Source: Candidatus Woesearchaeota archaeon (GTDB taxonomy: Archaea > Nanobdellota > Nanobdellia > Woesearchaeales > GW2011-AR15). From it: a stretch of 64,000 nucleotides of DNA. A program made the translations under genes and the position numbers. The notes beneath the pieces are model-generated. The model worked only from the letters and a program-made list of their open reading frames with translations. It was not told the origin of the DNA and did no database searches. Positions within the stretch are counted from its first letter, which is position 1. Each line of letters starts with the position of its first letter. Positions 1-64,000 of this stretch are shown here, one piece after another. Location of the stretch: NCBI GenBank assembly GCA_016935095.1, contig JAFGRO010000076.1:15030-79029 (forward strand), read 5' to 3'.

Positions 1-1
1 A

Positions 2-223
2 ATTTATGATGTGATAAATCTTTATTCAGGCATGTCCAATAGCCAGATATATAAGGATTTAGAAGAAAAAACCCTTGTTTTAAAATGGCTTGTTAAGAAC
101 AATATAACAGATGTCAATGAACTGGGGCTGATTATGAGTGATTATTATACAGACAAAATTGAACTTTTAAATAAGATTACAGGGGATGTTTCTCAGAAGG
201 AAATAATTACTGAGGCCAGGTGA
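2..223 (+). CDS. C-terminal fragment of a gene running off the window start; function not recognised. Possibly the C-terminus of the pilus-assembly ATPase that usually precedes TadB/TadC genes.
   Basis: Open frame without a stop from the window edge. Stop TGA at 221-223 overlaps the GTG start of the next gene. Confidence 0.3.
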   Translation: MYDVINLYSGMSNSQIYKDLEEKTLVLKWLVKNNITDVNELGLIMSDYYTDKIELLNKITGDVSQKEIITEAR

Positions 224-1062
224 TTATTATTTTTAATGTATTGATAAAACAACTGTTTCCTAATCTAGAATTAACATTAAGGAAAGCAGGCAAAAAAGAA
301 TCTCCCCAAGAATATACTAACAAATATTCAAAATATTCATTGCTTTTTGCTTTTCTTTTTTCTGCCTTTTTTTTAATAGTTATTCTGGAGGGTATTAACA
401 ACAGGGGCTGGCCTACCTTTTCATTAATATTTCTTGTTCCGTTGTTTTTTGCTTTATTTTTTGCTTTTTTATTAATGTTTTTTTCAGTTCTCAGGCTGAC
501 TATATTTAACAGGAGATATGAGCTTGAATCTGATTTATTATATTCCTCAAGGTATTTACTTTTGAAATTGGAGAGCGGGGCCCCTTTGCTGAATGTATTG
601 ATAGATGTGTCAAATCTACACACAAATTCAAGCAAATTTTTCAGGGAGATTGTTTCAGATATTTATCTCGGAACTTCTATTGAAGAAGCTGTCGGGCTTG
701 CAATCAAATATTCTCCCTCTCCAGCATATACGAAGATACTTGAAGAAATTAAAAATTCCCTGAAAACAGGGGCAGATATTGAGAAAAGTATGAAATCCAC
801 TCTTGAAAGCCTGACAAAAGAGCATTTAATTCAGATTAAAGCATATGGGAAAAAATTATCACCTGTGTCAATGATGTATATGATAATCGGCACAATCCTG
901 CCTGCATTGGGTTCTGCAATGATTGTGGTTGCCACGGGTTTTATTGAATTGCCATTGAAAACTTCATCAACAATGCTTGTATTTCTTGTACTGGTTCTGC
1001 TGATAACCCAGTTCTTTTTTATCTTGCTATTCAAGGCATTGAAACCCCAGGTGATGGCATAA
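220..1062 (+). CDS. TadB/TadC/FlaJ-like pilus assembly membrane protein (type II secretion system F domain), first of two
   Basis: N-terminal TM helices followed by a T2SS-F-like soluble domain. GTG start overlaps the upstream stop. The stop at 1060-1062 is immediately followed by the ATG of a paralogous gene. Exact start uncertain. Confidence 0.55.
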   Translation: MIIIFNVLIKQLFPNLELTLRKAGKKESPQEYTNKYSKYSLLFAFLFSAFFLIVILEGINNRGWPTFSLIFLVPLFFALFFAFLLMFFSVLRLTIFNRRYELESDLLYSSRYLLLKLESGAPLLNVLIDVSNLHTNSSKFFREIVSDIYLGTSIEEAVGLAIKYSPSPAYTKILEEIKNSLKTGADIEKSMKSTLESLTKEHLIQIKAYGKKLSPVSMMYMIIGTILPALGSAMIVVATGFIELPLKTSSTMLVFLVLVLLITQFFFILLFKALKPQVMA

Positions 1063-2058
1063 ATGGCAAACATCTTATATAGAATAGGGAAAATACTTGT
1101 GCCATTTAAATATGATCATAAATTAAAAGAATACGTCAAAAAAACAGGAAGCACAAAAGTGCATTATGAATTATATGCTTTAATGTTTATTTTTAGCTTT
1201 CTTTTTTCAATACTTATTATCTATTTTCTTTTGCCGAAACTTGGTTTTATTATGATTGTTTTTTTTCCTGTTTTGATTATAACTATTTTCCTTGTTTTTT
1301 CTCTTTTGGTATGGATGTATTATGAGATTAAGCTTTTTAAGAGAAAAGAAAAAATTGAAAAAGTTTTACCGGATTTTCTCGGAGAGGTTGCAGTAAACTT
1401 AAGGGCAGGAATGACCTTTGATAAGGCCTTGTGGAACTCTGTAGAGCCGGAATACGATGTTCTGGCAAAAGAGATTGAGATAGTTGCAAAAAAGGTGATG
1501 AGCGGAAAGGATACAGAAGATGCATTAAGGGAATTTTCGTCAAAATACAAGTCACCTATATTAAGGGAATCTATTGATCTGATTATTGTTGGTTTGAGGT
1601 CAGGCGGGGAGATATCTGATTTAATCGAAAGGGTAGTTGACACAGTAAAACAGGCCTCTTTCCTAAAAAAAGAACTGGTTGCAAATATTATGAGCTATGT
1701 TATTTTTATTTCAATGATTTCTCTTTTTATTGCTCCTACACTTTATGCATTATCTTATAATTTGATGCTGATAATCCAGGATCTGGGGACAAAATTGACT
1801 TCGTCAGGCGCTACAGGCATGGTCTCTGGTTTAAGCACTTTTGGACAGGTTGTCATCAGCAGGAAGGACTTTGTAGATTACTCAAGATGGTGCATTGTTA
1901 TTATCTCAGTAACAACTTCCCTTATTATAGCAGATCTTAGAGAGGGAAGCATAAAAGGCAGCATTAAATATGTGTTTATTTTTATAGGCATTTCTTTAAT
2001 AGTTTATGAGATTATGTTGATAATGTTTACTGCAATTTTTTCAGGGATGGTTGTTTAA
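1063..2058 (+). CDS. TadC/FlaJ-like pilus assembly membrane protein (T2SS F domain), second of two
   Basis: 331 aa. TM helices flank a cytoplasmic T2SS-F-like domain (VLPDFLGEVAVNLRAGMTFDKAL...). Translationally coupled to the preceding gene. Confidence 0.6.
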   Translation: MANILYRIGKILVPFKYDHKLKEYVKKTGSTKVHYELYALMFIFSFLFSILIIYFLLPKLGFIMIVFFPVLIITIFLVFSLLVWMYYEIKLFKRKEKIEKVLPDFLGEVAVNLRAGMTFDKALWNSVEPEYDVLAKEIEIVAKKVMSGKDTEDALREFSSKYKSPILRESIDLIIVGLRSGGEISDLIERVVDTVKQASFLKKELVANIMSYVIFISMISLFIAPTLYALSYNLMLIIQDLGTKLTSSGATGMVSGLSTFGQVVISRKDFVDYSRWCIVIISVTTSLIIADLREGSIKGSIKYVFIFIGISLIVYEIMLIMFTAIFSGMVV

Positions 2059-2100
2059 TTTGATTTAATTTCCTTTTACTTTTAATTTTTCATAATTAAT

Positions 2101-2236
2101 GGAGAGCACACATTGCCCTTGCTGTAATTGAAGACGTCCCTCAATGGTTCCCTGCTCTTATCTAATTAGAAGGGGCGCTTGTGGAACGTCCTGTTTAATG
2201 TCAAGGAACAATCATCCAATCTCACCAAGCCTGAAT
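2101..2236 (+). repeat. Conserved ~135-nt GC-rich intergenic element, copy A of 3 (candidate structured ncRNA or MITE-like family)
   Basis: Shares blocks with copies at 38915-39050 and 43006-43143: TTGCCCT, GTCCCTCAATGG.TCCCT, GAAGGGGCGCTTG.GGAAC, ATCCAATCTC.CC.AAGCCT.AA. Lies about 175 nt upstream of the pilin gene on the same strand. Confidence 0.6.
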
Positions 2237-2409
2237 ATAAATTTTAATTAAATTATATTTTATTTTCACTAAGCCTGATTATTAATTCTATAAAAAAATT
2301 CTTAAAATAAATAAAAGTTGATAGAGAAAATTTTATATAGGTGAAGATATAGAGAAAAATTAATAAATCCGTTTATTATTAGAAAATTTTAAAAAGAGGC
2401 TGATTTACA

Positions 2410-2898
2410 ATGGAACAAAATTCTAAAAAATCACAGGTTGCCATGGAGTCATTGATGGTATATGGCATTGCAATATTGATAGTTATGTTAGCGGTTGGTG
2501 CGCTGATATATTTTGGTGTGCTTGATTTGGGCGCTTATCTCCCTGACAGCTGTAAGATAAAAGGAGGGAGTTTTGAGTGTGTTGACTTTGCAATAGATGC
2601 AACAGGTGGTGGAATAAATATTGATATTAAAAACAGGGTGGGCAAGACTATAACAGATTTAGAAAGCTGTTCTTGGATTTCAGAAGGAGACAGAAGCGGA
2701 ACACTGCAACCTGATAGAAGTGAAGTGGCAAACGGGAACACTGTCCTGCTGACAGATGGAGAGAGTGGCGAGGATTTTGAAGAACTGGTTGGCAAAAAAA
2801 CAAAGTTGACTTTTACATGTCAATATAAGATTTCAGGCTCTTCAATCCAAAGGACATTTAACGGAGAACTAACAACTACAGTAAGCGGCAGTTATTAA
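2410..2898 (+). CDS. Archaeal type IV pilin-like protein with class III (prepilin) signal peptide
   Basis: N-terminus MEQNSKKSQVAMESLMVYGIAILIVMLAVGALIYFG matches the KK(G/A/S)Q-x-x-x-E prepilin motif followed by a hydrophobic helix. Sits next to TadC-like genes. Confidence 0.6.
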   Translation: MEQNSKKSQVAMESLMVYGIAILIVMLAVGALIYFGVLDLGAYLPDSCKIKGGSFECVDFAIDATGGGINIDIKNRVGKTITDLESCSWISEGDRSGTLQPDRSEVANGNTVLLTDGESGEDFEELVGKKTKLTFTCQYKISGSSIQRTFNGELTTTVSGSY

Positions 2899-2938
2899 AC
2901 ATAGGAAGAATAATTTTAATGAATTTTTTATTAAAAAT

Positions 2939-3682
2939 ATGAAATCAAATAAGTTGAATATTTTTTTTTACTTTCTTATCTTTCTAGTTATTATTCTGTC
3001 ATCCTGCTCACGCTGCCCTAAATCATGCAATGACGGCAATTCCTGCACCATGGATTTCTGTGACAAGACAACAGATTTTGAATGTGCCCATGAGCAGATT
3101 CCTAACTGCCACTGCGGCAATAAAGAATGTGAAGAGGATCTTGGAGAGAATAAATGTACATGTGAAAAAGACTGCGGGAAATGCAAGGAAAGTGTGAATG
3201 AATATGTTGAGTACAGGTGTGTTGATGATGAATGCGTTTCAAAAGTTAAGGAATCTGTTGAGATTGTCGAACAGACAGTTATCAGAGAGGTAAAGACCTC
3301 TTATTTCCGGGTTGACCTGAAAATAACATATGAAGACCCTTTGAATGTTGAATTATCCAATGTTATTTCTGAATTTAGATTAGATGATATAAATAAAGAT
3401 ATAAGAAATTTCAAAATAACAGGAATCACTATCTTTGATGATAAGCAGATTTTAATGAATGAGCAATTATTTACAGAAAAGATGACAGGTATTGGAAATT
3501 CCTTTGAAAAGCTGATTCCTTTGAAAGGATACAGTAATATTGACCTGAAAAAGAAAAAAACACTTTATATGGAAATTTCCTATGAATATGAACAGAAATA
3601 TGGTACAGAATACAGGACAGTCAGAGCATCCCAAAAACAGAAATTTGGTCCTGTGCTTTTAATTAATGCTGATTCTAATTAA
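2939..3682 (+). CDS. Cys-rich secreted lipoprotein (lipobox LSSC), function unknown
   Basis: Signal peptide plus LSSC lipobox. About 24 Cys in the first 100 mature residues (CPKSCNDGNSCTMDFC...). Confidence 0.45.
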   Translation: MKSNKLNIFFYFLIFLVIILSSCSRCPKSCNDGNSCTMDFCDKTTDFECAHEQIPNCHCGNKECEEDLGENKCTCEKDCGKCKESVNEYVEYRCVDDECVSKVKESVEIVEQTVIREVKTSYFRVDLKITYEDPLNVELSNVISEFRLDDINKDIRNFKITGITIFDDKQILMNEQLFTEKMTGIGNSFEKLIPLKGYSNIDLKKKKTLYMEISYEYEQKYGTEYRTVRASQKQKFGPVLLINADSN

Positions 3683-4389
3683 CATCCAAAGCGCCGTTGC
3701 CTTTTTGAATATTCATTTAAACATTTGACAAGATCTTTTTTTTCAAATTCAGGCCACATCTTCTCTATAAATATGAATTCAGAATAAACACTTTGCCACG
3801 CCAGAAAATTGGATGTTCGTTTTTCCCCGCCGGTCCTGATAATTAAATCAGGGCAACTATCAAGATATAGATTCCTGGAAAAGGTTTCTTCATTTATCTG
3901 TTCAATGTCTATTTTTCCGGTTTTAATCTCTTCAGCAATTTTTTTAACAGCGTCAATGACTTCTTCCCTGCCGCCGTAAGCCATTGCTAAGTTTATTGTA
4001 TAATTATTATTCTTTTCTGTTTTTTCCATAATCTTGCTCATCATTTCTTGAATGTCTCTTGGAAACATCCAGGTTCTGCCTATAACATTTATCTTTATTT
4101 TAAATTTATCAATTCTCGGATCTTCAAACGATTTTTTGAACCCTTCCCTGAAAGTATCCATTAAATAATTAAATTCATGTTTTGGCCTGTTAAAGTTCTG
4201 TACAGAAAGGCAATATAAAGTCAATTCACGAATATAAAATTCCTGGCACCATTCCACAAGTTTTTCTACTTTTTTAAAGCCCCATTCATGGCCTTTCCAG
4301 GGTTTCATCATTAAGCGCTTGGCAAACCGTCTATTCCCGTCCAGAATAATGCCTATGTGTTCAGGAACTTTATTAAGAGTTGGTTCCAT
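3679..4389 (-). CDS. uppS: Undecaprenyl/di-trans,poly-cis-decaprenyl diphosphate synthase (cis-prenyltransferase)
   Basis: HIGIILDGNRRFAKR ... YAFS.ENW.R ... RTGGEKRTSNFLAWQS motifs. Start placed at the internal MEPTLNK (4387-4389) because the longer ORF overlaps the divergent gene at 4445. Confidence 0.8.
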   Translation of the reverse strand: MEPTLNKVPEHIGIILDGNRRFAKRLMMKPWKGHEWGFKKVEKLVEWCQEFYIRELTLYCLSVQNFNRPKHEFNYLMDTFREGFKKSFEDPRIDKFKIKINVIGRTWMFPRDIQEMMSKIMEKTEKNNNYTINLAMAYGGREEVIDAVKKIAEEIKTGKIDIEQINEETFSRNLYLDSCPDLIIRTGGEKRTSNFLAWQSVYSEFIFIEKMWPEFEKKDLVKCLNEYSKRQRRFGC

Positions 4390-4444
4390 TTTATATAAAA
4401 GATTTATTACACATATATAAAAATTTTTATTAAAAGACAAATTT

Positions 4445-5122
4445 ATGAAAAATATGAGACCCGAAATTAATGAAGAAAACCCTGCAGCTGACATTAAGAG
4501 ACCTTGGATAGGGCCATTAAAATTAATACTTGCACTATCTCTGATTTTACTTATTTTAATTGCAATTATTCCATACACCTCGCTCAGATTAGACCCTGAA
4601 CCAAAAAACATTCCCAGTCTGGAAATAATACCTAAAGACATTGGTCTTAGAAACAGTACATTACAGATAAATGAATTAAATGATTTTAAAAAATTAATTG
4701 ATCCTACTGACCCGGTAATTAAGCAAATTGCTGTAAAAATTGCCTCACAGAGTTGTGATGATTCAAATCAAATCTGCCATGCAAAAGCGATTTATTATTT
4801 TGTTCAGGCTAACTTTGGGTATGTAAGTGACCCAATAAAAAAAGAATATATAGAACATCCAAGAGAGAGTCTTTTTTCAGGTGCAATGGACTGTGACGGG
4901 CATGCTATATTGTTATCAAGCTTAATGGAAAGTATAGGAATAAATTCAGAACTGGTTTTTATCACAGGTCATGTTTTTGTCAGGATAGAGCTTGAGCAGG
5001 CAAGAAAGAAATATAGAAGAGGAAACTGGGTATACCTGGATTCAACCTGTAAAACATGCAATTTTGGTGAAATTCCGGTGTCAGACTTAAACAAAGAAGA
5101 ATATTACCTGGAAGTTCCATGA
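4445..5122 (+). CDS. Membrane-anchored transglutaminase-like cysteine protease family protein
   Basis: N-terminal TM. Cys-His-Asp core pattern GAMDCDGHAILLSSLMESIGI ... ITGHVFVRIE ... WVYLDST. Confidence 0.55.
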   Translation: MKNMRPEINEENPAADIKRPWIGPLKLILALSLILLILIAIIPYTSLRLDPEPKNIPSLEIIPKDIGLRNSTLQINELNDFKKLIDPTDPVIKQIAVKIASQSCDDSNQICHAKAIYYFVQANFGYVSDPIKKEYIEHPRESLFSGAMDCDGHAILLSSLMESIGINSELVFITGHVFVRIELEQARKKYRRGNWVYLDSTCKTCNFGEIPVSDLNKEEYYLEVP

Positions 5123-5572
5123 TTAAGAGGGCAATCCAAAAAACTTAAATATAAACTTCAATTTCCTATTAATATATTATATAAATGGGTCTTTATATGA
5201 GCTGAACTTTGTTTTGCAGTGAATATAAAACACTCTTATATAATACAGCCCGTCACGAGAGTACCCATAGGAGCTCACGTTAAAAACAAGCTATGAGCCT
5301 GGGAGTTAGTGTTTCGGGCAACATTATTATTCATAATTAAAATCAGGGCAAGTATTACACTCCATTTATCATTTATTCAATTTTTTTGAAAATAAGAGAG
5401 AATAAATTAATAGATACTTGTTCTGAATTCATCCAGCATAAGAGGTGTAGCAATTATGTTCACTAATCATGAATTTACCTTTTTATTTAGGTATAAGCTC
5501 TTTCTTATGTTGGATTGTGTAAAATAGTTGTATAGAAACATTTGTTTTGAAAATTGACAGGAGGAGACAAAA

Positions 5573-6838
5573 ATGGGAAAAATAAGTCCAGTATCAGCAA
5601 AATATATTATTCATGCGTCAATTGATATAGAAGGAGTAGTAGACAGACCAGATGTTATCGGCGCGGTATTTGGTCAGACAGAAGGTCTTTTAGGCAGTGA
5701 ACTGGAGCTTAGAGAGCTTCAGCGTTCTGGCAGAATAGGCAGAATAGAAGTAGAAACTGAAACAAGGAGCGGAAAAACAAAAGGATCTATTGTTATTCCA
5801 TCTTCACTGGATAAAGCAGAAACAGCAATTGTAGGAGCAGCACTTGAGATTATCCAGAGAATTGGGCCTTGTAATGCTAAAATTCATGTTCAGAATATAG
5901 AGGATGTCAGGGTTTCAAAAAGACGTTATGTAATTGACAGGGCAAAGGAACTTCTGAAGCAACTAATGGATACAGTTATGCCGGACTCACAGGAACTAAG
6001 TGATGAAGTGGCTTATTCTGTTAGGGTAATGGAAATTAAGGAATATGGTAAAGCAAGACTTCCGGCAGGGCCTAACATAGAGGATTCAGATGAGATTATT
6101 GTCGTGGAAGGAAGGGCAGATGTTTTAAACCTCTTAAAACACGGGATAAAAAATGCTGTTGCAATTAACGGTACATCTATTCCTCCAGAAATTATTGAAT
6201 TAGCTAATAAAAAGATTGTTACTGTTTTTGTTGATGGTGATCGTGGCGGCAAATTGATTCTACAGGAATTAATGGGTCTGACAGAAATAGATTTTGTATG
6301 CATGGCACAGCAGGGAAAGGAAGTAGAGGAGTTAACAAAAAAAGAGATTCACAAATCACTGAGGGGAAAAGTTTCAGCGGAACAGGCGAAACTGGAATTT
6401 AACTTGCAAACACCTGAGCCGGAATCTGAAAGAAAGAAAATATTAATCAAATCAACAAAAGAAATCAAACCCACTATTAAAAAACCTATTTCAAAAACAA
6501 TTCCTGTAAATGTTCCTGAAATCAAGCAGGTTAAGAAAAAAAGCCTGGATGATAATGAAAAAAAGAAATTCAACAGTATGCTGGAAAGCCTGATAGGAAC
6601 AAGGGGAGCTTATATTCTTGATGAAAAACTCAATATTCTGGGTAAAGTCCCTGTAAGTGAATTACTGTCTACAATTAAAAGCCTGAGTTCAGGGGTTTAT
6701 GCAATTGTATTTGACGGAATAATAGAAAAAGACCTGCTTTCAGTATGTGAAAAATCAAATATTAATTTTTTAGTGGGTATGAGTTCAAAGGTAGGAGATT
6801 CTCCGCAATTAACAATCTTAACAGCAGATGATTTTTAA
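5573..6838 (+). CDS. dnaG: Archaeal DnaG primase (Toprim domain)
   Basis: N-terminus MGKISPVSAKYIIHASIDIEGVVDRPDVIGAVFGQTEGLLG is typical of archaeal DnaG. Toprim motifs IIVVEGRADVLNLLKHG and VFVDGDRGG. GGAGGAG SD lies 6 nt upstream. Confidence 0.85.
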   Translation: MGKISPVSAKYIIHASIDIEGVVDRPDVIGAVFGQTEGLLGSELELRELQRSGRIGRIEVETETRSGKTKGSIVIPSSLDKAETAIVGAALEIIQRIGPCNAKIHVQNIEDVRVSKRRYVIDRAKELLKQLMDTVMPDSQELSDEVAYSVRVMEIKEYGKARLPAGPNIEDSDEIIVVEGRADVLNLLKHGIKNAVAINGTSIPPEIIELANKKIVTVFVDGDRGGKLILQELMGLTEIDFVCMAQQGKEVEELTKKEIHKSLRGKVSAEQAKLEFNLQTPEPESERKKILIKSTKEIKPTIKKPISKTIPVNVPEIKQVKKKSLDDNEKKKFNSMLESLIGTRGAYILDEKLNILGKVPVSELLSTIKSLSSGVYAIVFDGIIEKDLLSVCEKSNINFLVGMSSKVGDSPQLTILTADDF

Positions 6839-6848
6839 TTAATTTTTT

Positions 6849-7988
6849 TTATTTTTTATAAAATACAATAATTTTGGATTCGTTTCTTAGTTTTGAGATA
6901 TAATCTAAATACAATTCCTGTTGTTTTTCCAGCTGCAAAGACTCTTCTATCTGAGGTTTAACTAATTCCAAATCAATAATCTCTTCTGCTTTTCTTTCAT
7001 GCATTTTTATTATATGAAAACCAAATACTGTTTCAACAATCTCTGAAACCTGGTTTTCTCCTAATTCAAAAGCAGCGTCTTCAAATTCAGGAGCCATCTG
7101 TCCCCTGATGAAAAACCCAAGATTTCCTCCAATCTGAGAAGAGGGGCAGTCAGAGAATTCACGAGCAAGTGTTTCAAAATCTTTACCTTCTTTGATTTCC
7201 TCCAGAATATTGTTTATTTTTAGAGTAGCCTCTTCTTTTGAGAGGTTACTTGTACATCCTAAACTTTCATTATGGCAGATTAAGATATGGCTTGCATTAA
7301 TGCTTTCCGGAATTGTAAACTGCTCTTTATTATTATTATAAAAATTCTTTACTTCCTCTTTACTTACCTCAACAGTTATTGTCTTGTTTAGTAATTTGTT
7401 AATTATAAATTCATTTTTATATAATTTAAGAAACTCATCATATTCAATACCCTGTGTTTCAAGCTCTGTTTTGAGCTGTTCTTCATCCATCATATATGAA
7501 GCTAATGTCAGATTAATGCTTTCTTTGACCTCTTCTTCAGAAACATCAATCCTGAGTTTTTTGGCTTCTCTTAGCAATAGTTTTTCATCAATCATCTGTT
7601 CAAGCAATTTTTCTTTTGGGATAATTGATTTATATTCAGAAGGTAGTTTTTCAAATTGGTTATCTAACTCTTTTAAAGTTATTTTTTCATCATTGACAAC
7701 AGCGGCAATAGCATCATTTCCAGTTCCTGATATTTTTTGTTTTATTTGTACTAGAAAATTCATTATAAAATTATCACTGCTTTCAATTTCTAAACTTCCT
7801 AGATAAATCATTGCACATCCTAAGCCGAGAATTAAGATTATACCTATAATAAGTATTGCATTTGAAATTTCCCTTTTTAGATAATCTGATTTTAGTTTAC
7901 TTATATTTTTATCATTGTTTTTAGGCTTGTTTTTTTTGGTAAGCTTTTTTTTCCTGATGCTCTTGACTTCAGATTTTTTATTTGCCAC
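6849..7988 (-). CDS. Membrane-anchored parvulin-type peptidyl-prolyl cis-trans isomerase (SurA/PrsA-like)
   Basis: Lys-rich N-terminus and one TM helix. C-terminal PpiC/parvulin domain (ASHILI...GGNLGFF.RGQMAPEFEDAAFEL). Confidence 0.65.
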   Translation of the reverse strand: MANKKSEVKSIRKKKLTKKNKPKNNDKNISKLKSDYLKREISNAILIIGIILILGLGCAMIYLGSLEIESSDNFIMNFLVQIKQKISGTGNDAIAAVVNDEKITLKELDNQFEKLPSEYKSIIPKEKLLEQMIDEKLLLREAKKLRIDVSEEEVKESINLTLASYMMDEEQLKTELETQGIEYDEFLKLYKNEFIINKLLNKTITVEVSKEEVKNFYNNNKEQFTIPESINASHILICHNESLGCTSNLSKEEATLKINNILEEIKEGKDFETLAREFSDCPSSQIGGNLGFFIRGQMAPEFEDAAFELGENQVSEIVETVFGFHIIKMHERKAEEIIDLELVKPQIEESLQLEKQQELYLDYISKLRNESKIIVFYKK

Positions 7989-8123
7989 TTTAAATCAACC
8001 CCCAACCTACTATTAACAAAAAAGTATTATATAAAAAGATTTTGTTTTTAATCCGAAATAATGATTTTATAATAAATTTTAAATACTTTGAAATATAAAT
8101 ATATAAATAAAGGGGTGTATTGA

Positions 8124-8393
8124 GTGGTTGATGATTTTGAAAAATTAAAGAAATATCAGAGCTTTCTTCAGAAAAGTATAATAAAAGAGCGCCAGATAGA
8201 TAAAAAAATAGAGTTAATAACTATTATTAACCATTTGACTGCCGGCCCAAAAAACCTGGTCCAGAAAGAGCAGATAATAATTGAAGCTAATTCCCGAGGA
8301 TTTAGTGATGATGAGATTGAAAAATTAATCCAGGAACTTAAGAGAGATAATATTATATATGAGACTTCACCGGGCTACATCAAAAAAAGGTGA
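8124..8393 (+). CDS. Hypothetical small protein (possible winged-helix)
   Basis: 89-aa ORF with charged helical composition. No confident family assignment. Confidence 0.3.
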   Translation: MVDDFEKLKKYQSFLQKSIIKERQIDKKIELITIINHLTAGPKNLVQKEQIIIEANSRGFSDDEIEKLIQELKRDNIIYETSPGYIKKR

Positions 8394-8458
8394 AACCTTT
8401 TTCGGGCTTTAAAAATCAATTTGATTTTTAAAATATTTAAAAAGAGTAGAAGAACAAA

Positions 8459-8620
8459 TTAAATGTCACTGCCTTCTTCTTCAGAGCTTAGTTCCCCCTG
8501 ATTACATCTTTGACAAACAAAATCAGATGTGTCATATCCCTTGTAAACAACAACCTTCACCTGTTTACCACATACGCCGCATATAAGGCTGATTTCTTCC
8601 AGGTCAAATTCATCTGCCAT
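8459..8620 (-). CDS. Small zinc-ribbon protein (53 aa; CxxC-x18-CxxC; acidic C-terminus)
   Basis: Hand translation: MADEFDLEEISLICGVCGKQVKVVVYKGYDTSDFVCQRCNQGELSSEEEGSDI. Below the ORF-track length cutoff. Confidence 0.4.
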   Translation of the reverse strand: MADEFDLEEISLICGVCGKQVKVVVYKGYDTSDFVCQRCNQGELSSEEEGSDI

Positions 8621-8735
8621 TCTTAGTTCACTTATAAGTTTAGAGTGAATTGTATCTATAAATTTAAAGCTTTTGTTTTTTTTGGAAAATTTTAAATATA
8701 TTCAATTTTCCTAATTTACCCAGAGGTGATTTCAG

Positions 8736-9095
8736 ATGAAAAAAAAAGATTATATGGTAAGAATAAAGGACAGCCAGATTTCATGGACTAACAAAGGAAC
8801 TTATAAAAATCTTCAAAAAACAATTAATGACCTTTTATCCAATGAAGAGCTCATTCAAATAGAAAATTCAATATCTCACTTACATCTGATAATAAAAGAA
8901 TATAATCATAAAGTCCCTCAATATTCTTACTTTGTTTATGAAGAGCCGATCTTTTTTTCATTGAAAGGAACGTATAAGAATCTGCTTAAGGTGGTAAACA
9001 ATATTCCTGAGGGGGAAGAATTCTTCCAGATAACAACTACGCCGACGCATCTTCATTTAATAACAAGAAAACCAAAAGGAAAAACTAAGCTTTAG
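8736..9095 (+). CDS. Hypothetical protein made of two tandem ~45-aa repeats
   Basis: KGTYKNLQKTIN...ISHLHLII repeated as KGTYKNLLKVVN...PTHLHLIT. Confidence 0.35.
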   Translation: MKKKDYMVRIKDSQISWTNKGTYKNLQKTINDLLSNEELIQIENSISHLHLIIKEYNHKVPQYSYFVYEEPIFFSLKGTYKNLLKVVNNIPEGEEFFQITTTPTHLHLITRKPKGKTKL

Positions 9096-9298
9096 TTTTT
9101 TTTCTGTTTTTTATTGTAACTATATTTGATAATATTCATTGAAATAAAACCAAGTATAATAATTATCCAGAAAACCAGATCATTGATTAATCTTAATCCC
9201 AGCAGAACCATGTTTGTGATCAGAACAATAATAATTATAATTGAGCAGCTCTTTAAAATTATTTTTTTATTCATTCTTAATTTAAAAAATATAAGCAT
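9092..9298 (-). CDS. Possible small two-TM membrane protein
   Basis: 68-aa ORF, strongly hydrophobic. Weak support. Confidence 0.25.
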   Translation of the reverse strand: MLIFFKLRMNKKIILKSCSIIIIIVLITNMVLLGLRLINDLVFWIIIILGFISMNIIKYSYNKKQKKN

Positions 9299-9341
9299 TT
9301 AATAAATATTTTTTTAAAAACATATCTAGTTCTTTAATTTA

Positions 9342-10286
9342 ATGGAAATCGGAAAAGTAAAAATTAAAGATAAATTGGTTCTTGCGCCAATGTCTAAAGT
9401 GACTTCTCTCCCTTTTAGATTACTTTGTAAAAAGTATTCCTGCGGCCTGGTTTTTAGTGAGATGATAAATGCAAATGCCATGGTTAGAAATAACAAGGTG
9501 ACTCTGGGTAAATTAATTACAATAAATCAGGAAAAACCTGTTGCAATGCAGCTTTTTGCACAGAACACAGAAATCTTGGTAAAAGCAGCTGATAAATTAG
9601 ATTGCGACATAGTTGACATTAATCTTGGCTGCCCTGATTATTCTGTTATGCAGCAGGGTGCAGGCTCTGCATTGCTGAAAAGGCCTAAAAAAATATATGA
9701 AATAATATCAGCATTAGTTAAAAAAGTCAAAAAGCCGATTACTGCAAAAATACGCACAGGTCTTGACAGGAATCATATAAATGCATTAGAAGTTGCGAAA
9801 CTAATTGAAAAAGCAGGCGCATCTGCAATTACTGTTCATGGAAGAAACGTTGCACAAAAATATTCAGGAAAAGCAGACTGGGAAATTATCAGAAGAGTGA
9901 AAGAGACAGTCTCTATTCCAGTCATAGCTAATGGCGATGTTTTTGATGAATTATCTGCTGAAAAATGTTTAGAGCAAACAAAAGCAGATTTTTTGATGAT
10001 AGGAAGGGCAGCAATTGGCGAGCCGTATATCTTCAGGAGGATAAATCATTATCTTAAAACAGGCAAATTGCTTCCTAAACAGACATTAAAACAAAAAATT
10101 AATGAATTTTTTGAATATCTTGAACTGGCAGAGAAATATGACTGCCTAAAATATGCTGAAATAAAAACACATGCCCAATGGTTCACTAAATCAATTAAAG
10201 GGGGCTCTGAAATAAGAAAGAAGCTTACTTATGCAGATACAGTTGAGAGAATCACTCAGATTATGAAATCCATAAATTATAAATAA
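9342..10286 (+). CDS. dus: tRNA-dihydrouridine synthase (Dus family, FMN TIM barrel)
   Basis: LAPMSKVTSLPFR ... DINLGCP ... ITAKIRTG ... ITVHGR motifs. Confidence 0.8.
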   Translation: MEIGKVKIKDKLVLAPMSKVTSLPFRLLCKKYSCGLVFSEMINANAMVRNNKVTLGKLITINQEKPVAMQLFAQNTEILVKAADKLDCDIVDINLGCPDYSVMQQGAGSALLKRPKKIYEIISALVKKVKKPITAKIRTGLDRNHINALEVAKLIEKAGASAITVHGRNVAQKYSGKADWEIIRRVKETVSIPVIANGDVFDELSAEKCLEQTKADFLMIGRAAIGEPYIFRRINHYLKTGKLLPKQTLKQKINEFFEYLELAEKYDCLKYAEIKTHAQWFTKSIKGGSEIRKKLTYADTVERITQIMKSINYK

Positions 10287-10323
10287 TTATTTAGTTTATT
10301 TATCAAAAACAAATAAAGGTGGT

Positions 10324-11043
10324 ATGAGAAAAATGAAAATCCCTCTATATCTAAAAGACTGTTATTTAAAAGAGACAGGTGCAATTGTAGAAGATGTGTC
10401 TAAAGACAAATTTATTATCTTGGATAAGAATATTTTTTATCCTAATATGGGGGGTCAGCCATATGATACAGGCACTTTAACAACTGAAGACGGCACAGAA
10501 TATAAGGTTGTTTATGTCGGAATGTTTGGAGGAAAAATCTCTCATGAAGTTGATAAGCCTGGGCTTAGAAAAGGGGATAATGTGCAATGTAAAATTGACT
10601 GGGAAAGGAGATATACTCTGATGAAAATGCATACAGCTGCCCATGTATTATCCAGAGTTATTCATGAAGACACCGGTGCAAATACTTCCGGGAATCAATT
10701 AGGGATAGAAAAATCAAGGATTGATTTTACATTGGAGAATTTTGACAGGGAAAAAATTCCTGGCTGGTTTCAAAAATCAAATGAAATAATTAAAAAAAAC
10801 CTTGGTGTTGAAAAAAGTTTTTTAAATAGAGATGAAGCCTATAAATTACAGGGATTTGCAAGTGTAAGCCCGCATCTTGTTAAAGATTATGATGAATTAA
10901 GAGTTGTTGATATCAAAGGATTTGATGCGCAGCCGTGCGGCGGGACACATCTTGACAATATTTTTGAAATAGGGGGAATTGAGTTTGTAAAAGCAGAAAA
11001 CAAAGGTGCAAAAAACAGGAGAATATATTTTAAATTAAAATGA
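10324..11043 (+). CDS. alaX: AlaX-M-type Ala-tRNA(Ala) trans-editing hydrolase (alanyl-tRNA synthetase editing domain homolog)
   Basis: HTAAHVL ... CGGTHL zinc-binding editing-site motifs. 239 aa. Confidence 0.75.
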   Translation: MRKMKIPLYLKDCYLKETGAIVEDVSKDKFIILDKNIFYPNMGGQPYDTGTLTTEDGTEYKVVYVGMFGGKISHEVDKPGLRKGDNVQCKIDWERRYTLMKMHTAAHVLSRVIHEDTGANTSGNQLGIEKSRIDFTLENFDREKIPGWFQKSNEIIKKNLGVEKSFLNRDEAYKLQGFASVSPHLVKDYDELRVVDIKGFDAQPCGGTHLDNIFEIGGIEFVKAENKGAKNRRIYFKLK

Positions 11044-11165
11044 AATCAGTATTTTGTCCCAGATGCGGCTCACGTAATCTAGTGAGATTAGCAGAAGGGA
11101 ATCTCAAATGCAATGATTGCGGGTATGTTGGAAATTCTACTGGAAAAGAGATTTTTAAAAAGTAA
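11040..11165 (+). CDS. Possible 41-aa zinc-ribbon micro-protein, translationally overlapping the alaX stop
   Basis: Hand translation: MKSVFCPRCGSRNLVRLAEGNLKCNDCGYVGNSTGKEIFKK (CxxC-x14-CxxC). ATG overlaps the TGA of the preceding gene. Confidence 0.35.
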   Translation: MKSVFCPRCGSRNLVRLAEGNLKCNDCGYVGNSTGKEIFKK

Positions 11166-11172
11166 AAAAAAA

Positions 11173-11529
11173 TTAATCCTTAGAAATCATGTATAGTGCT
11201 TTTAATGCGACTATTCCTGCTCCTGGTGCAATAAATACCACTACATTTGTCATGAAAGGTTTTGCTGCAGAGCCAAGTATAGGAATCGGTTCTAAAATTG
11301 CAGTTAAGCTTGATGCAGACACTAAAAATGCTATTGTTGCAATCAGATAGGTCCTTACCTCTTCATCGCTTATGTTCATTAAGCCGACTATTAAGCCAAG
11401 GATTCCAAGAACCCATAACAGGCCTGTATTCGGCGGAATTAATAAGGCTGTTGCTATTGCAATAATCAAACCTAATATAAATGTCCACGGCCCGACTTTA
11501 GTCATTAGCCCTTTCTTTTTTCTAGCCAT
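11173..11529 (-). CDS. Small integral membrane protein (3-4 TM)
   Basis: Hydrophobic 118-aa ORF. Confidence 0.4.
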   Translation of the reverse strand: MARKKKGLMTKVGPWTFILGLIIAIATALLIPPNTGLLWVLGILGLIVGLMNISDEEVRTYLIATIAFLVSASSLTAILEPIPILGSAAKPFMTNVVVFIAPGAGIVALKALYMISKD

Positions 11530-11623
11530 ACCCTCACCCCCAATAAAGTTATAATCTAATTTATTAAATCAAACTTTAAATATTTTGCTATTTTTGAGTA
11601 GATAGGTTAAGAATAAAAAAGAC

Positions 11624-11792
11624 TGGGGACAGAGGGATTTGAACCCTCATCCGGTGGTCACTTCATCAAGCGACTGACCACATTCTAAGTCATTGTCTTT
11701 CGACTCATCGCTCCAACACTGGAGCCACCTATTCTAGCCAAGATGTACCCTTCTTGAATTTGATTTTTTCAAAAGGCTTATACTATGTCCCC
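11624..11792 (-). tRNA. Intron-containing tRNA gene (169 nt; isotype/anticodon not resolved by eye; probably more than one intron, one in the D-loop)
   Basis: Minus-strand ends form a perfect acceptor stem GGGGACA ... TGTCCCC-A. Canonical T-arm GAGGG-TTCAAAT-CCCTC. D-stem GTA/TAC flanks a ~23-nt hairpin insert (TTTTGAA...TTCAAGA). About 95 nt of extra sequence sits between the arms. Confidence 0.5.
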
Positions 11793-11955
11793 GTCTTTAT
11801 TCTATGGATTAGAGGATTATATATAAAAGTTTTGGGAAATTTATTATCTTAGAAAATATATATTTTACATAATAAACATTTATATACCCTTTTACACAAT
11901 ATTAATATTAAGAGGTGTTGTTTTAATCAAAAACATAACCAAGCACGATCAATAT

Positions 11956-12216
11956 ATGGTTGAATTGTGTAAAAGCATAGAAGACTATTATGATACTATT
12001 TCTACGAATGTAAAGCTCTACAGGAAAAAAAGAACAGTCGGAGAGATAGATGTTCTTGCAAAAAAAGGCAAGTTCTTTGACATATTTGAGGTTAAGTGTT
12101 CTCATAGAATAACAAAAGCAAGAAAACAAAAGAAAAAGTTTCTCAGGCACGCGCATATTAATATCAGAAATATTTGGTTTTATTGCGGGGCAACTGCTGA
12201 GATGGTGCTGTTGTAG
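11956..12216 (+). CDS. YraN/UPF0102-like PD-(D/E)xK nuclease-fold protein
   Basis: ...YRKKRTVGEIDVLAKKGKFFDIFEVKCSHR matches the GEIDlIa...vFVEVKtR core of the UPF0102 family. Codon usage is atypical. Confidence 0.4.
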   Translation: MVELCKSIEDYYDTISTNVKLYRKKRTVGEIDVLAKKGKFFDIFEVKCSHRITKARKQKKKFLRHAHINIRNIWFYCGATAEMVLL

Positions 12217-12236
12217 AAATGTTTTTATAGTTAGAT

Positions 12237-12758
12237 TTGTATGCTCATAATATGTTTGATATCGACTTATTTATTATTTTAATTGAATTTTTTGCCGCAA
12301 TTGTCCCTTTAATAGCTGAATTAGTAATTCTTCCAACAAATATAAAACAGTATCAAGGAATGGACAAACAAGCATATGAATCTAGATTTAGAATTTGTTA
12401 TCAAATGGTTTTCTTCAATTTACTCATTCTTTCATTTTTACTAAAATTTATCAATAAAATTAGTCCAATCTTATTTGAACATGCATTAGGTAATTTATTG
12501 GTTTTATCCTATTTTATTTTTACTTTATCTTATATTTTGACTAAATATAAATTTGATAAAAATCTAAAAATTGGCATGTTTTATTTTGATAGTAAATTTG
12601 GAGGAAAAAGTTATTTTTTATTATTAACTTCTCCAATGTTACTTTTTTTTATTGGGCTGGTAGATTTGGCTATTGATAGAGAAATTGCCTTTGTGTTTTC
12701 GTTCTCCACACTTGCAATGATGTTTTTATTTAATTATCTTCAGAAAAGAAAACTGTAA
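12237..12758 (+). CDS. Hypothetical multi-pass membrane protein (atypical A/T-ending codon usage)
   Basis: 173 aa, 4-5 predicted TM helices. Confidence 0.4.
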   Translation: MYAHNMFDIDLFIILIEFFAAIVPLIAELVILPTNIKQYQGMDKQAYESRFRICYQMVFFNLLILSFLLKFINKISPILFEHALGNLLVLSYFIFTLSYILTKYKFDKNLKIGMFYFDSKFGGKSYFLLLTSPMLLFFIGLVDLAIDREIAFVFSFSTLAMMFLFNYLQKRKL

Positions 12759-12765
12759 TTATAGT

Positions 12766-14595
12766 CTATCCAACCAATTTCCTCACAATCTCAACAATCT
12801 TCTTCCCAGGAGCTTTTCCTCTTAATTCTTTCATTACAATTCCAATCATTGCATTTAATGGAGCTCCTTTATTAGAATCAATGATTTTATTAATCTCTTT
12901 TTCAAGCTCTTTTTCATCCATAACTTTGTATTTAGAATAATCTACTTTGTTTCCTTTTGCCAATTCAACAAGAATCTCAAGAACAGCGTCTTTGCTTATC
13001 TCTTTATTATTCAGTTTTTCAAAGACTTCATCCACATAATCCAGGATATCAATTTCAAGGTTATATCTTTTCTTTATTTCTTTTGGTATTTCAATAATTG
13101 AGCTTGCTATTATCTTTGAGTCAATGTTTTTGTATTTTTTAACAAATACATTGATATCAATTCCTTTTTTCATTAATTCCTTTACAATATGTTCATCAAC
13201 TTTAAACTCGTTCTTTAACCTGCCAATCTTATCAGTAAGCAATTCAGGAATATCAACTCTTTTTAATAATTCTTTTGTAATAGGAACCATAGGAACATCA
13301 GTCTCAGGATACATCCTGTGTGATCCTGGCAAAGGCCTTGCATAGCTTGATGTTGCATTCTCATGGTTTGGGATGCGTGTTTCTTCAGGTATGCCTTTTA
13401 AGCAATATAGAGCTCTTTCATAAACAGCATCAATTGCTTTTTCTGCTATTTTTTCATTTTCAGCAATAATAAGAATCAAATCATTTTTTTTAGCTTTTAA
13501 TTCTTTTTTTAAGTTATCAAATTCTTTTTCTAATTGGTATTTTTTAATATCTTCATCAGTATGTATCATGCCTTTTGTGCCGTATGCTTTTGCATATTCA
13601 GAAAGCTCTCTGCCAAATGTCTTTCCATGACAGACTTCTTTTTTCAACAATCCTGAAAAATTTGGCAATAGAAGAGCATACACTTTACCTTTATTTTTTA
13701 TTATTTTTGAAATAATTTGATTTTTTGTTTTCTTAAATATTCCAGTAATCTCTCTTGAAGTTTTAGAGAATTTTTTTAACCCTCTTTTTTCCAATTCTTT
13801 TTTAATTTCAATTAAATTAAATTGCCTTAAGACTTCATTTTCAATTAGTTTGGTTAAAGTCTTTAAATCCTGCCAGCCTTTTACCTCGATCCTTGCTCCT
13901 CCTTTTATAGAGACATTTACATCCTGCCTTATTGTACCGATGCCTCTTTTCACATTAAAGCTTCTGAGAATTGTTCCGATTTCAAGAGCAGTCTCTTTAG
14001 CATGCTGGGGATTTTTAATAGTAGCGTCTGTCCCTATTTCCAATAAAGGAATCCCTTGCCTTGAAAGAGAATAAGATACATAATTTCCTTGCTTTTTTTC
14101 AATCTTACATGCATCTTCTTCAAGATTTAGCTGAGTAACTTTGACTTTGCTTTTAGGCAGATAGCTCTTATCAGATTCCATTCCAATTAAAATTGTTCTC
14201 TGGAATCCAGAACATGCAGAGCCGTCTGTTACTGTTTTTCTCATAACACATAAAGTATCAGGGACTTTTAGTTTTATCAATTTAGCAAATCCAAGAGCAA
14301 TGTTCATTGCATCTTTATTTACCGGATGAGGTGGCTCAGAATCAGTATCAACAAGACATACTTCATTTTCATATCCATGATAAATAAATTCCCTGTCGCG
14401 AAAATGCTCATATTGAGCTGCTTCATCAACTTCTCCTGTTTCTCCTGCAACAGCCCTTAGTTTTCTTTTTATTTCACAGGTCTGGTTTTTCTCATTTAAA
14501 GAAGAAGAGCACTCGCAGAAGAGTTTTTTAGTTGAAAGTTCCTGATGAATCTCAATTCCACACTTAAATCCTAATTCTTTGTAATTTAATTCCAT
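12766..14595 (-). CDS. gatE: Glutamyl-tRNA(Gln) amidotransferase subunit E (archaeal GatE)
   Basis: N-terminus MELNYKELGFKCGIEIHQELSTKKLFCEC is the archaeal GatE signature. 609 aa. Confidence 0.85.
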   Translation of the reverse strand: MELNYKELGFKCGIEIHQELSTKKLFCECSSSLNEKNQTCEIKRKLRAVAGETGEVDEAAQYEHFRDREFIYHGYENEVCLVDTDSEPPHPVNKDAMNIALGFAKLIKLKVPDTLCVMRKTVTDGSACSGFQRTILIGMESDKSYLPKSKVKVTQLNLEEDACKIEKKQGNYVSYSLSRQGIPLLEIGTDATIKNPQHAKETALEIGTILRSFNVKRGIGTIRQDVNVSIKGGARIEVKGWQDLKTLTKLIENEVLRQFNLIEIKKELEKRGLKKFSKTSREITGIFKKTKNQIISKIIKNKGKVYALLLPNFSGLLKKEVCHGKTFGRELSEYAKAYGTKGMIHTDEDIKKYQLEKEFDNLKKELKAKKNDLILIIAENEKIAEKAIDAVYERALYCLKGIPEETRIPNHENATSSYARPLPGSHRMYPETDVPMVPITKELLKRVDIPELLTDKIGRLKNEFKVDEHIVKELMKKGIDINVFVKKYKNIDSKIIASSIIEIPKEIKKRYNLEIDILDYVDEVFEKLNNKEISKDAVLEILVELAKGNKVDYSKYKVMDEKELEKEINKIIDSNKGAPLNAMIGIVMKELRGKAPGKKIVEIVRKLVG

Positions 14596-14728
14596 TTTTT
14601 ATTTAATTGGAAAGATATATTAATTTAAAAGTTTTCTATTTAAGAATGCAATCCTTGATAATCTGGGTTGAAAATTTTTCAAAAATCCAAATAAATAAAT
14701 ACAAGAAACAAATTCTTTAATAATATGG

Positions 14729-15376
14729 GTGATTCAAATGAAAATTTTTTTAGATACAGCTGAACTAGACGAAATAAAAAAATACATTGAGTTAATTGAC
14801 GGTGTTACAACAAATCCTACTTTAGTGATGAAGTCAGAGAGAAACTTTGAGCAGGTCTGTAAAGATATTATTAAAAAAGTTAAAGGACCGGTGAGCGTTG
14901 AAACTGTAAGCGAATCAGAAGAGATGATGATAAAAGAAGCAATAGAATTTGCAAAATGGGGAAAAAATGTTGTGGTAAAAATCCCGATGACACATGAGGG
15001 GCTCAAAGCAGTAAAGGAGCTTTCAAAAAAAGGAGTAAAGACAAACGTGACTCTTGTTTTTTCAGCAAATCAGGCCTTATTAGCTGCAAAAGCAGGTGCA
15101 ACCTACGTAAGCCCTTTTGTCGGAAGATTGGATGATCAGGGCATGGATGGAATGCAATTGGTTGCAGAAATCCTTGATATTTTTGAAAATTATGAATTCC
15201 CTACAGAAGTTATTGTTGCCTCTGTCAGAAGCCCGGAGCATGTGAAAGCAGCAGCATTGCTTGGAGCACATATAGCTACTGTACCTCCTCAAATAATGGA
15301 AAAACTCTTTAAACATTCCAGGACAGACGAGGGAATGAGGAAATTTATGGAAGACTGGGAGAAAGTAAGTAAGTAA
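14729..15376 (+). CDS. tal: Transaldolase / fructose-6-phosphate aldolase (Tal/Fsa/MipB family)
   Basis: [15 protein letters not shown]...GVTTNPTL...VKIPMT motifs. The true start is probably the internal MKIF at 14738. Confidence 0.8.
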
Positions 15377-15506
15377 TTTATATTAATTTAAAAACAAACC
15401 CGCATTTTTTACATTCTGAATAAAAATAATTTTTACTGTAATTAATCTTAATACTGTTACATCTAGGACAGTGTTCCTCTTTTTTTTCATAGACTTGTGT
15501 TGTCAT

Positions 15507-16838
15507 TTAATGCTTTATAAGGTATTTATCCAGCTCCCATTGATGTACTCTTAGTCTGTATTCGTCCCATTCTGCTTTTTTAGCATGATAATATTTGCCA
15601 AAGGTTGTCTCTCCAAATGTCTGTTTTGCAATCTTGCTCTTTTTCATCTCATATAATGCCTCATTCAATGACCCGGGAAGAGTATCAATATAATATTTTT
15701 TTAATTTATCATCATCAAATTCATATACATCTTCTTCAACGGGTTTTCTTAATTCGAATTTTTGTTTTATACCGTCAACTCCTGCTTTAAGCATTGCTGC
15801 AAATGCTAAATAAGGGTTGCAGCTTGGGTCAGGACATCTTAATTCAGCACGAGCAGACTGGCTGCGGCCTTCAGGGATTCCGGGAATTCTGATTAAAGCG
15901 CTTCTGTTCACGCGCGCCCAGCAAATGTATACAGGTGCTTCATATCCTGGCACAAGTCTTTTGTAGGAATTTACCAAGGGTGATAATATTGCACTTATCC
16001 CTTTTATATTCCTTAATTGGCCTTCAATAAAACTTTTGGCTAATTTGGATAGTTTATATTCATCTTCTGAATCATAAAATAAGTTTTTTCCACTATTTTT
16101 ATCAGCAAGACTTTGATGGCAGTGCATTCCTGAACCATTAATTCCAAAAATAGGCTTTGGCATGAATGTTGCATGCAGGTCGTATTTATTTGCAATGGCC
16201 TTTAATGTGAATTTAAATGTAATTACATTGTCTGCTGCAGTCAATGCATCAGCATACTGGAAATCAATTTCATGCTGGCCGGGAGCAACTTCATGATGAC
16301 CCATTTCAACTTTTATTCCGAATTTTTCCAGGGCATTTGCCATCTCAGCCCGAATTTCAAATGCCTTGTCCATTGAAAGGTCAAAATAGCCTCCGACATC
16401 ATGTGTCAGTGTTTTGATCCCGTTGTCTTTTTTAAATAAAAAGAATTCGGGTTCTGCCCCCACATTAAAAATAAATCCTAAGTCAGAAGCCTCTTTAATT
16501 ACCTTTTTTAATATATATCTTGGGTCGCCTTCAAAAGGCTCATTATTAGACCTGTAAACATCACATATAAATCTTGCTGTCTTGATTTCTTCTGAAGAAA
16601 ACCAGGGAATTACAGCATAGGTGTTTATATCCGGTTTTAAATACATATCTGATTCATGTATTCTCATGTAACCTTCGACAGAGGAGCCGTCAAACCAACT
16701 TCCCCTTTTCAATACCTTTTCAAGCTCTTTTACAGGTATAGTGACAGACTTTACCATCCCCATAAAATCTGAAAACTGCAGATTTATGAATCTCACACCC
16801 TCTTTTTTAACTTGCTCTAATAACTGTTCTTCTTTCAT
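15507..16838 (-). CDS. glnA: Glutamine synthetase type I
   Basis: 443 aa. GS beta-grasp and catalytic motifs (KPDINTYAV.PWF ... GMHCHQS ... NRSALIRIP). Confidence 0.9.
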   Translation of the reverse strand: MKEEQLLEQVKKEGVRFINLQFSDFMGMVKSVTIPVKELEKVLKRGSWFDGSSVEGYMRIHESDMYLKPDINTYAVIPWFSSEEIKTARFICDVYRSNNEPFEGDPRYILKKVIKEASDLGFIFNVGAEPEFFLFKKDNGIKTLTHDVGGYFDLSMDKAFEIRAEMANALEKFGIKVEMGHHEVAPGQHEIDFQYADALTAADNVITFKFTLKAIANKYDLHATFMPKPIFGINGSGMHCHQSLADKNSGKNLFYDSEDEYKLSKLAKSFIEGQLRNIKGISAILSPLVNSYKRLVPGYEAPVYICWARVNRSALIRIPGIPEGRSQSARAELRCPDPSCNPYLAFAAMLKAGVDGIKQKFELRKPVEEDVYEFDDDKLKKYYIDTLPGSLNEALYEMKKSKIAKQTFGETTFGKYYHAKKAEWDEYRLRVHQWELDKYLIKH

Positions 16839-16990
16839 TTTAATCCACTCCCCTTAATTATATTTACTAAGTTTTTTTATTAATATTTAAGATTTAAGTT
16901 TTTTTATTTAAAATTCGTTTAATTAATTAATAAAAAAATTAACAAATGTTTAATAAAAGCAGAAAAAGATTCAGTTTATTAAATGAATGT

Positions 16991-17437
16991 TCACTCTACA
17001 GAATCGTGCTTTTCTTTTATAATATTGAGGATCAGACTTGTGTGTGTCCTTTCAATAAAGTCAAAGGTTTGTATCTTTTTAAGGAACCGGTCTAATAAAG
17101 TACGTGTTTTAAATGCAGCAATTATAATGGCATCAAAATCTCCTGTAACATCATAAATAGCATACACATTAGGGTGTTTTGCAATCTTTTTTTCAACTTC
17201 AAATAATTTGCCTTTGGAAATTCTCAATTGGATCATTGCTTTAAATTCATATCCAAGCTTGTAAAAGCTGATGTCTGCAGTATAGCCTCTAATTACTTTA
17301 TTTTTTTCCAGTTCCTTAATATGCTGCATCACTGTTGCAGGTGAAACCTTCAGAATCTTTGCTATTTGCCTGTAAGATAATCTGGAATTTTTCAAAAGGA
17401 TGTTTAGTATTTTTTTGTCGAGTCTGGATATCTTCAT
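16991..17437 (-). CDS. lrp: Lrp/AsnC family transcriptional regulator
   Basis: N-terminal HTH (LDKKILNILLKNSRLSYRQIAKILKVSPATVMQHIKELE) and C-terminal RAM domain. Directly upstream of glnA on the same strand. Confidence 0.8.
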   Translation of the reverse strand: MKISRLDKKILNILLKNSRLSYRQIAKILKVSPATVMQHIKELEKNKVIRGYTADISFYKLGYEFKAMIQLRISKGKLFEVEKKIAKHPNVYAIYDVTGDFDAIIIAAFKTRTLLDRFLKKIQTFDFIERTHTSLILNIIKEKHDSVE

Positions 17438-17475
17438 ACTATTTTTTATGAAAAGCAGTCATTTATTTATTCTTT

Positions 17476-18864
17476 TTGGAAAAAACAGTAATGATAACCT
17501 TTAAATTAAAATTATTATTTCTCAATTCTGAAATGAAAAAAAATAAATTTATATCAATCTCAGAAGCTATGAATCAGGGTTCAGGAGAAGTCTCTATAAG
17601 GGGCTGGGTCTATCGTGAGAGAAAATCAAACAAATTTGCATTTATTGTTGTGAGGGACTCATCTGATATTATCCAGTGTGTTTTTTCCAAAGCAGACCTT
17701 CCTGAAAAAGTGTGGGAAGATGCAAAAATGCTTTCAATTGAATCTTCTTTAAAACTAACTGGAGATATAAAAAAAGAGCCGAGAGCTCCTTCTGGATATG
17801 AACTTCTTGTTAAAGACTTAGAAGTTGTGCAGTTTGCAGAGCCCTTTCCGATAACAAAAGACTTTTCACCGGAATTTTTATTGGACAAGAGGCATCTGTG
17901 GATAAGATCAAGAAAATTGACTTCTGTATTTAAAATCAAACATACAGTTATTGGAGCTATTCATAAATTCTTTCGAGATAAGGGTTATTATGAATTTCCT
18001 CCTCCGATATTTCAGCCAATGATGTGTGAGGGTGGTTCAACATTATTTCAAGTGAAATATTTTAATGATATTACTTATTTAAGCCAAAGCTGGCAACTTT
18101 ATGCAGAAGCAATGATATTTGCACTTGAGAAAGTATATGATGTATCTCCAACATTTAGAGCTGAAAAATCAAAGACGTCTAGGCATCTCTCGGAATTTTG
18201 GATGGCAGAGATGGAGGCAGCTTGGATGGATCTTGATGAGGTAGTGCAGGCAGGGAAAGATGAGGTTAAATTCATTGTACAGGAAGTCATTAAAAATAAT
18301 AAAAATGAACTTGAGATATTAAAGAGAGACATATCACAATTAAGACCTGCGGCAGAAAAAGAATATCCCACAATTACTTATACAAAAGCACTGAAAATAC
18401 TTGAGGAAAAAGAGAATATGAAAGTACATTGGGGAAAAGATTTAAGAACAATTGAAGAGGAAAGGTTAATGGAGCATTTTGATACACCTGTTGCAATTAT
18501 CGAATATCCAAAAGAGGTTATGGCATTTTATAAAATGGAAAAAAAGCTAAGGCCGGGTATAAAAAAAACAGATGCTCCTGGCCCTGTGGCACTTTGTTTT
18601 GATATGCTTGCACCCTCTGGTTATGGAGAAATAATTGGCGGTTCACAAAGAGATACTGATATTAATGAACTCATAAAATATTTAAAAAAAGAAAATGAAG
18701 ATCCTAAAAAATATGATTGGTATCTTGATTTAAGAAGATACGGCTCAGTGCCTCATTCTGGTTATGGTCTTGGTGTTGAAAGAATTGTTGCATGGATCTG
18801 CGGCTTAGACAACATAAAAGATGCTATTGCCTTCCCTAGGACTATGTTAAGAAAGAGCCCATAA
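17476..18864 (+). CDS. asnS: Class IIb aminoacyl-tRNA synthetase, most likely asparaginyl-tRNA synthetase (Asn/Asp-RS family)
   Basis: N-terminal OB fold plus class II motifs (QLYAEAMI ... FRAE.S.TSRHLSEFWM.E.E ... GLGVERIV). The true start is probably the internal MKKNKF. Confidence 0.7.
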   Translation: MEKTVMITFKLKLLFLNSEMKKNKFISISEAMNQGSGEVSIRGWVYRERKSNKFAFIVVRDSSDIIQCVFSKADLPEKVWEDAKMLSIESSLKLTGDIKKEPRAPSGYELLVKDLEVVQFAEPFPITKDFSPEFLLDKRHLWIRSRKLTSVFKIKHTVIGAIHKFFRDKGYYEFPPPIFQPMMCEGGSTLFQVKYFNDITYLSQSWQLYAEAMIFALEKVYDVSPTFRAEKSKTSRHLSEFWMAEMEAAWMDLDEVVQAGKDEVKFIVQEVIKNNKNELEILKRDISQLRPAAEKEYPTITYTKALKILEEKENMKVHWGKDLRTIEEERLMEHFDTPVAIIEYPKEVMAFYKMEKKLRPGIKKTDAPGPVALCFDMLAPSGYGEIIGGSQRDTDINELIKYLKKENEDPKKYDWYLDLRRYGSVPHSGYGLGVERIVAWICGLDNIKDAIAFPRTMLRKSP

Positions 18865-18945
18865 CTATTCTGGAATGATAATCTTTAAAAATAAATCCCT
18901 TTTTCCTTTCCTAGGTTTATAATAATTAAGTAGGGAATAATAAAG

Positions 18946-19425
18946 ATGATACCCAGAAGAGTTGGTTTTAGACAATGGTTATTAGTAGGGGTACTGGGTG
19001 TGGGACTAATTGTAGGTACTACTAAGCTTTATTATCCTATTAGAAATCAAAAATTAGCTGAATTAGAAGCTCAATGCGCCGCATCTGCTGGTCACTATGA
19101 AGGACGAGTTTATTCAGAAATTAGAGGAGATTCTGGACAAATAAGATTAGGTTTGGAAGGAGTAAGGTATCCTTTAGAGCTTTCTGCAAAAGATCTTGAC
19201 ATCATAGTAGAAGAGGCTAATACTGCTGTTCCAGGTTTTGTACCTTATCTAGAAGGCCATTATGTTTCTATTGACGGAGCCTGTTCAGTTCCAGATACAT
19301 CCGGAGTTTATGTGACTGTTGATAGAATGGTTTTTAATCCAGGTGATACTTTTACAGTGGAATGTAATAGAGTTTTAGGAAACCCGTTAAAAGCATATGA
19401 ATGTACTCAAATTATACAAGAATAA
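18946..19425 (+). CDS. Hypothetical membrane-anchored protein, compositionally atypical (Gly/Val-rich; A/T-ending codon dialect)
   Basis: N-terminal TM helix, no recognised domain. Synonymous codon choice (tta, caa, gga, aga) differs from flanking genes. Confidence 0.35.
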   Translation: MIPRRVGFRQWLLVGVLGVGLIVGTTKLYYPIRNQKLAELEAQCAASAGHYEGRVYSEIRGDSGQIRLGLEGVRYPLELSAKDLDIIVEEANTAVPGFVPYLEGHYVSIDGACSVPDTSGVYVTVDRMVFNPGDTFTVECNRVLGNPLKAYECTQIIQE

Positions 19426-19437
19426 ATCAACATACCT

Positions 19438-20751
19438 CTACATCTCTTTGATGAAATCACTGGGCTCGATTCTTTCACTAAGCTCTCCTCTTAAATTAGT
19501 GAGCAATAATTCCTTTACTTTCTCTTTTGGATAATTTGAAAGGAGCCAAGCCAATTTGATAAATGTTGTTTCAGGGGTCATGTCATTTAAATTGCCTAAA
19601 ACACCTATTTTCTGGGCATTTCTTTGATCTTCATATACATTCATGTTAATTCTGCCGAATATTGTCTGGGGGGCATTTACAACAATAACTCCTTTTTTAA
19701 TTACGCTTTCAATTGCTTTTTTTATATTCTCTGATTCTTGTGTTGAATCATCAATCTTACTTATGGGTAAACATGCAAGGCCTGTTGCTTCAATAACTAG
19801 TCCGTCATAATTTTTATAAAATAAAAACTGCTCAGCATACATATTTGTATGCTGCTTGAGAATTGCAACTTTAATCTTTTCATCAATCAGCTTTAATTTA
19901 AGCTTATTATCCGATTTTTTTGCATATTTCTTTCTAATATACTGGATATCTTTTTTCTGGTAATTGATTCTTGCAAAAGCTTTTGAATTAACTGGTTGGA
20001 ACGCATCTCTACGAGAAGTGTGCAGTTTCCTGCATTTAGTTCCTTGGAGAATATGGCAGTAATTGTCATCCATGTTTTCATGCATGCACACTCCTACTTC
20101 TGCAAAATCTGAAGTAGCAATAAAATACGCTGCATTTATTAAATTAAGGTAAGCATCACTGCTCCCTCGGTCAGAGCTTCTTTGAGAGCCGACAATCAAT
20201 ACCGGCTTTGATAGATCTTCCAGAATAAAAGAGAGGGCAGCGCTTGTGTAATGGAGAGTGTCTGTTCCCTGGCTGACAATGACTCCTTCGGAGCCGTTTT
20301 CAATCTCTTTTTTTATTTCTTTGGCAATAAGGTTATAATGGGAAAACCGCATATCCTGGGACCACATGTTTTTCATTAACCTGCTTCTGATATTTACGAT
20401 ATCTTTTAATTCAGGAAACATTCCTAATAATTCTTCAGGTGTAAATCTTGATACAACTCCCCCTGTATGATAATCTACTTTGCTTGCAATAGTTCCTCCG
20501 GTATGCAGGATTGAAATTGTAGGGAGGTTTTTGTTAACAGGAATATTTTTCTTTTTTTGATTCTGGGGCTTGTGTTTGTTTATGATTTCAATTTTTGTGA
20601 TTTTTTTTTTAGAAACACCAATATTGTATCCGTTATTCAGTTTAATTATTATAGAATCATTTTCATTTAAATCCGGAGCAGGAATAAGAATTCCTTCAGT
20701 GGTTTCTTTTTTTGTAATAACCCTTACGGAATCCCCTGGTTTTGCATTCAT
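19438..20751 (-). CDS. gatD: Glutamyl-tRNA(Gln) amidotransferase subunit D (archaeal GatD, asparaginase-like)
   Basis: Asparaginase fold motif LHTGGTIAS. 437 aa with the N-terminal extra domain typical of GatD. Confidence 0.8.
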   Translation of the reverse strand: MNAKPGDSVRVITKKETTEGILIPAPDLNENDSIIIKLNNGYNIGVSKKKITKIEIINKHKPQNQKKKNIPVNKNLPTISILHTGGTIASKVDYHTGGVVSRFTPEELLGMFPELKDIVNIRSRLMKNMWSQDMRFSHYNLIAKEIKKEIENGSEGVIVSQGTDTLHYTSAALSFILEDLSKPVLIVGSQRSSDRGSSDAYLNLINAAYFIATSDFAEVGVCMHENMDDNYCHILQGTKCRKLHTSRRDAFQPVNSKAFARINYQKKDIQYIRKKYAKKSDNKLKLKLIDEKIKVAILKQHTNMYAEQFLFYKNYDGLVIEATGLACLPISKIDDSTQESENIKKAIESVIKKGVIVVNAPQTIFGRINMNVYEDQRNAQKIGVLGNLNDMTPETTFIKLAWLLSNYPKEKVKELLLTNLRGELSERIEPSDFIKEM

Positions 20752-20804
20752 AGTAAATGAAAAAAAGAATTAATTTAATAAATTTAACTCAACCTCTGCT
20801 TAAT

Positions 20805-23081
20805 TCAACCGAAGTATCTTGGCTTGGAATCCTGCATCTCTTTGCCGCGGGCAGCTGTAAAATGGTCTAAAAGCTCAACATATGCTTTTTCAACTTCTTT
20901 ATTTACAGAAGGGCTCACCTTTTTTAATGAATCTTCAAAGTGGGATTTGGTTATTTTATCTGCTTTTAAATCCTCTCTCAATGCAAGTATTGCAGCTTCC
21001 CTGCAGACAGCTTCAATATCTGCTCCGACATAACCTTCTGTTTTTTCTGCCAGTTCCTCAATATTAATATTTTTTGCAAGCGGCATTTCTTTAGTATGAA
21101 TATCAAATATTTCTTTTCTCCCTTTTTTTTCAGGGACAGGGACAAGGATTATCCTGTCAAACCTTCCTGGTCTTAATAATGCAGTATCAAGCATATCCGG
21201 CCTGTTGGTTGCACCGATTATTACAATATCATGCAGATCCTGCAGCCCGTCCATTTCAGTCAATATCTGGTTAACTACCTTATCAGAAACATGGTTGTCT
21301 CCGGAAATTCCTCTTCTTGGCACTAATGAATCAATTTCATCAAAAAATATTATTGAAGGGGAGGCCTGCCTTGCTTTTTCAAATATTTTGCGTACGGCTT
21401 TTTCAGATTCGCCGACCCATTTGCTTAATAATTCAGGTCCTTTTACTAAAATAAAATTAGCCTGGGATTCATTTGCAACAGCTTTTGCCAGCAATGTTTT
21501 TCCTGTTCCGGGCGCGCCGTATAAAAGGATTCCTTTAGGAGGGTTCACTCCCATTCTTTTAAAACAATCCGGATATTTTATAGGCCATTCAACAGCCTCA
21601 ATCAATTCCTGTTTAATCTTCTCCAGGCCGCCGATATTTTCCCATTTTACATTGGGCATTTCTATAAGAACCTCTCTCATTGCACTAGGCCTTACAACTT
21701 TAAGTGCCTCAATAAAGTCTTTTTGGGTAATCCTTAATTTTTCCAGGCTTTCACTGGGTATTGGCTCATCTTCTTTTAGCTTTATATCAGGCAGGACCCT
21801 TCTTAGGACAATCATGGCGGCTTCTTTTGATAAAGAAGATAAATCTGCTCCGACAAAACCATGTGTAATTTCTGCTAGTTTTTTTAAATTAACATTTTTT
21901 GAAAGAGGCATGTTTCTTGTATGAATTTTTAAAATCTTTAATCTGCCTTCTTTAGCCGGAACGCCAATTTCTATTTCACGGTCAAATCTTCCTGGTCGCC
22001 TTAATGCCGGATCAAGTGCATTAGGGATATTTGTGGCGCCAATGACTACAACTTTGCCCCTGCTTTTAAGCCCGTCCAGTATTGCAAGTAGTTGTGCAAC
22101 AACCCTGCGTTCAACTTCACCATGAACTTCTTCTCTTTTTGAGGCAATTGCATCAATCTCATCTATAAAAATAATTGAAGGAGAGTTTTTTTCTGCTTCT
22201 TCAAATTTTTTCCTGAGATTCTCTTCAGATTGCCCGTAATACTTGCTCATTATTTCAGGGCCGTTTATTAAGACAAAGTTTGAGTCAGATTCATTTGCAA
22301 CAGCTTTTGCCAATAATGTTTTACCGCATCCCGGAGGGCCGTGTAATAAAACACCTTTTGGCGGCTCTATACCCAGTGTTTCAAATAATTCAGGATGCTT
22401 TAACGGCAATTCAACCATTTCTCTTATTTTCTTTACTTCTTCATCAAGACCCCCAATATCCTCATATGTAACTTCCAGGACGCGCTCTTCAGTTACTTCA
22501 GTAGCTTCAGGATTAAATTGAACTTTGGTCTGTTCAGTGATAATAACCGCCTGTTTAGGCTCTACACTTAAAACAATGAACTTCAGATCACCCAGACCAA
22601 AACCCATCAGGCTTTCATCTATCATGCTGAAAACTTCCTCAAATAACGGGTTATGCGACATAGTAGAGCGTCTGCTCCTTGTGCCTCCGAGAGAGACAAT
22701 ATCCCCTTTGATAACAGCTCTTCCAAGCAATCCCTGTTTGAAAATTATAGGGTTTGCTCTAATAACAATACCTTTTTTCTGTGGAGCAATTACAACTTTT
22801 TTAGCTTCTTTAATATCCGCTTTCCTTATAGTAACAAGCTCGCCAATACCTGATTTAGCATTCCTTCTGATAAGGCCATCCATTCTTATTATATTTAGTC
22901 CAATATCACCGGGATAAGCCCTGTCTGCGATACCGACAGTTGTTCTCTCCCCCTGGATTTCAATAATATCTCCGGGTCTTATGCCCAGCTGGTGCATAAA
23001 ACTGGAGTCAATTCTGATAATTCCTTTATTAACATCATCCTGAATTGCTTCTGCAACCTTTAATTTTAAATCCTTAACCAT
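20805..23081 (-). CDS. cdc48: Cdc48/VCP-like AAA+ ATPase (two AAA domains)
   Basis: Two Walker A motifs (GPPGCGKT / GAPGTGKT) with second-region-of-homology motifs, after the N-domain. 758 aa. Confidence 0.9.
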
Positions 23082-23166
23082 GATAATTCCCTCCTTAGAC
23101 TAATACATTTTATATAGATAAATAAAGGTTTTGGTTAGAAACAAAAATAAATTAAAAATAAATATT

Positions 23167-23586
23167 TTAGTTTTCAGCTTTTAGTTTAGGCAAAGGAATT
23201 GGCGGAGGCAGCTGAATTTCTCTGCTTAATATAATTGCCTCAATGTTGCATTTGCTTAAAATAGAGTTATATATTGGACCTAATATGTCTTTTGGAACTT
23301 TTTTGTCTTTTTTCCATGAAGCCATTATATCTTTGATTTTTTCATCCTTATCCATATATACTACTTTGCCCTGAAGTTCAATCTGACCCATATCAGGATT
23401 GTATCTTGATGTGAAAATAAAATTAAATTCTAATCCTGTCTTTTTTGTACTTCCCAGATTAAGTTTTGCTTCCTTGACCTCTTTTATGGAAACATTGTTT
23501 GTAATATCTATCTTGCCAACGCTTGCTTTGTTTTTTTCAACAACTATTTTTGTGAAATTGAACCCTACAATTGCCATGATAATCAC
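23167..23586 (-). CDS. Hypothetical protein
   Basis: 139-aa ORF with good coding composition. No family recognised. Confidence 0.3.
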   Translation of the reverse strand: MIIMAIVGFNFTKIVVEKNKASVGKIDITNNVSIKEVKEAKLNLGSTKKTGLEFNFIFTSRYNPDMGQIELQGKVVYMDKDEKIKDIMASWKKDKKVPKDILGPIYNSILSKCNIEAIILSREIQLPPPIPLPKLKAEN

Positions 23587-23679
23587 CTAACAGGTTGATT
23601 TTTTTTTTTATATATAAAGCTTTCTGAAAAATCCTTTTTTCTATTAAATTTATAAACTCACAGTGATATCTTAAATCAT

Positions 23680-24378
23680 ATGCCTAAAATTTCAAAAGAA
23701 GGATGGAAAATTTATAAAAATGTGTTTGATGAGTTTACAATAAAAACAATCTTCAAGCTAATTACCCAGGGTTATTTCGAGGGATTAACCTCGCCTTGTA
23801 AAATAGGAAAAGAATCCAATGTCTTTCTTGCAAAAAAGAATAATGAGCAGTTAATAGTTAAAATTTATAGATTAGAATCCTGTAATTTTAACAAGATGTA
23901 TGATTATATTAAATCTGATCCAAGATATTCAAAACTAAAGAAACAACGCAGAAAAGTGATATTCTCCTGGGTACAAAGAGAATACAGGAACCTATTAAAA
24001 GCAAGGGAAGCCATTAATGTTCCGACACCATATACATTTATTAACAATGTTTTAGTGATGGAAATGATTGGTGATGATGAGCCTGCGCTGCAGTTAAAAG
24101 ATTTAATTCCTGAAAATTTAGAATCTTTTTTTAACAAAACACTTGATGCAGTGAAAAAATTATATAAAACAGGTATAGTTCACGCAGATTTATCTGAGTT
24201 TAATATACTAAATTATAATGAAAAGCCTTATTTTATTGATTTCTCGCAGGGGACTTCTGTCAAGGACCAGAGAGCAGAAGAATTAATGGAAAGGGATATA
24301 TGGAATTTATGCAGGTTTTTCAGGAGATACGGGTTGGAACTTAATACAGAAGAGATTTTGAAAAAAATAAAATCTTGA
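23680..24378 (+). CDS. rio1: RIO-type atypical serine protein kinase
   Basis: RIO domain features (…IGKESNVF…, VHADLSEFNIL, FIDFSQ). Confidence 0.75.
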   Translation: MPKISKEGWKIYKNVFDEFTIKTIFKLITQGYFEGLTSPCKIGKESNVFLAKKNNEQLIVKIYRLESCNFNKMYDYIKSDPRYSKLKKQRRKVIFSWVQREYRNLLKAREAINVPTPYTFINNVLVMEMIGDDEPALQLKDLIPENLESFFNKTLDAVKKLYKTGIVHADLSEFNILNYNEKPYFIDFSQGTSVKDQRAEELMERDIWNLCRFFRRYGLELNTEEILKKIKS

Positions 24379-24415
24379 AGAAACTTTAAAAATAAATCCT
24401 TTTTCCTTAGAAATT

Positions 24416-24976
24416 ATGACTGAATTTGCATATGAAATTAAGATCCCCAAAGACAGGATAGCTGTTTTAATAGGAAAAAAAGGAGAAATTAAGAGATCTA
24501 TTGAGGAACAAACCAACACAAAGATTAAAATAGACTCCAAGGAAGGCGATGTTATGGTAAAGGGAGAGGATGCCTTGTCTTTGTATTCCACTAGGGATAT
24601 AATAATGGCTATTGGCCGCGGGTTTAATCCAGATATTGCACAGCTTCTGTTTAAACAAGATTATTGCTTTGAGATGATAACTATCCAGGATTTTGTTAAA
24701 GAAAACCATGTTCAGAGGATCAAGGGCAGGATAATTGGCACTCATGGCAAAACCAGGGAATTGATTGAGCAGCTGACAGATACTTTTATTTCAGTTTACG
24801 GCAAAACAGTATGTATTCTTGGAAGAGTAGAGGATGTCTCTATTGCAAAAAGAGCAGTTGAATCTTTAATCCAGGGAAGCCCCCATTCTAATGTTTATAA
24901 CTGGCTGGAAAAGATGCGCCGGGAGATGAAAAGGCGCGAATTTGAAAAACAGGATAAGGAATTTCTTAAACAATGA
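24416..24976 (+). CDS. KH-domain RNA-binding protein (Dim2/Pno1-like)
   Basis: Two KH motifs (IGKKGEIKRSIEE…; IIGTHGKTRELIEQ). Conserved archaeal linkage downstream of the RIO kinase. Confidence 0.7.
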   Translation: MTEFAYEIKIPKDRIAVLIGKKGEIKRSIEEQTNTKIKIDSKEGDVMVKGEDALSLYSTRDIIMAIGRGFNPDIAQLLFKQDYCFEMITIQDFVKENHVQRIKGRIIGTHGKTRELIEQLTDTFISVYGKTVCILGRVEDVSIAKRAVESLIQGSPHSNVYNWLEKMRREMKRREFEKQDKEFLKQ

Positions 24977-25085
24977 AATTCTACTGACCAAGACGATTGT
25001 AATGAGTCTGACGCTTTTTTACTATGATGTGTGGAATGAATTGTGCTCAAAAACCAATTCATGATAAAATAAACAGAAAAACATG

Positions 25086-25110
25086 CCACCCCTTTGAGAG
25101 GGTGGTTTTT
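25086..25110 (+). terminator. GC-rich hairpin followed by T5 (candidate terminator or structured element downstream of the KH gene)
   Basis: CCACCC-CTTTGAGA-GGGTGG then TTTTT. Stands out against the AT-rich background. Confidence 0.35.
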
Positions 25111-25208
25111 GACAAAAGAGTAATAACTTTATAAATAGGTTGTTTTTCCCAGATAATATGCTTAGCACTGTCCGAATAAAAGGTGCATAAATTTCTTTAT
25201 TAGCTAGA

Positions 25209-26180
25209 TTGACCTCTTTTTGTCATATATACGGTGGTTCTATGAAAAAAGTCTCTGATTTAAGATGGAAAAAAGGAATTTCTGTTAATGAATTAGTTGA
25301 AAAAATGGGTAAAATAGGCTTTCAGAGTGCAGAGATGCAGAGAGCGGTTGAAGTTATTCTGAAGATGAGAAAAGAGAATGCGAAAATCTTTTTTACATAT
25401 ACTTCCAATATGGTGACTTCCGGGTTAAGGGGCTTTTTTGCCCAGTTAATCGAGCTTGGTCTGGTAGATATAATTGTAACAACAATTGGTGGCATTGAAG
25501 AAGATATTATGAAATCAAAAGGGGAGGAATTCATTATCGGGAAATTTAAGCCGGATGATATTGAGCTTCATGAAAAGGGCATTAACAGGGTAGGGAATTT
25601 GTTTATAAGAAATGAATCTTACCTTAAATTTGAGGATGAAATAGGCAAGATTCTTCTGAACTTATATAATAAAAAGCCAAGATGGACACCTTCTGAGTTG
25701 ATTCATGAAATAGGATGTAAGATTGAAGATAAGAATTCAATTCTATACCAGGCATCAAAAAAAAATGTGCCGATATTTTGCCCTGGCATAACAGACGGTG
25801 CTTTTGGCTTTCATCTCTTTATGCTGCAGCAGAAATATCCTGATTTTGTTATAGATGTAGTAAAAGATTTTTCTAACATTCTTTTTAGCACAAGCCATGA
25901 TGATAAAAAAGGATTACTCTCTTTAGGAGGAAGCATTTCAAAGCATCATGCAATTTTGGCTTGCCTGCTTAACGGCGGCCTGGATTATGCAGTTTACCTG
26001 ACAACAGCACATTCTTCATCAGGAAGCATGTCCGGTGCTACAACAGAAGAGGCAAAAAGCTGGGGAAAAGTAAAAGATGATTCTGATGTAGCAACTGTTA
26101 TAGGTGATGTTACTTTCACATTTCCCTTGATAATGATAAAAGTATTGGAAACTCTTTCAGATGAAGGATTATTAGAATGA
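25209..26180 (+). CDS. dys: Deoxyhypusine synthase
   Basis: DHS-family Rossmann motifs (GIEEDI...IFCPGITDGAFG...). 4-nt ATGA overlap with the downstream decarboxylase gene. The true start may be the internal MKKVSD. Confidence 0.75.
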   Translation: MTSFCHIYGGSMKKVSDLRWKKGISVNELVEKMGKIGFQSAEMQRAVEVILKMRKENAKIFFTYTSNMVTSGLRGFFAQLIELGLVDIIVTTIGGIEEDIMKSKGEEFIIGKFKPDDIELHEKGINRVGNLFIRNESYLKFEDEIGKILLNLYNKKPRWTPSELIHEIGCKIEDKNSILYQASKKNVPIFCPGITDGAFGFHLFMLQQKYPDFVIDVVKDFSNILFSTSHDDKKGLLSLGGSISKHHAILACLLNGGLDYAVYLTTAHSSSGSMSGATTEEAKSWGKVKDDSDVATVIGDVTFTFPLIMIKVLETLSDEGLLE

Positions 26181-27202
26181 AAACAACAGCCAAATTTATT
26201 TTATCAAGATCAAGGGCAATACAACAATATAATAAAATAAAAAACTATTCGGATATTATATCATACAGCTATAAAACAAACCAAGAAATAGGAAAAATCC
26301 TCTGCAATAAAACAGATTGCTTTTTCAGTGTTCACAGCATTGAGAGCATTGCTCAATTAAACTCATCTAAAAGAGTTATTTTTTTTGTCCAGTCCAGTAA
26401 TAATAAGGATTACAATGATTTATTTAGCAGAGGCATTGATAAATTTGTTGTAGATAATATAAATGATCTTAATTCTTTGCTAGCGTATATTAATGAAAAA
26501 AACAAGAAAATTACATTATTCCTCAGACTGCGGTTAAAAGAGCACACAGTCCATACAGGGAAGCATTTTGTTTATGGCATGTATTCTTCTCAGATTAATG
26601 AAGTGATTCCTGCTCTTAAAAAAAATCCCAATATACTGAAACTAGGAATACATTTTCACAGGAAAACACAGAATGTAAGCGAATGGTCACTGAAAGATGA
26701 GCTTAAAGACTCAATTGATCATTGGGGTAAATTAGATTATTTGAACATTGGAGGAGGACTTCCTGTTGAATATAAGAATTTCAGGTCTTCTGTGCTTGAT
26801 AATATATTAAAAAAAATTTCAGAACTGAAAACATGGCTCAATAAGCAGAATATTAAGATGATAATTGAACCAGGCAGGTTTGTTGCAGCTTATCCTATCG
26901 GACTTGAGACAACAATAATTAATATTTACAATAATAATATTGTTGTTAATTGCTCTATATTCAATGCTGCAATTGACACCTGGATTGCAAATATACGGCT
27001 TTTAGTTGAAGGTGAGCTTGAATCAGGCAAAGCATATACAATTAAAGGCTGCTCACCTGATTCAGCTGATATTTTCAGATATAAGGTTTATCTGGAAGAG
27101 CCGAAGATTGGAGACAAGATTGTTTTTTTAAATGCAGGAGCATATAATTTTTGCTGTGATTTCTGCAATCTGCCCAAATTAAAAACAGAGATTGTTGATT
27201 AA
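26177..27202 (+). CDS. PLP-dependent group IV decarboxylase (ornithine/arginine/DAP/carboxy(nor)spermidine decarboxylase family, short form)
   Basis: YSYKTN (the family's YAVKAN PLP-lysine motif), NIGGGLPVEY, EPGRF, GCSPDSAD motifs. Confidence 0.6.
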   Translation: MKTTAKFILSRSRAIQQYNKIKNYSDIISYSYKTNQEIGKILCNKTDCFFSVHSIESIAQLNSSKRVIFFVQSSNNKDYNDLFSRGIDKFVVDNINDLNSLLAYINEKNKKITLFLRLRLKEHTVHTGKHFVYGMYSSQINEVIPALKKNPNILKLGIHFHRKTQNVSEWSLKDELKDSIDHWGKLDYLNIGGGLPVEYKNFRSSVLDNILKKISELKTWLNKQNIKMIIEPGRFVAAYPIGLETTIINIYNNNIVVNCSIFNAAIDTWIANIRLLVEGELESGKAYTIKGCSPDSADIFRYKVYLEEPKIGDKIVFLNAGAYNFCCDFCNLPKLKTEIVD

Positions 27203-27204
27203 GA

Positions 27205-28062
27205 TTATATCCCAATCAGAACCAGACTCAGGATTATCAAACCAATCCCTATCTTCTGGTTTACTAATAATTTCTCTTTTAGAATAACTAACCCAAGCGA
27301 GATTGTAATTACAGGCGAAAGCGATGAAATTAAAGAGACAATTGAGACATATGAAACTGAAAAACCAAGATTCATTGCAAACCATGCAACGAGATTGATT
27401 AACGCAATCATAAATAATCTTGTAATGTATTTTTTTGAAATATATTTTTTATTACCTTTTTTTAACAGATATATTAATGTTACAAATATCCCTATAAATA
27501 AATTTGTTAATACAAATGTAAGTAACCATCCGAGCCTGTTTTTTATAAAACCTGTAAAAAATAAGAATCCTCCCCAGCCAATCATGCTTGCAAATGCATT
27601 TAATACACCCTTGGTTGAGTGAATCTTATGTAAATTTTTAATATCAGCTGAAGTCAGTATTATGCCCAGTAAAGCTAAAAAAACAGCAACTAATTGGTAG
27701 GAATTTAAAATTTCATTAAGAAAAAAAACACTTAATACTACCGTGACTATTGAGTAAACAGACATGATGGGTGTTACAATTGCAATTTCCCCTTTTGTTA
27801 ATGATTTTGAAAAATTAAACCATGCAAAAACATCAAAGATTGCAGCTATAGTTAAAATAACGAGATCAGAGACGGTGATATTGAAAGTGTATTTTGAAAA
27901 ATAGTATATGATAAAGGGGATATTTAATATCAGAGTTATAACCTGAATTTGAAATAAGGTTGAATATGTGCCGATTTTTTCAGAAGGCTTTTTTAATAGA
28001 TAATCAGAGATTCCATAGCCAAGCATTGCTGCAAGTCCGCATAATATTCCTGTTAGGATCAT
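27205..28062 (-). CDS. EamA/DMT superfamily transporter (10 TM)
   Basis: Two EamA-like 5-TM halves. 285 aa. Confidence 0.6.
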   Translation of the reverse strand: MILTGILCGLAAMLGYGISDYLLKKPSEKIGTYSTLFQIQVITLILNIPFIIYYFSKYTFNITVSDLVILTIAAIFDVFAWFNFSKSLTKGEIAIVTPIMSVYSIVTVVLSVFFLNEILNSYQLVAVFLALLGIILTSADIKNLHKIHSTKGVLNAFASMIGWGGFLFFTGFIKNRLGWLLTFVLTNLFIGIFVTLIYLLKKGNKKYISKKYITRLFMIALINLVAWFAMNLGFSVSYVSIVSLISSLSPVITISLGLVILKEKLLVNQKIGIGLIILSLVLIGI

Positions 28063-29358
28063 TTATTCACTGCTCCAGCTTTCTTTTTTTATCTCATTGA
28101 AATTTACTCTTATTAATCCTTCTCCTTCTTTTGCTTCTAAATCCCAATAGCCCTGCCATGAAACAAAATCAACAGGAATCAAATTATGATTTAGAATTAA
28201 TATTCCATTTTTATTTTTTAGTGTTAATTTCGGCTTAATTATAGTTTTTTCGTCTGGATTGAGAGAACCATCCAGCCTTGAATTTGTCTTATTATCTGAA
28301 ACAGAGTAATAATTTAAATTAATAACTGAATCTCCAAGATTATACAACTCAAAATACTCATTATCCTTGTCAGAGCCTTCTGGGTTGTAATTAATCTTAG
28401 AAATCACTAACTCTTCTGTGTTTTTTGGAATAGATTCATAATCAATATCCCACAGATAATTGAATTCTTCAATATATTTTTCTGCAATATCTTTTTCATG
28501 GATTATAAGAATATTTTCATCATTTCTTTCATTGGCGTTTTTTGTAGGGTTATAACTGCCGGTAATGACTGTTTTATTGTCAATTATGAAAACCTTGTGG
28601 TGCATCGTGTAAGTGTTTTTATCTATTATTGAAACCTCTTTTAGGTCTTCATACCTTGAATAGTCACTGATTTGCTTTTTCTCAAAAACACCTTTAATAT
28701 CCAATCCAAGATAATTCTTATTATAAAGTAAGTTTCCAATATTTTCATCTGTAAAGCTGTAAGTCATAAAATAAATTGATTTTTCAGCAAGCTTTAATGC
28801 ATTGATTACCTGCAGTTTGCAGTTGTCTTCAGGGCAGAAATAATTTTCAACTTTAGTATTTCCTAAAAAAATTTCAGAATGTTTTACTTTATCACCTTTG
28901 CCGTAAATATTTTTTTTCAATTCATCAAACTCGTCTAAATAGTTTTCTGCAAGATACTCTGACTTAATTATCACAATATTATTATTGTTGTAATAATTGC
29001 CTCTCTCAGTTGGATTCATGCTTCCTGTAAAAACAATCTCATTGTCAAATATACAGAACTTGTTGTGCATCAATGCAGCTGAATATCCTGTATGGAAATC
29101 ATCAAGAGCATTTGAATCCTCAATAACAACATCAGCATTCTTTTCTTTTAACAGAGCAATCAGTTCAGGAATATCAAGATCATAAAATGCACATTTAACT
29201 TCAGCGGAGAAATTAATTAATTGCATGAGTTTTTCAAGGCATTGTTCTCTTGGGCAGAAATATACTTGGATTTCTGAAGACTCTTCATTAATTGTTTCAG
29301 AAGTAATACTACATGAAGAAAGAATAATTAATAAAACAAAAAATATTCTTAGTTTCAT
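28063..29358 (-). CDS. Secreted phospholipase-D-family nuclease (two HKD motifs) with C-terminal lamin-tail domain
   Basis: Signal peptide/lipobox (LSSCS). HKD motifs HNKFCIFDNEIVFTGSMN and HHKVFIIDNKTVITGSYN. C-terminal NPEGSDKDNEYFELYN lamin-tail-domain signature. Confidence 0.7.
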   Translation of the reverse strand: MKLRIFFVLLIILSSCSITSETINEESSEIQVYFCPREQCLEKLMQLINFSAEVKCAFYDLDIPELIALLKEKNADVVIEDSNALDDFHTGYSAALMHNKFCIFDNEIVFTGSMNPTERGNYYNNNNIVIIKSEYLAENYLDEFDELKKNIYGKGDKVKHSEIFLGNTKVENYFCPEDNCKLQVINALKLAEKSIYFMTYSFTDENIGNLLYNKNYLGLDIKGVFEKKQISDYSRYEDLKEVSIIDKNTYTMHHKVFIIDNKTVITGSYNPTKNANERNDENILIIHEKDIAEKYIEEFNYLWDIDYESIPKNTEELVISKINYNPEGSDKDNEYFELYNLGDSVINLNYYSVSDNKTNSRLDGSLNPDEKTIIKPKLTLKNKNGILILNHNLIPVDFVSWQGYWDLEAKEGEGLIRVNFNEIKKESWSSE

Positions 29359-29400
29359 TCATATGATTAATTAAGCTAATTTATAAATAATTTATGGAAA

Positions 29401-29796
29401 ATGTCAACCGGAATCTACGCATTAATAATCAAGCTTAACTCTGATAAAAATATTAAAATAGGTAAAAAAGGAATTAATTTTTTTCCTAAAGGATATTATG
29501 TTTATGTCGGTTCTGCTTTGAACAATCTGGAAAAACGCATTGCCCGGCATAAATCAAAACATAAAAAACTAAGATGGCATATAGATTATTTCCAGCAATA
29601 TGCAGAGATAATTGATGTAAAAACCATTCAGACAAATAAAAAACTGGAATGTTGGCTTAGCAAAAAAATCGAAAAAATCTCAGATAAACTTATAATGAAA
29701 GGATTCGGCTCTTCTGATTGCAGATGCAGGACACATTTGTATTATTTTGAAAAAAATCCAAGTATCGAACTAGAATTACTACTAAATAATGGTTAA
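29401..29796 (+). CDS. DUF123/GIY-YIG superfamily nuclease-fold protein
   Basis: GIYALII ... GYYVYVGSA ... RIARH ... WHIDYF motifs. Confidence 0.55.
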   Translation: MSTGIYALIIKLNSDKNIKIGKKGINFFPKGYYVYVGSALNNLEKRIARHKSKHKKLRWHIDYFQQYAEIIDVKTIQTNKKLECWLSKKIEKISDKLIMKGFGSSDCRCRTHLYYFEKNPSIELELLLNNG

Positions 29797-29854
29797 AAAA
29801 GAAAGATTTAAATACTAGATATACTTTTATTGATTCATTATGAGGTAATTTGCT

Positions 29855-30331
29855 ATGAACAACACCAAATTAGCAATGGTAGTAAGTGTTGCTGCTTATT
29901 TTCTTTTAAACAGTAGACAATCTGGAAGCCAGACATTAGAAGAACTAACTGGAATTGATCCTGAAAATTTAGAAAGATTTGATACCTGGACTGGAGAAGA
30001 TAGAAGTGAAATTACTCAAGTTATGTATAAAGATGGTTCAGAAAGACTCTATATGTCTGATGCCCTAGGGCAAAGAGTTGTTTTAGAAAGAAAGCCATTT
30101 TCTCATTCATATGAGGTTACGCCTGCTACTTTGCTTAATGAATCTTTTGAAGGACAAGGAGTGGATAGTCAAGGTTTACAATTATTTGCACAATTAGTCG
30201 GTGTAGGAAAAGCTTATGAAAAAATGAGAAAGCCACAACAGATTTATGATCAACCAAATTTCACTATATTAGATGGAGATTCCGGTCCGAGTTATAAAGG
30301 TCCTTATCCCTATGCTGCTGCAGATTGCTAA
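29855..30331 (+). CDS. Hypothetical membrane-anchored protein, compositionally atypical (Gln/Gly-rich)
   Basis: N-terminal TM. A/T-ending codon dialect that differs from neighbours. Confidence 0.35.
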   Translation: MNNTKLAMVVSVAAYFLLNSRQSGSQTLEELTGIDPENLERFDTWTGEDRSEITQVMYKDGSERLYMSDALGQRVVLERKPFSHSYEVTPATLLNESFEGQGVDSQGLQLFAQLVGVGKAYEKMRKPQQIYDQPNFTILDGDSGPSYKGPYPYAAADC

Positions 30332-30948
30332 ATTTCGTTATATACTTTTTTTATCTCTTCAATGCTTCTCAGTAAACTATACTTAGTCTCGGGATGCTCT
30401 TTTTCCAGAACATCTAAGCATTCATTTATCAGAGATTTTTCTTTTTTCTGTTTTTTATACTTAAATTTCTTAATATCAGCAAACTTCCTGCTTTCAGAAT
30501 CAGTTACATTCAATAATAGTTTAATATATAATTTTTTATCAAGTTTATAATGACCAAGATATTTTGGTTTTTTATTATTGAAAAAACAATATAAAAAATA
30601 TTCACATTCATCATCAAGATTCCATGGAATAATAATTTTATTTGCATTTGTTTTAATCTTTTTTCCAATTTTATAATGTGATTTTTTAATGCTTATTTCA
30701 CAAGGCAGATTTTTTAGTGTGCCCTTTAATAGATAAACTGAATTTTTGCTGTTGTAAGAACCATCATCAATTATCAAAATCTTATCATTTTTTTTAATTA
30801 CTCTTGTTATCCTTAATTCTTTTCTTATACGCTTCTGGATCACTTCTGTAAAACAATTTTTACAAAAATAATTTGTGCTTATTTTTATACAGGATTTTTT
30901 ATTGCATTTTAAGCATTTCATTTTGTTACTACTTTCAAATACTATCAA
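30328..30948 (-). CDS. Hypothetical protein with N-terminal Cys4 zinc ribbon
   Basis: CLKCNKKSCIKISTNYFCKNCF. The remainder resembles a degenerate PP-loop-like fold (ILIIDDGSYNS) but this is uncertain. Confidence 0.3.
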   Translation of the reverse strand: MIVFESSNKMKCLKCNKKSCIKISTNYFCKNCFTEVIQKRIRKELRITRVIKKNDKILIIDDGSYNSKNSVYLLKGTLKNLPCEISIKKSHYKIGKKIKTNANKIIIPWNLDDECEYFLYCFFNNKKPKYLGHYKLDKKLYIKLLLNVTDSESRKFADIKKFKYKKQKKEKSLINECLDVLEKEHPETKYSLLRSIEEIKKVYNEI

Positions 30949-31181
30949 AGCGAAAGATTTAAATATTAGTTATACCATTCTAAAGTAAAGACAAAAACAA
31001 AGAGGAGATTTTCTTTGTTTTACAATCACTCTTCCCAATCACCTCTTTTACACCTTAAGCCTTTAAGAAAGCCTTAAGGGAAACAAGTGCGGCATGCGCT
31101 AAAAACACGCTTAGCCCCACAATCATAATCACCTCTTTTTCCCTGGAAGCGTCTCTTCGGAGATGCTTCGAGGGTTTTAAA

Positions 31182-32882
31182 TCATCTTTTCTTTGAAATT
31201 AAAAACTTTCTTTTTATCAGGATATAACAGATTAAAAATCCCCATACAAACCCAAGGCCGAATATTATTAATTGATATTTCTCAATTATAGGAAATTCAA
31301 ATCTCTTTTGTTTAAAATAAATGTCAAGTTTGCTTAATTCAATAGCATACTCCAAGTACAATAGAGTTGAAAATTCATCTTTTTCTTTTAATGATTTTGC
31401 ATATTCATAATAGCTATAGCCAACAATCGGGAATACATTATTCTGGATTTGCCTTCCTATTATCTGTTCAGCTTCATTTAACCTGTCCTGGATTATTAAA
31501 TCCAGCTGATTTTCGCTTAACCCAAGACTGTTGAGAATAATATTGATTTCAGCTTTTGCTTTGCTTGCCTTAAACAGGCACAGGCTATATTCCTCACTGA
31601 TATAATCTGCATAAGCATATTTTACTTCCTGTTTTATATTTTCAAGTGAAAGAGGCAAATAAAGCTTGGCATATTCAATCCTTTCTTCAACCTCTGATAA
31701 CTTTTTAAGGCATGATTCTTTTATGGAGTCTTTATCAAGGTTAAATTTTTTTCCCGGCTGGTTGAAAAATAATGACCAGGAAATAGCGCTGTTTAATCTT
31801 TCTATGCCAAAAGCCAGGTTATATATGCTTGAATTAGTAAGATTTTCATTAAGGTCTTCACCCGCTTTCCTGAAATATTCTCTGGCGTCAATTATCCTTT
31901 CAGTAACAACCATGTAAGTTTCAAGATCAGTAAGCGTATTAATCTTTTTTCTTGAGATATATTCTTTGAAATCCTTTGTTGTATTATCAAAAACATAGAT
32001 TGAATCCAGGATTTCTTTTTTTGGTAAATCCTGGTTTAATAAGCTCAAATACCTGAGTTTTACATTAGCGCCAAAACAATAGCTGGCAGAGCTATAGAAT
32101 TCGCTTAATAGAAAAGATTCATTGCCTTTTATATACAATTCAAATGCTTCATTGCTTAAAGTATTATTTTCTTTTTTATCAAGCAGGCTTTCAGTTCTTT
32201 TGCAGATTTCTTCAGATATATTTTTCATCGTGTTACTATAATCTGAGCTTATTAATAATGAATAATTTTTTCCGATTTCTTTTCCAGTCAATTCAAAGAT
32301 AGCGTCTCTTAAATTTGAGATTTTTATTATTTCAACATTTGTTTCTTCAGATAGATTCTCCAGAGCAGAATCATTTATGTTTGTCCATCTGGGAATTAAT
32401 ACCCTGCTTAGATTAATATTGCCGGCAAATTCTATCTTTTCATTAATACCCCCTACAGGCCCTATTAAGCCACCTGAATTAATTGTGCCGGTTATAGATG
32501 CTTTTTCATCTAGGGGGATATTTTCCAGGACACTAATTGTTAAAACAGAGATTGCAGCACCTGCACTCGGTCCGCCGACAATTGCCGCATTTGCTCTGAT
32601 AGTGTAAAAAAAATCGTATTTAGAGCAGTCTTTTTCCAGGAAATCACAAGCTATCTCATTTGCAAATCTTGTGGACATTACTGTGTCCAGTTTGGTTAGA
32701 GGAAAAGAATCTATAAAAATCCTTCCTGAGCCCGCTTTAACCTCAAGAAAAAGATCAGCACTGCTCCCGTATTGTTTTTCATTAATTTCGGAAGTAGCCA
32801 ATATCTTCATACTCCCGGTTCTGGCCATTGCAAAAGGGGATATTAAAATAAAAGCCAGTAAAATAAAGATTATTTTTTTCAT
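31182..32882 (-). CDS. Membrane-anchored ATPase-less Lon-like (S16) serine peptidase
   Basis: S16 proteolytic-domain motif GGPSAGAA ... with a downstream Lys. N-terminal signal/TM and C-terminal TM. Start set at the internal MKKIIF (32880-32882) to avoid the extended-ORF overlap. Confidence 0.55.
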   Translation of the reverse strand: MKKIIFILLAFILISPFAMARTGSMKILATSEINEKQYGSSADLFLEVKAGSGRIFIDSFPLTKLDTVMSTRFANEIACDFLEKDCSKYDFFYTIRANAAIVGGPSAGAAISVLTISVLENIPLDEKASITGTINSGGLIGPVGGINEKIEFAGNINLSRVLIPRWTNINDSALENLSEETNVEIIKISNLRDAIFELTGKEIGKNYSLLISSDYSNTMKNISEEICKRTESLLDKKENNTLSNEAFELYIKGNESFLLSEFYSSASYCFGANVKLRYLSLLNQDLPKKEILDSIYVFDNTTKDFKEYISRKKINTLTDLETYMVVTERIIDAREYFRKAGEDLNENLTNSSIYNLAFGIERLNSAISWSLFFNQPGKKFNLDKDSIKESCLKKLSEVEERIEYAKLYLPLSLENIKQEVKYAYADYISEEYSLCLFKASKAKAEINIILNSLGLSENQLDLIIQDRLNEAEQIIGRQIQNNVFPIVGYSYYEYAKSLKEKDEFSTLLYLEYAIELSKLDIYFKQKRFEFPIIEKYQLIIFGLGFVWGFLICYILIKRKFLISKKR

Positions 32883-32910
32883 TAGTTTAAAAGTTAAAAG
32901 ATAAACACTA

Positions 32911-33501
32911 TTAAATTTTTCTCTTAAATCCATTAACCTTGTTTTCAAGAATCTTATTAAGGGATTCTTCCCTGAATTCATTAATCTCTTTCTCAAATTC
33001 CTTAATTTGATTTAAATCATCTATATAAATCCTGAATTTGTTTTTATTTAATTTCAGGCCGTTTCTTGATTCACATATGATCTCCATTTCATATTCAAGT
33101 GGCATTGACTTAATCATGCTGTCAATAAATTCAGGCTCTACATCTCTCTTTTTATACAAGCCTAATAACTTAGACTGGTTTAATATTCTCTTATATTTAC
33201 TATGTTCAGATTCTTTTGATAAGGCACTAAATTTATCAATTAAATAAAGAAGTTTTTCATTGTCAGAATAGATAGTCACTGAATCATCTTTTATAATTTC
33301 ATTATTTTTTTTATTTTCTATTTTCGGATAAATCTTCCTAATGCCAAAAGAGGAATTATACACCACATACTTTAATTCCATTGAAGGTATATTCTCAAGA
33401 AACCCGGGCTCGAATCTTATTAAGCCCTTGATATCCAATTCTTCTTCATTATCTTGTTTTTTTTGGAATTTACTGAGCATACTTTTAAAGTCGTCAAACA
33501 T
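32911..33501 (-). CDS. Hypothetical protein
   Basis: 196-aa ORF, charged/helical composition. Confidence 0.3.
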   Translation of the reverse strand: MFDDFKSMLSKFQKKQDNEEELDIKGLIRFEPGFLENIPSMELKYVVYNSSFGIRKIYPKIENKKNNEIIKDDSVTIYSDNEKLLYLIDKFSALSKESEHSKYKRILNQSKLLGLYKKRDVEPEFIDSMIKSMPLEYEMEIICESRNGLKLNKNKFRIYIDDLNQIKEFEKEINEFREESLNKILENKVNGFKRKI

Positions 33502-33529
33502 TAAATCATCACCTTGATTTAAAGAAACC

Positions 33530-35761
33530 TTATTTTTTATTATTAAAATCTTCTTTCAAAGGGCCATCTCTTAGTCTTTCAGTATATCTGCATCTTGGAA
33601 ATTCGGAGCATCCAAGAAATTGCCCGTAAACACTTTTTCTGACAACAAGAATTCCTTTTTTGCATTTAGGGCATTCTTTTTCAACTTTGCCGTTTTTTAT
33701 TTCCTCTGCTTCTTTTTTTACTTCTTTGTCGATAATTTTTTTTGTTTTGCACTTGGGATTAAAGCAGACAACCTGCTTTTTCTTGTTAATGATCTGGATT
33801 AAAGGAAAGCCGCATTTTTCACATTTTTTGTCTGTTGGTTTAATTTTGCCGTGTTCAGGAATAGAGAATATTGTTTTGCATTTCGGATATGCATCACATG
33901 CAATAAACCTCTGCTTTGTTTTTCTTGAATGTTTAACAACAAGTTTGCCTTTTTTACAATTCACGCATATGCCGATTTCAGTTGTCATTGCTTCCTTGTA
34001 CGCTTCTTTTAATTCATTACCAATTTTGGTTTCTTTTATCTTGAAATCATCTAAGATTGCTCTCAGCTCGGATTTGGCCTTGTTAATCACTGTTTCCGGC
34101 TTGATTTTCTCTTTTCTGATTTTTTCCATTTCTTCTTCAAAATAACGGGTAAGCTCTTCTTCAACAATTCTTGGAGAATGTTTTTTCAGGACTCTTATTG
34201 TATGTATTCCCAGTTCAGTTGCCTCTATTGATTTTTCCTGGACGTACTCCCTTTGATATAATGAATCAATGATCTGTGCACGTGTAGATTTAGTTCCGAG
34301 GTTGCGTTTTTCAAGTTCTTTAATTAAGGAAGCCTGTGAATATCTTTTAGGAGGTTCAGTCTCTTTGTCATGTTTGATGATATCCTTAACTTTTACTGTT
34401 TCTCCTGTATTTAATTCAGGAAATTCTTCCTCTTTTAATCTTACATATGGCTCATATAAAACATACCATCCTTTTTCTGTTGTATGAGTGCCTTTTGCAA
34501 TGAATTTCTCTGAATTTACATCTATTACAATGCTTATTGTCTCTCTTTTGGCCCAGTCTCCAAAAGTAGCAAAAAATCTTTTTACAATTAGATCATAAAT
34601 CTTTTTATTTTGAGGGTTAAACTTGAATGAATCAAAACCTGTTGGGTAAATTGCAGGGTGAGCAGGATCAGTCTTATTGCCCTCATTGGGCTTTAAATAA
34701 TTTTTTTTTGATAATATTTCCACTAATTTAAGATAATCTTTATTTTGTTTTCCCAGACTATTTAATATCTTTTTAAACCCTATCTTTGCAGGAAGTTTCT
34801 GGGAGCTTGTTCTCGGATAAGAGATTAACCCGTTTAAATAGAGCTCCTGTGCAATATCAAGTGTTCTTTTTGGAGTAAATCCAAAAAGCCTATGGGCTTC
34901 AATCTGCAATGTTGTCAAATCAAATGGAAATGGCGGAGGATGTTTAGTTTCTCTTTTTTCAATATCTTTTATAGTTCCGTCATGGCCTTTGACTTTTTTC
35001 AATACGTCTTTGCATTCTTTTTCATCCCAGAACTTATCTTTCTCATGCCATGCGTTTATATTGGATTTTTTTACTTTTCCAATTAATTCCAGCTGCCAGT
35101 ATTTTTTAGGGACAAATTTTCTGATTTCAAGTTCTTTTTCTACAATAATCTTTAATGCGGGTCCCTGCACTCTTCCTGATGACAGGGTCTTGTATATTTT
35201 TGATTTTCTTAATGCTAATGTAAGTGCCCTGCTTAAATTAATTCCGTATAACCAGTCTAATATATGCCTGGCTTCACCGGCATAAGCCTGTCCCCAGTCC
35301 AGTGATTTCTGTTTTTTGCTGTAAGATTCAATCAGATCAGGTTTTGTAAGGGTTGAGAATTTCATTCTAGAAGCGTCTTTTTGATTACATGCATATCTAA
35401 TTATATTCAATCCTATGGTTTCACCCTCAATGTCGAAATCTGTGGCAACTGTAAATGAACTAACCTCTTTACTGAGTTTTTTTATTACATTAAGATATTT
35501 CTTTGAGAAACTTGAGTTTTTATCTACTTCTGCAGTAGGTTTCCATTCAACATTGAAAGAAGGATATTTAAAAGATTTTTTTTTTTCGGCTATTGTGTAT
35601 AAATGACCAACTGCACAAGCTACAATAATATTTTTTTTATGATGTTTTAATTTATAGAATGGTACGCCACTTATATTTAATTTTCTTGGTTTATCATCTG
35701 CTAACGCATCAGCAACACGGTTACATGCACTTGGCTTTTCAGTGATTATTAATTCAGTCAT
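33530..35761 (-). CDS. topA: DNA topoisomerase I (type IA) with C-terminal zinc-ribbon repeats
   Basis: Toprim N-terminus (MTELIITEKPSA...), GYISYPRTSS-like active-site region (LISYPRTSSQKL), several C4 zinc ribbons at the C-terminus. Confidence 0.9.
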   Translation of the reverse strand: MTELIITEKPSACNRVADALADDKPRKLNISGVPFYKLKHHKKNIIVACAVGHLYTIAEKKKSFKYPSFNVEWKPTAEVDKNSSFSKKYLNVIKKLSKEVSSFTVATDFDIEGETIGLNIIRYACNQKDASRMKFSTLTKPDLIESYSKKQKSLDWGQAYAGEARHILDWLYGINLSRALTLALRKSKIYKTLSSGRVQGPALKIIVEKELEIRKFVPKKYWQLELIGKVKKSNINAWHEKDKFWDEKECKDVLKKVKGHDGTIKDIEKRETKHPPPFPFDLTTLQIEAHRLFGFTPKRTLDIAQELYLNGLISYPRTSSQKLPAKIGFKKILNSLGKQNKDYLKLVEILSKKNYLKPNEGNKTDPAHPAIYPTGFDSFKFNPQNKKIYDLIVKRFFATFGDWAKRETISIVIDVNSEKFIAKGTHTTEKGWYVLYEPYVRLKEEEFPELNTGETVKVKDIIKHDKETEPPKRYSQASLIKELEKRNLGTKSTRAQIIDSLYQREYVQEKSIEATELGIHTIRVLKKHSPRIVEEELTRYFEEEMEKIRKEKIKPETVINKAKSELRAILDDFKIKETKIGNELKEAYKEAMTTEIGICVNCKKGKLVVKHSRKTKQRFIACDAYPKCKTIFSIPEHGKIKPTDKKCEKCGFPLIQIINKKKQVVCFNPKCKTKKIIDKEVKKEAEEIKNGKVEKECPKCKKGILVVRKSVYGQFLGCSEFPRCRYTERLRDGPLKEDFNNKK

Positions 35762-36081
35762 ATTTCTTTAGGTTTTTATACAATTATAAAAAGTTTTAGG
35801 ATTTGGAAAAGGTAGTATTTTATATTTTTTTGGGTAAATCGAATTTTTTACCATATTTAGCCATGAATTTTATAATCAATTTTATTTGAAGCACTGGACA
35901 TTCTCACACAACCTATTTAAAGGTGTTTTCTAAATAAATATAAAAAAGAGAATACGCAAAACTTCCAAATTAAGTCTTTCTTTACAAAAAGAAACCCTTT
36001 TACGAAGTATTGCTTAAATTTCTCTTTTTAAAATATCCAAAGTTTGTAGAAAATAAATAAAAACTTTGGAGGTGATGAATA

Positions 36082-37194
36082 ATGTATCCTATTAATTATA
36101 TTAAATTTGAAAACCTTTTACCAAAAAAATCAAGGTTAGGATACACTCTTTATATTAATTATTTACCTGATAAGTTATTTGTTAAATATAAGGCATTAGC
36201 AAGACAAGTAGAACATATCTTTCCTAAAGAATTGATACTTGATAATAACTTTTTTACAGCGCTTGGTCTGTCTACTGGAGATGGATTAAATAATCCTTCA
36301 ATTAGAAATACACACTACAACTTTGCTAATAGTAATTTTTATTTAGTTTATATTGTATATAATTGGCTTTTAAAATACTTTAATATTAATAAAAGGTCTT
36401 TTCAGTTTCAACTATTCCAAAAAAATAAAAATTTAGATTCTATAGTAAAGATTAGGAGTTTTTTTAATATTAATACTTCAAGAATAAAAGTCTATTATTC
36501 TAATAGGTATAAGGAAGATGTTTTAGTAATACAAATATCTAATCCTATTTTTCAATTATTATACTTAAAACTTTTTGATACATTAAAGCAAGAAATTCTT
36601 AAAAATGAAAATTATAGAAGATCTTTTCTTAAAGGACTTTTTGCAGCTGAAGGTCATGTTAAACACAGTATTTATGGTACTATAGAAAATCTTTCATTTG
36701 CTTTTAATCCTCATAATGAAATCGAATTGGCTCAATTTATTTTTGAGTGCTTTAATAGAGAGGGAATTGAATTTAAAATTAATGACAGTTTGATTTATAC
36801 TTGTGGTTATAATAATATGTTAAAAACATATTTACTAGGAATAATTCAATTACATATTAAAAAGAAAAATAAATTTTTGAGATTAATTAAAAATGCTAAC
36901 TATTTTTTGCATTTTAAAAAAAATAGTTTAGATCTTTTAAGAGACAAAAGTCAGTATGAACTAGCGAAAATATTGGGTTGTTCTCAATCAGGTATAAGTA
37001 AAATGTTGAAGAAGAATTATTTAAGTTATAAAAATATAAGAAAATTAGAAAACAAAGCATTAGTTAATCCAGAAAAACTTTTTAATAAAATTGATTTCAT
37101 TACTGTGTCAACTACCCATATTAGAGATAGCAAATGTATTGATTTTTTGAAGAAGGAGATTTTTTTAAATAGATTATCTCATAATAGTGAATAA
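36082..37194 (+). mobile_element. Free-standing double-motif LAGLIDADG homing endonuclease with C-terminal HTH
   Basis: Two LAGLIDADG-type motifs (LGLSTGDGLNN and LKGLFAAEGHV). C-terminal HTH (YELAKILGCSQSGISKMLKK). Very AT-rich with an A/T-ending codon dialect. GGAGGTGA SD upstream. Confidence 0.6.
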
Positions 37195-37728
37195 AAAAGG
37201 CCCTATATTCATGAACAGGATTATGTTTAACAGAACATTAGTAACTCCGAAACTCAGATTTTTTCCGATATCATAATTAAACACAAAATGATAAAATAAG
37301 AATACAAATGTGTTTTTTATTAATGTCAGGATTGTTCCGGAAACAAATAAACTGCTCACAGGAAAAAAAGGTGTAGCTATACATACAATAATGTTACCAA
37401 TTACCATGGGTATTAAGAAAGGAGAATAATAACCGTAAAATGCAGAGCTTAAGATTGTTCCGAATACAGCAATTACCATTCCGGCTTTGATTCCATATAA
37501 AAAAGTGCATAGGACAATTCCCAGGCTGAGAATCTCTATCTCAATCGGCAGCTGGAAGTTTTTTTTATAAGCAGATAACAAGACATTACCTACAATAAAA
37601 GCCGTAACAAAAATAGCAGCCTTAATCTGGTAATAGTATAGGATAAGCAGGGGCAACGTCAATAATCCAAGCAAAATATATAAGATATATCTCTTCTTGA
37701 ATCTGAATCTGGTTTTTTTATTTTTCAT
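37174..37728 (-). CDS. Hypothetical integral membrane protein (5-6 TM)
   Basis: Hydrophobic 184-aa ORF. Confidence 0.4.
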   Translation of the reverse strand: MKNKKTRFRFKKRYILYILLGLLTLPLLILYYYQIKAAIFVTAFIVGNVLLSAYKKNFQLPIEIEILSLGIVLCTFLYGIKAGMVIAVFGTILSSAFYGYYSPFLIPMVIGNIIVCIATPFFPVSSLFVSGTILTLIKNTFVFLFYHFVFNYDIGKNLSFGVTNVLLNIILFMNIGPFLFTIMR

Positions 37729-37805
37729 ATTCTTTACATAATAAAGATAGCAGATATTTAATTTTTATGACAAGACTTATATTTTAATTTTAAATCTATT
37801 GAATT

Positions 37806-38798
37806 ATGGACCACATAATAAATAGAATAATTGAAAAGATTCATTCTGATGGAAAGGATTTTCCCTTATTAGATGGGAATTACAAAGCAGCTGAAATATC
37901 CCTCGGGAATTTTCATAAGATTCCCGCTATTAAATCAGCTAAGAAACTGATTTTTGTAGACGGTGGCAGCAGTGAACTATTTAAATCACCGAGCATTAGC
38001 TTGTTTTTCAACAGAATCTATTACACAATCTATCAGAACAATAAGAGAATAAAAAACAAAAAATACGAGTTTTATACTTTAATTTATACTTTAAATAAAA
38101 ATAATAAATTGTTTTTTAAAACAGAGCTTTTCGGGAATGAATTCGATTTTGCAGAGTTAGAATTTGATTCACAGGACAAGACCCTTTGTTTTGGAAAAAA
38201 CAGGGCAAATATCTCTGTATTGGGGGATGTAATAAGGAGATTTGCAGAATTAAAGATTGGCTCTTCAATAAAAGAAGAGGATTCAGTTTTAGTTATGGAC
38301 GGCACACTTGAATTAAAATACTCTTTTGAAGATGAATTTTTAAAAGAATTATTCAGCTCAGCTAAAATAATATGCGGATTATCAAAGACCTGCTCTTTAT
38401 TGACACAGGAAGGAGATTCACTGATTCCAAAACTTGTAAGAATTTCACCTTATGCTTCCTGGTATTATAATCCGGTTCTTACGAATAATTCGGAATTACT
38501 GCCAAATATCTACTTTGTTAAATTCAATAAAAATTCCAGTTATGTTTTCAGGTTTGATGTTCATAAAAATAAATTCATTGATGAAATACTCTCATCATTA
38601 AAAGAGAACAGCAAGGATCCTGTTTTTTTAGGATATCCCTATGGTTTGATTGAAGCAGATAAAATGGCGAGAATCTCTAATAAAGAAACTGAAAGATTAA
38701 AGATGCAGTTAAGAATAAAGCTTGGGAATAATCTGAAAAACACAGAGGATTATGCCAATACATTGAATGCACACGATGTTTTAGATAATATTGGGTAA
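37806..38798 (+). CDS. nurA: NurA-like 5'-3' nuclease (putative)
   Basis: NurA-domain-like motif order: LIFVDGGSS ... VLVMDGTLE ... GYPYGLIEADKMARI. Confidence 0.45.
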   Translation: MDHIINRIIEKIHSDGKDFPLLDGNYKAAEISLGNFHKIPAIKSAKKLIFVDGGSSELFKSPSISLFFNRIYYTIYQNNKRIKNKKYEFYTLIYTLNKNNKLFFKTELFGNEFDFAELEFDSQDKTLCFGKNRANISVLGDVIRRFAELKIGSSIKEEDSVLVMDGTLELKYSFEDEFLKELFSSAKIICGLSKTCSLLTQEGDSLIPKLVRISPYASWYYNPVLTNNSELLPNIYFVKFNKNSSYVFRFDVHKNKFIDEILSSLKENSKDPVFLGYPYGLIEADKMARISNKETERLKMQLRIKLGNNLKNTEDYANTLNAHDVLDNIG

Positions 38799-38914
38799 AA
38801 TATAAGAGTTAATTGAATTAAGGGTATTTATTTTTTATTAATTTTCTTTTAATTTTCTTTTACTTTTAATTTATCATAAATGATTTTTTTTATTTTTAAT
38901 AGTTTAGTAATTAA

Positions 38915-39050
38915 GGGAGGGTGCATGTTGCCCTGGCTGTTTAACATGATGTCCCTCAATAGCTCCCTGCGCATATTTAATCAGAAGGGGCGCTTGGGGA
39001 ACATCTGCTTTGAGATTCAGGAGAAGTTATCCAATCTCCCTAAGCCTAAA
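38915..39050 (+). repeat. Conserved ~135-nt GC-rich intergenic element, copy B of 3
   Basis: Same conserved blocks as copy A. Lies about 200 nt upstream of the PfkB kinase gene on the same strand. Confidence 0.6.
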
Positions 39051-39255
39051 TAAAAAAGTATAAATTAGAATTATTTTTGTTTGATGATTTTTTATTCTGT
39101 CCTTTTTCCAAGCCTGAAAATAAAAAATAAATACTTAATCCCTCTTTTTTTTCAAATCTAAAACTAAATTTGGAATTGAATAATATTAATATCTTTTTTC
39201 AGCAAAATTTATAAAACCAGCATATATATTTCATTCTGTAAAAAGAGGTCTTTCA

Positions 39256-40236
39256 ATGTATGATGTAATTACTGTTGGCTCAGCTACTGTGGATGTATTT
39301 GCAGATTCAGCTTCTGAATTGATTAAAATCAAAACCCTGAAAGAAACAGAGGAACTGATAGCATACCCTTCCGGCTCGAAGATTCTTATAAAGAATATCC
39401 AGTTTCTTACAGGGGGCGGAGGCACAAACACGGCAGTTGCTCTTGCAAGACTTGGACACAAAGTTGCTTTTCTGGGCAATCTTGGGAAAGATGCAAATGC
39501 AAAAATAGTCCTTGAAGAGCTGGAAAAAAATAAAGTGGATTTTATAGGAGTAAAAGACAAAGGTATGACCGGATTTTCAGTTGTATTAAAAAGCCTTGAG
39601 CATGACAGGTCTATTCTTGCGTATAAAGGCGTTAATAATGATTTGACTGTTGATGAAGTAAATTTTAACAAGCTGAAAACAAAATGGTTCTATTTTTCTT
39701 CGATGATGGATGAGTCCTTTAAAACAATGGAAAAATTAGCAGAATTTGCGGAAAAAAACCATATAATGATTGCATTTAACCCAAGCAATTACCTGGCTGA
39801 GAAAGGCACTATCTTTCTGAGGAATGTTTTGACTAAAACAACATACCTGATTTTGAATACACAGGAAGCAGAACTTTTAGTAGGAAAAGGTGAATTCATT
39901 GATCTAATTAAAAAACTAATGGACTTTGGTCCAAAGCTTGTGGTTATAACTGACGGCAAAAGAGGCGCACATACTTTTAATAAAAATTATTATTACCACA
40001 TAATTCCCTCTGATGCAAAAGTCTTTGAGACAACTGGAGCAGGAGATTCTTTTGCCGCATCTTTTTTATCAGGGATGATTAAGAAAAATGATGTTGAGTT
40101 TGCATTGAGGCTTGCCCAGATTAATGCGGAGTCAGTAATCCAGCACACAGGGGCTAAAAATAAGTTGTTGACATATAAAGAAGCTCTTGGAATGTTAAAA
40201 AAAACCAAACTCAAAATTAAAAAAAGAAAAATTTAA
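39256..40236 (+). CDS. PfkB-family carbohydrate/nucleoside kinase (ribokinase-like)
   Basis: N-terminal GG motif (TGGGGTNTAVALARLG) and C-terminal DTTGAGDSF motif. Confidence 0.75.
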   Translation: MYDVITVGSATVDVFADSASELIKIKTLKETEELIAYPSGSKILIKNIQFLTGGGGTNTAVALARLGHKVAFLGNLGKDANAKIVLEELEKNKVDFIGVKDKGMTGFSVVLKSLEHDRSILAYKGVNNDLTVDEVNFNKLKTKWFYFSSMMDESFKTMEKLAEFAEKNHIMIAFNPSNYLAEKGTIFLRNVLTKTTYLILNTQEAELLVGKGEFIDLIKKLMDFGPKLVVITDGKRGAHTFNKNYYYHIIPSDAKVFETTGAGDSFAASFLSGMIKKNDVEFALRLAQINAESVIQHTGAKNKLLTYKEALGMLKKTKLKIKKRKI

Positions 40237-40322
40237 ACTTTCCGGTTTAATTTTTTTCAACCAAAGCTTTATAAAGAAAAACCCTGCGTTGTTAATTTAC
40301 TAATTGGTAAATGTGATAAATA

Positions 40323-40472
40323 ATGCAGGGATATAGCAGACTTGGAGTTTATAACAAAAACCTAATAGCCAAAAAAACAGCAGGAAAAGAAAAAAAAGCT
40401 TCTAAAGATTGGGTTAATATTGCTCTTTTTGTATTGCTGATTGTAGTGTTGGTCTTATTTATTATTACTTAA
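40323..40472 (+). CDS. Possible 49-aa tail-anchored membrane micro-protein
   Basis: Hand translation: MQGYSRLGVYNKNLIAKKTAGKEKKASKDWVNIALFVLLIVVLVLFIIT. Weak support. Confidence 0.25.
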   Translation: MQGYSRLGVYNKNLIAKKTAGKEKKASKDWVNIALFVLLIVVLVLFIIT

Positions 40473-40492
40473 ATGTTTTTAATAAACAATAT

Positions 40493-42475
40493 CTAATAAA
40501 CAATATCATATCTTAAGATATAGCATTCTCTCATATCTTTGATTGTGCAGAATTTAGATATGTTTTCTTTTATCCTGTCAATTGAGATTTTCCTGTTTAA
40601 TCTATTATTGTAATTAATTTCCACAAACTGTATCTTTTCAAAACAGGCATTATTTGATAAATGTGAAAAAATATATTCATCTGAGAGGGATATTTTATTG
40701 CCTGTTTTAACAAGGAGTTTTTTTTTTATTAGTCCTTCAATGATATTGCCTGCATTAAAGCTTAATTTTTTAATCAAGTCTTCCTCTTCAAAATTTTTGA
40801 ATTTAAACGCGGTATGCAGTACCCTGATCTCGTCTGAAGATAAGTTTTCCAGAGAAGGTAATTTTTTTGTTTTGAAATTATCTAAGTCTATAATAACATC
40901 ACCATTAATCATCTCTATCAATAAATTAAATTCATTTCTTTTTTCTGAGCATAAAATTAAATATCCCGGTATGAGTGTTGTCTCAATCCCTTTGATTTCT
41001 CTGTCAGACATAATCTTAAGGTCTTTTTTAGTTATTTTAGGCATAATCACAGGAAGAAGCTCTTTTTCATTGAACTCCTGGACCTTTTCAAAGAATTTTT
41101 CTTCATCTCGCTGCTCAAGAATATTTACAGCATGACCTCCATGCTTGGTTTTTCTTGGCCTGATGTTCACAAACAGGGGCATATCAACCACACCTGTAAT
41201 CAATGCAGTTCCTATTGGCAGGTTTTTAATTTCATTCTCAGATTCATTAGTTATGCCTTCAACAGAGTTTGCAATGCTTTTTAAGTCACTAGGGTTTGTG
41301 ACTTTGAGGATTATCTGTGTTGTGCACTGGGATAAGACAGATTTATCGACACGAGCAGGCCTCTGGGATATTATGCATAAGCCAAGGCCGAATTTTCTCC
41401 CTTCAGAAGCAACAGTCCTTAGGATCTTTGAGCATCTTGTCTCTCCGAAACTTCTTTCAGGGCAGTAGTTATGTGCCTCTTCAACAACACAGAAAAAAGG
41501 AGGGATTTTTTCTTTTTTCCTTAACTCAAATAAGTCTTTCATTAACTTGTAGACAATAATCTCCTGAACATCAGGTGAGATTCCTTTGAGATTTATAATC
41601 GTGCATTTTCCTAATTGGATAATCTCATTATATGGCAGGTAACTCTCTGTGAAAATATCAAGGTTGTTTAAATATTCTAAATTATTTATTATTGTCCATT
41701 TTGTGTTATTCTCTTCTTTTTCAAGCTCAAATAATACATTAGTGAAATTAATTACATCAAGGTGCTTTACTGCACTATATAACAATCCAAGCTGCGTATT
41801 AGTCAGTTTTCCTGGGATAAGATGTGTAATTTCAACAGGCGACAGATTATTGTTTAGTTTCAATGGTCTTAATTCAGGATTTGATTTTGAATCTCCGTAT
41901 TCATGAATATTTGTAAAGCCAAGCGGCTTTAAATCATATTTTGAAAGGATCTCTTTTTCCTCGATATTAGGGCTTTTCAAAGAAGAGTATTCTCCATGAG
42001 GATCTATTATAAGAAGAGGCACTTTCTTATCAATAATCTCCTCAATCAAAACACCCGAGGTATATGATTTTCCTGCTCCTGATTTTGCAAGGATTGCAAT
42101 ATGCTTTGTGAGAAGTTTTTTTAAATCCAGGATTACATCAATGTTCTTGCCGTCTAATCTGCCTATAAACGCCCCTTTTTCACAATCCTCCAGTTTTATG
42201 ACTGATTTTATAAATTCATCCTCTGCTTTTATGACTTCAGCATTCTGCTCAAACGGGATCCTTATCGGCTTTATTCTTCCCTTATCGTCTTTATAGCCGA
42301 TAACAATGCAGTTGGCAATATCTTTATCTGTGCGCTCAATTTCAATTACCTGGCATAAAACCCATTCATATACTTTATGCATTACCTGCACAAACTCAAA
42401 TTTCTTTGTTTCTTTTTCTACAAGGAATTTAAATTCCGTTGTTGTAATCCTGCCGAAGATTTTACCTAAAATCAT
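40493..42475 (-). CDS. herA: HerA-family (FtsK/HerA superfamily) hexameric ATPase with N-terminal HAS barrel and a ~170-aa C-terminal extension
   Basis: Walker A AILAKSGAGKSYTSG and Walker B FFCVVEEAHNY. The N-terminal beta-rich region precedes the ATPase core. Confidence 0.7.
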   Translation of the reverse strand: MILGKIFGRITTTEFKFLVEKETKKFEFVQVMHKVYEWVLCQVIEIERTDKDIANCIVIGYKDDKGRIKPIRIPFEQNAEVIKAEDEFIKSVIKLEDCEKGAFIGRLDGKNIDVILDLKKLLTKHIAILAKSGAGKSYTSGVLIEEIIDKKVPLLIIDPHGEYSSLKSPNIEEKEILSKYDLKPLGFTNIHEYGDSKSNPELRPLKLNNNLSPVEITHLIPGKLTNTQLGLLYSAVKHLDVINFTNVLFELEKEENNTKWTIINNLEYLNNLDIFTESYLPYNEIIQLGKCTIINLKGISPDVQEIIVYKLMKDLFELRKKEKIPPFFCVVEEAHNYCPERSFGETRCSKILRTVASEGRKFGLGLCIISQRPARVDKSVLSQCTTQIILKVTNPSDLKSIANSVEGITNESENEIKNLPIGTALITGVVDMPLFVNIRPRKTKHGGHAVNILEQRDEEKFFEKVQEFNEKELLPVIMPKITKKDLKIMSDREIKGIETTLIPGYLILCSEKRNEFNLLIEMINGDVIIDLDNFKTKKLPSLENLSSDEIRVLHTAFKFKNFEEEDLIKKLSFNAGNIIEGLIKKKLLVKTGNKISLSDEYIFSHLSNNACFEKIQFVEINYNNRLNRKISIDRIKENISKFCTIKDMRECYILRYDIVY

Positions 42476-42591
42476 GCATTTCCAGAAAGAAAAGGGATTT
42501 ATAAGGTTTTGGAGTCAAATCGAGAAGTTAAGTTATATGGGGTAATTGAATTTATTTTTTTATTTTTATAAATTATTTGATAATGAAAATA

Positions 42592-42954
42592 TTAAGTATT
42601 AGATGACTTAGTTAGTTTTTCAACAACTGCTTTAAGAGTTTGATATGCTCTGAAAAATAATGTTCTACCACTAATAAAGTAGTCAGCAGCACCTTGTGCA
42701 TAAGGATTTCCAATTCTAAGAAACTGTTCAAAGGCAGTTCTTGACTTACTGAAATATTCAAGAATTTGAGAATATTGTTCATTGAAGGGCTCTTTTGATA
42801 AAGTCTCAATTGCAATTTGAAGATATCTATAAACTTGGTGTTTTATTTGTCCAAGATCAATATTAATCTGTGAACCTTTTATTGCATTTTCTAGAATTCT
42901 ATTAGCATTAAAACCTATTCTAAATAATTCTATAAGATCTTCTTCATCTCCCAT
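42592..42954 (-). CDS. Hypothetical helical protein (atypical A/T-ending codon dialect)
   Basis: 120-aa ORF upstream of herA on the same strand, 117-nt gap. No family recognised. Confidence 0.35.
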   Translation of the reverse strand: MGDEEDLIELFRIGFNANRILENAIKGSQINIDLGQIKHQVYRYLQIAIETLSKEPFNEQYSQILEYFSKSRTAFEQFLRIGNPYAQGAADYFISGRTLFFRAYQTLKAVVEKLTKSSNT

Positions 42955-43005
42955 TCTATTAGATTAATAATTATACATTATATTAATATTTTACTTTTAG
43001 TAATT

Positions 43006-43143
43006 GAGGAACAGCACTTCTTGCCCTTCATGTGTCAGATGATGTTCCTCAATGGCTCCTTTCACTCATTATAATGCAAGGGGCGCTTGGGGAACTTCTG
43101 GTTAAATATTTAAAGCAAATATTACATCTCCCCAAGCCTAAAA
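43006..43143 (+). repeat. Conserved ~135-nt GC-rich intergenic element, copy C of 3
   Basis: Same conserved blocks. Lies about 100 nt upstream of the presenilin-like gene on the same strand. Confidence 0.6.
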
Positions 43144-43245
43144 CTAAATTTTAAAAAAATTTGAATTAAGAAATGCCTGTCATATTGATTTTGATTAGAG
43201 ACTGAAAACAAAAATAATTTAAATCTTTGCAATATAGGGATTCTT

Positions 43246-44169
43246 ATGAAGCATGATTTTAAAGTGACTCTCTTTCTTTTAATTTTATTTATTTCAGCCC
43301 AGGTTATTGGTTTGTTTATACTGAACCAAAGTATTATTGTAGAGGAGGCAATTGACGAAATAACAGGAGAAACAAGTGTTGTTTTGGATTATAAGGAAGT
43401 TATTACAGGAAGACCTGAAACCCAGGGAGCATCATCTTTTTTATATGTTTTTTTTGCAATTCTGATCGGGACAATCCTGCTTCTGATACTTATAAAATAC
43501 AAAATGCATAAAGTCTGGAAAACATGGTTCTTTGTTGCAGTCGGAATAACATTATCAATCGTGTTTGATGTTTTTTTTGAAGAAATTATTTCCTTGATCT
43601 TGGGATTTGCATTGGCTTATTTGAAAATATACAGGCCGAATATATTTACGCATAATCTGACAGAGGTTTTTATGTATGCAGGCATAGCCCTGATGATTGT
43701 TCCTATCTTCAATATATTCTGGATGATTATACTGCTGATAACAATCTCAATATATGATATTATTGCTGTTTTTAAAAGCAAGCACATGATTAAGCTTGCA
43801 AAATTCCAGTCCTCATCCAAGATGTTTGCAGGGCTTGTAATCCCCTATAAAAAATTACCACAATCCTCTTCGGAAATAAAAATCCATATACCTAAAGGAA
43901 TAAAGAAACAGGGCGTTAAATCCGCTATTTTAGGAGGAGGGGATATGGCATTTCCTTTGCTGTTTGCCGGTGTAGTGATGGAAAATCTGATTGTAGTTAA
44001 TCATATGACAAAACAATTAGCTTTTTTTAAGACATTAATCATACCTGTATTTGCCTGTATGGCTTTGGCAGTCTTATTATATTTAAGCAAAAAAAACAAG
44101 TTTTATCCTGCAATGCCGTTTTTAACTGCCGGCTGCCTGCTTGGATACGGGATTATTTTTTTTATTTAA
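43246..44169 (+). CDS. Presenilin/signal-peptide-peptidase-like intramembrane aspartyl protease (A22 family homolog)
   Basis: 9 TM. YD motif (SIYDIIAVF) and GxGD motif (LGGGDMAFP) in consecutive TM helices. C-terminal PAL-like motif (PAMPFL). Confidence 0.6.
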   Translation: MKHDFKVTLFLLILFISAQVIGLFILNQSIIVEEAIDEITGETSVVLDYKEVITGRPETQGASSFLYVFFAILIGTILLLILIKYKMHKVWKTWFFVAVGITLSIVFDVFFEEIISLILGFALAYLKIYRPNIFTHNLTEVFMYAGIALMIVPIFNIFWMIILLITISIYDIIAVFKSKHMIKLAKFQSSSKMFAGLVIPYKKLPQSSSEIKIHIPKGIKKQGVKSAILGGGDMAFPLLFAGVVMENLIVVNHMTKQLAFFKTLIIPVFACMALAVLLYLSKKNKFYPAMPFLTAGCLLGYGIIFFI

Positions 44170-45132
44170 TATATTTTCAATGACCATGATATTATCCCTG
44201 ATTCTTTTAATGTTAGGGTTGCCTTTTTTAAGGGCAAGTTTGAGGAATTTTAATGCAGCTGAATAATGCCTGTACATGAATAATATATTTGCAAGATTGT
44301 TATATCCCGCGGCAGAGATTCTACAGGCTTTTGCAAGTTTCTTATATATATCATAAGCTTTGTTGAATTCTCTGGCTTTTATATGAGCTTCTGCCATGCC
44401 TTCAAGGTTCTTATCCGGCTCAAAATTGAGCTGAACAGCTTTCTGGAAATATTCAACTGCTTTTTTATAATCTTTTTTATATTTCAAATTTACAGTGGCA
44501 GCTATTGCATAAATTCTTCCGGAAGGGTTTTTTTTAAGCTCTTTTTCTGCAATCTCAAGATATTTAAGTTGCCTGTTAATGAGTGATTTTTTTTCATAGT
44601 AATGGTGTATCGGAATATCTGAAACATCATATTTTTTAACAGAACTGTCAACAACTTCATGGACAACGCCTGAAAATTTTATCCCTTTATTATTCCTGAA
44701 TAATCTTATAATGGGATTTTTTACATATCCTTTGTAATTCCTGCAATAAGGATTATTATCAGCAGGTGTCCAGTTTGCCTGGGAGCTGTCATTAGTATAA
44801 TTCCTCTGTATAAGAAAAAACGCATCCTGTTTTGCATTATTAATTAATCCTATAACCTTTTCCATATCTGCAAGGACTTCATCAGCATCTAATACAAGAA
44901 TCCAGTCTTTAGTAGCTTTTGACAATGAAAAATTCCTTGCTTTGGAAAAATCATATTCCCATATAAAATCAAAAACATTATCTGTAAATTTTCCTGCAAT
45001 TTCCTTTGTCCTGTCTTTTGAGCCGGTGTCAACAATAATAATCTCATCTGCATGGTCTTTAACATGATTTAAACAATCTTCCAGAAACTCCTCTTCATCT
45101 TTTACAATCATGCACAGGGATAATGATGGCAT
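44122..45132 (-). CDS. Family 2 glycosyltransferase with C-terminal TPR repeats
   Basis: N-terminus SLCMIVKDEEEFLEDCLNHV...IIVDTGSKDRT (GT2, SpsA-like). TPR-like helical repeats at the C-terminus. Confidence 0.65.
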   Translation of the reverse strand: MPSLSLCMIVKDEEEFLEDCLNHVKDHADEIIIVDTGSKDRTKEIAGKFTDNVFDFIWEYDFSKARNFSLSKATKDWILVLDADEVLADMEKVIGLINNAKQDAFFLIQRNYTNDSSQANWTPADNNPYCRNYKGYVKNPIIRLFRNNKGIKFSGVVHEVVDSSVKKYDVSDIPIHHYYEKKSLINRQLKYLEIAEKELKKNPSGRIYAIAATVNLKYKKDYKKAVEYFQKAVQLNFEPDKNLEGMAEAHIKAREFNKAYDIYKKLAKACRISAAGYNNLANILFMYRHYSAALKFLKLALKKGNPNIKRIRDNIMVIENILNKKNNPVSKQAAGS

Positions 45133-45170
45133 GATTTTAATAAAAATATTTTAGAATTATAAATTTTAGC

Positions 45171-46184
45171 TTAAGCAACCGCTACCAGATACAATGCCTG
45201 GGACCAGCCAAGCGGTGTATTCTTGTTCGAAATTTTAGAACCGCCGTAATATAATTCAGGAATCTCGCATTTCCAGTTCATGCACTCATGTGTCTTGTTA
45301 ATATAGTAACGATATTTTTCTTCATTTCTCAAATCCCTGTAAATTTTAGCTAACCAGATAAAACCAAAGCACCATTCTGCCTCTTTATCCTGGTTTTTAT
45401 AATAATAATCATTAAAATACCTTATAATGCCTTTTTTCCTGACTAATTTCTCTTCAACATTTTTTAGGATTAAAGCCCTCTGCTGTACAGTAACTATATC
45501 GAAAGGATAAATCAGCGAGAGCAGTGCAAGATCAACATCTTTTGTTTTGCTTTCCTTAGGGAGCAAAGTATTTAGTGCTGTTTCACCTTTTTTTATAAGG
45601 CTGTCGGGAACATTCACAAGTCCTGTTACAGCTTTTAAACCAGCTAAACAGGCCCCTATTGAAGACGCATGGACCTCTTCTTCATTTTCCCAGATTCCAT
45701 TGTCAGGGTCATGCCAATATTCTATACTCTCTAGATATTTTACAAGCTTTTGCAGGATTCTTAAATCATCTAAGTCCCTGAACACAATAATCTTTTCCCT
45801 AAATAAAGTCCCGACCATAAACAGAAATGCGCCGACTGCATCATTTTGCTTATTGCCCCACACTTCATAGAACTCATTAAACGTATGAGGGCAATACCTG
45901 GCATGTATATACTTGTAAGCGGCATCCGGCTTTTCTTTTATAGCCCAGTCAATCTTATACTCGTGCTTTAAAAGGACATCAAATAGTGCATAATATGTTT
46001 TTTTTAATGATTTAATATCTTTTGCAGCCATTAAGCCGAGACTTTCATAAATATTGTCACGTATCCAGGCCTTGTTATAGCCTGTTTTTACTCTTTTTTT
46101 AGAAGCCCCGAACAGCCCGCTTGGATACTGCAGGCTCTTTAAAATCCTCTTAGAGAGTGTTTTTGATAATAGTTTTTTGATCAT
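45171..46184 (-). CDS. Glycoside hydrolase family 15-like (glucoamylase-related) protein
   Basis: (alpha/alpha)6-barrel-like. Conserved YNKAWIRDN motif typical of GH15. Confidence 0.5.
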   Translation of the reverse strand: MIKKLLSKTLSKRILKSLQYPSGLFGASKKRVKTGYNKAWIRDNIYESLGLMAAKDIKSLKKTYYALFDVLLKHEYKIDWAIKEKPDAAYKYIHARYCPHTFNEFYEVWGNKQNDAVGAFLFMVGTLFREKIIVFRDLDDLRILQKLVKYLESIEYWHDPDNGIWENEEEVHASSIGACLAGLKAVTGLVNVPDSLIKKGETALNTLLPKESKTKDVDLALLSLIYPFDIVTVQQRALILKNVEEKLVRKKGIIRYFNDYYYKNQDKEAEWCFGFIWLAKIYRDLRNEEKYRYYINKTHECMNWKCEIPELYYGGSKISNKNTPLGWSQALYLVAVA

Positions 46185-46300
46185 TATATTTCCTTGTCTA
46201 ATTAAATACTCCTTAAAAGTAGTAAGAGTATATAAATCTTTCGTTTTGTAGTTATTAAACAGTAGTAAAAATAGAAAGATTTATATAGTAAATTTATATC

Positions 46301-47914
46301 ATGTCTCCAATGACAGCACTTTCCGCTACATATAATGTAGATCTAACTAAATATAATGCTTTTCTATTAGAAAGATTAAAAAGTGAATTCCGGGCACGTT
46401 TATTACCAGAATCAACTGGAAGAAGACGAGTTTACCGAGATGGAGACCAACCTTGTGATTTATCAGAAGCACTTTATAATGATAGGCAAATTTGTTTACA
46501 GGGTGATCCTGGTTCTGGAAAAACTATGGCATTATTAAATGAAGGAATTAGAATTGTACAAGGAGAAGAAAGAAGTGAATATGGATTAACAACCCTTCTT
46601 TTAATGGAATTACATAGTTTAAGTACTGGATTGGATTTTTCAGCTCCTTATGAATTCTTTACAGCTTATTTACAAGGAATTGCACAAAAACTAGGTTTAT
46701 CAGATGACTTCCCTCAACAAGTGTATCAAGATCCTGGTACTGTTATTACACTTGATGGTCTAGATGAAATTGCTGATCCACAAATAAGAGAAAAAGTAAT
46801 ACAAAGCATCAATGAAGCCAAAGCAGCAGCAATTGCATCAAATGGAAAGTTGCCACAAATAATTGAAGTAGCAACTCGACCTTGGGTAACTGTTGAAGGT
46901 TTTATACCTTATGCCTTAGAACCATTAACAGAAGTACAAATGGCACAAATTTTTGTAGGTGAGTTAAATGCATATTTTGATAGTATTTATGGTGAGGATG
47001 GATTGAAAGGAAAAGCTAGAGAAACTCAAATCAGGCAAAGAACTGATGATTTTCTCATGTATCTTTCACAAAGATCCTGGAGTCATATATTAAGAAATCC
47101 ATCATATTTGAGATATGCAGTACATCATCAAAATCCATTACCAGGAACATTTGGAGAATTTCTTGAAGCAGCAACTGATGGTTTTTTAATAGGTATTCAA
47201 GCAAGAAGAGATTTAGTGGAAGAATTAAATGTAGTTGTAGATAGACATCATCAACGACTTGGACAACATATATCTGATATGATTCCAGTATTAAGAGAAA
47301 TGGCATGGGTAGCACATACAGAAAAAAGTCGAGCTTTACCTTTAGATAAAATATTATCTATAGAAAGGTGGGATCCAAATGGTAGCTATTCAAATTCACT
47401 TTTATCTCAATTACCTACTGAAAGAAAAGAACAAATGCTTGATAAAATTGCGGAGAAATCACCTTTTTTAGCTCGCTATGAAGCAGAAGGAATTACTACT
47501 AAACATTATTTTTTTACACATCTAGGATTACAAGAATTTTTAGCTGGACAAGCACTTGCAGATAGAATAAATGAAGGGAAAATATCTCTTGATGAAGTAG
47601 ACAATATGCTTGATAATTCTTGGTGGAGACAACCTGTCCTTTATTCTTTTTCTAGTTTAAACTGGAATCAGGCAAATGCATTAGCTGAAAAAGTAATACA
47701 GAGACAGGATAGATCTTTAATGGCTGATGCTTATCATATGGTACAGGGAAAAGTACTTCTACATTACTTAGAAGCTTTTGAAGCAGCAAATAGTGAATTA
47801 CAGACAGAGACTACAATTGATGAGCAAGAGCTAAGGGCAGAATTAAAAAAGGCTGAGGGATCATCTTCTCAGAAACAAAAGAGAGGAAGATTAGGTTTTT
47901 TGGAAAAAAAATGA
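46301..47914 (+). CDS. NACHT-type STAND NTPase (short, 537 aa; no obvious effector or repeat sensor domain)
   Basis: Walker A GDPGSGKTMALL and NACHT-style Walker B VITLDGLDEIAD. Distinct A/T-ending codon dialect (tta, caa, gga, aga, gaa). Confidence 0.6.
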   Translation: MSPMTALSATYNVDLTKYNAFLLERLKSEFRARLLPESTGRRRVYRDGDQPCDLSEALYNDRQICLQGDPGSGKTMALLNEGIRIVQGEERSEYGLTTLLLMELHSLSTGLDFSAPYEFFTAYLQGIAQKLGLSDDFPQQVYQDPGTVITLDGLDEIADPQIREKVIQSINEAKAAAIASNGKLPQIIEVATRPWVTVEGFIPYALEPLTEVQMAQIFVGELNAYFDSIYGEDGLKGKARETQIRQRTDDFLMYLSQRSWSHILRNPSYLRYAVHHQNPLPGTFGEFLEAATDGFLIGIQARRDLVEELNVVVDRHHQRLGQHISDMIPVLREMAWVAHTEKSRALPLDKILSIERWDPNGSYSNSLLSQLPTERKEQMLDKIAEKSPFLARYEAEGITTKHYFFTHLGLQEFLAGQALADRINEGKISLDEVDNMLDNSWWRQPVLYSFSSLNWNQANALAEKVIQRQDRSLMADAYHMVQGKVLLHYLEAFEAANSELQTETTIDEQELRAELKKAEGSSSQKQKRGRLGFLEKK

Positions 47915-47931
47915 TTAAACAAACTCTTCCT

Positions 47932-48876
47932 TTAACAAACACTTGCTGCTCCAATCAACCCAACATCTGTATTCAGAACAATAGAAATATTGATTTTTTT
48001 TAACAGCTCAGAATAAACCCGGTGCTTAACAAACTCTTTTAAAAAATATTTTTTAAGGTATTCTTTAATCTTAGGAGAGATGCCTCCGCATAAATAGATA
48101 TGAGAGGGGATAAGGTGCAGGGCGGAATCCCTTGTGAATCTTGCAAAGTATCTTGTGAATTCTTTTAGTGTGAGTTTGCAGAGCTCGTCTTTGTTACTGT
48201 ATTTGGTTATCATCTCAGCGCTTTTCATTACTGTTTTTTTGATTTTTTCTCCAGCCTGGTAACTTCTCTGGGAAGAGGTTTTTATAGCAAGGTGTTTATA
48301 TAAGTTAATTATGCCTTTACCAGAAAGAATATCCTCATAATAGACCTGCTTTCCGTATTCTTTTCTCAGAAAATCAAGCAGGGAATAATCATGGATATCC
48401 TCAATTCCCATTAAGGTGAGCCCGCCTTCTCCTGGAAAGACAAGCTCATGCACAACATATGCTTTTCCAAGTCCTGTGCCGGGACCTACAACCATTTTGA
48501 CTTTATTGTTAAACTTGGATCTGTTCAGTACAATGAAATCCTTGTTTTTCAGGACTTTAATGCCCTGTGCAATAGCATGGAAATCATTTATCAAAAAAAT
48601 CTTTATATTAAGTTTTTTTTCAAGTAATTTCCTGTTTATTGTAAGGTCTGCATTAGTCAGCTTTGCTTTACCTTCAATCACAGGTCCTGCAAACCCGATA
48701 CATGCTTTTTTAATATCGTCTTTTTTGTTTTTTTTAAGAAATTCATTAATTAATCTGAATAAATCTTTTATTTCTTTTGTTGCATATATCTCTTTTTTTA
48801 TTATCTTATTATTTTCAACCAGGGCAATTCTGCAATTAGTGCCGCCGATATCCATAGAAAGAACTCTCTTTTTCAT
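47932..48876 (-). CDS. glk: ROK-family glucokinase/sugar kinase
   Basis: N-terminus MDIGGTNCRIALV and the ROK fold. Confidence 0.7.
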   Translation of the reverse strand: MKKRVLSMDIGGTNCRIALVENNKIIKKEIYATKEIKDLFRLINEFLKKNKKDDIKKACIGFAGPVIEGKAKLTNADLTINRKLLEKKLNIKIFLINDFHAIAQGIKVLKNKDFIVLNRSKFNNKVKMVVGPGTGLGKAYVVHELVFPGEGGLTLMGIEDIHDYSLLDFLRKEYGKQVYYEDILSGKGIINLYKHLAIKTSSQRSYQAGEKIKKTVMKSAEMITKYSNKDELCKLTLKEFTRYFARFTRDSALHLIPSHIYLCGGISPKIKEYLKKYFLKEFVKHRVYSELLKKINISIVLNTDVGLIGAASVC

Positions 48877-48912
48877 TCTTCAAACTTAAAATAAGAGGAT
48901 TTAAATAATTTT

Positions 48913-49725
48913 CTAGTAATTTTTCAAAGTCTTTTGCCTGACAGATGAGGAAAAAGAAACAGGGTTAATGACTAGACCGTCTTTTGCGGCAATTACCTGG
49001 GCCTGAGATTGTTTTTGTATCTCCCTGGCTTCATAAATCGGATCTGCCTGTAGCATCTTAATACCAAAATGGGTTATTATGGCAAGCTTTGGTTTAGCTC
49101 TTTCAATGAATTTTATAGCATCGTCTGTATTCAGGCTGCCTTTTTGTTTTGTATTCCTTGGGGAGATTACACACAATATTAATATATCTGTGTTTTTATA
49201 TTGGTCAGCAATCTCATTTGTAAATTCTGTGTCAGAAGTATATCCCATTGTGAATTTTGGTGCAAAGAATTTAAAACCAACCCCATTTTCATCTAAATGC
49301 TTTGTTTCTGTAAGCTTAATATCAATATGATTAATGCCGACTTTAGAATCAGGATCCAGCGCAATATATCTTTCTACGCATCTTTTATAGAAATTATGTA
49401 TAAAAGGCTCATTTTCAGATGTGCCGTTGATAGATGAATTATTGCCGACAAGAACACCTTTTTTGTCTAATCCGTTATGAGTCATCGCACTTATAACTTC
49501 ATTTGCGCCTCCTGCATGATTGATATGGTTATGAGAAACAAAAACAGCAGTATTCTCCCTTAAATTTATCCCGTACATGCGGGCCATGACCAATGAGCCT
49601 GGTCCTGGATCAATATGAAACTGGTTATCCTCAACCTGAAGAATTATCCCTCCTGAGCCCCTGTATTGTTTCCCTATGACAATAGAGTCCCCACCACTAC
49701 CTAAAAAAACAATCCTGTCCCCCAT
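48913..49725 (-). CDS. Metallo-beta-lactamase-fold hydrolase
   Basis: Histidine cluster VFVSHNHINHAGG and a downstream His/Asp pattern. Confidence 0.55.
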   Translation of the reverse strand: MGDRIVFLGSGGDSIVIGKQYRGSGGIILQVEDNQFHIDPGPGSLVMARMYGINLRENTAVFVSHNHINHAGGANEVISAMTHNGLDKKGVLVGNNSSINGTSENEPFIHNFYKRCVERYIALDPDSKVGINHIDIKLTETKHLDENGVGFKFFAPKFTMGYTSDTEFTNEIADQYKNTDILILCVISPRNTKQKGSLNTDDAIKFIERAKPKLAIITHFGIKMLQADPIYEAREIQKQSQAQVIAAKDGLVINPVSFSSSVRQKTLKNY

Positions 49726-49881
49726 ACTATTATAGAATGATTACAACTATAAAAAAATTGTGTATTTTCTTAAAAAAATCTTAAGAAAATACTCAATTTT
49801 TGATACCAAAAATTACAAACGTAATTTTTTCGTATAAAAACTTTTGGCTAAAATCATTAATGTCTTCTTTGAAAAAAGTAC

Positions 49882-52722
49882 TCACTCAACCAATATAGCA
49901 GGCTTGCTTGGCATTGCACTATTTGCCTTGTTTTCTTTTGAGTTTTCCGCTTTTTCTACAATAAATTCTGCATTAAATTCCTTTGCAAAGAAATCACGGG
50001 CTTCATTCATTGCTTTGAATTCCTGATTGGCTGAAGTAAAATCTTCAATTGTTTTGCCTGTTTTAATTATCCTCTGAATAATTCCCATAACTGATTTACC
50101 TTGTTTTTTTAGCTTTTCATCTTTCATTACTTCTTTTATGATATCTGAGAAGTTCCTTGTTTTCTCCAATAATGGCTTTAGTTTATTATATAAATCATAT
50201 TTCCATTCTTGCGAGATAAACAAAGTTATTTTTTTAGGCTTTTTTATTCCTGTAATCTTTAGAACAGAATGAATGTCATTCAATGTTGTTTCAATGATTT
50301 TTTCTAAAATAATAATCTCATTGTTGATTTTTTCATTGTATTTCGGCCATTCTGCCAGGCTGATGAATCCTTTTTTTCCAATTGCTTCCCAAGTTTCTTC
50401 GCAGATAAAGGGGAGTATCGGCGATAAAAGCAGAAGCTGAGTTTCAATCAATTTATTCATTACTTCTTTATTAGGAGAGCCGGCAGTTCTCCTTAAATAC
50501 CATTTTACCAGCCTTTGAATGTCAAAATAAGCTTTCTGGATAGCACTTCTGAAAAGCATTTCTTCGTAGCATTCAGTTGTTTCCTTTACAATTAAATTAA
50601 TCTGAGCAAGCATCCATTCATCTATTGTGCGTGTTTCATAAATTCCCTTGTTGTAATTCTGTTTAGCAAAATCTAAAATGCCTTTAAGCTTATCTTTCAT
50701 TGCTACTGCAAGTTCAGTATCCCAGTTTGCGTCATCCAGGCTTTCACCTCCCGAAAGCACTGTAAAGCGGGAAGCATCGCTTCCGAAGTCGTGGCTCATT
50801 TTCCTTACAGGAATAACATTGCCGAGGCTTTTTGACATTTTCTGGGAGTCAACAGTAACCCAGCCATTAAGTCCAAATGCTTTAGGCCAATGCTTTTTAG
50901 TAAAGATTGCAATATGGTTAAATATGCAAAAAGTCATGTGGTTCTGTATAAGGTCTTTGCCGGAAGTCCTGTAATCCATGGGATACCAGTAATTAAACTC
51001 TTCATGGAGCTCATCAAGTAATTTAGAGTTTACTGGAATATCTTTTTTATCTCCTTTTCCTAAAAACACATAATCAAAAAACTTATCATCAATTTTCTCA
51101 ATTGGAATTTCTTTTATTTTATGCGCAATAGTATAATATGCCATGTATATTGTGCTGTCTGATAAAGATTCAATCACCCATTTCTTGTCCCATGGCAACG
51201 GTGTTCCTAATTCTGTTTCAGATTCATGTGTACATGCCCAGTCATTCAGCCAGTCAATAACATAATTAAACTGTGCTCTGACTTTTTCAGGAAATAATTT
51301 CATTGAATCAAGACATTCGTGAGCTTGCTTTTTCCAATCTTTGTTTCCATAAGCCAGGAACCATTGGTCTGAAACTATCTTTATTTTAGCTTCCGAGAGA
51401 CATCTACAAATAACTTTTCCGGTAGGCTCATACATTAAGTCTGCTTTGCCTTGTTTTAATAAAGATTTCTTCATTTTTTCCTTGCCGAATTCAACAGGCA
51501 TCCCTGCATAAGGACCGCAGTTTTCATTTAGTTTTCCGGTGTGGTAACCTGCTTTATAGATTATTTTACGTGCATCTTCCAGTTTTTCACGCTCTCTTTG
51601 ATTTTTAATTTTCCAGTCTTCAACAATCTTAACTGCAGCTGTATCTCCCCATTCCTTTGTTTTTATAATCGGGATGACTTCTATTTTTTTAATATCTTCC
51701 CAGTTCAGGCCGAATTTTTCACATTCTTCCTGGCTTTCCTGAAGATCCCTTAACCCGATATAATCATCGGGAGCATCGCTTGGAACACTTGTTACAATGC
51801 CTGTGCCGATGTTCGGGTCGCAAAAATAACTTGGAAGGACAATAATCTCTTTGTCAATACCTGGAGCAAGAGCATATTTTCCAATCATTTCTTTAGCAGG
51901 AATCTCACCTAAATATTCAACTTTTTTATCCTGCAATTTCAATTTTTCAGTGCATTCCCTGCTGCAGATCCAGTTTTCTTTGTCATTTACTTTGATTTTG
52001 ATATATATAGCTTCAGGATCAACCCATATATTGGTCTGACCATAGATGGTTTCAGGCCTTAAAGAGGCACAGATTATATAGGAATCTCCAAATCTGAATT
52101 TAAGCAAAGTATATTCTTGCGGGGTTTCACCCTCTCCAGCAACTCTGGCATGATCTCCTATTGCAGAATTGCATTTCTCACACCAGACAACAGGCTTTTT
52201 TCCTTTAATTACATAGCCTTTTTTTTTCAGGTTGCGGAACTGCCACTCAATGAATTTATTGTAATGCGGATTTAAAGAAGTTGTATGAAAATTACGCCTC
52301 CAGTCAATTGAGCAGCCAAGTTCTTTTAAATCCTCTTCCCATCCTTTTGAAAAAACCTTGATCCATTGTTTAGGATCTTCAAATTTTTTAATTTCTTCAT
52401 CTGAAAAGCCCATACTCCTTAATGTTTTCAGCTGTTTTTCTTCTTTTTCTTTAACGCGGAGAGCGGCATTTACAATAGGTGAGCCGGTAGCGTGCCATGC
52501 CTGAGGATAAAGAACATTATAACCTTTCATTCTTTTATATCTTACAAGAGCCTCTAATCTCATTAGGGAATAGAAATGACCTATATGGGGGTAAAGGTTA
52601 ATATAAGGATAAGGGAACGTTCCGAAAAATTTATCTTTGCCTTTTTTAGGATTAGCTTCAAATATTTTTTCTTTTTCCCAGCGGTTGTTCCATTTATTTT
52701 GTAATTTTTTCCAGCTGACCAT
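49882..52722 (-). CDS. leuS: Leucyl-tRNA synthetase (archaeal/eukaryal type)
   Basis: HIGH motif (PYPYINLYPHIGHFYS) and KMSKS motif (KMSKSLGN). 946 aa. Confidence 0.9.
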   Translation of the reverse strand: MVSWKKLQNKWNNRWEKEKIFEANPKKGKDKFFGTFPYPYINLYPHIGHFYSLMRLEALVRYKRMKGYNVLYPQAWHATGSPIVNAALRVKEKEEKQLKTLRSMGFSDEEIKKFEDPKQWIKVFSKGWEEDLKELGCSIDWRRNFHTTSLNPHYNKFIEWQFRNLKKKGYVIKGKKPVVWCEKCNSAIGDHARVAGEGETPQEYTLLKFRFGDSYIICASLRPETIYGQTNIWVDPEAIYIKIKVNDKENWICSRECTEKLKLQDKKVEYLGEIPAKEMIGKYALAPGIDKEIIVLPSYFCDPNIGTGIVTSVPSDAPDDYIGLRDLQESQEECEKFGLNWEDIKKIEVIPIIKTKEWGDTAAVKIVEDWKIKNQREREKLEDARKIIYKAGYHTGKLNENCGPYAGMPVEFGKEKMKKSLLKQGKADLMYEPTGKVICRCLSEAKIKIVSDQWFLAYGNKDWKKQAHECLDSMKLFPEKVRAQFNYVIDWLNDWACTHESETELGTPLPWDKKWVIESLSDSTIYMAYYTIAHKIKEIPIEKIDDKFFDYVFLGKGDKKDIPVNSKLLDELHEEFNYWYPMDYRTSGKDLIQNHMTFCIFNHIAIFTKKHWPKAFGLNGWVTVDSQKMSKSLGNVIPVRKMSHDFGSDASRFTVLSGGESLDDANWDTELAVAMKDKLKGILDFAKQNYNKGIYETRTIDEWMLAQINLIVKETTECYEEMLFRSAIQKAYFDIQRLVKWYLRRTAGSPNKEVMNKLIETQLLLLSPILPFICEETWEAIGKKGFISLAEWPKYNEKINNEIIILEKIIETTLNDIHSVLKITGIKKPKKITLFISQEWKYDLYNKLKPLLEKTRNFSDIIKEVMKDEKLKKQGKSVMGIIQRIIKTGKTIEDFTSANQEFKAMNEARDFFAKEFNAEFIVEKAENSKENKANSAMPSKPAILVE

Positions 52723-52883
52723 GTTTTATTCACCTTTTGAATTAGTATTTTATTAAGTTTTATAAAATTTGTTAAGAAAAGAACAATGAACCAGCTCATA
52801 TGAGCAGAATCAGCAATAAATTTGGCTGTAAGTTCATGATTTGAGAAAGTAGGGTGAATTTATATTTAAATCTATTCCTTTGA

Positions 52884-53084
52884 TTAGAACTTCTTAAACA
52901 TGGCAGCCTCATCCAGTAAATCCACATGGCCGAGGAAGGCTGTCCTGCAGCAGTATCTTTCTAAACCAAGTTCATCCAGAGCTTTTTGTATATTCTTTTT
53001 TTTATTCTCGGTTTTAATTAAGAAATCTTCCCATAAATGGGCAATTGGCTTTCCGCAGCTCCAGCACCTCACAGGAATAATCAT
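52884..53084 (-). CDS. rpoN: DNA-directed RNA polymerase subunit N (RpoN/Rpb10)
   Basis: MIIPVRCWSCGK ... LGLERYCCR zinc-bundle signature. The ORF-track N-terminal extension was rejected; start at the internal Met (53082-53084). Confidence 0.8.
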   Translation of the reverse strand: MIIPVRCWSCGKPIAHLWEDFLIKTENKKKNIQKALDELGLERYCCRTAFLGHVDLLDEAAMFKKF

Positions 53085-53103
53085 CGTGTTCTGCTGAAAA
53101 TAA

Positions 53104-54974
<1,871 letters not shown>

Positions 54975-55127
54975 TTAAATAAGGAAAATTGTGATTATTT
55001 AAAAAAATTTTTAAATTATGAACCCTTAATAAATTTAAAGAGGTGATTATTTATTGCTAAGTTAAAGAGAATAACTCTGGTAATCCTTTATTTATTAATC
55101 TTTTTAATTAGTATATTTCTTATTTTT

Positions 55128-55391
55128 TTGGTGAGATCCACCATTAAAAATAATGGAATATCCTCTGTTATAGTAAATATAGATGAGTTCTTTAAAGAAA
55201 AGGATTCAGTAGCTAAACCATTTATAATTATTTTATTGACAGTTCTTTTTATTGTGGCAGTTATGAGTACAATTTTGATGTATATGAACTATTTTGTCCT
55301 AGATAACCCTAACCTGGAAAAAAGAATAATCAGAGACCTGAATAAAGAAGTCAGGGAACTGAATAAACAAAGTAAAAAAAGAAACAAATAA
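55128..55391 (+). CDS. Small single-TM protein with Lys/Arg-rich C-terminus, 25 nt upstream of the RelA/SpoT-like gene (possible partner or antitoxin)
   Basis: 87 aa. The TM helix is FIIILLTVLFIVAVMSTILMY. Confidence 0.35.
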   Translation: MVRSTIKNNGISSVIVNIDEFFKEKDSVAKPFIIILLTVLFIVAVMSTILMYMNYFVLDNPNLEKRIIRDLNKEVRELNKQSKKRNK

Positions 55392-55416
55392 GAATTAATA
55401 TTCCCTTCTAGTATTC

Positions 55417-56433
55417 ATGACTGAAAAAACAAGCCTGGGAGAGGTAATTGTTGATAGTGTTGAACTCAGGAAACTATATGAATTGAGAAAACCCAAATAT
55501 GAGAGACTTACGGATTTAGTCTATCTAATATTGAATTCCTCTCTGGAAAGAAACAACATAAGAATACATTCAATGAAAAAAAGAGTGAAAGATTATTCAA
55601 GTTTTCTTGAAAAGGTTGAAAGAAAGAGATATAAAGATCCGTTTTTACAATGTACGGACCTGGCAGGATGCAGGATAATGTGTTTGTTTCTTTCGCAAAT
55701 AGAACAGATAAAAAAAATAATTAATGAAGAATTCGAAGTTATTGAGATAAGCGACAAAAAAACCACAAAAAAATTTGACCAGTTCGGTTATTTGTCTTTG
55801 CATATGCTGGTAAAAAGCCCTAGAAAACGACTAAATTTAATAGAATATTCAGAGCTTAAAGATTTGGTTTGCGAGATTCAGATAAGGACGATACTACAGG
55901 AAGCTTGGGCTGAAATTGAGCATTACCTGAATTATAAGACTACAAAAGAAGAGAGAAATGAAGATCTGCTTAGAAAGATTTTCTCTTTGGCAGGGATGTT
56001 TGAAGTGGCGGACTCAACATTTGAAGATATCCACAAAGGCTTTTCAAAGCTCATCACAAAAAGACTAGCGGGAGATAAAGAGACAATTACAGGTCTGAAT
56101 CTGTTCAAATTTTCCCAAACCTATTTTTCATGGTATAAGCAGGAATGGAATAAAGTAACAGAAAGAGCATTTTATAAACTGAGCAATGAAATAAAAAAGA
56201 TTAATATTAAATCAATAAATAAAATAAAAGCACTGCTGGAAAAATATAATTCAGAGCTTAAAAAATATGAGCTTTATCACAAGGAAAAAGAAAAAAAAGT
56301 CGAATTAAGATTTTTTTCTCCGGTTGGGTTAATAAGGGCAGCGCTTGCCTTGGAATATGGGAAGAAATTTGATTTGATATTCGGGTTGAAGGGATATAGT
56401 GAGAGAGTTAGGAGAGAAACTGAAAGTGGTTAA
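55417..56433 (+). CDS. RelA/SpoT-type nucleotidyltransferase (small alarmone synthetase / toxSAS-like) with ~150-aa C-terminal extension
   Basis: Synthetase-domain motifs RVKDYSSFLEKVERKRY ... CTDLAGCRIM ... FGYLSLHMLV ... EIQIRTILQEAWAEIEHYLNYK. Confidence 0.65.
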   Translation: MTEKTSLGEVIVDSVELRKLYELRKPKYERLTDLVYLILNSSLERNNIRIHSMKKRVKDYSSFLEKVERKRYKDPFLQCTDLAGCRIMCLFLSQIEQIKKIINEEFEVIEISDKKTTKKFDQFGYLSLHMLVKSPRKRLNLIEYSELKDLVCEIQIRTILQEAWAEIEHYLNYKTTKEERNEDLLRKIFSLAGMFEVADSTFEDIHKGFSKLITKRLAGDKETITGLNLFKFSQTYFSWYKQEWNKVTERAFYKLSNEIKKINIKSINKIKALLEKYNSELKKYELYHKEKEKKVELRFFSPVGLIRAALALEYGKKFDLIFGLKGYSERVRRETESG

Positions 56434-56504
56434 GTTATTTATTTTTTTAGTCAATTATTTCAAAAAATTGAACAAATTATAGAAAATTCATCAATATTGA
56501 CCAA

Positions 56505-56918
56505 TCATCGGTAGCTCTTCTGTTTCTTAGAACGTGCATGACCATGTGTGTTCGGCTTATGTGTTTCTTTATAGCGCACATCTGCAACAAGAAGCTGCCT
56601 GTCATACTCTAATAGAACAGATTTTAATTTTGGGGAATACTCTGCTAAGCACCTTCCAATAGCTAATCTGGCAGATTCTGCCTGTGACATTGCTCCTCCG
56701 CCTTTGACAATTACATTAATGTCAACTTCATCTGCAATCTTATCTGCAAGGATTAACGGCTCCTGTATTTTTAATCTGTACATCTCGGGCTGGTGCAATT
56801 CCAATAATTTGTGGTTTATCCTAATCTTTCCTGAACCTTTTTTTAAGGTTGCTTTTGCAATAGCTGTTTTTCTTTTTCCAGCTTTGTGAATTATTTTTTG
56901 TTTACTCAAGTTTAGCAC
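56505..56918 (-). CDS. rps9: 30S ribosomal protein S9 (uS9)
   Basis: C-terminus ...KPNTHGHARSKKQKSYR. Confidence 0.9.
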   Translation of the reverse strand: MLNLSKQKIIHKAGKRKTAIAKATLKKGSGKIRINHKLLELHQPEMYRLKIQEPLILADKIADEVDINVIVKGGGAMSQAESARLAIGRCLAEYSPKLKSVLLEYDRQLLVADVRYKETHKPNTHGHARSKKQKSYR

Positions 56919-57324
56919 CCATGCTTTTTGACAGTGTTTTTAAATCAAGATATTTAAGAGTTGGTAATTTTGAAATAGTACCTTCTTTAATTGTTATGGC
57001 TTTTTGGTTTTTTAATTCTTCAGGAATGCCTATATAACACCTGATTTTTTTAAAAGCCTCTCTGCCTCTTGGCTTTTTATAAGGCAACATTCCTCTGATT
57101 GTCCTTTTTATAATTTTGTCAGGGTATTTTGGGAAAAAAGGACCGGTGGTGTGTGTACCTCGCTCTTGTTTTTTCCTGTATTTAGCAAGAATATCCCTTC
57201 TTTTTCCGGAGACATAAGCTTTTTCACTATTGACAATCCTTACTGTTTCTCCCAGCATTGCTTTTTTAGCGGCATAACTGGCAAGCCTTCCTAATAATGA
57301 ATCCGAAGCATCTATAATTATCAT
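56902..57324 (-). CDS. rpl13: 50S ribosomal protein L13 (uL13)
   Basis: MIIIDASDSLLGRLAS... is typical of uL13. Confidence 0.9.
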   Translation of the reverse strand: MIIIDASDSLLGRLASYAAKKAMLGETVRIVNSEKAYVSGKRRDILAKYRKKQERGTHTTGPFFPKYPDKIIKRTIRGMLPYKKPRGREAFKKIRCYIGIPEELKNQKAITIKEGTISKLPTLKYLDLKTLSKSMGAKLE

Positions 57325-57326
57325 TT

Positions 57327-57677
57327 TTAACCTATAATCTTAACTTTTGAACCTTTTGGATTATTTTTTATTAGATCTAGTATTGTTATTGCTTTTGATC
57401 CTTTAGAGAGGATTTTTTCTTTAGCTGAACCTGAAAAACTGTATGCTGCAATAGTAATTTTTTTATTTAAATCACCCATGCCGAGAACCTTTCCCGGAAC
57501 AACAATGGTTTCATTATCTTTGCTAAATCTGTCTATTTTTGATAAATTTACTATTCTTCTTTTTTTGGTAGGTTTTTCTAAATCAAGAGCAATCCTCTTC
57601 CATATTTTAACATCCTGTTTAATTGAAACAGTCTTGAGATCTGTTATCAATGAATTTAAATGCATATTTGATTTCAT
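57327..57677 (-). CDS. rpl18e: 50S ribosomal protein L18e (eL18)
   Basis: eL18-like sequence. Start moved to the internal MKSN (57675-57677) because the longer ORF would overlap the tRNA-Leu gene. Confidence 0.7.
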   Translation of the reverse strand: MKSNMHLNSLITDLKTVSIKQDVKIWKRIALDLEKPTKKRRIVNLSKIDRFSKDNETIVVPGKVLGMGDLNKKITIAAYSFSGSAKEKILSKGSKAITILDLIKNNPKGSKVKIIG

Positions 57678-57702
57678 TTTTTTATATAATCTTTTATTAT
57701 AA

Positions 57703-57812
57703 TGCGGGGGACGTGATTTGAACACGCGCAGGCACTAAGCCACATGGACCTCAACCATGCCCGTTTGACCATTCCGTATTCATTTTATTAATGAATTCTC
57801 CGGCACCCCCGC
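57703..57812 (-). tRNA. tRNA-Leu(GAG) with a ~22-nt hairpin intron in the D-loop (non-canonical position)
   Basis: Minus strand GCGGGGG-TG-CCG-GAG[AATTCATTAATAAAATGAATAC]GGAATGGTCAAA-CGG-G-CATGG-TTGAGGT-CCATG-variable arm TGGCTTAGTGCCTG-CGTG-TTCAAAT-CACG-T-CCCCCGC-A. Anticodon loop TT-GAG-GT. Long variable arm (type II). No encoded CCA. Confidence 0.75.
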
Positions 57813-57834
57813 TTAATTAAGCAAAAGGTCCGAG

Positions 57835-58623
57835 TTAAATTGATTTTTCAAATTCACTGAGTCTAGTATTGAAAATATCAATGGCGGTTAATATTATTTT
57901 TTTAGGGGATAATTGGCCCCATGATTCCAAATAAAATATATAATTCTGTTCATTATTTGCAAGAGTTATTGCATCTGAAACATCTGTACAGGCTTCACAC
58001 AAGTGGCATTTAGTTAAATTTTTTTCATTGACAGACAGTTTCTTGTTTTTCATCTCAAAGACATCTACAGGGCAGGAAACCAGGACAGCTTCAGGATTAT
58101 TTAATTTTTTATTGTCAATATTGATTTCTGGTTTTAATTTATAAAAAATATGACCTGGTGCCCATTTTGAATGTTCTTTTCCTGTACCTAAAATGGCTGT
58201 GGCTTCTAATTCAAGCTCCTGGTCTTTTAATAATTTAACAATAATTGTTTTAGGATAAACAGGCTTAACCTTTGGATCAGTTGATTTTATATCAGAGGCA
58301 TAGACTGTTTTAGGTCCATTTGCCTTTAGAGTAAGCTTTAGACTGCATCTTGCACAACCTTCTCCTTTGCATTTGCATTCAGAGATAAGGTTATATGACT
58401 TTAAATCAGTGGTCAAGGTTACTAAACCAAGCCTGTGTGCTATAATCTCATCATAAAGTGCAGAGCTGTTTTTTCTGAATTCTACATCCTCAATTGCCAT
58501 TGTAGGAACATTGATTAACATAACCCTTCTTAGAGTATTGCTATATGCTGAAGATGTGTCTTCTAACAAAAATGAGATTTTGTCTTTGGATTTTTCTAAA
58601 ATTTTGAATTTCATAAACAACAC
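57835..58623 (-). CDS. rpoD: DNA-directed RNA polymerase subunit D (RpoD/Rpb3) with 4Fe-4S-type Cys cluster insertion
   Basis: Rpb3-like dimerisation-domain signature plus a CxxC...CxxC cluster (CKCKGEGCARC ... CHLCEAC). The true start may be the internal MKFKIL. Confidence 0.85.
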   Translation of the reverse strand: MLFMKFKILEKSKDKISFLLEDTSSAYSNTLRRVMLINVPTMAIEDVEFRKNSSALYDEIIAHRLGLVTLTTDLKSYNLISECKCKGEGCARCSLKLTLKANGPKTVYASDIKSTDPKVKPVYPKTIIVKLLKDQELELEATAILGTGKEHSKWAPGHIFYKLKPEINIDNKKLNNPEAVLVSCPVDVFEMKNKKLSVNEKNLTKCHLCEACTDVSDAITLANNEQNYIFYLESWGQLSPKKIILTAIDIFNTRLSEFEKSI

Positions 58624-59028
58624 CTATACCCTTCTACCTCTTCTGCCGCCCTTTTTTCTACAGCCGTCATGTGGGAGAGGTGTAACATCTTCAATTATTC
58701 CTATTTTAAGGCCCATTCTTGAGAGTGCGCGCACAGCTGCCTGAGCCCCCGGACCGGGGTTATTCGGACCATTTTGTCCTCCTGGCGCTTTTATTTTTAC
58801 GTGAATTCCCCGGATACCTTTTTCAATAGCTATTTCAGCGACTTTTTTGGCAGCAGCCATTGCAGCTGTTGGAGAACTTTCCAGGCGGTCAGCTTTAACA
58901 ATTTGCCCTCCAGATGAAATAGCAATTGTCTGCGCGCCGGTAATATCAGTAATGTGAATTATTGTGTTATTATAGGATGAGTAAATATGACAGATTCCCC
59001 AAATGATTCTTTGAATAGTATGTTTCAT
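58624..59028 (-). CDS. rps11: 30S ribosomal protein S11 (uS11)
   Basis: [20 protein letters not shown] ... [11 protein letters not shown] motifs. Confidence 0.9.
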
Positions 59029-59552
59029 TATTTATCTGCCTCAGGTGTTTTTTTTTCAGGAGTTTCTGGAATGTTAAATAGATGCCCAGTAACTTTAATT
59101 GAGGATTCCTCTTCTAAAGACACAAGGTAACTTGGGGAGTTTATCATCTTATCTCCAACAAGAACATGCTCATGAGTTACATATTGCCGAGCCTGTTTAA
59201 TTGTTTTTGCGAACCCTTTTTTATAAACCCTTGTTTGTAATCTCCTCTCACTGATTTCTCTTACGCTTATTCCAAGGATATCTTCAATCTTTGCATCTGT
59301 TTTAACTAGATTCAATGACTGTACTTTTTTCATTAATTGCTCTTTTTCAATTTCAGCCTGTTTGTCTTTTCTTTGGATTAATTTTTTAACTCTTTGCTTG
59401 TATGCTTTTAATCTGGAAACCATCTTCCAGAGTTCTTTTTTATTTTTCAGGCCATATTCCCTAGTCAGGATTTTTTCTTCATCTATACGTAATTTTTGCC
59501 AGGGATGATTAGGCTTTGAATACTTTTTCCTCAGTTTTTTCGGGTCTCCCAT
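59028..59552 (-). CDS. rps4: 30S ribosomal protein S4 (uS4)
   Basis: S4 domain ([39 protein letters not shown]). Confidence 0.9.
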
Positions 59553-59614
59553 TTTTTACCTCGTAAAAAACAGGGGCTTAAAAATTTTATTTGAAAATTT
59601 TTTTTGTCCCATTT

Positions 59615-60109
59615 TTAAACTCTTCCGGCCTTGGCGCCTTTTCTTTTCTTGACACCAATAGCTTTACCTTTATTTTTTCTGAAATTTGACTTTGTTCTTT
59701 GACCGCGAACAGGAAGACCATAAGCATGTCTAAATCCCCTGTAGGATCTGATCTTTTTCAGTCTTTTAATATCATTTTCATTTGTGAACCTTAATTCAGC
59801 GTCAAGAATATGTTTATTATTAGCATCATAGAAATCTTTTCTTCTGTTCATCATCCATTCTGGAACTTTATACTTGTCAGGATTTTCAATAATGTCTTTT
59901 ATTTTTGCGATTTGTTCGTTATTTAATTTTCCTACTTTTAGGTTTTTCTCTATATCTGTTAAATTACAGATCATATTGGAATAAATAACACCTATTCCCT
60001 TTATTTTTGTCAGTGCACAACATACTTGTTTGTTTCCGTCCAAGTCTGTATTTGCAATTCTGATAATATGCCTGAACTCTCTCTGGGATTTCTGTTCTTG
60101 TTCTTCCAT
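59615..60109 (-). CDS. rps13: 30S ribosomal protein S13 (uS13)
   Basis: …IRIANTDLDGNKQVCCALTKIKGIG… is typical of uS13. Confidence 0.9.
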   Translation of the reverse strand: MEEQEQKSQREFRHIIRIANTDLDGNKQVCCALTKIKGIGVIYSNMICNLTDIEKNLKVGKLNNEQIAKIKDIIENPDKYKVPEWMMNRRKDFYDANNKHILDAELRFTNENDIKRLKKIRSYRGFRHAYGLPVRGQRTKSNFRKNKGKAIGVKKRKGAKAGRV

Positions 60110-60233
60110 TATTTAGACCTTTATTATAAAATAGCCTAGAATTCAATCTTGGCCCTCAATTCGCTCAATAATCTGAACTCGGGCTATTTAGTGCAGGGAA
60201 AAGACCAGTAATTTATAAAGATTTTGGAAAAAT

Positions 60234-62426
60234 TTATTTGTACAGGCTTTCAACAACTTCCTTTATCTTGTTGGCTTTTTTGTCTCCGATTAGCTTTATT
60301 TTTTTCAAATCTTCTTCGGATGCATTTATTATGTTTTTGACGGATTTAAATTCATCTAACAATGGCTTTGCAAGCACACCGCCTACACCGGGCAGTGCAG
60401 AAATTATATACTCCTGTTGTTCTTTTAATGTCAATGGCTTAACACTATGCAAAGTAAAAGAAGTATCTTTCTCTATTTGTTCTTTTTTTGCAATAATATG
60501 TAGTAATTGTGCTGTTTCTTCAGAATTTTTAGTGTATATTATAGAGATTTTATAATCAATGGCAATAGTTGCAATCATTCCCTGAATTACATTAGGATGA
60601 AGATTTCTTTGAGTGTAGATATCCTCCTTACCTTCGATTATTAATAAGGGGCACTCATATTTTATCAGGTCTCTTATCTGGGTCAATAATCTCTTATCAA
60701 TAATTGAATCAACAAAATCCTGGACTGTTTTATGCTCTGCAACTACTCTTGAACTTAGCAGGTAATCTCCAATGTCTAATTTCTGGAGGTTTATCTTAAC
60801 ACCTGATTCGATTAAATTCTTTATAATTCCAGAGCCTTTTTCCCTGTAATCTGCATACACTATGACTTCCTGCTCCGGCTTGACAAAGTCAGATATTTTT
60901 TTAGTCTTTTTAATCTCAAACCCTTTTTTTAATTCATCAAGAATTTTATACATCCTTTTTTCTTTATGGAATGCAGACCAGCGGTATGGTTCGTCTCTGG
61001 TTTTTTTTGCTATCAGAACAATTATTTTTCCTTTTTCATGCCTTCCTGTACGTCCTTTTCTCTGGATTGTGCGGATTGCGCTGGGTATAGGTTCATAAAA
61101 TATTACTGAATTTACAGAAGGAATATCTAATCCCTCCTCACCTACTGACGTCATGCAGATTACATTGAATTCACCGTTTTCAAATTCTTTTAAAAGTTCA
61201 ATCTGTTTTTTTTGTGTTAGTCCAGAATTTTTCTTTTTTGCCTGGCCGACAAACATCTTTGCTTTCACATTTTCCAGCTTATTTAATTCAGAAACTATTT
61301 TTACAATTGAATCTCTGTATTGAGAAAACACAATAATTTTAGCTTTTGGATTGGCAGTAATTTCTTTTTTTACAATATTCTTTAATTCATTTAACTTGGG
61401 ATGCTCAATTTTCAATTCCTTGAGTGTTCTGGCTTTTATTAAAGCAGACCTGAAGTTTAAATCTCTGGTAAGATTTTTTACTGCTTTTACTCTAGTAGAC
61501 CTTGCTTTTGCGACTAGCTCTTCCAGATATTCATTTAATGAGCTTATTGATTGTGTTTCAAGCAGTTCAAGCGCATGCTGGACTTTCATTGCCTCAGCTA
61601 ATAATGAAACACTCTTAAATAATTCAATATCTTTTTCTCCTTGCACAATTCTTGCATGTAATTCAGACTGCAAGGCCAATAAATCTCTTTTTGAATAATT
61701 TTCAATCCTTATGTCAACAATGCCTAGACCTCTGATTTCATGTAATTTTGATTTATAGCAATCTTCCAGGAATTTTTTAATTTCAAGAAAGATTTTTGGC
61801 AGCTCCAGGTAAATCCAGTTTATCTTTGTTTCGTGGATATATGGCTTAACATCAGGATCTTCTTCAGTTCTTACTTCAACTTCCTCTATAAACAGGTTAT
61901 TGCAAACTTCTTTTATCTTTTCTAAGTCGCTCCCAGGAGAAGCTGTCAATGCAATCACTCTTGGATATTTTGAATGTTGTTTATATTGTTTAGCGAGCCA
62001 TACATATGAATAATTCCCTGTAGCGCGGTGTGCCTCATCAAAACCAAGAAGAGAAAACTCCTCCAGGTTTATTCTCTTTGTTATAATATCATTTTCAAGA
62101 CCCTGGGGAGTGGAAAAAATTATTTTTGCTTTTGTTGACAGTTCAGCTCTTTTTTCAGGTTTTACAAATCCTGTGAAAACAGCTAATTTAGCCTCATCTA
62201 TTTCAAAATACTTTCTGAAAGTCTCATAATACTGGTTAATTAAGGGTCTTGTAGGACCCAAAAACAATATTTTTGATTCAGGATAAAGCTTTAATCTTTG
62301 TGCAGCGAGCATTAAGAAAACATTTGTTTTTCCAAGGCCTGTCGGCAATACAACCAATGTGTTTTTTTCAACGCACGTTGCAAGAATTGTCTGCTGATAT
62401 AGGCGCGGAGTAAAGTTCTTAATCAT
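60234..62426 (-). CDS. hef: Hef helicase-nuclease (SF2 helicase + ERCC4/XPF nuclease + HhH2)
   Basis: Walker A LPTGLGKT and DEAH box (GFDEAHRA). C-terminal DIGDYLLS...AEHKTVQDF nuclease motif region. GVGGVLAKPLL HhH2 motif. Confidence 0.85.
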   Translation of the reverse strand: MIKNFTPRLYQQTILATCVEKNTLVVLPTGLGKTNVFLMLAAQRLKLYPESKILFLGPTRPLINQYYETFRKYFEIDEAKLAVFTGFVKPEKRAELSTKAKIIFSTPQGLENDIITKRINLEEFSLLGFDEAHRATGNYSYVWLAKQYKQHSKYPRVIALTASPGSDLEKIKEVCNNLFIEEVEVRTEEDPDVKPYIHETKINWIYLELPKIFLEIKKFLEDCYKSKLHEIRGLGIVDIRIENYSKRDLLALQSELHARIVQGEKDIELFKSVSLLAEAMKVQHALELLETQSISSLNEYLEELVAKARSTRVKAVKNLTRDLNFRSALIKARTLKELKIEHPKLNELKNIVKKEITANPKAKIIVFSQYRDSIVKIVSELNKLENVKAKMFVGQAKKKNSGLTQKKQIELLKEFENGEFNVICMTSVGEEGLDIPSVNSVIFYEPIPSAIRTIQRKGRTGRHEKGKIIVLIAKKTRDEPYRWSAFHKEKRMYKILDELKKGFEIKKTKKISDFVKPEQEVIVYADYREKGSGIIKNLIESGVKINLQKLDIGDYLLSSRVVAEHKTVQDFVDSIIDKRLLTQIRDLIKYECPLLIIEGKEDIYTQRNLHPNVIQGMIATIAIDYKISIIYTKNSEETAQLLHIIAKKEQIEKDTSFTLHSVKPLTLKEQQEYIISALPGVGGVLAKPLLDEFKSVKNIINASEEDLKKIKLIGDKKANKIKEVVESLYK

Positions 62427-62529
62427 AGAAAAAAGAAATCAAGACTCAATTAAAAAACTATTTTTTTAGATAAATATATAAATTTAGAAAATCAAGTTTA
62501 GAGAACATAAATATAAAGAGGGAATTAAA

Positions 62530-62820
62530 ATGAAAAAGATAAAAAAAATAGGTGTTTTGTCAGCAGGAAAAGTATTAGGTATTTTGTATGCTATTTTAGG
62601 AATATTTATTGGGCTGGTATATTCTGGAATTGCAATTGTTTTTTCTGCATTTTCAAAATCTCTTTATCCAGGCATTTTTAGCTTTATATTTGGTATTGGA
62701 GCCATTATTACAATGCCGATTATCTACGGGATAATGGGTTTTATCGGAGGAATATTAACAGCATTATTGTATAATCTAATAGCTAAATGGATAGGTGGAA
62801 TCGAAGTAGAAACAGGTTAA
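62530..62820 (+). CDS. Small hydrophobic membrane protein (3 TM, Gly-zipper-like)
   Basis: 96-aa ORF. Confidence 0.35.
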   Translation: MKKIKKIGVLSAGKVLGILYAILGIFIGLVYSGIAIVFSAFSKSLYPGIFSFIFGIGAIITMPIIYGIMGFIGGILTALLYNLIAKWIGGIEVETG

Positions 62821-62821
62821 G

Positions 62822-63397
62822 TTAATAGTCATGCCCTGGACAGAGTATCTTATAATTATAATTGATTAATTTAATCATGGATTCCTGCATTTTTTCAGGT
62901 ATAGAAGTTGGTAAATCCACCCTGCCTATGTTTTTATTAAAAAAAAGGGTGTCTCCTGAAAAAAGAATCTTTTCCTTTTCATACCACAAGCAAATACTTC
63001 CCTTTGTGTGGCCAGGAGTATGGATTATTTCAAGATTATGAACCTGTTTAGGAATAGGGTTTAATTTAATTGCTTTAAATTTTTCAGCAATGTCTTCTTT
63101 TAAAACAGTGTTTACAGGGTCTCTTTTGAAATCTTCAATTGCCTGTTCTGAGGCAAAAAATTCAGCATTTTTAAACAAGTCAAAATTCCCTATATGGTCA
63201 TAATGGAGATGTGTAAAAATAACAATTTCTACTTTATTAAACTCAATTACCTTTGATAAAAATTGTTTTACTAGATGCCTGTTAGCTCTGTCACTTGTGT
63301 CAATAATTATCCTTTTTTCATTATTAATAAAATAGATATTGCCGTTTGATCTTAATTTCCAGACATCCTCAGAAATTCTCTTTACAATGGAATCCAT
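62822..63397 (-). CDS. Metallo-beta-lactamase-fold hydrolase (glyoxalase II-like)
   Basis: THLHYDHIGN motif and a downstream HTPGHT. Confidence 0.65.
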   Translation of the reverse strand: MDSIVKRISEDVWKLRSNGNIYFINNEKRIIIDTSDRANRHLVKQFLSKVIEFNKVEIVIFTHLHYDHIGNFDLFKNAEFFASEQAIEDFKRDPVNTVLKEDIAEKFKAIKLNPIPKQVHNLEIIHTPGHTKGSICLWYEKEKILFSGDTLFFNKNIGRVDLPTSIPEKMQESMIKLINYNYKILCPGHDY

Positions 63398-63399
63398 TC

Positions 63400-63981
63400 T
63401 TATCCAAGTTTTTTATCTAATACAACAAAATAAACATACAGGGCTATTGTGCCTGTTATCAGAGAGCCGATCAATGCAATTAAAGGTGATGTAATTAATA
63501 ACAGGGCAATTCCCCCTAAAATAAAACCTACTGCAAATCCCCAGAAATACTTGTGGTACCAGAACATATACATTCCCGGATTGTTCGGCAGAGGCACTAA
63601 AGAATAAATGGCAAAGTAAATGTTTATGGTCATTAATTTTGTGATAATGAAATTGTCTTTGGCAAAAAAACTTAAAATACACGCAACCAGGAAATTTGCT
63701 AATGGAGCTCCAAACAAAGATTTTGCCCATTCCCATAAATTTGTGTAATAACGAAATTCTCCTAAGCGGGAAGCAGCCAACATGTGAATCACAACATAAC
63801 CGGGCATTATTACAACAAATAATCCCCTGGATGCAAAGCAGATGACCAGCGATATCATCAGTCCCAGTATAGATGCCTCATACACAGGATCATATCCATA
63901 ATAAACAGCAATGATTCTCTGTCCTAACTGATTGAAAAACAGGGCTACAGCAACCAGCACAATTGCGATTGCATAATTCAT
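63400..63981 (-). CDS. Hypothetical integral membrane protein (6 TM)
   Basis: 193-aa hydrophobic ORF near the window end. Confidence 0.35.
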   Translation of the reverse strand: MNYAIAIVLVAVALFFNQLGQRIIAVYYGYDPVYEASILGLMISLVICFASRGLFVVIMPGYVVIHMLAASRLGEFRYYTNLWEWAKSLFGAPLANFLVACILSFFAKDNFIITKLMTINIYFAIYSLVPLPNNPGMYMFWYHKYFWGFAVGFILGGIALLLITSPLIALIGSLITGTIALYVYFVVLDKKLG

Positions 63982-64000
63982 TATGCCAGTTGAAAAATTA

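Follow-up and report, generated by a model that had tools for sequence, protein, structure and literature searches.

A Candidatus Woesearchaeota genome carries a family of ~135-nucleotide repeats that are GC-rich, strand-consistent and non-coding. Within the window, by which we mean the whole 64-kb stretch of DNA that was analyzed, the element is present three times (copies A, B and C), and a fourth full copy and a half copy reside in a second metagenome-assembled genome (MAG) of the same community. The family's known range comprises these two MAGs. It belongs to no described family and is new, while being familiar in kind as an orphan small RNA or repeat family. A multi-copy non-coding element whose blocks are invariant and whose linkers have diverged by about 30% is very likely to be functional. 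We tentatively interpret the copies as genes of a lineage-restricted family of independently transcribed RNAs, about 135 nucleotides long, whose hairpin and C-rich blocks would be recognized by a partner, probably a protein, and we give this interpretation somewhat less than an even chance of being correct. Sequence features are our basis for inferring transcription and its strand, where the transcript would begin and end, what kind of partner it has and how it acts.

DPANN archaea are host-dependent and have very small genomes, and we know of no described non-coding RNA repertoire for them. Should the element prove to be an RNA that works with a protein of its own, it would count as a lineage-specific component of regulation or of a ribonucleoprotein in a group where few regulators are known. 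If it is a mobile cassette that bears its own promoter, it would represent an unusual route for small RNA genes between symbiotic archaea. The reach of the finding is limited to two MAGs from one spring community, and no pathway is indicated.

Copies, anatomy and distribution

A sequence-only reading of the window had proposed a repeat with three copies, all on the + strand and each a GC-rich island in AT-rich DNA, and had guessed that the host was a DPANN archaeon. These claims hold, as evident by the fact that the window belongs to a Candidatus Woesearchaeota MAG and that the core block AAGGGGCGCTTGKGGAAC has exactly three matches in it at three or fewer mismatches, versus 0.02 expected from shuffled sequences. 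The conserved blocks that had been quoted (TTGCCCT, GTYCCTCAATRGYTCC and ATCTC.C.AAGCCTRAA) are found in the window copies as they had been read. GC content is 42-47% in the element, versus 26% in intergenic DNA and 33% in the whole window. The window copies share 67-72% pairwise identity over the ~135-nucleotide body. Distances of 37 kb and 4 kb separate them, occupied by conserved housekeeping genes that are syntenic and lie on both strands. A covariance model built from the copies and run with filters off detected no further copies in the 64-kb window. Copy C is also complete in a Logan contig (L009).

Table 1. Positions and conservation of the element and its parts (window coordinates unless a contig is named).
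Feature	Position	Strand	Invariant columns	Basis or remark
Copy A, element body (GGAGAG...AAGCCTGAAT)	2101..2236	+		Model R1, 155.2 bits, E 3e-29
Copy B, element body	38915..39050	+		Model R1, 155.0 bits
Copy C, element body	43006..43143	+		Model R1, 144.8 bits
Copy D, full	L127 8711-8850	minus		Contig of second Woesearchaeota MAG
Copy E, half (5′ half)	L127 about 64-121	minus		Second Woesearchaeota MAG; at contig end
AT-rich upstream box, copy A (GATTTAATTTCCTTTTACTTTTAATTTTTCATAATTAAT)	2058..2100	+		Candidate TATA box/promoter-proximal region; common to B and D
Upstream box, copy B	38846..38914	+		Same as in A, then ~30-nt AT-rich insertion ending TAGTAATTAA
Upstream box, copy C (TATATTAATATTTTACTTTTAGTAATT)	42976..43005	+		Shorter form of A/B box
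5′ block TTGCCCT (A, B, C)	2113..2119, 38928-38934, 43021-43027	+	5/7	Alignments; constrained folds; columns 15-21, including UGCCCU
Linker 1			5/15	
Central 58-nt imperfect hairpin, copy A	2133..2190	+		RNAalifold consensus, pair counts
Central hairpin, copy B	38948..39005	+		RNAalifold consensus, pair counts
Central hairpin, copy C	43041..43098	+		U-U at covarying position; U-G at one CCCU/AGGG pair
Hairpin 5′ arm			15/21	
Hairpin loop			4/17	
Hairpin 3′ arm			18/20	
Linker 2			8/27	
3′ block ATCTC(A/C)C(C/T)AAGCCT(G/A)AA (A, B, C)	2219..2235, 39034-39050, 43126-43142	+	13/17	Alignments; in RNA, AUCUC.C.AAGCCU.AA
3′-end module repeat, locus A (TCACTAAGCCTGATTATTAATT)	2265..2288	+		Last ~12 nt plus 3′ flank again, 44 nt downstream of first
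3′-end module repeat, locus B (TTTCCAAGCCTGAAAATAAAAAATAAAT)	39104..39132	+		67 nt downstream of first; nhmmer E 0.038
42-codon ORF in copy B	38925-39053	+		Same frame has stops in A, C and D

The second positive genome is Woesearchaeota MAG GCA_016928115.1, in which a 15-kb contig (JAFGLI010000009.1) carries copies D and E. Copy E consists of the upstream box and the first 58 nucleotides of the element, up to CCCTCAAT, followed by unrelated AU-rich hairpins. Both element-bearing MAGs are represented in a single sequencing run (SRR13394437), and isolate names suggest that the community is that of Zodletone spring, a site with a published metatranscriptome paper (PMC4582958). Short-read contigs from the same sample terminate at or within copies A, B and D, as is expected of repeats or strain variants. 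One of these regions is covered by a 2.8-kb contig that matches the left end of the window and ends inside copy A, and it adds no copy; a 6.7-kb contig near the right end, of which about 5 kb extends beyond the window, has none.

Broader searches recovered little. An exact two-block pattern scanned against species representatives (185,579 genomes) returned one true locus and two chance matches, and a second exact pattern scanned against JGI metagenomes returned five chance matches and no copy. Three scans of IMG/VR yielded no copy, blastn against phage and plasmid collections gave nothing relevant, and a literature search for the element's conserved sequences and for structured RNAs of DPANN archaea likewise gave nothing relevant. 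We also reached five related MAGs through homologues of signal peptide peptidase (SPP) and a GTPase (55-74% amino-acid identity in SPP or the DRG-type GTPase), one of them syntenic over PfkB-HerA-SPP. The positive genomes hold five copies in about 85 kb, so about five would be expected in the roughly 88 kb available from these relatives, and neither the covariance model nor nhmmer found one there. The distribution of the family is thus narrow and patchy.

The body of the element is built of four near-invariant blocks with variable linkers between them (Table 1). The blocks have a GC content of 49-71% and the linkers about 31-32%, and C-rich and G-rich motifs recur within the element (CCCT three times, CCCC once and GGGG twice). 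Homology between copies starts about 35-40 nucleotides 5′ of the initial GG, in an AT-rich box with the pattern TTTAATTT(C/T)CTTTTACTTTT(A/T)ATTT...GTAATTAA. An exact 16-mer from this box, CTTTTACTTTTAATTT, occurs within the window at copies A and B only, and the box is nearly identical in copy D of the second genome. At the other end, homology stops sharply 3′ of AAGCCT(G/A)AA, and T-runs follow 6-25 nucleotides after the 3′ block in copies A through D. Loci A and B also repeat a 3′ module made of the last ~12 nucleotides of the element plus ~12 nucleotides of flank, and CCAAGCCTGA has seven matches at one or no mismatch versus 2.9 expected. These doubled modules may be duplicated end-formation signals.

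Identity among full copies is 67-76%, with no clustering within genomes (D and A share 75.6% identity, versus 72.4% for A and B); therefore the copies are old. The blocks remain near-invariant next to linkers that have diverged at roughly 70% of sites, and this pattern argues for purifying selection on every copy rather than neutral decay under AT pressure. We consider such selection, as read from the block-wise conservation, to be the strongest result of the analysis, one that favors function and disfavors a recent expansion of a miniature inverted-repeat transposable element (MITE).

The central hairpin and an alternative fold

In copy A the hairpin reads GACGU.CCUCAA..GU.CCCU, a 17-nucleotide loop, and AGGGGC..UUGUGG.ACGUC. 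The RNAalifold consensus is GAYGU.CCUCAA..GY.CCCU, a variable 17-nucleotide loop, and AGGGGC..UUGKGG.ACRUC. It comprises 17 pairs, and 95.6% of the cells are paired among the four full copies, versus 35-60% after a shift of the 3′ partner by one to three columns. A bulged U, a 1x1 C/A loop and a 2x2 loop are fixed in every full copy. Because this bulge and these loops are the same throughout, the conserved asymmetries point to a single-stranded hairpin that would be read by a partner and not to a duplex palindrome. The wobble count gives five G-U pairs and six mismatches for the + strand, versus three G-U pairs and eight mismatches for the - strand, which favors the + strand weakly.

The stem that the sequence-only reading had noted proves to be one part of this hairpin. 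Its halves had been read correctly in all three window copies; the compensation claimed for copy C had not, as GATGT and ACTTC leave a U-U mismatch there. Compensatory change is in fact confined to one position. Only 1 of the 17 pairs varies on both sides, occurring as C-G, U-A and A-U in addition to the U-U of copy C, and it is the copy from the second genome that adds the third Watson-Crick type. Two C-to-U changes in the hairpin retain G-U pairs, and 12 of the 17 pairs are invariant in the four copies. The observed covariation measures were reached in 73 to 251 of 500 shuffles, a comparison in which four sequences have almost no power. Thus the covariation check (pair counts with a shuffle control) gives no statistical support with these four sequences, and the covariation of the hairpin is suggestive.

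Folding energies differ among the copies. The z scores for A (-0.14) and B (-0.44) are no better than those of shuffled sequences, and only copy C stands out (z = -3.5). This value belongs to a fold other than the hairpin; the minimum-free-energy fold of copy C pairs GCUUGGGGA with the 3′ tail UCUCCCCAAGC. The interpretation given in the sequence-only reading is partly supported, with the paired hairpin in its favor and neither covariation nor the energies of A and B adding support.

In the alternative fold, the partners of the hairpin's G-rich 3′ arm are the invariant UGCCCU and the CCCCAAGC tail, and constrained folds reveal that the TTGCCCT block can engage GGGGCG of this arm. The hairpin is favored over the alternative by 6-11 kcal/mol in copies A, B and D, and tail pairing wins in copy C. 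All of the pairing partners in this possible two-state scheme are invariant. For the 5′ and 3′ arms beyond the hairpin, RNAalifold and the individual folds gave no pairing scheme that is consistent across all copies. Pairing of the hairpin loop with the 5′ end as a pseudoknot works in A and B with different partners and fails in C and D, and was dropped. Several other candidates were dropped on reading the alignment, namely an HDV-like fold, the cores of hammerhead, twister and pistol ribozymes, a K-turn, and the 11-nucleotide tetraloop receptor.

Known RNA families and the small-RNA interpretation

The sequence-only reading had found no tRNA, 5S rRNA, SRP RNA, C/D or H/ACA architecture in the element, and we agree. 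A search of the whole window with Rfam 15 produced no matches at the gathering threshold, and searches of the individual copies at E<=10 gave only chance matches of the hairpin or miRNA type, which scored 8-25 bits versus thresholds of 40-100. ARAGORN predicted no tRNA with or without introns, and no copy contains a T-loop motif. Genuine tRNAs of the source genome have canonical T-arms. A C/D box sRNA is contradicted by the distribution of its boxes: AUGAUGU is present in copies B and C only, at which place A has GAAGACGU and D has AUCAAGU, and a CUGA at the 3′ end is found only in A and D. The element is also 135 nucleotides long, versus about 50-70 for that class. As for an H/ACA sRNA, the sequences 3′ of the hairpin (AACAAUC, AGAAGUU, AGCAAAU and AGCAAUC) include no conserved ACA, and neither tandem G-A pairs nor a K-turn is present. 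Mimicry of helix 45 of 16S rRNA or of the anti-Shine-Dalgarno region was dropped, as the resemblance is confined to the common GGGGAAC.

With known families set aside, we tentatively prefer to view the copies as paralogous genes for small non-coding RNAs, each its own transcription unit read from the + strand. The AT-rich box about 30-40 nucleotides upstream would serve as TATA box and promoter-proximal element, transcription would start at or just ahead of the GG, and the 3′ end would be formed at the ...CCAAGCCUGAA block and the T-runs that follow it. The predicted product is a ~135-nucleotide + strand species that extends from near the GG to past AAGCCUGAA. This RNA would fold around the 58-nucleotide imperfect hairpin with its fixed bulge and internal loops, which would be flanked by single-stranded C-rich blocks, UUGCCCU on the 5′ side and AUCUCCCCAAGCCU on the 3′ side, both complementary to the G-rich 3′ arm. 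The hairpin and the C-rich blocks would be recognized in a sequence-specific manner, most likely by a protein, and the RNA would work in trans, whether as a decoy, a scaffold or a regulator. It may also switch from the hairpin to the alternative fold and back.

Several observations support the small-RNA interpretation. Selection seems to act on every copy, with four full copies and one half copy known from two genomes, and a GC content of 42-47% is maintained in intergenic DNA of 26% GC. The boundaries are gene-like, with an upstream box that is shared across genomes, a sharp 3′ end and T-runs. Neighboring genes are unrelated to each other and have promoter-like boxes of their own downstream of the element, and the orthologues of PfkB and SPP in the nearest relatives lack it. 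Against it stand the occurrence in two MAGs of one metagenome, the non-syntenic sites and the truncated copy, which also fit a mobile element; the folding z scores of A and B, which do not rise above shuffles, and the unsupported covariation; and a gene on the same strand 80-210 nucleotides downstream of all four full copies, as would be expected for a cis-acting element.

Similar RNAs are familiar from other organisms. The Hgc RNAs of Methanocaldococcus and Pyrococcus, reportedly described by Klein, Misulovin and Eddy in 2002, are GC-rich non-coding RNA genes in AT-rich genomes. Like the Woesearchaeota element, they form discrete non-coding, GC-rich islands of about 100-150 nucleotides in AT-rich intergenic DNA, have AT-rich promoter regions of their own, and had no assigned function when first found. 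Unlike them, the Woesearchaeota element resembles no Rfam family, either in sequence or by covariance model, exists as several diverged paralogues, and occurs in mesophile-type DPANN genomes, in two MAGs only. Paralogous bacterial sRNA families with invariant cores, such as Qrr1-5, OmrA/B and GlmY/Z, offer a second parallel in that their copies are diverged and unlinked, have their own promoters and terminators, and keep invariant segments amid variable ones. The Woesearchaeota element differs in being archaeal and in that its partner protein and any target are hypothetical. It also conserves a long bulged hairpin and C-rich blocks in place of a seed and a Rho-independent terminator.

A bolder version of the small-RNA interpretation appears improbable to us. 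The element would then be a new class of structured RNA from a small DPANN lineage. It would have two states, with the G-rich arm engaged either in the hairpin or with the invariant UGCCCU and CCCCAAGC blocks, and would serve ligand or protein sensing or catalysis. It would have spread between co-resident Woesearchaeota as a cassette of promoter, RNA and terminator.

Competing explanations for the element

The alternative that survives best is an old non-autonomous mobile or duplicative repeat, similar to a MITE or to the palindrome-associated elements derived from IS200/IS605 (PATEs), whose hairpin would be a single-stranded DNA site for a transposase encoded elsewhere and whose copies may by now be domesticated. 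We regard this origin as unlikely, and we retain it because the patchy range, the non-syntenic sites, copy E and the 3′ duplications fit a duplicative element. The copies are patchy in related genomes, being known from two co-resident MAGs and absent from the ~88 kb of the five related MAGs, and they sit at non-syntenic positions beside unrelated genes. As with MITEs and PATEs, they are short, non-coding, multi-copy and intergenic, with a prominent hairpin, a truncated copy and assembly breaks at or within copies. In addition, the ends are duplicated in A and B, and the three window copies lie on a single strand. The upstream box contains TTAC and the hairpin contains TCAA, both of which we take to resemble cleavage motifs of the IS608 type.

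Other features of the copies speak against such a mobile repeat. Their 67-76% identity without clustering by genome indicates that there was no recent burst, and no near-identical copies exist in the searched parts of the genomes. The linkers decay and the blocks are kept, which argues for selection on each copy and is not the pattern of a MITE. The search for hallmarks of a MITE, which the sequence-only reading had raised as an alternative, gave no consistent terminal inverted repeats and no bracketing target-site duplication. Candidate terminal repeats are low-complexity AT-rich matches of 12/14 at non-equivalent positions in A and B, with none at C, and the ends of the homology are not inverted copies of one another. 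The only duplication around the element is that of the 3′ end, 44 and 67 nucleotides downstream. Homology also reaches at least 14 nucleotides 5′ of the upstream-box TTAC, next to which an insertion of the IS608 type would lie. The single hairpin is central, versus two subterminal hairpins in a PATE.

The scanned genes of the window likewise provide no enzyme for mobility. The 50 ORFs that were scanned with Pfam encode ordinary cellular proteins with mostly housekeeping domains or with no match, among them HerA/NurA, Cdc48, Hef, topoisomerase I, several aminoacyl-tRNA synthetases, GatD/E, ribosomal proteins and RNA polymerase subunit D. Not one of these 50 ORFs encodes a transposase, an integrase, a reverse transcriptase or a Cas protein, and the searches of IMG/VR and of the phage and plasmid collections gave nothing relevant. 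Integron attC sites and Vibrio cholerae repeats provide another comparison, as they too are imperfect hairpins of about 60-140 nucleotides that are strand-specific and have conserved extrahelical bases. Unlike attC sites, the Woesearchaeota copies do not form an array with one per cassette and are flanked by housekeeping genes on both strands, the hairpin base lacks RYYYAAC/GTTRRRY core sites, and the scanned ORFs include no integrase. A template/variable repeat pair of a diversity-generating retroelement (DGR) was rejected, as the copies do not differ in an adenine-specific way and the scanned ORFs include no reverse transcriptase.

Another candidate is a 5′ leader that would act in cis, in the manner of a riboswitch or by binding a protein, and would switch between the hairpin and the alternative fold with UGCCCU and the CCCCAAGC tail to control the gene that follows. 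The sequence-only reading had placed each window copy ahead of an unrelated + strand gene, which is correct: a pilin-like ORF without a Pfam match begins 174 nucleotides after copy A, a PfkB kinase 206 nucleotides after B, and a protease of the presenilin/SPP type (identical to NCBI protein JXB41_08490, on an 88.9-kb contig) 103 nucleotides after C. With copy D, which precedes a gene for a 52-amino-acid acidic peptide, each of the four full copies is followed at 82-206 nucleotides by a co-oriented gene, an arrangement with a chance of about 1 in 16. Riboswitches and other multi-copy leaders are usually found in this way, co-oriented with different genes and several to a genome, and they have invariant nucleotides in and around a conserved helix with possible alternative pairings. 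Here both of the mutually exclusive partner sets are invariant. In A, B and D the alternative fold is separated from the hairpin by 6-11 kcal/mol, and in C the minimum-free-energy fold includes the tail pairing. An extra CCAAGCCUGA module is present farther downstream in A and B.

Nevertheless, a leader function seems quite unlikely. The downstream genes are unrelated in function (pilin-like, PfkB, SPP and the acidic peptide), the orthologues of SPP and PfkB in the nearest relatives lack the element and have intergenic spaces too small to accommodate one, and the ribosome-binding site would be 80-200 nucleotides away. Each start codon is separated from the element by T-runs and a BRE/TATA-like box; the latter resembles the recurrent promoter consensus of the clade, TAGTAAAAATAGAAAGATTTA[AT]ATAGTA, a match to be read with the caution that promoter calls are weak in AT-rich DNA. 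Because of these intervening signals, the downstream genes would be transcribed separately, and the arrangement favors an independent transcription unit over a 5′ leader.

We consider it very unlikely that the element acts as a double-stranded DNA site, for example as a platform for a chromatin, replication or regulatory protein, with no RNA involved. It is true that sequence is conserved more than pairing, given the invariance of 12 of the 17 pairs, that C-rich and G-rich motifs are repeated as described above, that the thermodynamic stability of A and B is unremarkable, and that the strand preference derived from wobble pairs is weak. However, dimer-bound duplex palindromes do not conserve a bulge or 1x1 and 2x2 loops, and the one varying stem position is complementary in three of the four copies. 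At 135 bp the element is also long, its boundaries are sharp and oriented, and only one of its sides has a promoter-like box. Neither an orc1/cdc6 gene nor an AT-rich unwinding element is present around the copies, and a match to archaeal origin-recognition boxes was dropped on reading the alignment.

The remaining alternative, a small protein encoded by the 42-codon ORF of copy B, is effectively refuted, and the element is non-coding: the same frame contains one or two stops in each of A, C and D (three different stop codons), no frame is open in every copy, third codon positions within the conserved blocks do not vary, phmmer with the copy B ORF against 1.84 billion representatives returned only two weak matches to large unrelated proteins, and a six-frame chimeric translation of B and D had no match among 5.8 billion proteins. 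In copy B itself, the ATG of this frame lies five nucleotides past a GGGAGG, and the ORF ends exactly at the 3′ end of the element.

Element ends, partial copies and contig breaks

Half copy E resides on the same 15-kb contig of a second Woesearchaeota MAG as full copy D (L127), and its conserved blocks are intact within the 58 nucleotides of the element that it carries. The sequence then joins two AU-rich hairpins, AAAAACCU-GAAA-AGGUUUUU and AAAAAAGC-AUA-GCUUUUUU, at the end of the contig. Copy E could be a pseudogene left by truncation or a short RNA variant, or it could mark an assembly edge.

At loci A and B, the last ~12 nucleotides of the ~135-nucleotide element and ~12 nucleotides of its 3′ flank are repeated 44 and 67 nucleotides downstream, respectively, and locus C may retain a decayed trace of this repeat (AATGCCTGTCA). 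Our guess is that the repeats at loci A and B are tandem end-formation modules. In the same sample, short-read (Logan) contigs have their breaks at, or within, copies of the element, which suggests that more copies or strain variants are present in the community.

Coordinates of features in the window and in fetched contigs or loci (L numbers)
Feature	Location	Position	Strand	Details
Half copy E	L127 (JAFGLI010000009.1)	1-121	minus	upstream box and first 58 nt of element
3′-end repeat, locus A	window	2265-2288		
3′-end repeat, locus B	window	39104-39132		
Possible 3′-end trace, locus C	window	about 43171		
Logan contig break	L125	window 2142		contig end, copy A
Logan contig break	L009	~window 39078		contig start, locus B
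Logan contig break	L128			contig start, inside copy D
Promoter-like consensus	window	46263-46299; 29776-29821		
Promoter-like consensus	L127	2745-2781; 14597-14642		
Promoter-like consensus	L131	9077-9114		
Promoter-like consensus	L010	~7948-7974		
tRNA-Leu-like gene	window	57703-57815	minus	acceptor GCGGGGG/CCCCCGC; T-arm GCGTGTTCAAATCACGT; anticodon loop TTGAGGT
Second missed tRNA gene	window	~11626-11795	minus	about 170 nt; acceptor GGGGACA/TGTCCCC; T-arm GAGGGTTCAAATCCCTC
GC-rich island	window	5246-5330		
RelA/SpoT-domain ORF	window	55417-56433		
RelA/SpoT-like protein	L129	5615-7522		
Tandem duplication	L011	1-100		

Overlooked tRNA genes and a GC-rich island

The tRNA-Leu-like gene received no call from ARAGORN, run with and without introns, or from Rfam at gathering thresholds. 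An insert of ~22 nucleotides appears to sit in its D-loop, where introns are not canonically placed. The second tRNA gene missed by standard scans apparently contains two long inserts that interrupt it.

An intergenic island of about 50% GC is also present inside a gap of 30% GC. As read from the sequence, it forms a hairpin (GCCCG...CGGGC) followed by AACA, and it may be an H/ACA-like or another small RNA; Rfam at gathering thresholds yielded no match for this island.

A promoter-like consensus and other loci

In several Woesearchaeota MAGs, the sequence TAGTAAAAATAGAAAGATTTA[AT]ATAGTA recurs with 80-92% identity ahead of genes that are unrelated to one another, and is probably the BRE/TATA consensus of the clade, with a TAGTAA element upstream. 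A separate ~40-nucleotide unit, aaacaaaacaatattcacttcgttcttaagttttgtaaaa, is tandemly duplicated at the start of a related MAG's 120-kb contig, immediately upstream of the gene there for the presenilin-like (SPP) protease, and is unrelated to the ~135-nucleotide element.

In the window, which is from an archaeal genome, one ORF contains a RelA/SpoT nucleotidyltransferase domain (Pfam E 1e-22), and a complete RelA/SpoT-like protein, HD and TGS domains included, is encoded in a related MAG.

Follow-up and report, generated by a model that had tools for sequence, protein, structure and literature searches.

A tRNA-Trp(CCA) gene with two probable introns, in the D-loop and the anticodon loop, from a woesearchaeal genome

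Many disrupted tRNA genes are found in DPANN lineages, including the Woesearchaeota, together with loop-bearing alpha4 splicing endonucleases, and incomplete tRNA sets have already been noted for DPANN genomes (PMC5829648). An intron with a relaxed HBh' motif is present in the D-loop of the pre-tRNA-Glu of Methanopyrus kandleri (PMC5829648). The intron of tRNA-Trp has been described as a box C/D guide that targets C34 and U39 (PMC4090602, PMC3326292, PMC11408192). The 64-kb stretch of woesearchaeal DNA analysed here (64,000 nt, hereafter the window) contains a 169-nt locus which is very probably a genuine tRNA-Trp gene of a low-GC, small-genome (DPANN-type) archaeon, with two protein-spliced introns, in the D-loop and in the anticodon loop respectively. 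It is an ordinary but well-supported case of the known split archaeal tRNA genes that standard gene finders overlook.

The gene, tRNA-Trp(CCA), occupies positions 11792..11624 on the minus strand and consists of three exons and two introns, with the 3' CCA not encoded. The original prediction of a 169-nt tRNA locus with a perfect acceptor stem, a discriminator A, a canonical T-arm and about 95 nt of extra sequence was borne out at exactly these positions. Read from the sequence, the acceptor stem GGGGACA/UGUCCCC has 7/7 pairs and is followed by the discriminator A, the T-arm is GAGGG-UUCAAAU-CCCUC, and the surplus over the mature tRNA is 169 - 74 = 95 nt. When a 600-nt slice was searched, the Rfam tRNA model (RF00005, gathering score 29) matched end-to-end over the unspliced 169 nt (32.4 bits, E = 6.6e-5), covering model positions 1-71 with two large insertions, at the D-loop and at the anticodon loop. 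The fold of the unspliced RNA has an energy of -60.7 kcal/mol (z = -4.3 against 200 shuffles), and an identical 169 nt is found in the independent Logan assembly SRR13394437 (L023).

ARAGORN found 0 genes in the whole 64-kb window, both by default and with anticodon-loop introns of up to 150 nt allowed, and an Rfam search of the whole window gave no tRNA match at the gathering threshold or at E<=1, the match above coming from the 600-nt slice only. After in-silico splicing (removal of local positions 16-50 and 75-134), ARAGORN reported tRNA-Trp(cca) with a score of 116.5. Scanning the 64 kb for a 5-bp T-arm with a fully complementary 7-bp acceptor stem returned two loci only, the tRNA-Trp gene and a tRNA-Leu gene at 57812..57703. 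An uninterrupted second tRNA-Trp gene may exist in the genome beyond the window.

A TATA-box-like element, TTTATATATA (11818..11827, minus strand), was read 26-35 nt upstream of the mature 5' end, and a T6 run (11615..11620, minus strand), likely an archaeal oligo-T terminator, 4 nt past the discriminator. Elements resembling TTTAAA/TTTATA also lie upstream of the related genes L005 and L013, and T-runs are present 3' of the gene in most relatives.

All features of the gene lie on the minus strand. Exon 1 (11778..11792) comprises the acceptor 5' strand GGGGACA, U8, A9, the D-stem 5' strand GUAU, A14 and A15. Exon 2 (11719..11742) comprises the remaining D-loop CUUGGCUA (G18 G19 A21), the D-stem 3' strand GAAU, A26, the anticodon-stem 5' strand GGUGG and the loop CUCCAG, in which CCA is at 11722..11720. 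Exon 3 (11624..11658) begins with A38 and continues through the anticodon-stem 3' strand CCACC, the variable region GGAU, the T-arm and UGUCCCC to A73. The anticodon, which the original prediction had left unplaced, lies inside the hairpin GCUCCA-GUGU-UGGAGC; since CCA is within CUCCAG, the gene is assigned to tRNA-Trp. This hairpin and the other two that had been pointed out, UUUUGAA...UUCAAGA and GUGGUCA...UGACCAC, are all present in the sequence.

The spliced product of 74 nt carries the anticodon CCA in the 7-nt loop CUCCAGA and the conserved tRNA core (U8, A14, G18 G19, A21, U33 and the T-loop UUCAAAU). Both A73 and G1-C72 are also read from the sequence, and these we take to be identity elements of the archaeal or eukaryal-type TrpRS. 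A type-II tRNA with a large insertion, which had been offered as an alternative to introns, is excluded because the variable region (GGAU) is 4 nt long, compared with more than 10 nt in the long variable arm of class II. The D-stem GUAU/GAAU is weak, with one Watson-Crick pair (U11-A24), two G.U pairs (G10.U25 and U13.G22) and an A.A mismatch (A12.A23).

Intron 1 is 35 nt long (11743..11777) and interrupts the tRNA between positions 15 and 16. In its central helix the exon sequence GUAU (positions 10-13) pairs with intronic GUAC in 4/4 pairs, the bulges AA|G and AU|C are each exactly 3 nt, and an inner helix of 6 bp of the type CCUUUU.../...AAGAGG carries a hairpin. The outer helix amounts to 0-1 bp, so that the motif is essentially without one and is of the relaxed HBh' type; the bulge AA|G is closed by the inner helix and the second bulge is unclosed, and cleavage would therefore require a broad-specificity endonuclease. 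Pfam scans of the 60 window ORFs found no tRNA_int_endo (splicing endonuclease) domain. The 4-bp central helix and the site outside 37/38 place the intron, in motif geometry, among non-canonical relaxed BHB introns (HBh'). Its motif quality was equalled by 17 of 100000 intron shuffles, and the central and inner helices form unforced in RNAfold when the acceptor, T and anticodon stems alone are constrained. The tRNA-Leu(GAG) gene of the same window (57812..57703) is likewise interrupted at 15/16, by an intron of 26 nt, in agreement with the position that had been proposed for both.

Intron 2 (11659..11718), of 60 nt, occupies the canonical 37/38 site. Its motif is hBHBh': the 5 bp of the anticodon stem serve as outer helix, AG|U and UG|A form the bulges, and the inner helix has 5 bp, four of which are G.U. 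The central helix CUCC/GAAG has 3/4 pairs, and its C34.A mismatch is the one departure from a canonical BHB intron (hBHBh', 37/38). The motif quality was equalled by 184 of 100000 shuffles, and the geometry and the C34 mismatch recur in 7/9 related introns. The BHB conformer is ~14 kcal/mol above the minimum free energy (MFE) structure, in which the anticodon loop pairs with the intronic UGGAG. The expectation of at least two introns was borne out, there being exactly two and no third, both marked by BHB motifs of the kind that the original prediction proposed to search for; their suggested non-canonical positions apply to the D-loop intron (15/16) but not to the other, which is at the canonical 37/38.

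We regard the comparative evidence, which is drawn from related gene sequences, as decisive for the two-intron tRNA-Trp reading. Two independent database scans added 17 loci, amounting to 16 distinct genes; most come from archaeal assemblies labelled Woesearchaeota/Nanoarchaeota or bearing no lineage name, and all four intron states are found among these relatives: none, D only, 37/38 only, and both. The exon/intron boundaries are fixed by the genes themselves. At the predicted junction, the uninterrupted genes have GTATAAC(C/T)TGGCTAGAAT, and in L013 the sequence is exactly that of the predicted junction of the window gene; exons 1 and 2 are continuous in the uninterrupted orthologues L005, L008, L009, L012 and L013, and the exon 2 sequence GTATAACTTGGCTAGAATAGG is unbroken in L013. 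In-silico spliced L004 is identical to uninterrupted L005 (74/74), as is spliced L022 to uninterrupted L008 (74/74), and all predicted products are 74 nt long. The neighbourhood of the gene is not conserved: when 11 window proteins encoded near it were compared with all loci by tblastn, a single weak match resulted.

Orthologous D-introns of 22-35 nt are present in 10 other distinct genes, with hairpins that vary in sequence and length, and the closure next to the central helix is always CC/GG (CU.GG in L014). Nine metagenome loci were fetched by a pattern with GGGTACA, so that conservation of the central-helix strand in these is by construction, and only L004 and L010 are independent for this strand. 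The D-intron is missing from L001, L005, L008, L009, L012 and L013. Because some genes with identical exons have it and others do not, the 15/16 intron may conceivably be a mobile element that has moved recently.

The same orthologues bear on a different layout of the D-arm. The original prediction took GTA and TAC as the D-stem halves; extended, this would give a three-intron gene with GUA(U)/(G)UAC as its D-stem proper, with introns at ~19-42 and at ~50-63 (14 nt) and a third in the anticodon loop. Such a layout also yields tRNA-Trp(cca) in ARAGORN (116.7) and has a better-paired D-stem. Neither of its first two introns has a BHB motif, however, the resulting D-loop AAGCCGG is without A21, and GGGTAC is absent from the uninterrupted orthologues, which contain GTATAAC(C/T)TGGCTAGAATAG, so that the putative 14-nt intron is exon. 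We consider this layout extremely improbable: GUAU/GUAC is the 4-bp central splicing helix, GUAC is intronic, and the true D-stem 3' strand is GAAU, 14 nt beyond GUAC. The other D-loop boundaries considered (17-49, 17-51 and 19-52, as well as 19-42 with 50-63) fail both BHB geometry and comparison with the uninterrupted orthologues.

A shift in the second intron would change the identity of the tRNA. On the D-spliced sequence, ARAGORN -i reported tRNA-Arg(cct) with a score of 108.9 and a 60-nt intron shifted by 2 nt, which would correspond to a tRNA-Arg(CCU) spliced after C35 with exon 2 from UGA. This score is lower than that of the tRNA-Trp product (116.5), the boundaries have no BHB motif, and the uninterrupted orthologues all have CUCCA(G/A)A, giving the anticodon CCA, so that we give this identity next to no credence. 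The loop CUCCA(G/A)A is found in 18/18 family members.

That the locus is not called by standard tools and has a weak D-stem could also indicate a tRNA-derived pseudogene, or a relic damaged by insertions and left unprocessed. Yet the weak D-stem is common to uninterrupted orthologues, which score 54-60 bits on the Rfam tRNA model, and at least 11 distinct genes keep the interrupted architecture with intact splicing motifs. Exon evolution has involved compensatory changes in three of the stems: in the predicted products 94% of cells are paired and 11/21 pairs are changed on both sides, a result reached by 0/500 shuffles, the exception among the stems being the D-stem, with position 12-23 unpaired in 13/15 sequences. 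Promoter-like and terminator-like signals are also in place. A pseudogene is therefore very unlikely. A pseudogene or an inconsistent cloverleaf had been named at the outset as grounds for abandoning the tRNA assignment; what was found is a consistent cloverleaf with BHB motifs, both conserved in the relatives.

The processing of the two-intron tRNA-Trp transcript, and the enzymes that would carry it out, are drawn here by analogy with established archaeal tRNA splicing. Most likely, a 169-nt transcript is made from the TATA-type promoter and ends at the oligo-T run. In the D-loop, G10-U13 would form a helix with intronic GUAC, flanked by two bulges (A14 A15|G; A U|C16) and with the stable intronic hairpin as inner helix; cuts after the second nucleotide of each bulge would free the 35 nt that separate positions 15 and 16. 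The second motif, in the anticodon loop, would have C32-C35 paired with intronic GAAG and the bulges A36 G37|U and U G|A38, adjoining the 5-bp anticodon stem, and cleavage there would release 60 nt at 37/38. An archaeal splicing endonuclease is expected to cut both BHB motifs and an RtcB-type ligase to join the three exons into the 74-nt tRNA, to which CCA would be added later. Pairing of UGGAG with C32-A36, directly upstream of a D-like/C-like kink-turn hairpin, would compete with the BHB conformer.

This last pairing raises a second possible role for intron 2. By analogy with Haloferax, the 37/38 intron may double as a box C/D-type guide for 2'-O-methylation of C34, which we judge to be slightly short of an even chance. 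The intronic UGGAG (11711..11715, minus strand) is complementary to C32-A36 of the anticodon loop, and with neighbouring nucleotides the guide duplex has 6 Watson-Crick pairs (G31-A36 with U78-C83, local numbering) and one possible G.U. It is followed by a kink-turn-compatible module (11689..11708, minus strand) made up of a box D-like AUGA (11708-11705), a GUC-GAAA-GAC hairpin (11704-11695) and a box C-like AAUGAC (11694-11689); the arrangement of AUGA, GUC/GAC stem and AAUGAC permits tandem G.A pairs. The partner of C34 is a G five nucleotides upstream of AUGA, and this -5 position is found in all aligned introns (UGGAG-NN-xxGA). UGGAG itself is kept in 10/11 aligned tRNA-Trp introns, and the pairs with C32, U33 and C34 are never broken. 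A regular expression for the module matches all tRNA-Trp 37/38 introns in the set, including those from Altiarchaeales (L003) and Methanobacteriota (L006), except L011 and L013, in which variant forms of the kink-turn module were seen by eye. In the DNA searched around tRNA-Trp genes without the 37/38 intron, no stand-alone copy of the UGGAG-D-hairpin-C arrangement was found.

Alternatively, the 37/38 intron may be an intron only, its UGGAG and hairpin just shaping the precursor and guiding no methylation, and to this we assign an even chance. The guide duplex of 6-7 bp is shorter than the ~8-12 bp taken as the box C/D criterion, the boxes depart from the consensus used (box C RUGAUGA, box D CUGA), and covariation in the hairpin stem is weak: for the kink-turn hairpin and guide duplex together it is not significant, with 2 double-change pairs, a number reached by 119/500 shuffles. 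Many relatives have lost the 37/38 intron entirely. Pfam scans of the 60 window ORFs found no fibrillarin, Nop5 or L7Ae gene. Against an intron-only role, UGGAG, 2 nt, xxGA, the hairpin and RAUGA stay in register in nearly all 37/38 introns of the set, whether the genes are of the Woesearchaeota type or from Altiarchaeales or Methanobacteriota, and the placing of C34 opposite the -5 nucleotide relative to the D-like box is the rule of the Haloferax tRNA-Trp intron guide (PMC4090602, PMC11408192).

The window gene has in addition a segment of its own (11663..11681, minus strand), missing from the other Woesearchaeota-type introns in the set, with GUGGUCA (11681-11675) and a perfect match to the box C consensus, UGAUGA (11668-11663). 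GUGGUCA is complementary to UG|ACCAC, which spans the 3' splice site (positions 38-42); comparable complementarity to 38-43 was seen by eye in L006 and L003. It is doubtful that this intron holds a second guide, aimed at position 39: GUGGU(CA) complements 38-42, and no GA-containing box was found where the fifth-nucleotide rule would need one to pick out position 39. It is also unlikely, though conceivable from the order of the motifs, that the window's 37/38 intron is a complete box C/D sRNA in circularly permuted order. Around the ligated circle, the C-like AAUGAC would be followed by a ~10-12 nt spacer with GUGGU and by CAGU as a degenerate D', then by a 4-nt loop, the perfect C' UGAUGA and a spacer of 11-14 nt which would cross the ligation junction and hold the C34 guide, leading to the D-like AUGA and the closing stem. 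The Cm34 guide unit would then be contiguous only once the intron is excised and circularised. In most relatives a C'-like YGAAG precedes the 3' splice site by 1-2 nt and, counted across the junction, is separated from the D-like box by 11-12 nt.

Like the multiple-intron tRNA genes of Thermoproteales, Korarchaeota, ARMAN/DPANN and Methanopyrus, the tRNA-Trp gene combines 37/38 and D-loop introns, BHB-marked and of the protein-spliced kind, in one gene, and its D-loop motif is relaxed HBh' as in the M. kandleri pre-tRNA-Glu (PMC5829648). Unlike known multiple-intron genes, the 15/16 family shows presence/absence polymorphism among relatives, and its central helix takes up the whole D-stem 5' strand and is stronger than the mature D-stem. 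No description of this tRNA-Trp intron family was found in the literature that could be searched. One 74-nt tRNA encoded with no intron, either, or both is an unusually clean natural series, which pins down the splice junctions from gene sequences and records that introns were gained or lost recently. Both tRNA genes of the window (Trp and Leu) escape default ARAGORN and Rfam at the gathering threshold, and genomes of this lineage will therefore seem to be without tRNA-Trp and without some tRNA-Leu if they are searched with tools that do not take BHB motifs into account.

Intron 2 resembles the canonical archaeal tRNA intron (hBHBh', 37/38) in position, in its two 3-nt bulges, in the 4-bp spacing and in the use of the anticodon stem as outer helix, and differs from it in the conserved C.A central mismatch and an inner helix that is mostly G.U. 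As in the Haloferax tRNA-Trp intron guide, as that guide is described, the same tRNA is interrupted at the same site, an intronic complement of the anticodon loop places C34 opposite the fifth nucleotide before a D-type box, and the guide pairing would compete with the BHB fold; the C-like and D-like boxes may also be able to fold into a kink-turn. The window intron is 60 nt long compared with 105 nt for the Haloferax-type intron, and differs from that guide in its degenerate boxes (AUGA, AAUGAC), its gene order of guide, D, hairpin and C, and its duplex of 6-7 bp. Should the intron module indeed guide Cm34 formation, the Haloferax-type guide would extend, in a minimal form, to DPANN, Altiarchaeales and Methanobacteriota.

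The locus at 11792..11624 on the minus strand (169 nt; local position 1 = 11792) is bounded by a perfect 7-bp acceptor stem (GGGGACA/UGUCCCC, then A) and, 5′ of the acceptor 3′ strand, a textbook T-arm (GAGGG-UUCAAAU-CCCUC). Default ARAGORN predicted no tRNA genes in the whole window, and still none when anticodon-loop introns were allowed; Rfam gave no tRNA match in the whole window, either at the gathering threshold or at E ≤ 1. Searched against a 600-nt slice only, the Rfam tRNA model aligned end to end with 32.4 bits (gathering 29, E = 6.6e-5) and insertions of 43 nt in the D-loop and 64 nt in the anticodon loop. When the 64 kb were scanned for T-arms that pair and are combined with a fully complementary acceptor stem, only this locus and a tRNA-Leu at 57812..57703 were returned, and the RNA fold of the locus is far below shuffled controls (z = -4.3). 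The slice match, the arm scan and the fold indicate that the tRNA locus of the original prediction is real and not a chance match. A TATA-like element (TTTATATATA) is found 26-35 nt upstream of the gene and a T6 run 4 nt downstream.

Every possible intron was scored for bulge-helix-bulge (BHB) geometry, namely a 4-bp central helix with a 3-nt bulge 3′ of each strand and cleavage behind the second nucleotide of each bulge. Two introns emerge as clear candidates, at local 16-50 (minus strand, 35 nt, in the D-loop) and 75-134 (minus strand, 60 nt, at position 37/38), which agrees with the earlier suggestion of at least two introns; jointly they leave a 74-nt cloverleaf, called tRNA-Trp(cca) by ARAGORN (score 116.5). 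In the D-loop motif, exon G10 U11 A12 U13 pairs with intron G45 U46 A47 C48 (4/4), the bulges are A14 A15|G16 and A49 U50|C51, and the inner helix runs from C17-G44 and C18-G43 into the UUUUGAA/UUCAAGA hairpin already recognised by eye. There is one outer pair, A9-U52, and the motif is therefore of the relaxed HBh′ form. In the 37/38 motif the anticodon stem (GGUGG/CCACC) serves as the outer helix, CUCC/GAAG, mismatched at C34.A, as the central helix, and A36 G37|U and U G|A38 as the bulges. Introns shuffled in place matched the geometry in 17/100000 cases for the D-loop and 184/100000 for the anticodon loop. RNAfold, given no constraints beyond the acceptor, T and anticodon stems, formed the central and inner helices of the D-loop intron unprompted. 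Together with the geometry, the shuffles and the ARAGORN call on the spliced product, this places the GTA/TAC pairing, originally taken for the D-stem, in the splicing motif as its central helix; GUAU-AACUUGGCUA-GAAU is the true D-arm.

Scanning GTDB species representatives with a 3′-exon pattern gave 13 archaeal loci, the window's own genome not being among them, and a metagenome scan with a pattern across the D-intron/exon-2 boundary gave 9 more (numbered L001-L022). One close tRNA-Trp family comprises 18 loci including the window; as L010 shares its sequence with L017, this amounts to 17 distinct genes. The assembly titles read Woesearchaeota or Nanoarchaeota, with a few 'uncultured archaeon', 'archaeon' or 'Methanosarcinales'. 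Every intron combination is present: none (L005, L008, L009, L012), the D-loop intron only (L010 = L017, L015, L019, L022), the 37/38 intron only (L001, L013) and both (window, L004, L014, L016, L018, L020, L021). Uninterrupted genes read GTATAAC(C/T)TGGCTAGAATAG at the predicted junction, which in L013 is identical to that predicted for the window. The predicted product is 74 nt in all family genes, and when spliced in silico L004 equals uninterrupted L005, and L022 uninterrupted L008, at 74/74 positions. A layout following the original prediction, in which GUAU/GUAC is kept as the D-stem and three pieces are removed, scores equally in ARAGORN (116.7), but a BHB motif is lacking for two of the three pieces, and the orthologue junctions and 74/74 identities refute it. 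The same comparison rules out tRNA-Arg(CCU), the product of ARAGORN's own placement of an anticodon-loop intron. The two-intron structure, both BHB motifs and the exact junctions are thus established, as is presence/absence polymorphism of introns in the family. As identical tRNAs from different assemblies carry two introns or none (L004/L005), or the D-loop intron or none (L022/L008), recent intron gain or loss in the clade is implied.

The bulges are AA|R and AN|C in each of the 11 distinct D-loop introns, whose lengths are 22-35 nt. The central helix is GUAU/GUAC in all 11; the metagenome pattern contained GGGTACA, so that conservation of this strand in L014-L022 is by construction, while L004 and L010, from the exon-only scan, are independent. 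The inner hairpin closes with CC/GG (CU.GG in L014) and otherwise varies in length and sequence, its third pair being U-A, A-U or G-C by gene. An outer helix of 0-1 bp throughout makes the motif consistently HBh′. As originally predicted, the tRNA-Leu(GAG) gene (57703-57812, minus strand, between rpoD and the L18e-L13-S9 genes), missed by default tools, is interrupted at the same position: its 26-nt intron (57797..57772, minus strand) lies between positions 15 and 16, and ARAGORN calls tRNA-Leu(gag) on its removal (score 117.4). This intron is unrelated in sequence to that of tRNA-Trp, with a CCG/CGG central helix (3/4), a 6-bp inner helix (AUUCAU/AUGAAU) and no outer helix. The longest L18e ORF (57330-57725, minus strand, GTG start at 57725) overlaps the tRNA-Leu 3′ end by 23 nt; the true start codon is probably further downstream.

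The cloverleaf was tested on 15 distinct predicted products and 21 pairs. In these, 94% of cells are paired, falling to 45-60% when the 3′ partners are slid, and 11/21 pairs have changed on both sides, a count reached in 0/500 shuffles; the cloverleaf is conserved with compensatory change. The D-stem keeps G10.U25, U11-A24 and U13.G22, with A.A at 12-23 in 13/15 sequences, a weakness common to the whole clade, uninterrupted genes included. Rfam tRNA scores are 54-60 bits for uninterrupted genes and 41-43 bits for those with the 37/38 intron only; genes with the D-loop intron, the window's included, are missed at the gathering threshold. That the locus is a pseudogene is unlikely given the pairing, the compensatory changes, the TATA-like element and the T6 run. 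The rest of the genome may hold a second tRNA-Trp gene.

The window (GC ~33%) carries archaeal housekeeping genes, among them GatD/GatE, HerA/NurA, Cdc48 and the cluster S13-S4-S11-RpoD-L18e-L13-S9; the neighbourhood of the tRNA-Trp gene is not conserved in relatives. A Dus-family dihydrouridine synthase (9342-10286, + strand) and a TGT-family tRNA-guanine transglycosylase (53143-54339, + strand, 399 aa, TGT domain only) are encoded. The target of the archaeal TGT enzyme is G15 of the D-loop, which in tRNA-Leu is the last exon nucleotide ahead of the intron; position 15 of tRNA-Trp is A. No splicing endonuclease or C/D protein gene was found in the window. A box C/D sRNA-like element at 47024-47113 (minus strand) has a CUCAAAU/AUUUGAG terminal stem, AUGAUGG, a 12-nt spacer, AUGA, then AUGAGAA ... 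CUGA, and a weak Rfam snoR64 match (26.9 bits, E = 0.86); as it is antisense within a 537-aa ORF with no Pfam match, it may be due to chance.

The first 30 nt of the 37/38 intron read U-GU-UGGAG-CG-AUGA-GUC-GAAA-GAC-AAUGAC. UGGAG (with C83) pairs with anticodon-arm G31-A36, which accounts for the GCUCCA/UGGAGC hairpin seen earlier, and AUGA, the 3-bp stem with its GNRA loop and AAUGA can make kink-turn tandem G.A pairs. A regular expression for this module (UGGAG, two nucleotides, xxGA, hairpin, RAUGA) matches all tRNA-Trp 37/38 introns in the set, including those of Altiarchaeales (L003) and Methanobacteriota (L006; consensus CUGA, AUGAUGA), except L011 and L013, where variant modules are seen by eye. 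Outside tRNA genes it has just three scattered matches, with one locus counted twice, and these were taken as chance. Counting upstream from the D-like box, the fifth nucleotide is the G opposite C34 in every aligned intron. Only 6-7 bp make up the guide duplex, the box sequences are degenerate, the module stem has no significant covariation, and the intron has been lost from many relatives.

C32-C35 are engaged both in the guide pairing and in the BHB central helix, and the BHB conformer lies ~14 kcal/mol above the MFE, which implies a conformational switch or protein assistance. Opposite C32-C35 the BHB strand is GAAG in the window, L001, L004, L013, L014 and L021, and GUAG in L020; fully complementary GGAG is never seen in these seven introns and C34 is always mismatched. 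L016 and L018 have GGCU instead, with a BHB outside the standard geometry. Across the seven introns the GAAG strand, extended by the preceding nucleotide, reads YGAAG and lies 1-2 nt ahead of the splice site; were the intron circularised, it would be 11-12 nt from the D-like box. It resembles a degenerate box C′.

About 25 nucleotides of the window's 37/38 intron are absent from close relatives. They contain a perfect UGAUGA and GUGGUCA, the complement of UG|ACCAC, which spans the 3′ splice site; this pairing is among the hairpins reported in the original prediction. Circularised, the intron would have four box-like elements at roughly canonical C/D spacings and might conceivably, though unproven, act as a C/D RNA; however, CAGU, the candidate D′, lacks a GA, and position 39 is not selected by the fifth-nucleotide rule. 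The Altiarchaeales MAG locus L003 (1174-1392, reverse-complement coordinates) is a 219-nt tRNA-Trp gene whose 145-nt 37/38 intron has the same module as the window (UGGAGCG-CCGA-hairpin with GCAA loop-GAUGA), a second, similar unit (CAGGU complementary to 38-42, a GGC-AAAA-GCC hairpin, GUGAAAC) and a long A/G-rich hairpin. In L017 (~5880-5935; also L010), GUGA-AA-GUGGAGC...GCUCCAC-C-GAUGA and a T-run are found ~35-90 nt downstream of a 37/38-intronless tRNA-Trp gene. This D-like/C-like kink-turn hairpin, in the D-stem-C order of the intron module, could be a stand-alone guide RNA; complementarity of its flanking 12-mers to that genome's tRNA-Trp is unconvincing.

The tRNA-Trp locus is a multi-intron archaeal tRNA gene, an already known kind of gene, and the value of the finding is modest: comparative proof of splice junctions, definition of an intron family at tRNA-Trp 15/16 and evidence for recent intron gain or loss. 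On the basis of established archaeal tRNA biology, the gene would be transcribed from the TATA element and end-processed, both BHB motifs cleaved by the splicing endonuclease, the exons ligated and the introns circularised by RtcB, and CCA added. Judging from published work and the lack of an outer helix, the endonuclease would have to tolerate relaxed motifs. Like the 15/16 introns, the D-loop intron of Methanopyrus pre-tRNA-Glu belongs to the HBh′ class, for which cleavage is poor with strict endonucleases and good with enzymes of broad specificity (PMC5829648). In DPANN lineages, sampled Woesearchaeota and Pacearchaeota among them, extra-loop endonucleases occur together with a marked rise in disrupted tRNA genes, and tRNA sets are often predicted incompletely (PMC5829648). 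The Haloferax tRNA-Trp intron directs 2′-O-methylation of C34 by the fifth-nucleotide rule (PMC4090602, PMC11408192), and its excised circular form is stable and active (PMC3326292). The conserved module of the 37/38 intron, in the same fifth-nucleotide register for C34, is in our view the homologue of this guide, and we hypothesise that it guides Cm34. The finding suggests a minimal form of the tRNA-Trp intron guide beyond the Euryarchaeota.

Follow-up and report, generated by a model that had tools for sequence, protein, structure and literature searches.

Why do six single genes, scattered among the housekeeping genes of a Candidatus Woesearchaeota archaeon, use a codon dialect that their neighbours do not share? 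The window analysed here (64,000 nucleotides, 32.8% GC, with an archaeal gene for ribosomal protein L18e) had a first-pass annotation in which several scattered ORFs were said to prefer A/T-ending codons and, plausibly, to come from one outside source, such as a virus, a plasmid or the host of an episymbiont. The dialect ORFs are 12252-12758, 18946-19425, 29855-30331, 36082-37194, 42592-42954 (minus strand) and 46301-47914. Five of them are as originally listed. The sixth had been given as 11956-12758, which is in fact two ORFs in different frames; only 12237/12252-12758 belongs to the dialect, and 11956-12216 is a separate ORF with high GC3 (z = +2.0).

We calculated GC3 z-scores corrected for amino-acid composition, using a leave-one-out background. 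Among 63 genes the bottom six are the dialect ORFs (z = -9.8 for 46301, -5.5 for 36082, -4.1 for 18946, -4.0 for 42592, -3.9 for 29855 and -3.3 for 12237), and the seventh-lowest gene has z = -2.6. Raw GC3 is 0.12-0.19 in the dialect ORFs versus about 0.24-0.38 in most other genes, and GC3s is 0.10-0.15 in all six. A parametric bootstrap with homogeneous codon usage predicts 0.01 genes at z <= -3.27, where 6 were observed; on a scale robust to overdispersion, the six range from -2.6 to -7.1 and the native genes from -2.1 to +2.2. Correspondence analysis followed by a two-component mixture, both unsupervised, recovers exactly these genes as the minor component, and the two-component model is preferred to a single component (BIC 128.2 vs 134.5), so the per-gene codon statistics are bimodal. 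Leave-one-out log-likelihood ratios are positive for 6/6 dialect genes and negative for all others, and no further dialect members were found among the small and unassigned ORFs that we checked.

Most of the codons that had been named as diagnostic do change between native and dialect genes: CAG falls from 63% to 20%, GGC from 26% to 2%, CTG from 16% to 2% and AGG from 34% to 12%, while TTA rises from 35% to 54% and AGA from 53% to 77%. Others do not, there being no difference in AAA/AAG (p = 0.79) or CTT and a weak one in GAA/GAG (p = 0.007), and the description of A/T-ending codons as used "almost exclusively" was too strong (CAA, for example, reaches 80%). Three shifts had gone unremarked: ACA to ACT, AGC to AGT, and CGA from 1% to 8%. 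Tetranucleotide frequencies agree that the dialect is separate, although in coding DNA they are not independent of codon tests: the correlation with host genes is r = 0.18 for the six genes pooled, versus 0.62 (0.46-0.74) for size-matched native controls, with 0/200 controls as low. Within the dialect, 18946, 29855, 42592 and 46301 are GC-rich at codon positions 1 and 2 and AT-rich at position 3; in 12237 and 36082 every codon position is AT-rich. The first group has GC1 of.44-.55 and GC2 of.33-.41, at or above the upper end of the protein range in low-GC relatives; this sits poorly with long evolution inside a genome of 27% GC and counts against the AT-rich origin favoured below.

The dialect genes are also unusual in content. 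None of the six has an above-threshold Pfam match, versus 11/57 native genes that lack one (Fisher p = 1.8e-4), and all six proteins are singleton clusters from an organism carried by one sample only. Four are small ORFans. The first (12252..12758, plus strand; GC3 0.19) encodes a multi-pass membrane protein of 168 aa with several TM-like segments, a "hypothetical protein" forming a singleton 90% cluster; 12252 is the NCBI start, and the longest ORF opens with TTG at 12237. The second (18946..19425, plus strand; GC1/2/3 =.55/.41/.16) encodes a 159-aa protein with an N-terminal TM anchor, 11.3% Val and 10.7% Gly (5.6% each in native proteins), whose only match among 5.8 billion proteins is to itself. 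The third (29855..30331, plus strand;.51/.39/.18) encodes a Gln/Gly-rich protein of 158 aa (7% Gln vs 2.4% in native proteins) whose N-terminal hydrophobic segment is short. The fourth (42592..42954, minus strand;.44/.33/.12) encodes a soluble Gln-rich protein of 120 aa and precedes herA, in the same orientation, by 116 bp. No family in Pfam, PADLOC, PHROGs or NCBIfam matches the 12252, 29855 or 42592 proteins. The earlier description of small membrane-anchored or secreted proteins rich in Gly, Val and Gln fits 12252, 18946 and 29855 in topology and composition; any function assigned to the four ORFans would be conjectural.

As first described, the six are single genes, spread across 36 kb with native genes in between and lying between core housekeeping genes (GatE, AspRS/GatD, PLD/LonC, TopA/NurA, HerA, GH15/ROK), and their slots vary wherever synteny can be read. 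The convergent AspRS/GatD junction that holds 18946 is a gap of 12-209 bp without a gene in four relatives (L015, L011, L003, L065), and in five others it contains a conserved anchored protein of ~480 aa with no homology to 18946 (hmmsearch E = 0.6). The 29855 ORF is the middle gene of a three-gene block, after a DUF123/GIY-YIG gene and before o30328, that interrupts PLD-LonC; in L082, PLD-LonC-TopA is contiguous, with 80 bp from PLD to LonC. In L088 the NurA-TopA gap is 80 bp and lacks a LAGLIDADG gene, the region upstream of herA has no 42592 counterpart, and in L002 an unrelated 240-aa ORF fills the slot equivalent to that of 12252. Beside none of the six did we find an integrase gene or an att site, and target-site duplications and terminal repeats were likewise missing from their flanks.

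The two larger genes were correctly recognised from the outset as LAGLIDADG and NACHT genes, to judge by motifs and matches to AlphaFold2 (AF2) models, and they are classic mobile or defence-type genes. The first (36082..37194, plus strand, divergent from topA; GC 22.6%, GC3 0.15) encodes a free-standing double-motif LAGLIDADG nuclease with a C-terminal HTH. The protein has 45 homologues at 38-59% identity, its catalytic residues D67 and E190 are kept without exception across 22 sequences, and it is probably active. Its AF2 model (pLDDT 92.5) matches bI3 maturase, I-DmoI, E-DreI and WhiA; its PHROGs matches are weak (E = 1.8e-4 to 8e-3), to HTH-regulator and HNH-endonuclease families. In its Woesearchaeota family the gene lies at the topA 5' end in 8/8 genomes, so it is a conserved family fixed at that site and no random insertion; it is the most AT-rich gene in 7/8 loci, and it is absent from the closest relative. 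Family divergence is only weakly coupled to that of the neighbouring TopA (Mantel r = 0.30, p = 0.11). The topA gene itself (33530..35761, minus strand; Pfam Topoisom_bac, Toprim and Zn_ribbon_Top1) is in the native dialect (GC3s z = -0.27) and may serve the nuclease as a homing target or act as its regulatory partner.

Homing endonucleases (archaeal I-DmoI, bI3 maturase and free-standing phage enzymes aimed at a neighbouring conserved gene) likewise have two LAGLIDADG motifs with invariant catalytic Asp/Glu, and the predicted 36082 fold resembles that of I-DmoI and bI3. Like their genes, 36082 is AT-rich relative to its host, occupies a fixed site beside a conserved gene and is patchy among relatives. 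Unlike intron-encoded ones it lies outside any intron or intein, and unlike homing endonucleases in general its protein has an extra N-terminal beta domain and the C-terminal HTH. In bacteria, WhiA (DUF199) is a domesticated LAGLIDADG transcription factor with a C-terminal HTH (PMC3240954, PMC3384342). It has the same domain order as 36082, a double LAGLIDADG scaffold and then the HTH; full-length WhiA (3hyi) is a structural match to the 36082 model (E = 2.6e-3), and both genes have a conserved chromosomal location. WhiA has lost the catalytic acidic residues, whereas the 36082 family keeps them, is archaeal and topA-linked, and has no match to the WhiA Pfam families. The conservation of the family, with its many invariant residues, could equally reflect a host function.

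The other large gene (46301..47914, plus strand, between GH15 and the ROK glucokinase; GC1/2/3 =.51/.38/.13) is the strongest GC3 outlier and encodes a NACHT-only STAND NTPase of 537 aa. Family-invariant motifs are Walker A GxPGxGKT, Walker B DGLDE and FTHLGLQEFL, and the AF2 model (pLDDT 80) matches the NACHT regions of NOD2, NLRC4 and NLRP3 (E = 3.6e-9), with a predicted NBD-HD1-WHD-HD2 fold in common. The Walker motifs and FxHxxxQE[FY]L are those of NACHT-clade STAND NTPases (NLRs and bacterial NACHT/Avs-type defence), and the family also resembles these in being single genes, patchy, in varied contexts. Unlike NLR and Avs-type proteins it has neither a sensor repeat domain nor an effector domain; its Pfam NACHT score (18.1 bits) is below the gathering score (26.7), and no PADLOC model matches. 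Five full-length relatives at 28-29% identity, the named ones from DPANN archaea, make up a small DPANN-specific family. The homologues that we viewed in context (P0059, P0057) stand alone among different housekeeping genes and are GC3-depleted there (z = -7.4, -8.9 and -9.0).

The dialect is the ordinary coding usage of low-GC Woesearchaeota, and it is the host core genes that carry a raised GC3. Fourfold-site and spacer GC are 10.8% and 24.7% for dialect genes and their flanks, versus 27.9% and 26.5% for host native genes, and relatives have 7-11% at fourfold sites and 18-25% in intergenic DNA (L088 9.5/23.1, L086 11.0/24.6, L007 7.3/23.7). The six score about -0.82 logL/codon under codon models of low-GC3 archaea, among them the sister lineages L002, L007 and L088, and -0.915 under the host model, which ranks 77/125. 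With L088 the dialect shares fine features (GGT ~40%, AGT ~27%, CGA ~8%), and the pooled tetranucleotide correlation with it (r = 0.50) is above that of each of 200 native controls. A donor cannot be named from codon usage, because any low-GC3 archaeal genome fits about equally. In 96 related loci with 1,302 genes, the GC3-depleted outliers are of the same kinds: anchored surface proteins, LAGLIDADG, NACHT and TnpB-like genes.

We therefore favour, at somewhat better than even probability, the view that the six are un-ameliorated genes of the flexible genome, drawn from an AT-rich DPANN gene pool. Each stands alone in a slot that varies among relatives and is bordered by conserved core genes, most likely after horizontal transfer from AT-richer DPANN, whether from related archaea or from mobile elements of theirs that are still unsampled, with entry probably at different times and from more than one source. 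In the amelioration framework, reportedly that of Lawrence and Ochman, their synonymous sites would still be short of host usage, and the LAGLIDADG-HTH nuclease may behave like a site-specific free-standing homing element at the topA 5' end. As no donor sequence or close homologue was found in any genome, we infer transfer, its direction and its recency from composition and synteny.

A serious, though unlikely, alternative needs no AT-rich donor: resident accessory genes might escape the GC3-raising force on the core (for example, GC-biased gene conversion in the course of homologous recombination, or selection on core genes), so that strain-specific genes with no recombination partners or under weak selection lie at an AT-biased mutational equilibrium of ~10% GC at fourfold sites. 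To our knowledge prokaryotic mutation is universally AT-biased, and the accessory part of a genome is richer in AT than its core. It is indeed chiefly in coding GC3 that the host departs from its relatives, with similar intergenic GC, and mobility hallmarks were not found. GC-rich positions 1 and 2 with an AT-rich position 3 are expected if only synonymous sites decay. The GC3 of the LAGLIDADG family follows host GC3 (r = 0.90, slope 0.58) with a constant negative offset, and the NTPase family does likewise; for the LAGLIDADG genes this tracking is equally expected of a gene that has long resided in its host and has an offset of its own. However, spacers beside the dialect genes have 20-29% GC rather than ~10%, which is weak evidence because relatives show the same coding-intergenic contrast. 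About 11 unannotated genes, including the singleton-cluster ORFs 11956-12216 and 37174-37728, are at or above native GC3, so lineage-specificity by itself is not enough to give the dialect. The six make up a discrete cluster rather than the tail of a continuum, and across the 96 loci positive GC3 outliers are as frequent as negative ones.

Improbable, in our estimate, is selected expression control, in which host-unpreferred A/T-ending codons throttle or condition the translation of self-toxic or conditional genes, such as those for the nuclease, the STAND NTPase and secreted factors. In its favour, the nuclease and STAND NTPase families are GC3-depleted in every host examined (28-60% protein identity), and the deficit is limited to the ORFs and absent from their flanks. 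But the host, with one tRNA gene in the window, has no expression-linked codon gradient: ribosomal-protein GC3 is average or low (0.165-0.32), so nothing points to G/C-ending codons as the translationally optimal ones. None of the four small ORFans is known to be toxic, and selection for rarity would not predict that the dialect matches the relatives' ordinary usage in detail.

The single outside donor originally proposed, whether as remnants of one element or as repeated transfers from one source, is quite improbable too. The narrow GC3s range favours it, as does the fact that a model built on five genes predicts the sixth, and even after conditioning on A/T-ending codons four of the genes keep ranks 2-5 of 63, a weak common signal. 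The NTPase, the largest gene, is neutral in that test, and its T versus A preference at fourfold sites differs from that of the other five (p = 0.0016). The two amino-acid-composition subtypes, the dispersal of the genes and the topA linkage of the LAGLIDADG locus in eight genomes also stand against one donor. IMG/VR scans, including profile-derived pattern scans for the LAGLIDADG and NACHT families, gave no relatives for any of the six; PADLOC gave nothing; in PHROGs no phage structural or replication family matched and five of the six proteins had no match. Taxonomic affinity likewise indicates no single donor, the named relatives being DPANN archaea only. An artefact, whether a chimeric assembly or non-coding ORFs taken for genes, is hardly credible: the source is a metagenome-assembled genome and four of the six have no homologues, but every dialect gene sits between native genes on one contig, the junctions at 18946, 42592 and 46301 recur in an independent Logan assembly of the same sequencing run (the 18946 arrangement is identical in assembly L178, and 42592 is present in L001), three-base periodicity is strong (GC1>GC2>>GC3), and two genes give confidently predicted known folds with intact catalytic motifs.

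Genes of this kind are familiar. AT-rich ORFans were reportedly described by Daubin and Ochman. Cortez, Forterre and Gribaldo (2009) treated compositionally atypical ORFans and recently acquired genes in prokaryotes, where 96% of ORFans are atypical and small, 61% lie outside clusters of atypical genes, and ORFans are described as AT-rich (PMC2718499); the present findings agree with this. The dialect genes are likewise short, without homologues, AT-rich and atypical relative to the host in codons and oligonucleotides, lineage-specific, in variable slots and mostly outside large islands, and unlike the recently acquired genes in that comparison they have no integrative-element hallmarks. They differ from known ORFans in that their composition is quantitatively matched to the coding and intergenic signature of sister lineages, and in that two families keep their GC3 deficit across several hosts. 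Because the dialect is normal in low-GC sister lineages and the six belong to the ordinary accessory genes, this is a known signature and no new system: they are a clear case of familiar gene flux.

The window has a GC content of 32.8% and carries archaeal markers such as ribosomal protein L18e. We analyzed it as a set of 63 non-overlapping ORFs, each of at least 80 aa, in which core housekeeping genes identified by Pfam are the majority class (DnaG-type Toprim, TGT, GatD/GatE, AspRS, a LeuRS-type synthetase, glutamine synthetase, CDC48, TopA, HerA, NurA, Hef, RIO1, deoxyhypusine synthase, RpoD, and ribosomal proteins S9, L13, L18e, S11, S4 and S13). At the left window edge there are two tandem genes for T2SSF-domain (FlaJ/TadC-like) membrane proteins (220-2058, + strand); they probably belong to a locus for an archaeal type IV pilus or an archaellum.

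The first-pass annotation had pointed to scattered ORFs with a dialect of A/T-ending codons, and this dialect is real. The flagged ORFs have GC3 values of 0.12-0.19, and six genes (12252-12758, 18946-19425, 29855-30331, 36082-37194, 42592-42954 on the minus strand, and 46301-47914) differ significantly from the host composition. After correction for amino acid composition, with leave-one-out scoring, the six lowest of the 63 genes are the flagged set, with z-scores of -3.3 to -9.8, against -2.6 for the gene ranked just above them. By parametric bootstrap under homogeneous codon usage, 0.01 genes are expected to be so extreme, compared to six observed, and on a scale robust to overdispersion the six range from -2.6 to -7.1, with the native genes within +/-2.2. 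Codon usage is also bimodal–correspondence analysis with a Gaussian mixture favors two components (BIC 128.2 versus 134.5), and the minor component consists of exactly the six dialect genes. Similarly, a codon model made from the other five genes beats the host model for each of the six, and for no other gene, in leave-one-out comparisons. The pooled six have a tetranucleotide correlation of r = 0.18 with host genes, compared to 0.62 (0.46-0.74) for size-matched native subsets.

Some details of the initial description needed revision. Among the codons named as typical of housekeeping genes, CAG drops from 63% in native genes to 20% in dialect genes, GGC from 26% to 2%, CTG from 16% to 2%, and AGG from 34% to 12%, but AAA/AAG and CTT usage is unchanged and GAA/GAG usage is weakly different. 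Positions 11956-12758, described as one ORF, actually contain two: the dialect gene (12237/12252-12758) and, in another frame, an 86-aa ORF with high GC3 (11956-12216, + strand). The latter lies between a tRNA-Trp gene and the dialect membrane gene, forms a singleton cluster, has GC3 in the native range or higher and weak YraN/UPF0102 endonuclease-like similarity, and may be a truncated remnant. Beyond the flagged genes, the window yielded no additional ORFs in the dialect, and no dialect segments within genes (such as inteins); the best non-flagged 60-codon stretches, in 30328-30948 and 6849-7988, have log-likelihood ratios of about 9. The junctions around 18946, 42592 and 46301 recur in a Logan assembly made independently from the same sequencing run, and exact-match look-ups of flanking proteins for strain-level presence or absence found the organism in one sample only.

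Four of the six genes are small ORFans. They code for a multi-pass membrane protein (12252-12758), a Gly/Val-rich protein with an N-terminal anchor (18946-19425), a Gln/Gly-rich protein with a short hydrophobic N-terminus (29855-30331), and a Gln-rich soluble protein just upstream of herA (42592-42954). None of them has a match in Pfam, PADLOC, PHROGs or NCBIfam, and all are singletons in 90% clustering. The 18946 protein matches only itself among 5.8 billion proteins; homologs of the other three were sought in the 90% clusters, family libraries, IMG/VR, and by tblastn against about 175 related loci.

The dialect genes had been proposed to be single-gene insertions, and the slots that hold them are variable wherever synteny is readable (12252, 18946, 29855 and 36082). 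The clearest example is the junction between AspRS and GatD, convergent neighbors in many Woesearchaeota, where 18946 resides. This junction is empty in four relatives (L015, L011, L003 and L065, with gaps of 12-209 bp), holds a conserved anchored protein of ~480 aa in five others, and holds other ORFs in three; it behaves as a hot spot of gene turnover. None of the ORFs found there in relatives is related to the 159-aa ORF of the window, and we rejected the idea that it is a truncated positional homolog of the ~480-aa protein (blastp and hmmsearch E about 0.6). The junction protein family itself (in L004, L007, L008, L012 and L042) consists of N-terminally anchored proteins of ~470-690 aa, with 29-38% identity among four members and L004 more distant. 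In L082, the genes for PLD, LonC and TopA are contiguous; in the window, DUF123, the 29855 ORF and o30328 lie between PLD and LonC. The slot of 12252 is occupied in L002 by an unrelated 240-aa ORF. Around 42592 and 46301, the available relatives do not share the window's gene order.

The gene at 36082-37194 had been identified as a LAGLIDADG gene, which is confirmed by two motifs with catalytic acidic residues (GDG with D67, and AAEG with E190, both invariant across 22 sequences) and by a LAGLIDADG fold. Its structural model (pLDDT 92.5) matches the bI3 maturase, I-DmoI and E-DreI, with a weaker match to WhiA. The Pfam LAGLIDADG_3 match is below the cutoff (18.1 versus 22.5 bits) for this protein and is recorded for most of its 45 homologs, which have 38-59% identity to it. 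In each of the eight independent genomes that we examined (the window at 33530-37194, L082, L085, L086, L168, L170, L172 and L173), the LAGLIDADG-HTH gene borders the 5' end of topA. The two genes are either divergent or run in the same direction, in which case their stop and start codons overlap; the neighbor of the LAGLIDADG-HTH gene on the other side is different at every locus. It is the most AT-rich gene in seven of the eight loci, and where host GC3 is above the floor its GC3 z-scores are -4.4 to -9.8. Its divergence and that of the adjacent TopA are only weakly coupled (Mantel r = 0.30, p = 0.11), and its GC3 follows host GC3 (r = 0.90, slope 0.58). Because of this fixed position beside topA, the AT-richness, the weak coupling to TopA and the tracking of host GC3, we regard the gene as a site-specific partner that has long accompanied topA, and not as a recent insertion at random. 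The closest relative found was L088, with a HerA 71% identical to that of the window; there, the gap between NurA and TopA is 80 bp and contains no LAGLIDADG gene.

The 36082 family could be a free-standing homing element targeting topA, or a domesticated partner that resembles WhiA in architecture and retains its catalytic residues. WhiA/DUF199 proteins share with 36082 the double LAGLIDADG scaffold and C-terminal HTH, and 3hyi is a structural match; however, they are defined by loss of the catalytic residues, which are invariant in the 36082 family. The WhiA Pfam families have no match in 36082, so it does not classify as a WhiA/DUF199 member. TopA of L082 (3088-6939, - strand) contains an intein of ~510 aa (roughly residues 527-1036; Pfam Intein_splicing) with a LAGLIDADG_3 domain; there is no intein in the window's TopA. 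Derivation of the free-standing gene from the L082 intein was rejected, as the two have no sequence similarity.

Several other features of this neighborhood are worth recording. The 3' end of the LAGLIDADG gene is overlapped by 21 bp by a 184-aa singleton without a Pfam match (37174-37728, - strand), which has above-average GC3 (z = +2.5) and is missing at the corresponding position in L086 and L088. NurA (37806-38798) and HerA (40493-42475) do not form an operon, as a gene for a PfkB kinase, on the strand opposite to herA, lies between them. In L088, L089 and L090 herA is followed by a same-strand ORF of 301-328 aa that has no equivalent in the window. The window's HerA matches many PADLOC HerA models, probably as a result of shared ATPase family membership only.

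The identification of the gene at 46301-47914 as a NACHT NTPase also holds: it is a P-loop NTPase with NACHT motifs and an NBD-HD1-WHD-HD2 fold. Its Walker A, Walker B, SRPW and FTHxGxQE[FY]L motifs are invariant in the family, and Foldseek matches its model (pLDDT 80) to the NACHT modules of NOD2, NLRC4 and NLRP3 (E = 3.6e-9, TM up to 0.58). The Pfam NACHT match is under the gathering cutoff for 46301 and is recorded for its homolog P0059. The protein contains no sensor or effector domain or anything else beyond the NACHT module, and none of the PADLOC models (Avs/bNACHT and other defense systems) matched it, so it was not assigned to a defense system. A full HMMER scan found five full-length relatives with 28-29% identity, of which the named ones are DPANN. 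Those whose context we examined are single genes in differing housekeeping surroundings (flanked by L10e and NOG1, or by UvrD and LDH), and they are strongly GC3-depleted in their own hosts (z = -7.4, -8.9 and -9.0). Persistent GC3 depletion is thus common to the NTPase and LAGLIDADG-HTH families in every host examined. Two genes away from the NTPase there is a gene with native codon usage for a metallo-beta-lactamase-fold protein (48913-49725, - strand), whose precomputed Pfam matches include Anti-Pycsar_Apyc1.

To what genomes does the dialect correspond? Codon models from low-GC3 archaeal genomes fit the six genes with about -0.82 log-likelihood per codon, compared to -0.915 for the host, which ranks 77 of 125. 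The models that fit best include those of three sister Woesearchaeota (L002, L007 and L088), and the frequencies of GGT, AGT and CGA in the six genes agree with L088. The tetranucleotide correlation between the six and L088 is 0.50, above all 200 native controls, in a test that is not independent of codon usage. We rejected codon-model fit as a way to name a donor, because low-GC3 loci of Asgard archaea and Woesearchaeota fit equally well. The comparison with the greatest diagnostic value is that of 4-fold and intergenic GC. In low-GC near relatives (L088, L002, L007, L086 and L003), GC content is 7-11% at 4-fold degenerate sites and 18-25% in intergenic regions; the dialect genes and their flanking spacers show the same pair of values (10.8% and 24.7%), and the host's native genes have 27.9% at 4-fold sites, with 26.5% in intergenic DNA. 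Compositionally, the six genes look like pieces of low-GC Woesearchaeota genomes within a lineage with raised core coding GC3. Host coding GC3 seems to have been raised specifically, with CAG, CTG, GGC and AGG favored and no expression-linked gradient.

The best explanation of these patterns would be that the six are un-ameliorated genes of the flexible genome, drawn from an AT-rich DPANN gene pool, and we lean, without strong conviction, towards this origin. A rather less probable alternative is that they are residents–accessory genes that escaped whatever raised the GC3 of the core. Against a simple relaxation of selection towards intergenic composition, it is the native genes whose 4-fold sites are near the intergenic value, and the dialect genes are far below it. 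However, 4-fold GC in the relatives is also far below their own intergenic GC, so intergenic GC is not a neutral proxy, and we therefore retain this idea in a form involving gBGC or selection on the core. We consider a third set of possibilities quite improbable: that the dialect is a heritable, selected property of DPANN gene families (NACHT-only NTPases, topA-linked LAGLIDADG-HTH nucleases and small surface ORFans), which could work by codon throttling or by tRNA-dependent, conditional translation of self-toxic or defense proteins; that it reflects an undescribed DPANN route of gene exchange by which single genes enter between core genes without integrases or repeats; or that the topA-linked LAGLIDADG-HTH gene is a new archaeal analog of WhiA or a homing element directed at topoisomerase I.

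A single shared external source, as initially suggested, is not supported. When we conditioned on A/T-ending codons the common signal weakened (the six genes rank 2, 3, 4, 5, 12 and 14 of 63). A preference for T in five of the genes is replaced by one for A in the NTPase (p = 0.0016), the genes fall into two subtypes of amino acid composition, and IMG/VR scans with the six proteins and two family alignments found no relatives, DPANN viruses being poorly sampled. PHROGs gave weak, generic matches to HTH regulators and HNH endonucleases for 36082 and nothing for the others, NCBIfam gave one far-below-cutoff match (to 36082) and nothing informative, PADLOC had no informative match for the six, and PDB sequence searches were uninformative. 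Hallmarks of genomic islands were also not found, as all six genes are singletons with no integrase or transposase nearby, and the sites around them contain short imperfect AT-rich repeats but no convincing att sites or target-site duplications. The 12252 gene is near tRNA-Trp, on the 5' side of the tRNA and without repeats. Expression-linked codon bias was rejected, since ribosomal protein genes are not GC3-enriched.

The tRNA-Trp gene (11624-11792, - strand; anticodon CCA) is itself unusual: its D-arm region carries a long insertion of ~43 nt, and its anticodon loop another of 64 nt. It was missed by ARAGORN and by the Rfam gathering filters, and was detected by Rfam with permissive filters at 32.4 bits (GA 29). 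Its anticodon-loop intron has UGAUGA box-C-like motifs, recalling the tRNA-Trp intron of some Euryarchaeota, which holds a box C/D guide RNA.

Among 1,302 genes in 96 related loci, strong GC3 outliers make up about 2% in each direction, with no general asymmetry (22 negative versus 28 positive at |z| > 4). In the window, negative outliers are enriched about 5-fold (5/63, p = 0.004). Negative outliers elsewhere are anchored surface proteins and LAGLIDADG, NACHT and TnpB-like genes. A 193-aa membrane-anchored ORF in L089 (7930-8511, - strand), a relative with 42.5% GC, has GC1/2/3 of.49/.44/.25 where a GC3s of 0.52 is expected (z = -8.4), and shows the same combination of a GC-rich protein and AT-rich third positions as the window's small dialect ORFs.

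A survey of 119 genomes reported small size and atypical composition for 96% of ORFans, with most outside atypical clusters, and cited the AT-richness of ORFans (PMC2718499). Atypical ORFans have few or no homologs; here the range is from 18946, with none but itself, through 46301 with five to 36082 with 45. Our result agrees with this survey and is therefore a clean, well-documented case of the AT-richness already known as a rule for accessory genes and ORFans, and does not change current concepts. Its by-products are a LAGLIDADG-HTH/topA pair conserved across Woesearchaeota and a minimal family of NACHT-only NTPases in DPANN. In such genomes, low GC3 flags accessory genes but does not name their donor. 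Through the six genes, the flexible part of a DPANN genome stands out unusually clearly, and the agreement of a foreign-looking dialect with the signature native to sister lineages shows the extent of gene flux within a poorly understood, probably symbiotic group.

What the first reader, a model, noticed from the sequence alone, without database searches (positions are those of the whole stretch)
37806..42475. Uncoupled HerA ATPase and NurA-like nuclease separated by a kinase gene and a repeat-element copy
HerA (Walker A/B, HAS-barrel-like N-terminus, unusual ~170-aa C-terminal extension) and a protein with the NurA motif order (VDGGSS ... MDGTLE ... YPYGLIEAD) lie 1.7 kb apart on opposite strands. 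They are separated by a PfkB kinase and copy B of the conserved element. In most archaea herA-nurA are co-transcribed with mre11-rad50, and no mre11 or rad50 is visible here. Either the end-resection machinery is reduced and rearranged, or this HerA works with a different partner. The 120-aa foreign-dialect gene 117 nt upstream on the same strand is a candidate, and HerA-centred defence modules are known in prokaryotes.
Basis: partly seen in the sequence, partly recalled or inferred. Interest (0 to 1): 0.6.

Follow-up and report, generated by a model that had tools for sequence, protein, structure and literature searches.

The report
Woesearchaeal HerA and NurA, unlinked genes
A DPANN (Woesearchaeota) archaeon carries a real NurA nuclease gene and a HerA motor gene with an extra C-terminal winged-helix domain, lying tail-to-tail rather than in one operon; this layout is normal for the lineage, not a sign of a defence module or a new partner.

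Summary
The ORF at 37806-38798 (+) is a divergent but genuine NurA. The ORF at 40493-42475 (-) is an intact HerA-family ATPase with about 195 residues beyond the end of Sulfolobus HerA. A PfkB kinase, a 49-aa membrane peptide and one copy of a 150-nt repeat lie between them. No mre11 or rad50 is in the window.

The contig is from a Candidatus Woesearchaeota MAG. In the eight closest relatives with enough sequence, the same convergent block recurs: Topo, NurA, then PfkB in six of them, an asparagine-synthetase-like gene, HerA. In more distant DPANN genomes herA and nurA are more than 8-10 kb apart. The four-gene operon is documented for thermophilic archaea, not for most archaea.

The 120-aa upstream gene has almost no relatives and the lowest GC3 in the window. 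It is absent from all 25 other DPANN HerA loci fetched. No neighbour matches a defence-system model.

The extension is conserved across the phylum. It models confidently as a beta-rich domain with an inserted winged helix. The HerA core is the slowest-evolving protein in the neighbourhood, and some relatives carry inteins.

Most likely this is a housekeeping HerA-NurA DNA-end processor encoded by separately transcribed genes. Whether Mre11-Rad50 exists elsewhere in the genome could not be tested.

The parts
33530..35761 (-). Type IA topoisomerase. It anchors the conserved syntenic block and is usually divergent from nurA.
   Evidence: Pfam Topoisom_bac scores 416 bits, with Toprim and Zn ribbons. 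It lies next to or near NurA in L003-L009, L087, L089, L090 and L092.
36082..37194 (+). 370-aa ORF with weak LAGLIDADG/HTH similarity. It is a genome-specific insertion between the topoisomerase and the membrane-protein gene.
   Evidence: Pfam hits are sub-threshold: HTH_3 21.2 bits and LAGLIDADG_3 18.1 bits. It was found only in the window among the 85 loci held at that point. GC is 22.6% and GC3 0.151.
37174..37728 (-). Conserved 184-aa multi-pass membrane protein with no family assignment, divergent from nurA.
   Evidence: No Pfam or NCBIfam hit. An ortholog sits in the same position in L005: tblastn 56% identity over 151 aa, E 8e-55.
37806..38798 (+). NurA-family nuclease, 330 aa. Predicted catalytic residues are D52, E148 and D165, with K194 and Y277/Y279.
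   Evidence: PF09376 scores 37.3 bits against GA 21. The AF2 model has pLDDT 91.3. The Foldseek top PDB hit is S. solfataricus NurA 2ygk (E 2.4e-10, TM 0.55), followed by EndoV and Argonaute PIWI. The residues are invariant in 33 homologs. They match the SsoNurA set D58/E116/D133/K202/Y298 (PMC3326311).
38903..39055 (+). Copy B of a ~150-nt repeat that is richer in G+C and self-complementary. It widens the nurA-pfkB spacer to 457 bp.
   Evidence: Three + strand copies lie at 2088-2240, 38903-39055 and 42996-43148. GC is 40-45% against ~32% for the window. The consensus fold has 44 pairs, 3 with compensatory changes. The spacer is 34-37 bp in L001 and L005. No Rfam match.
39256..40236 (+). PfkB-family sugar or nucleoside kinase, ribokinase-like. 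It is the conserved downstream neighbour of nurA.
   Evidence: PF00294 scores 154 bits. The best NCBIfam hit is ribokinase at 135.7 bits, below its cut-off of 299.65. NurA-PfkB adjacency is seen in L001, L005-L009, L089, L090, L092 and the P0053 contig.
40323..40472 (+). Conserved 49-aa tail-anchored membrane peptide. Its 3' end converges on the 3' end of herA.
   Evidence: tblastn with the 49-aa ORFs of L001 and L004 hits 40323-40424 (E 1.8e-4 and 4e-3). It holds the same position in L001, L003, L004, L009 and L089. No Pfam family.
41078..42475 (-). HerA core, aa 1-466: HAS-like N-terminus, then a RecA-like ATPase with Walker A (GAGKS) and Walker B (VVEEAH).
   Evidence: PF01935 scores 113 bits. 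The family profile hits Sso HerA 4d2i at E 2.8e-44 over profile positions 78-466. The HAS-barrel hit is sub-threshold. The core is 77-83% identical in relatives whose topoisomerase is 50-64% identical.
40496..41077 (-). HerA C-terminal extension, aa 467-660: a beta-rich domain with an inserted winged helix-turn-helix. It is specific to DPANN HerA.
42497..42512 (-). BRE/TATA-like motif CCAAAACC-TTATAAAT, centred about 26 nt upstream of the herA ATG. It implies an independent, probably leaderless, herA transcript.
   Evidence: Read directly from the sequence. Promoter function is inferred from the known archaeal promoter geometry and was not tested.
42592..42954 (-). Orphan 120-aa ORF with foreign base composition. 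It is not a conserved HerA partner.
   Evidence: No Pfam, NCBIfam or PADLOC hit. Only one relative (34% identity, on a 546-bp contig) exists among 1.84e9 representatives. GC3 of 0.125 is the lowest of 58 genes. It is absent from the other 25 DPANN HerA loci that were fetched.
42996..43148 (+). Copy C of the repeat, between the 120-aa ORF and the presenilin-like gene.
43246..44169 (+). Presenilin / signal-peptide-peptidase homolog (context gene, divergent from herA).
   Evidence: PF06550 scores 72 bits. NCBIfam PSH scores 84.6 bits, below its cut-off of 125. An SPP gene also lies 2-3 genes upstream of the related HerA in 23 Thermoplasmatota loci.

Best explanation
The region is the Woesearchaeota version of the archaeal HerA-NurA machinery, encoded by two independently transcribed genes inside a housekeeping, vertically inherited neighbourhood.

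Proposed mechanism (inferred by homology, not shown here):
- HerA forms a hexameric ATP-driven dsDNA translocase.
- A NurA dimer caps its HAS-domain face.
- DNA pumped through the ring is cut at NurA's RNase-H-like D-E-D active sites. This resects or degrades DNA ends.

This lineage's HerA carries a conserved ~195-residue C-terminal add-on, a beta-rich domain with an embedded winged helix. It most plausibly gives the ring an extra DNA-binding or partner-binding surface.

The features special to this genome are local accidents:
- a 150-nt repeat inserted between nurA and pfkB;
- a LAGLIDADG-like ORF;
- an orphan 120-aa ORF;
- loss of the asparagine-synthetase-like gene that follows herA in relatives.

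These do not form a functional module.
For: Shown:
- NurA identity, from the Pfam score, the fold and the invariant catalytic set.
- HerA identity. The ATPase motifs are intact. The nearest solved and NCBIfam relatives are the repair-type HerAs rather than the antiphage ones.
- The convergent block is conserved in 8 of 8 close relatives.
- The extension is conserved across the phylum and models confidently with a winged helix.
- The HerA core is 77-83% identical where NurA is 44-52% and the topoisomerase 50-64%.
- Inteins interrupt HerA in some relatives.
- HerA has its own promoter-like motif.

Inferred:
- Complex formation and mechanism. These rest on the Sulfolobus and Thermococcus HerA-NurA structures and biochemistry (PMC3326311; PMC12977600).
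- The hydrophobic residues flanking the conserved Tyr in VFLGYPYGLI. They resemble the SsoNurA HerA-binding patch I295/F300.
Against: - No direct evidence here that this HerA and this NurA interact.
- In more distant DPANN genomes the two genes are not within 8-10 kb.
- In Thermoplasmatota the closest HerA relatives have no NurA within the up to 10 kb fetched on each side. Linkage therefore gives no support beyond shared ancestry of close relatives.
- HerA falls far below the NCBIfam equivalog cut-offs (149.8 against 970).
- The HAS barrel, the known NurA docking site, is detected only below threshold.
- The role of the extension is a guess based on fold class.
Confidence: 0.6

Rival explanations
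1. This HerA clade works mainly without NurA, as an FtsK-like chromosomal DNA pump for segregation or division-site clearance. In this view the C-terminal winged helix plays the DNA-reading role of the FtsK gamma domain, and NurA is at most an occasional partner.
For: - The HerA core is the most conserved protein of the neighbourhood, and inteins occur in relatives.
- herA and nurA are unlinked in deeper DPANN lineages and in Thermoplasmatota.
- Both clades append different putative DNA-binding tails to the motor: a winged helix here, and a Cys4-motif domain in Thermoplasmatota.
- The layout of motor plus C-terminal winged helix parallels FtsK. FtsK gamma (2j5p) appears among the winged-helix matches.
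- A division role for archaeal HerA is raised in PMC12977600.
Against: - The FtsK-gamma match is not significant (E 0.29) and is one of hundreds of generic winged-helix hits.
- NurA is retained with all catalytic residues.
- In the close relatives it stays within 1-4 kb of HerA.
- HerA being more conserved than NurA is also true of canonical pairs (PMC3326311).
Confidence: 0.2
2. The genome has a minimal end-resection system, HerA-NurA without Mre11-Rad50, as proposed for Deinococcus. This is the reader's 'reduced machinery' alternative and is compatible with the best explanation.
For: - No Mre11 or Rad50 domain among the 29 window ORFs scanned.
- None in the gene tables of the 13 DPANN loci that came with Pfam annotation.
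- A crude motif scan of all loci held found no Mre11/Rad50 candidate in any DPANN locus.
- DPANN genomes are small. This rests on my own knowledge.
Against: - Only 64 kb of one genome was seen.
- The motif scan is crude.
- In mesophiles these genes need not be linked, so absence nearby says little.
Confidence: 0.3
3. NurA, with or without HerA, serves nucleotide scavenging. DNA would be degraded to nucleotides, and the co-transcribed PfkB-family kinase would feed the products into salvage or the pentose-bisphosphate route. This would suit a DPANN organism with poor nucleotide biosynthesis.
For: - The nurA-pfkB pair is co-directional, and usually adjacent, in close relatives and in 4 of 7 deeper contexts. 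That is deeper than the herA linkage.
- PfkB scores weakly against ribokinase, ribose-1-phosphate kinase and nucleoside kinase models.
- The T. kodakarensis complex degrades both DNA strands (PMC12977600).
Against: - PfkB substrate is unassigned; every NCBIfam hit is below its cut-off.
- The adjacency sits inside a larger syntenic block (PLD-Lon-Topo-NurA-PfkB), so it may be inherited gene order only.
- A membrane-protein gene separates the two genes in several genomes.
- In this window a 457-bp spacer with a separate TATA-like motif precedes pfkB.
Confidence: 0.07
4. A HerA-centred anti-virus defence module in which the 120-aa protein is the effector or sensor.
For: - HerA matches PADLOC HerA models, best 155 bits.
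- The 120-aa ORF lies 116 nt upstream on the same strand and has foreign composition.
Against: - Any HerA matches the generic PADLOC HerA models.
- NCBIfam scores the repair HerAs above the antiphage HerAs (149.8/136.6 against 97.9/82.8).
- No neighbour hits PADLOC.
- The 120-aa ORF is an orphan and is absent from all 25 other DPANN HerA loci fetched.
- HerA is vertically conserved at 70-75% identity in a syntenic housekeeping block.
- HerA has its own promoter-like motif.
Confidence: 0.03

Closest known systems
Archaeal HerA-NurA end-resection complex (Saccharolobus solfataricus, Pyrococcus furiosus, Thermococcus kodakarensis)
   Same: - NurA has the RNase-H-like fold, and Sso NurA is the best structural match.
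- The D/E/D catalytic set with K and Y is present, with the same 17-residue E-to-D spacing.
- HerA aligns to Sso HerA across the ATPase core, with Walker A and B motifs and the conserved SEGRKFG...SQRP segment.
   Different: - The genes converge and are transcribed separately, not in an operon, and no mre11-rad50 is nearby.
- HerA carries ~195 extra C-terminal residues (a beta-rich domain plus a winged helix).
- NurA is 12% identical to Sso NurA, and only its last 56 residues match the Pfam model.
- Both proteins fall far below the NCBIfam equivalog cut-offs.
Bacterial NurA-HerA of Deinococcus-Thermus
   Same: It is described as working without Mre11-Rad50, as a minimal resection machine (PMC12977600).
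   Different: The bacterial genes form an operon, and DraNurA has an N-terminal extension (PMC12977600). Here the add-on is at the HerA C-terminus and the genes are unlinked. Absence of Mre11-Rad50 is not established for this genome.
FtsK (FtsK-HerA superfamily) with its C-terminal gamma winged-helix domain
   Same: The domain logic is the same: a ring translocase motor followed by a C-terminal winged helix. 2j5p appears among the fold matches.
   Different: The match is a generic winged-helix resemblance (E 0.29). Here the winged helix is embedded in a larger beta-rich domain. No sequence similarity to FtsK gamma was found, and no KOPS-like motif was tested.
HerA-centred bacterial defence systems (SIR2-HerA, DUF4297-HerA and the other PADLOC HerA models)
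   Same: They share the HerA ATPase core, which matches at 62-155 bits.
   Different: There is no adjacent effector and no PADLOC hit for any neighbour. The gene is in a vertically inherited housekeeping context, and its scores against repair HerA models are higher.
HerA of Thermoplasmatota (closest non-DPANN relatives)
   Same: They are 42-45% identical over aa 1-460 and about 600-640 aa long. They are also unlinked to nurA, and a presenilin-like gene often lies a few genes upstream.
   Different: The C-terminal tail differs: a Pro-rich linker followed by ~90 aa with a C-x7-C-x2-C-x5-C motif. The neighbours also differ: a TP_methylase-family gene upstream and a transglutaminase-like gene downstream.

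Membership tests
NurA nuclease (PF09376) | Profile match above the curated threshold | tested here: met
   37.3 bits against GA 21, but only aa 235-290 align. Most homologs carry a precomputed PF09376 hit. The NCBIfam Sulfolobales equivalog is not met: 18.2 against 400.
NurA nuclease (PF09376) | RNase-H-like fold closest to solved NurA | tested here: met
   The AF2 model has pLDDT 91.3. The Foldseek top hit is 2ygk Sso NurA (E 2.4e-10, TM 0.55), followed by EndoV and Ago PIWI, as reported for NurA.
NurA nuclease (PF09376) | Catalytic Asp-Glu-Asp plus conserved Lys and Tyr (Sso D58, E116, D133, K202, Y298) | tested here: met
   D52, E148, D165, K194 and Y277/Y279 are invariant in 33 homologs. 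The E-to-D spacing is 17 in both proteins. Residue equivalence was inferred from motif order and spacing, not from a superposition.
NurA nuclease (PF09376) | Toroidal homodimer that docks on the HerA HAS face through a hydrophobic patch | not testable with these tools
   No multimer prediction was available. Hydrophobic residues flank the conserved Tyr (VFLGYPYGLI), which is suggestive only.
HerA helicase/translocase (PF01935; FtsK-HerA superfamily) | Central DUF87 ATPase domain with Walker A, Walker B and the conserved downstream ATPase segment (SEGRKFG...SQRP) | tested here: met
   PF01935 scores 113 bits. GAGKS, VVEEAH and SEGRKFGLGL..SQRP are invariant in 43 homologs. The protein aligns to 4d2i at E 2.8e-44.
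HerA helicase/translocase (PF01935; FtsK-HerA superfamily) | N-terminal HAS barrel | tested here: inconclusive
   PF09378 scores 18.9 bits, below GA 25.2, E 0.0017, aa 4-50. The weak N-terminal alignment to Sso HerA is not significant. No structure was predicted for this part.
HerA helicase/translocase (PF01935; FtsK-HerA superfamily) | Equivalog of the characterised repair HerA (NCBIfam NF040819 / NF040937) | tested here: not met
   149.8 bits against cut-off 970, and 136.6 against 800. It is a distinct subfamily.
Thermophile-type herA-nurA-mre11-rad50 gene cluster | The four genes adjacent and co-directional | tested here: not met
   herA and nurA converge 1.7 kb apart. No Mre11 or Rad50 domain was found among the 29 window ORFs scanned. 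The layout is the same in relatives.
HerA-centred defence systems (PADLOC) | HerA adjacent to a recognised effector (SIR2, DUF4297 and others) in a variable, patchily distributed locus | tested here: not met
   Only HerA itself hits PADLOC. The locus is syntenic and vertically conserved. The 120-aa neighbour is an orphan.
FtsK gamma-like DNA-reading domain | C-terminal winged helix homologous to FtsK gamma that recognises a polar DNA motif | tested here: inconclusive

The most novel reading that the evidence does not exclude
The ~660-aa HerA of Woesearchaeota and related DPANN archaea is a distinct, near-essential chromosome-handling motor. Its conserved C-terminal beta-rich plus winged-helix module reads DNA or recruits partners, as FtsK gamma does. 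The motor would act in chromosome segregation or resolution, largely independently of NurA. Its Thermoplasmatota sister clade would have solved the same problem with a different, Cys4-containing tail.
Probability: 0.15. Interest if true: 0.7.

Novelty: new variant of a known kind. Interest (0 to 1): 0.3.

Why it matters
Archaea lack FtsK, and the cellular role of HerA-NurA is still debated. A 2026 structural study of the Thermococcus complex questions the end-resection model and mentions foreign-DNA destruction or cell division as alternatives (PMC12977600).

This phylum offers a natural contrast to the thermophile operon:
- HerA is very strongly conserved and is occasionally invaded by inteins.
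- It carries an extra winged-helix module.
- It is genetically uncoupled from NurA and from any visible Mre11-Rad50.

That makes one question testable by co-occurrence profiling and biochemistry: does HerA have a NurA-independent function?

As a single locus, though, the finding is mostly ordinary. It is two known families in the arrangement typical of their lineage.

Tried and rejected
1. The 120-aa ORF as HerA partner was rejected. It is an orphan, it is absent from relatives, and it matches no family.
2. The defence-module reading was rejected.
3. I asked whether the ~117-aa ORF that follows nurA in distant relatives corresponds to the 120-aa ORF or to the repeat-bearing spacer. It does not. 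It is a 4-TM membrane protein whose window homolog lies at 11173-11529.
4. A sequence-profile search of the NurA family against PDB sequences found no NurA. Only the fold search recovered it.
5. I asked whether the asparagine-synthetase-like gene that follows herA in 17 of the 25 other DPANN HerA loci fetched is in the window. It is not (tblastn). It is an AsnB synthetase domain without the glutaminase domain, so I treat it as a metabolic neighbour rather than a HerA partner.
6. I asked whether the DPANN extension is shared with the Thermoplasmatota HerAs. It is not; their tails differ.
7. The repeat has no Rfam family. It is absent from 1.33 Mb of related loci. The 120 metagenome contigs sharing its 16-mer are chance matches, and none holds the element.
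8. A literature search for Mre11/Rad50 in Woesearchaeota returned nothing.
9. The afdb50 fold library was unavailable.
10. A motif scan for Mre11/Rad50 in all fetched loci found one Mre11-like ORF, in a Thermoplasmatota locus only.

Full report
**What is there**

The window is AT-rich, about 32% G+C. Its NurA-like and HerA proteins are identical to entries from an 88.9-kb contig of a Candidatus Woesearchaeota MAG. The region holds these features:

| Coordinates | Strand | Feature |
|---|---|---|
| 33530-35761 | - | type IA topoisomerase |
| 36082-37194 | + | 370-aa ORF with weak LAGLIDADG/HTH similarity |
| 37174-37728 | - | 184-aa membrane protein |
| 37806-38798 | + | NurA-like ORF |
| 38799-39255 | . 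| 457-bp spacer |
| 39256-40236 | + | PfkB kinase |
| 40323-40472 | + | 49-aa tail-anchored peptide |
| 40493-42475 | - | HerA |
| 42592-42954 | - | 120-aa ORF |
| 43246-44169 | + | presenilin-like protease |

The only correction is that the HerA extension is about 195 residues rather than ~170.

**NurA**

- Pfam NurA is passed (37.3 bits against 21), but only over the last 56 residues.
- A profile of 33 homologs found no NurA in PDB by sequence.
- A structure predicted from that alignment is confident, with pLDDT 91.3.
- Its best PDB match is S. solfataricus NurA 2ygk (E 2.4e-10, TM 0.55). Endonuclease V and Argonaute PIWI domains follow. These are the relatives reported for NurA (PMC3326311).
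- The family-invariant residues are D52, E148, D165, K194 and Y277/Y279. They reproduce the SsoNurA set D58, E116, D133, K202 and Y298, including the 17-residue Glu-to-Asp spacing.

I therefore accept it as a divergent NurA.

**HerA**

- PF01935 scores 113 bits.
- The Walker A, Walker B and downstream conserved ATPase motifs are invariant in 43 homologs.
- The nearest solved relative is Sulfolobus HerA.
- NCBIfam ranks the two repair-HerA models above the antiphage and CedD models. All are far below the equivalog cut-offs, so this is a separate subfamily.
- The HAS barrel is seen only below threshold.
- Residues 467-660 have no counterpart in Sso HerA.
- Modelled with 42 homologs, this tail is well ordered, with pLDDT 91.3.
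- Foldseek finds nothing at E<=1e-3 for the whole domain. The beta-rich part has no close solved relative.

**Is the arrangement unusual?**

It is not unusual for this lineage.

- Close relatives. Contexts of homologs with 70-75% identical HerA all show HerA, then an asparagine-synthetase-like gene, facing NurA on the opposite strand, followed by the topoisomerase. PfkB lies between NurA and the asparagine-synthetase-like gene in six of these relatives (L001, L005-L009). The 49-aa peptide ORF was found in four (L001, L003, L004, L009). This holds in eight of eight loci with enough sequence.
- More distant DPANN genomes (HerA 47-55% identical). HerA keeps the asparagine-synthetase-like neighbour. 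No NurA was found within 10 kb, or within the sequence available on shorter contigs.
- Seven NurA contexts from deeper lineages. None shows a HerA, Mre11 or Rad50 within 8-10 kb. They show a recurrent PLD-Lon-Topo-(NadABC)-NurA-(small membrane protein)-PfkB block.
- Closest non-DPANN relatives. These are Thermoplasmatota proteins, 42-45% identical over residues 1-460. They also have no NurA within the up to 10 kb fetched on each side. They carry a different C-terminal tail, a Pro-rich linker plus a Cys4 motif.

The literature ties the four-gene operon to thermophilic archaea and notes that Haloferax lacks HerA and NurA (PMC7776575).

**What is specific to this genome**

Relative to its closest relatives, the window differs in four ways:

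- It has lost the asparagine-synthetase-like gene.
- It has gained the low-GC3 LAGLIDADG-like ORF.
- It has a 150-nt repeat in the nurA-pfkB spacer, where relatives have about 35 bp.
- Upstream of herA it has an orphan 120-aa ORF followed by another copy of the repeat.

The 120-aa ORF has the lowest GC3 of 58 genes and one distant relative in 1.84 billion proteins. It has no family or defence hit. HerA has its own BRE/TATA-like motif about 26 nt before its ATG. I conclude that the ORF is a recently acquired passenger, not a HerA partner.

**Mechanism**

By homology, HerA should form a hexameric dsDNA translocase capped by a NurA dimer that cuts the strands it is fed (PMC3326311, PMC12977600). 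This is inferred, not shown.

Several observations leave room for a NurA-independent, FtsK-like role:

- The HerA core is 77-83% identical where the topoisomerase is 50-64% and NurA 44-52%.
- Inteins sit at two different sites in relatives.
- An extra winged helix is appended to the motor.
- The linkage to nurA is lost at depth.

I rate that role at about 0.15-0.2. The FtsK-gamma resemblance itself is not significant.

**Limits**

- Only 64 kb of one MAG was available. Absence of Mre11-Rad50, or of a second HerA, in the genome cannot be claimed.
- No multimer prediction could be run.
- The afdb50 library was unavailable.

**Verdict**

These are known families in a lineage-typical, non-operonic arrangement, with an uncharacterised, phylum-wide HerA extension as the only feature of wider interest.

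Noticed in passing
window 2088-2240, 38903-39055, 42996-43148 (all + strand): A ~150-nt repeat family, about 81% mean column identity, 40-45% G+C in a 32% genome. It is strongly self-complementary: the consensus fold has 44 pairs, 3 of them with compensatory changes. It is always intergenic. A conserved AT-rich TATA-like stretch lies ~25 nt upstream, and T-runs follow two copies. It matches no Rfam family. It is absent from 1.33 Mb of related loci and from the 120 metagenome contigs that share its 16-mer. It could be a genome-specific small RNA gene family or a MITE-like element. Two copies sit at points where this locus differs from its relatives.
   Followed up: partly
window 36082-37194 (+): A 370-aa ORF with sub-threshold LAGLIDADG_3 and HTH_3 hits, 22.6% G+C and GC3 0.151. 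Its 3' end overlaps the conserved membrane-protein gene by 21 nt. It is found only in this genome among the fetched loci. It looks like a free-standing homing-endonuclease-like insertion.
   Followed up: partly
L001 7410-8315; L005 12362-13264; also L003-L011, L013-L015, L018, L021, L022, L025: A ~300-aa protein consisting of the asparagine synthetase B synthetase (PP-loop, SGGxDS) domain without the glutaminase domain. It lies immediately downstream of herA, with 0-45 bp spacing or an overlap in most loci. It occurs in 17 of the 25 other DPANN HerA loci, deeper than the herA-nurA linkage. It is missing from this window.
   Followed up: partly
P0146 (1100 aa); L026 2339-6406: Some members of this HerA clade are interrupted by inteins at two different sites. 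In P0146 the intein lies after about residue 344, near Walker B. In L026 it lies after about residue 143, near Walker A, and carries a LAGLIDADG domain.
   Followed up: yes
L027-L085 (Thermoplasmatota HerA loci), e.g. L047 9896-11830: The sister HerA clade ends in a Pro-rich linker plus a ~90-aa domain with a C-x7-C-x2-C-x5-C motif, reminiscent of an Fe-S cluster loop. In 50 of 51 loci it sits between a TP_methylase-family gene (possibly diphthine synthase) and a transglutaminase-like membrane protein. A presenilin-like gene lies 2-3 genes upstream in 23 loci, as in this window.
   Followed up: partly
window 46301-47914 (+): A 537-aa ORF with no Pfam family and GC3 0.132, the second lowest in the window. 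It is another compositionally foreign gene.
   Followed up: no
window 40323-40472 (+); L001 8298-8447; L004 12905-13054; L089 10067-10213: A conserved ~49-aa tail-anchored peptide with a basic N-terminus and one C-terminal TM helix. It is kept just downstream of pfkB, or of the asparagine-synthetase-like gene, across relatives. It has no Pfam family.
   Followed up: partly
window 11173-11529 (-); L086 11206-11559; L090 9109-9459; L091 9215-9571; L092 9309-9665: A ~117-aa four-TM protein lies directly downstream of nurA in several distant DPANN genomes. In this genome its homolog is 26 kb away.
   Followed up: partly
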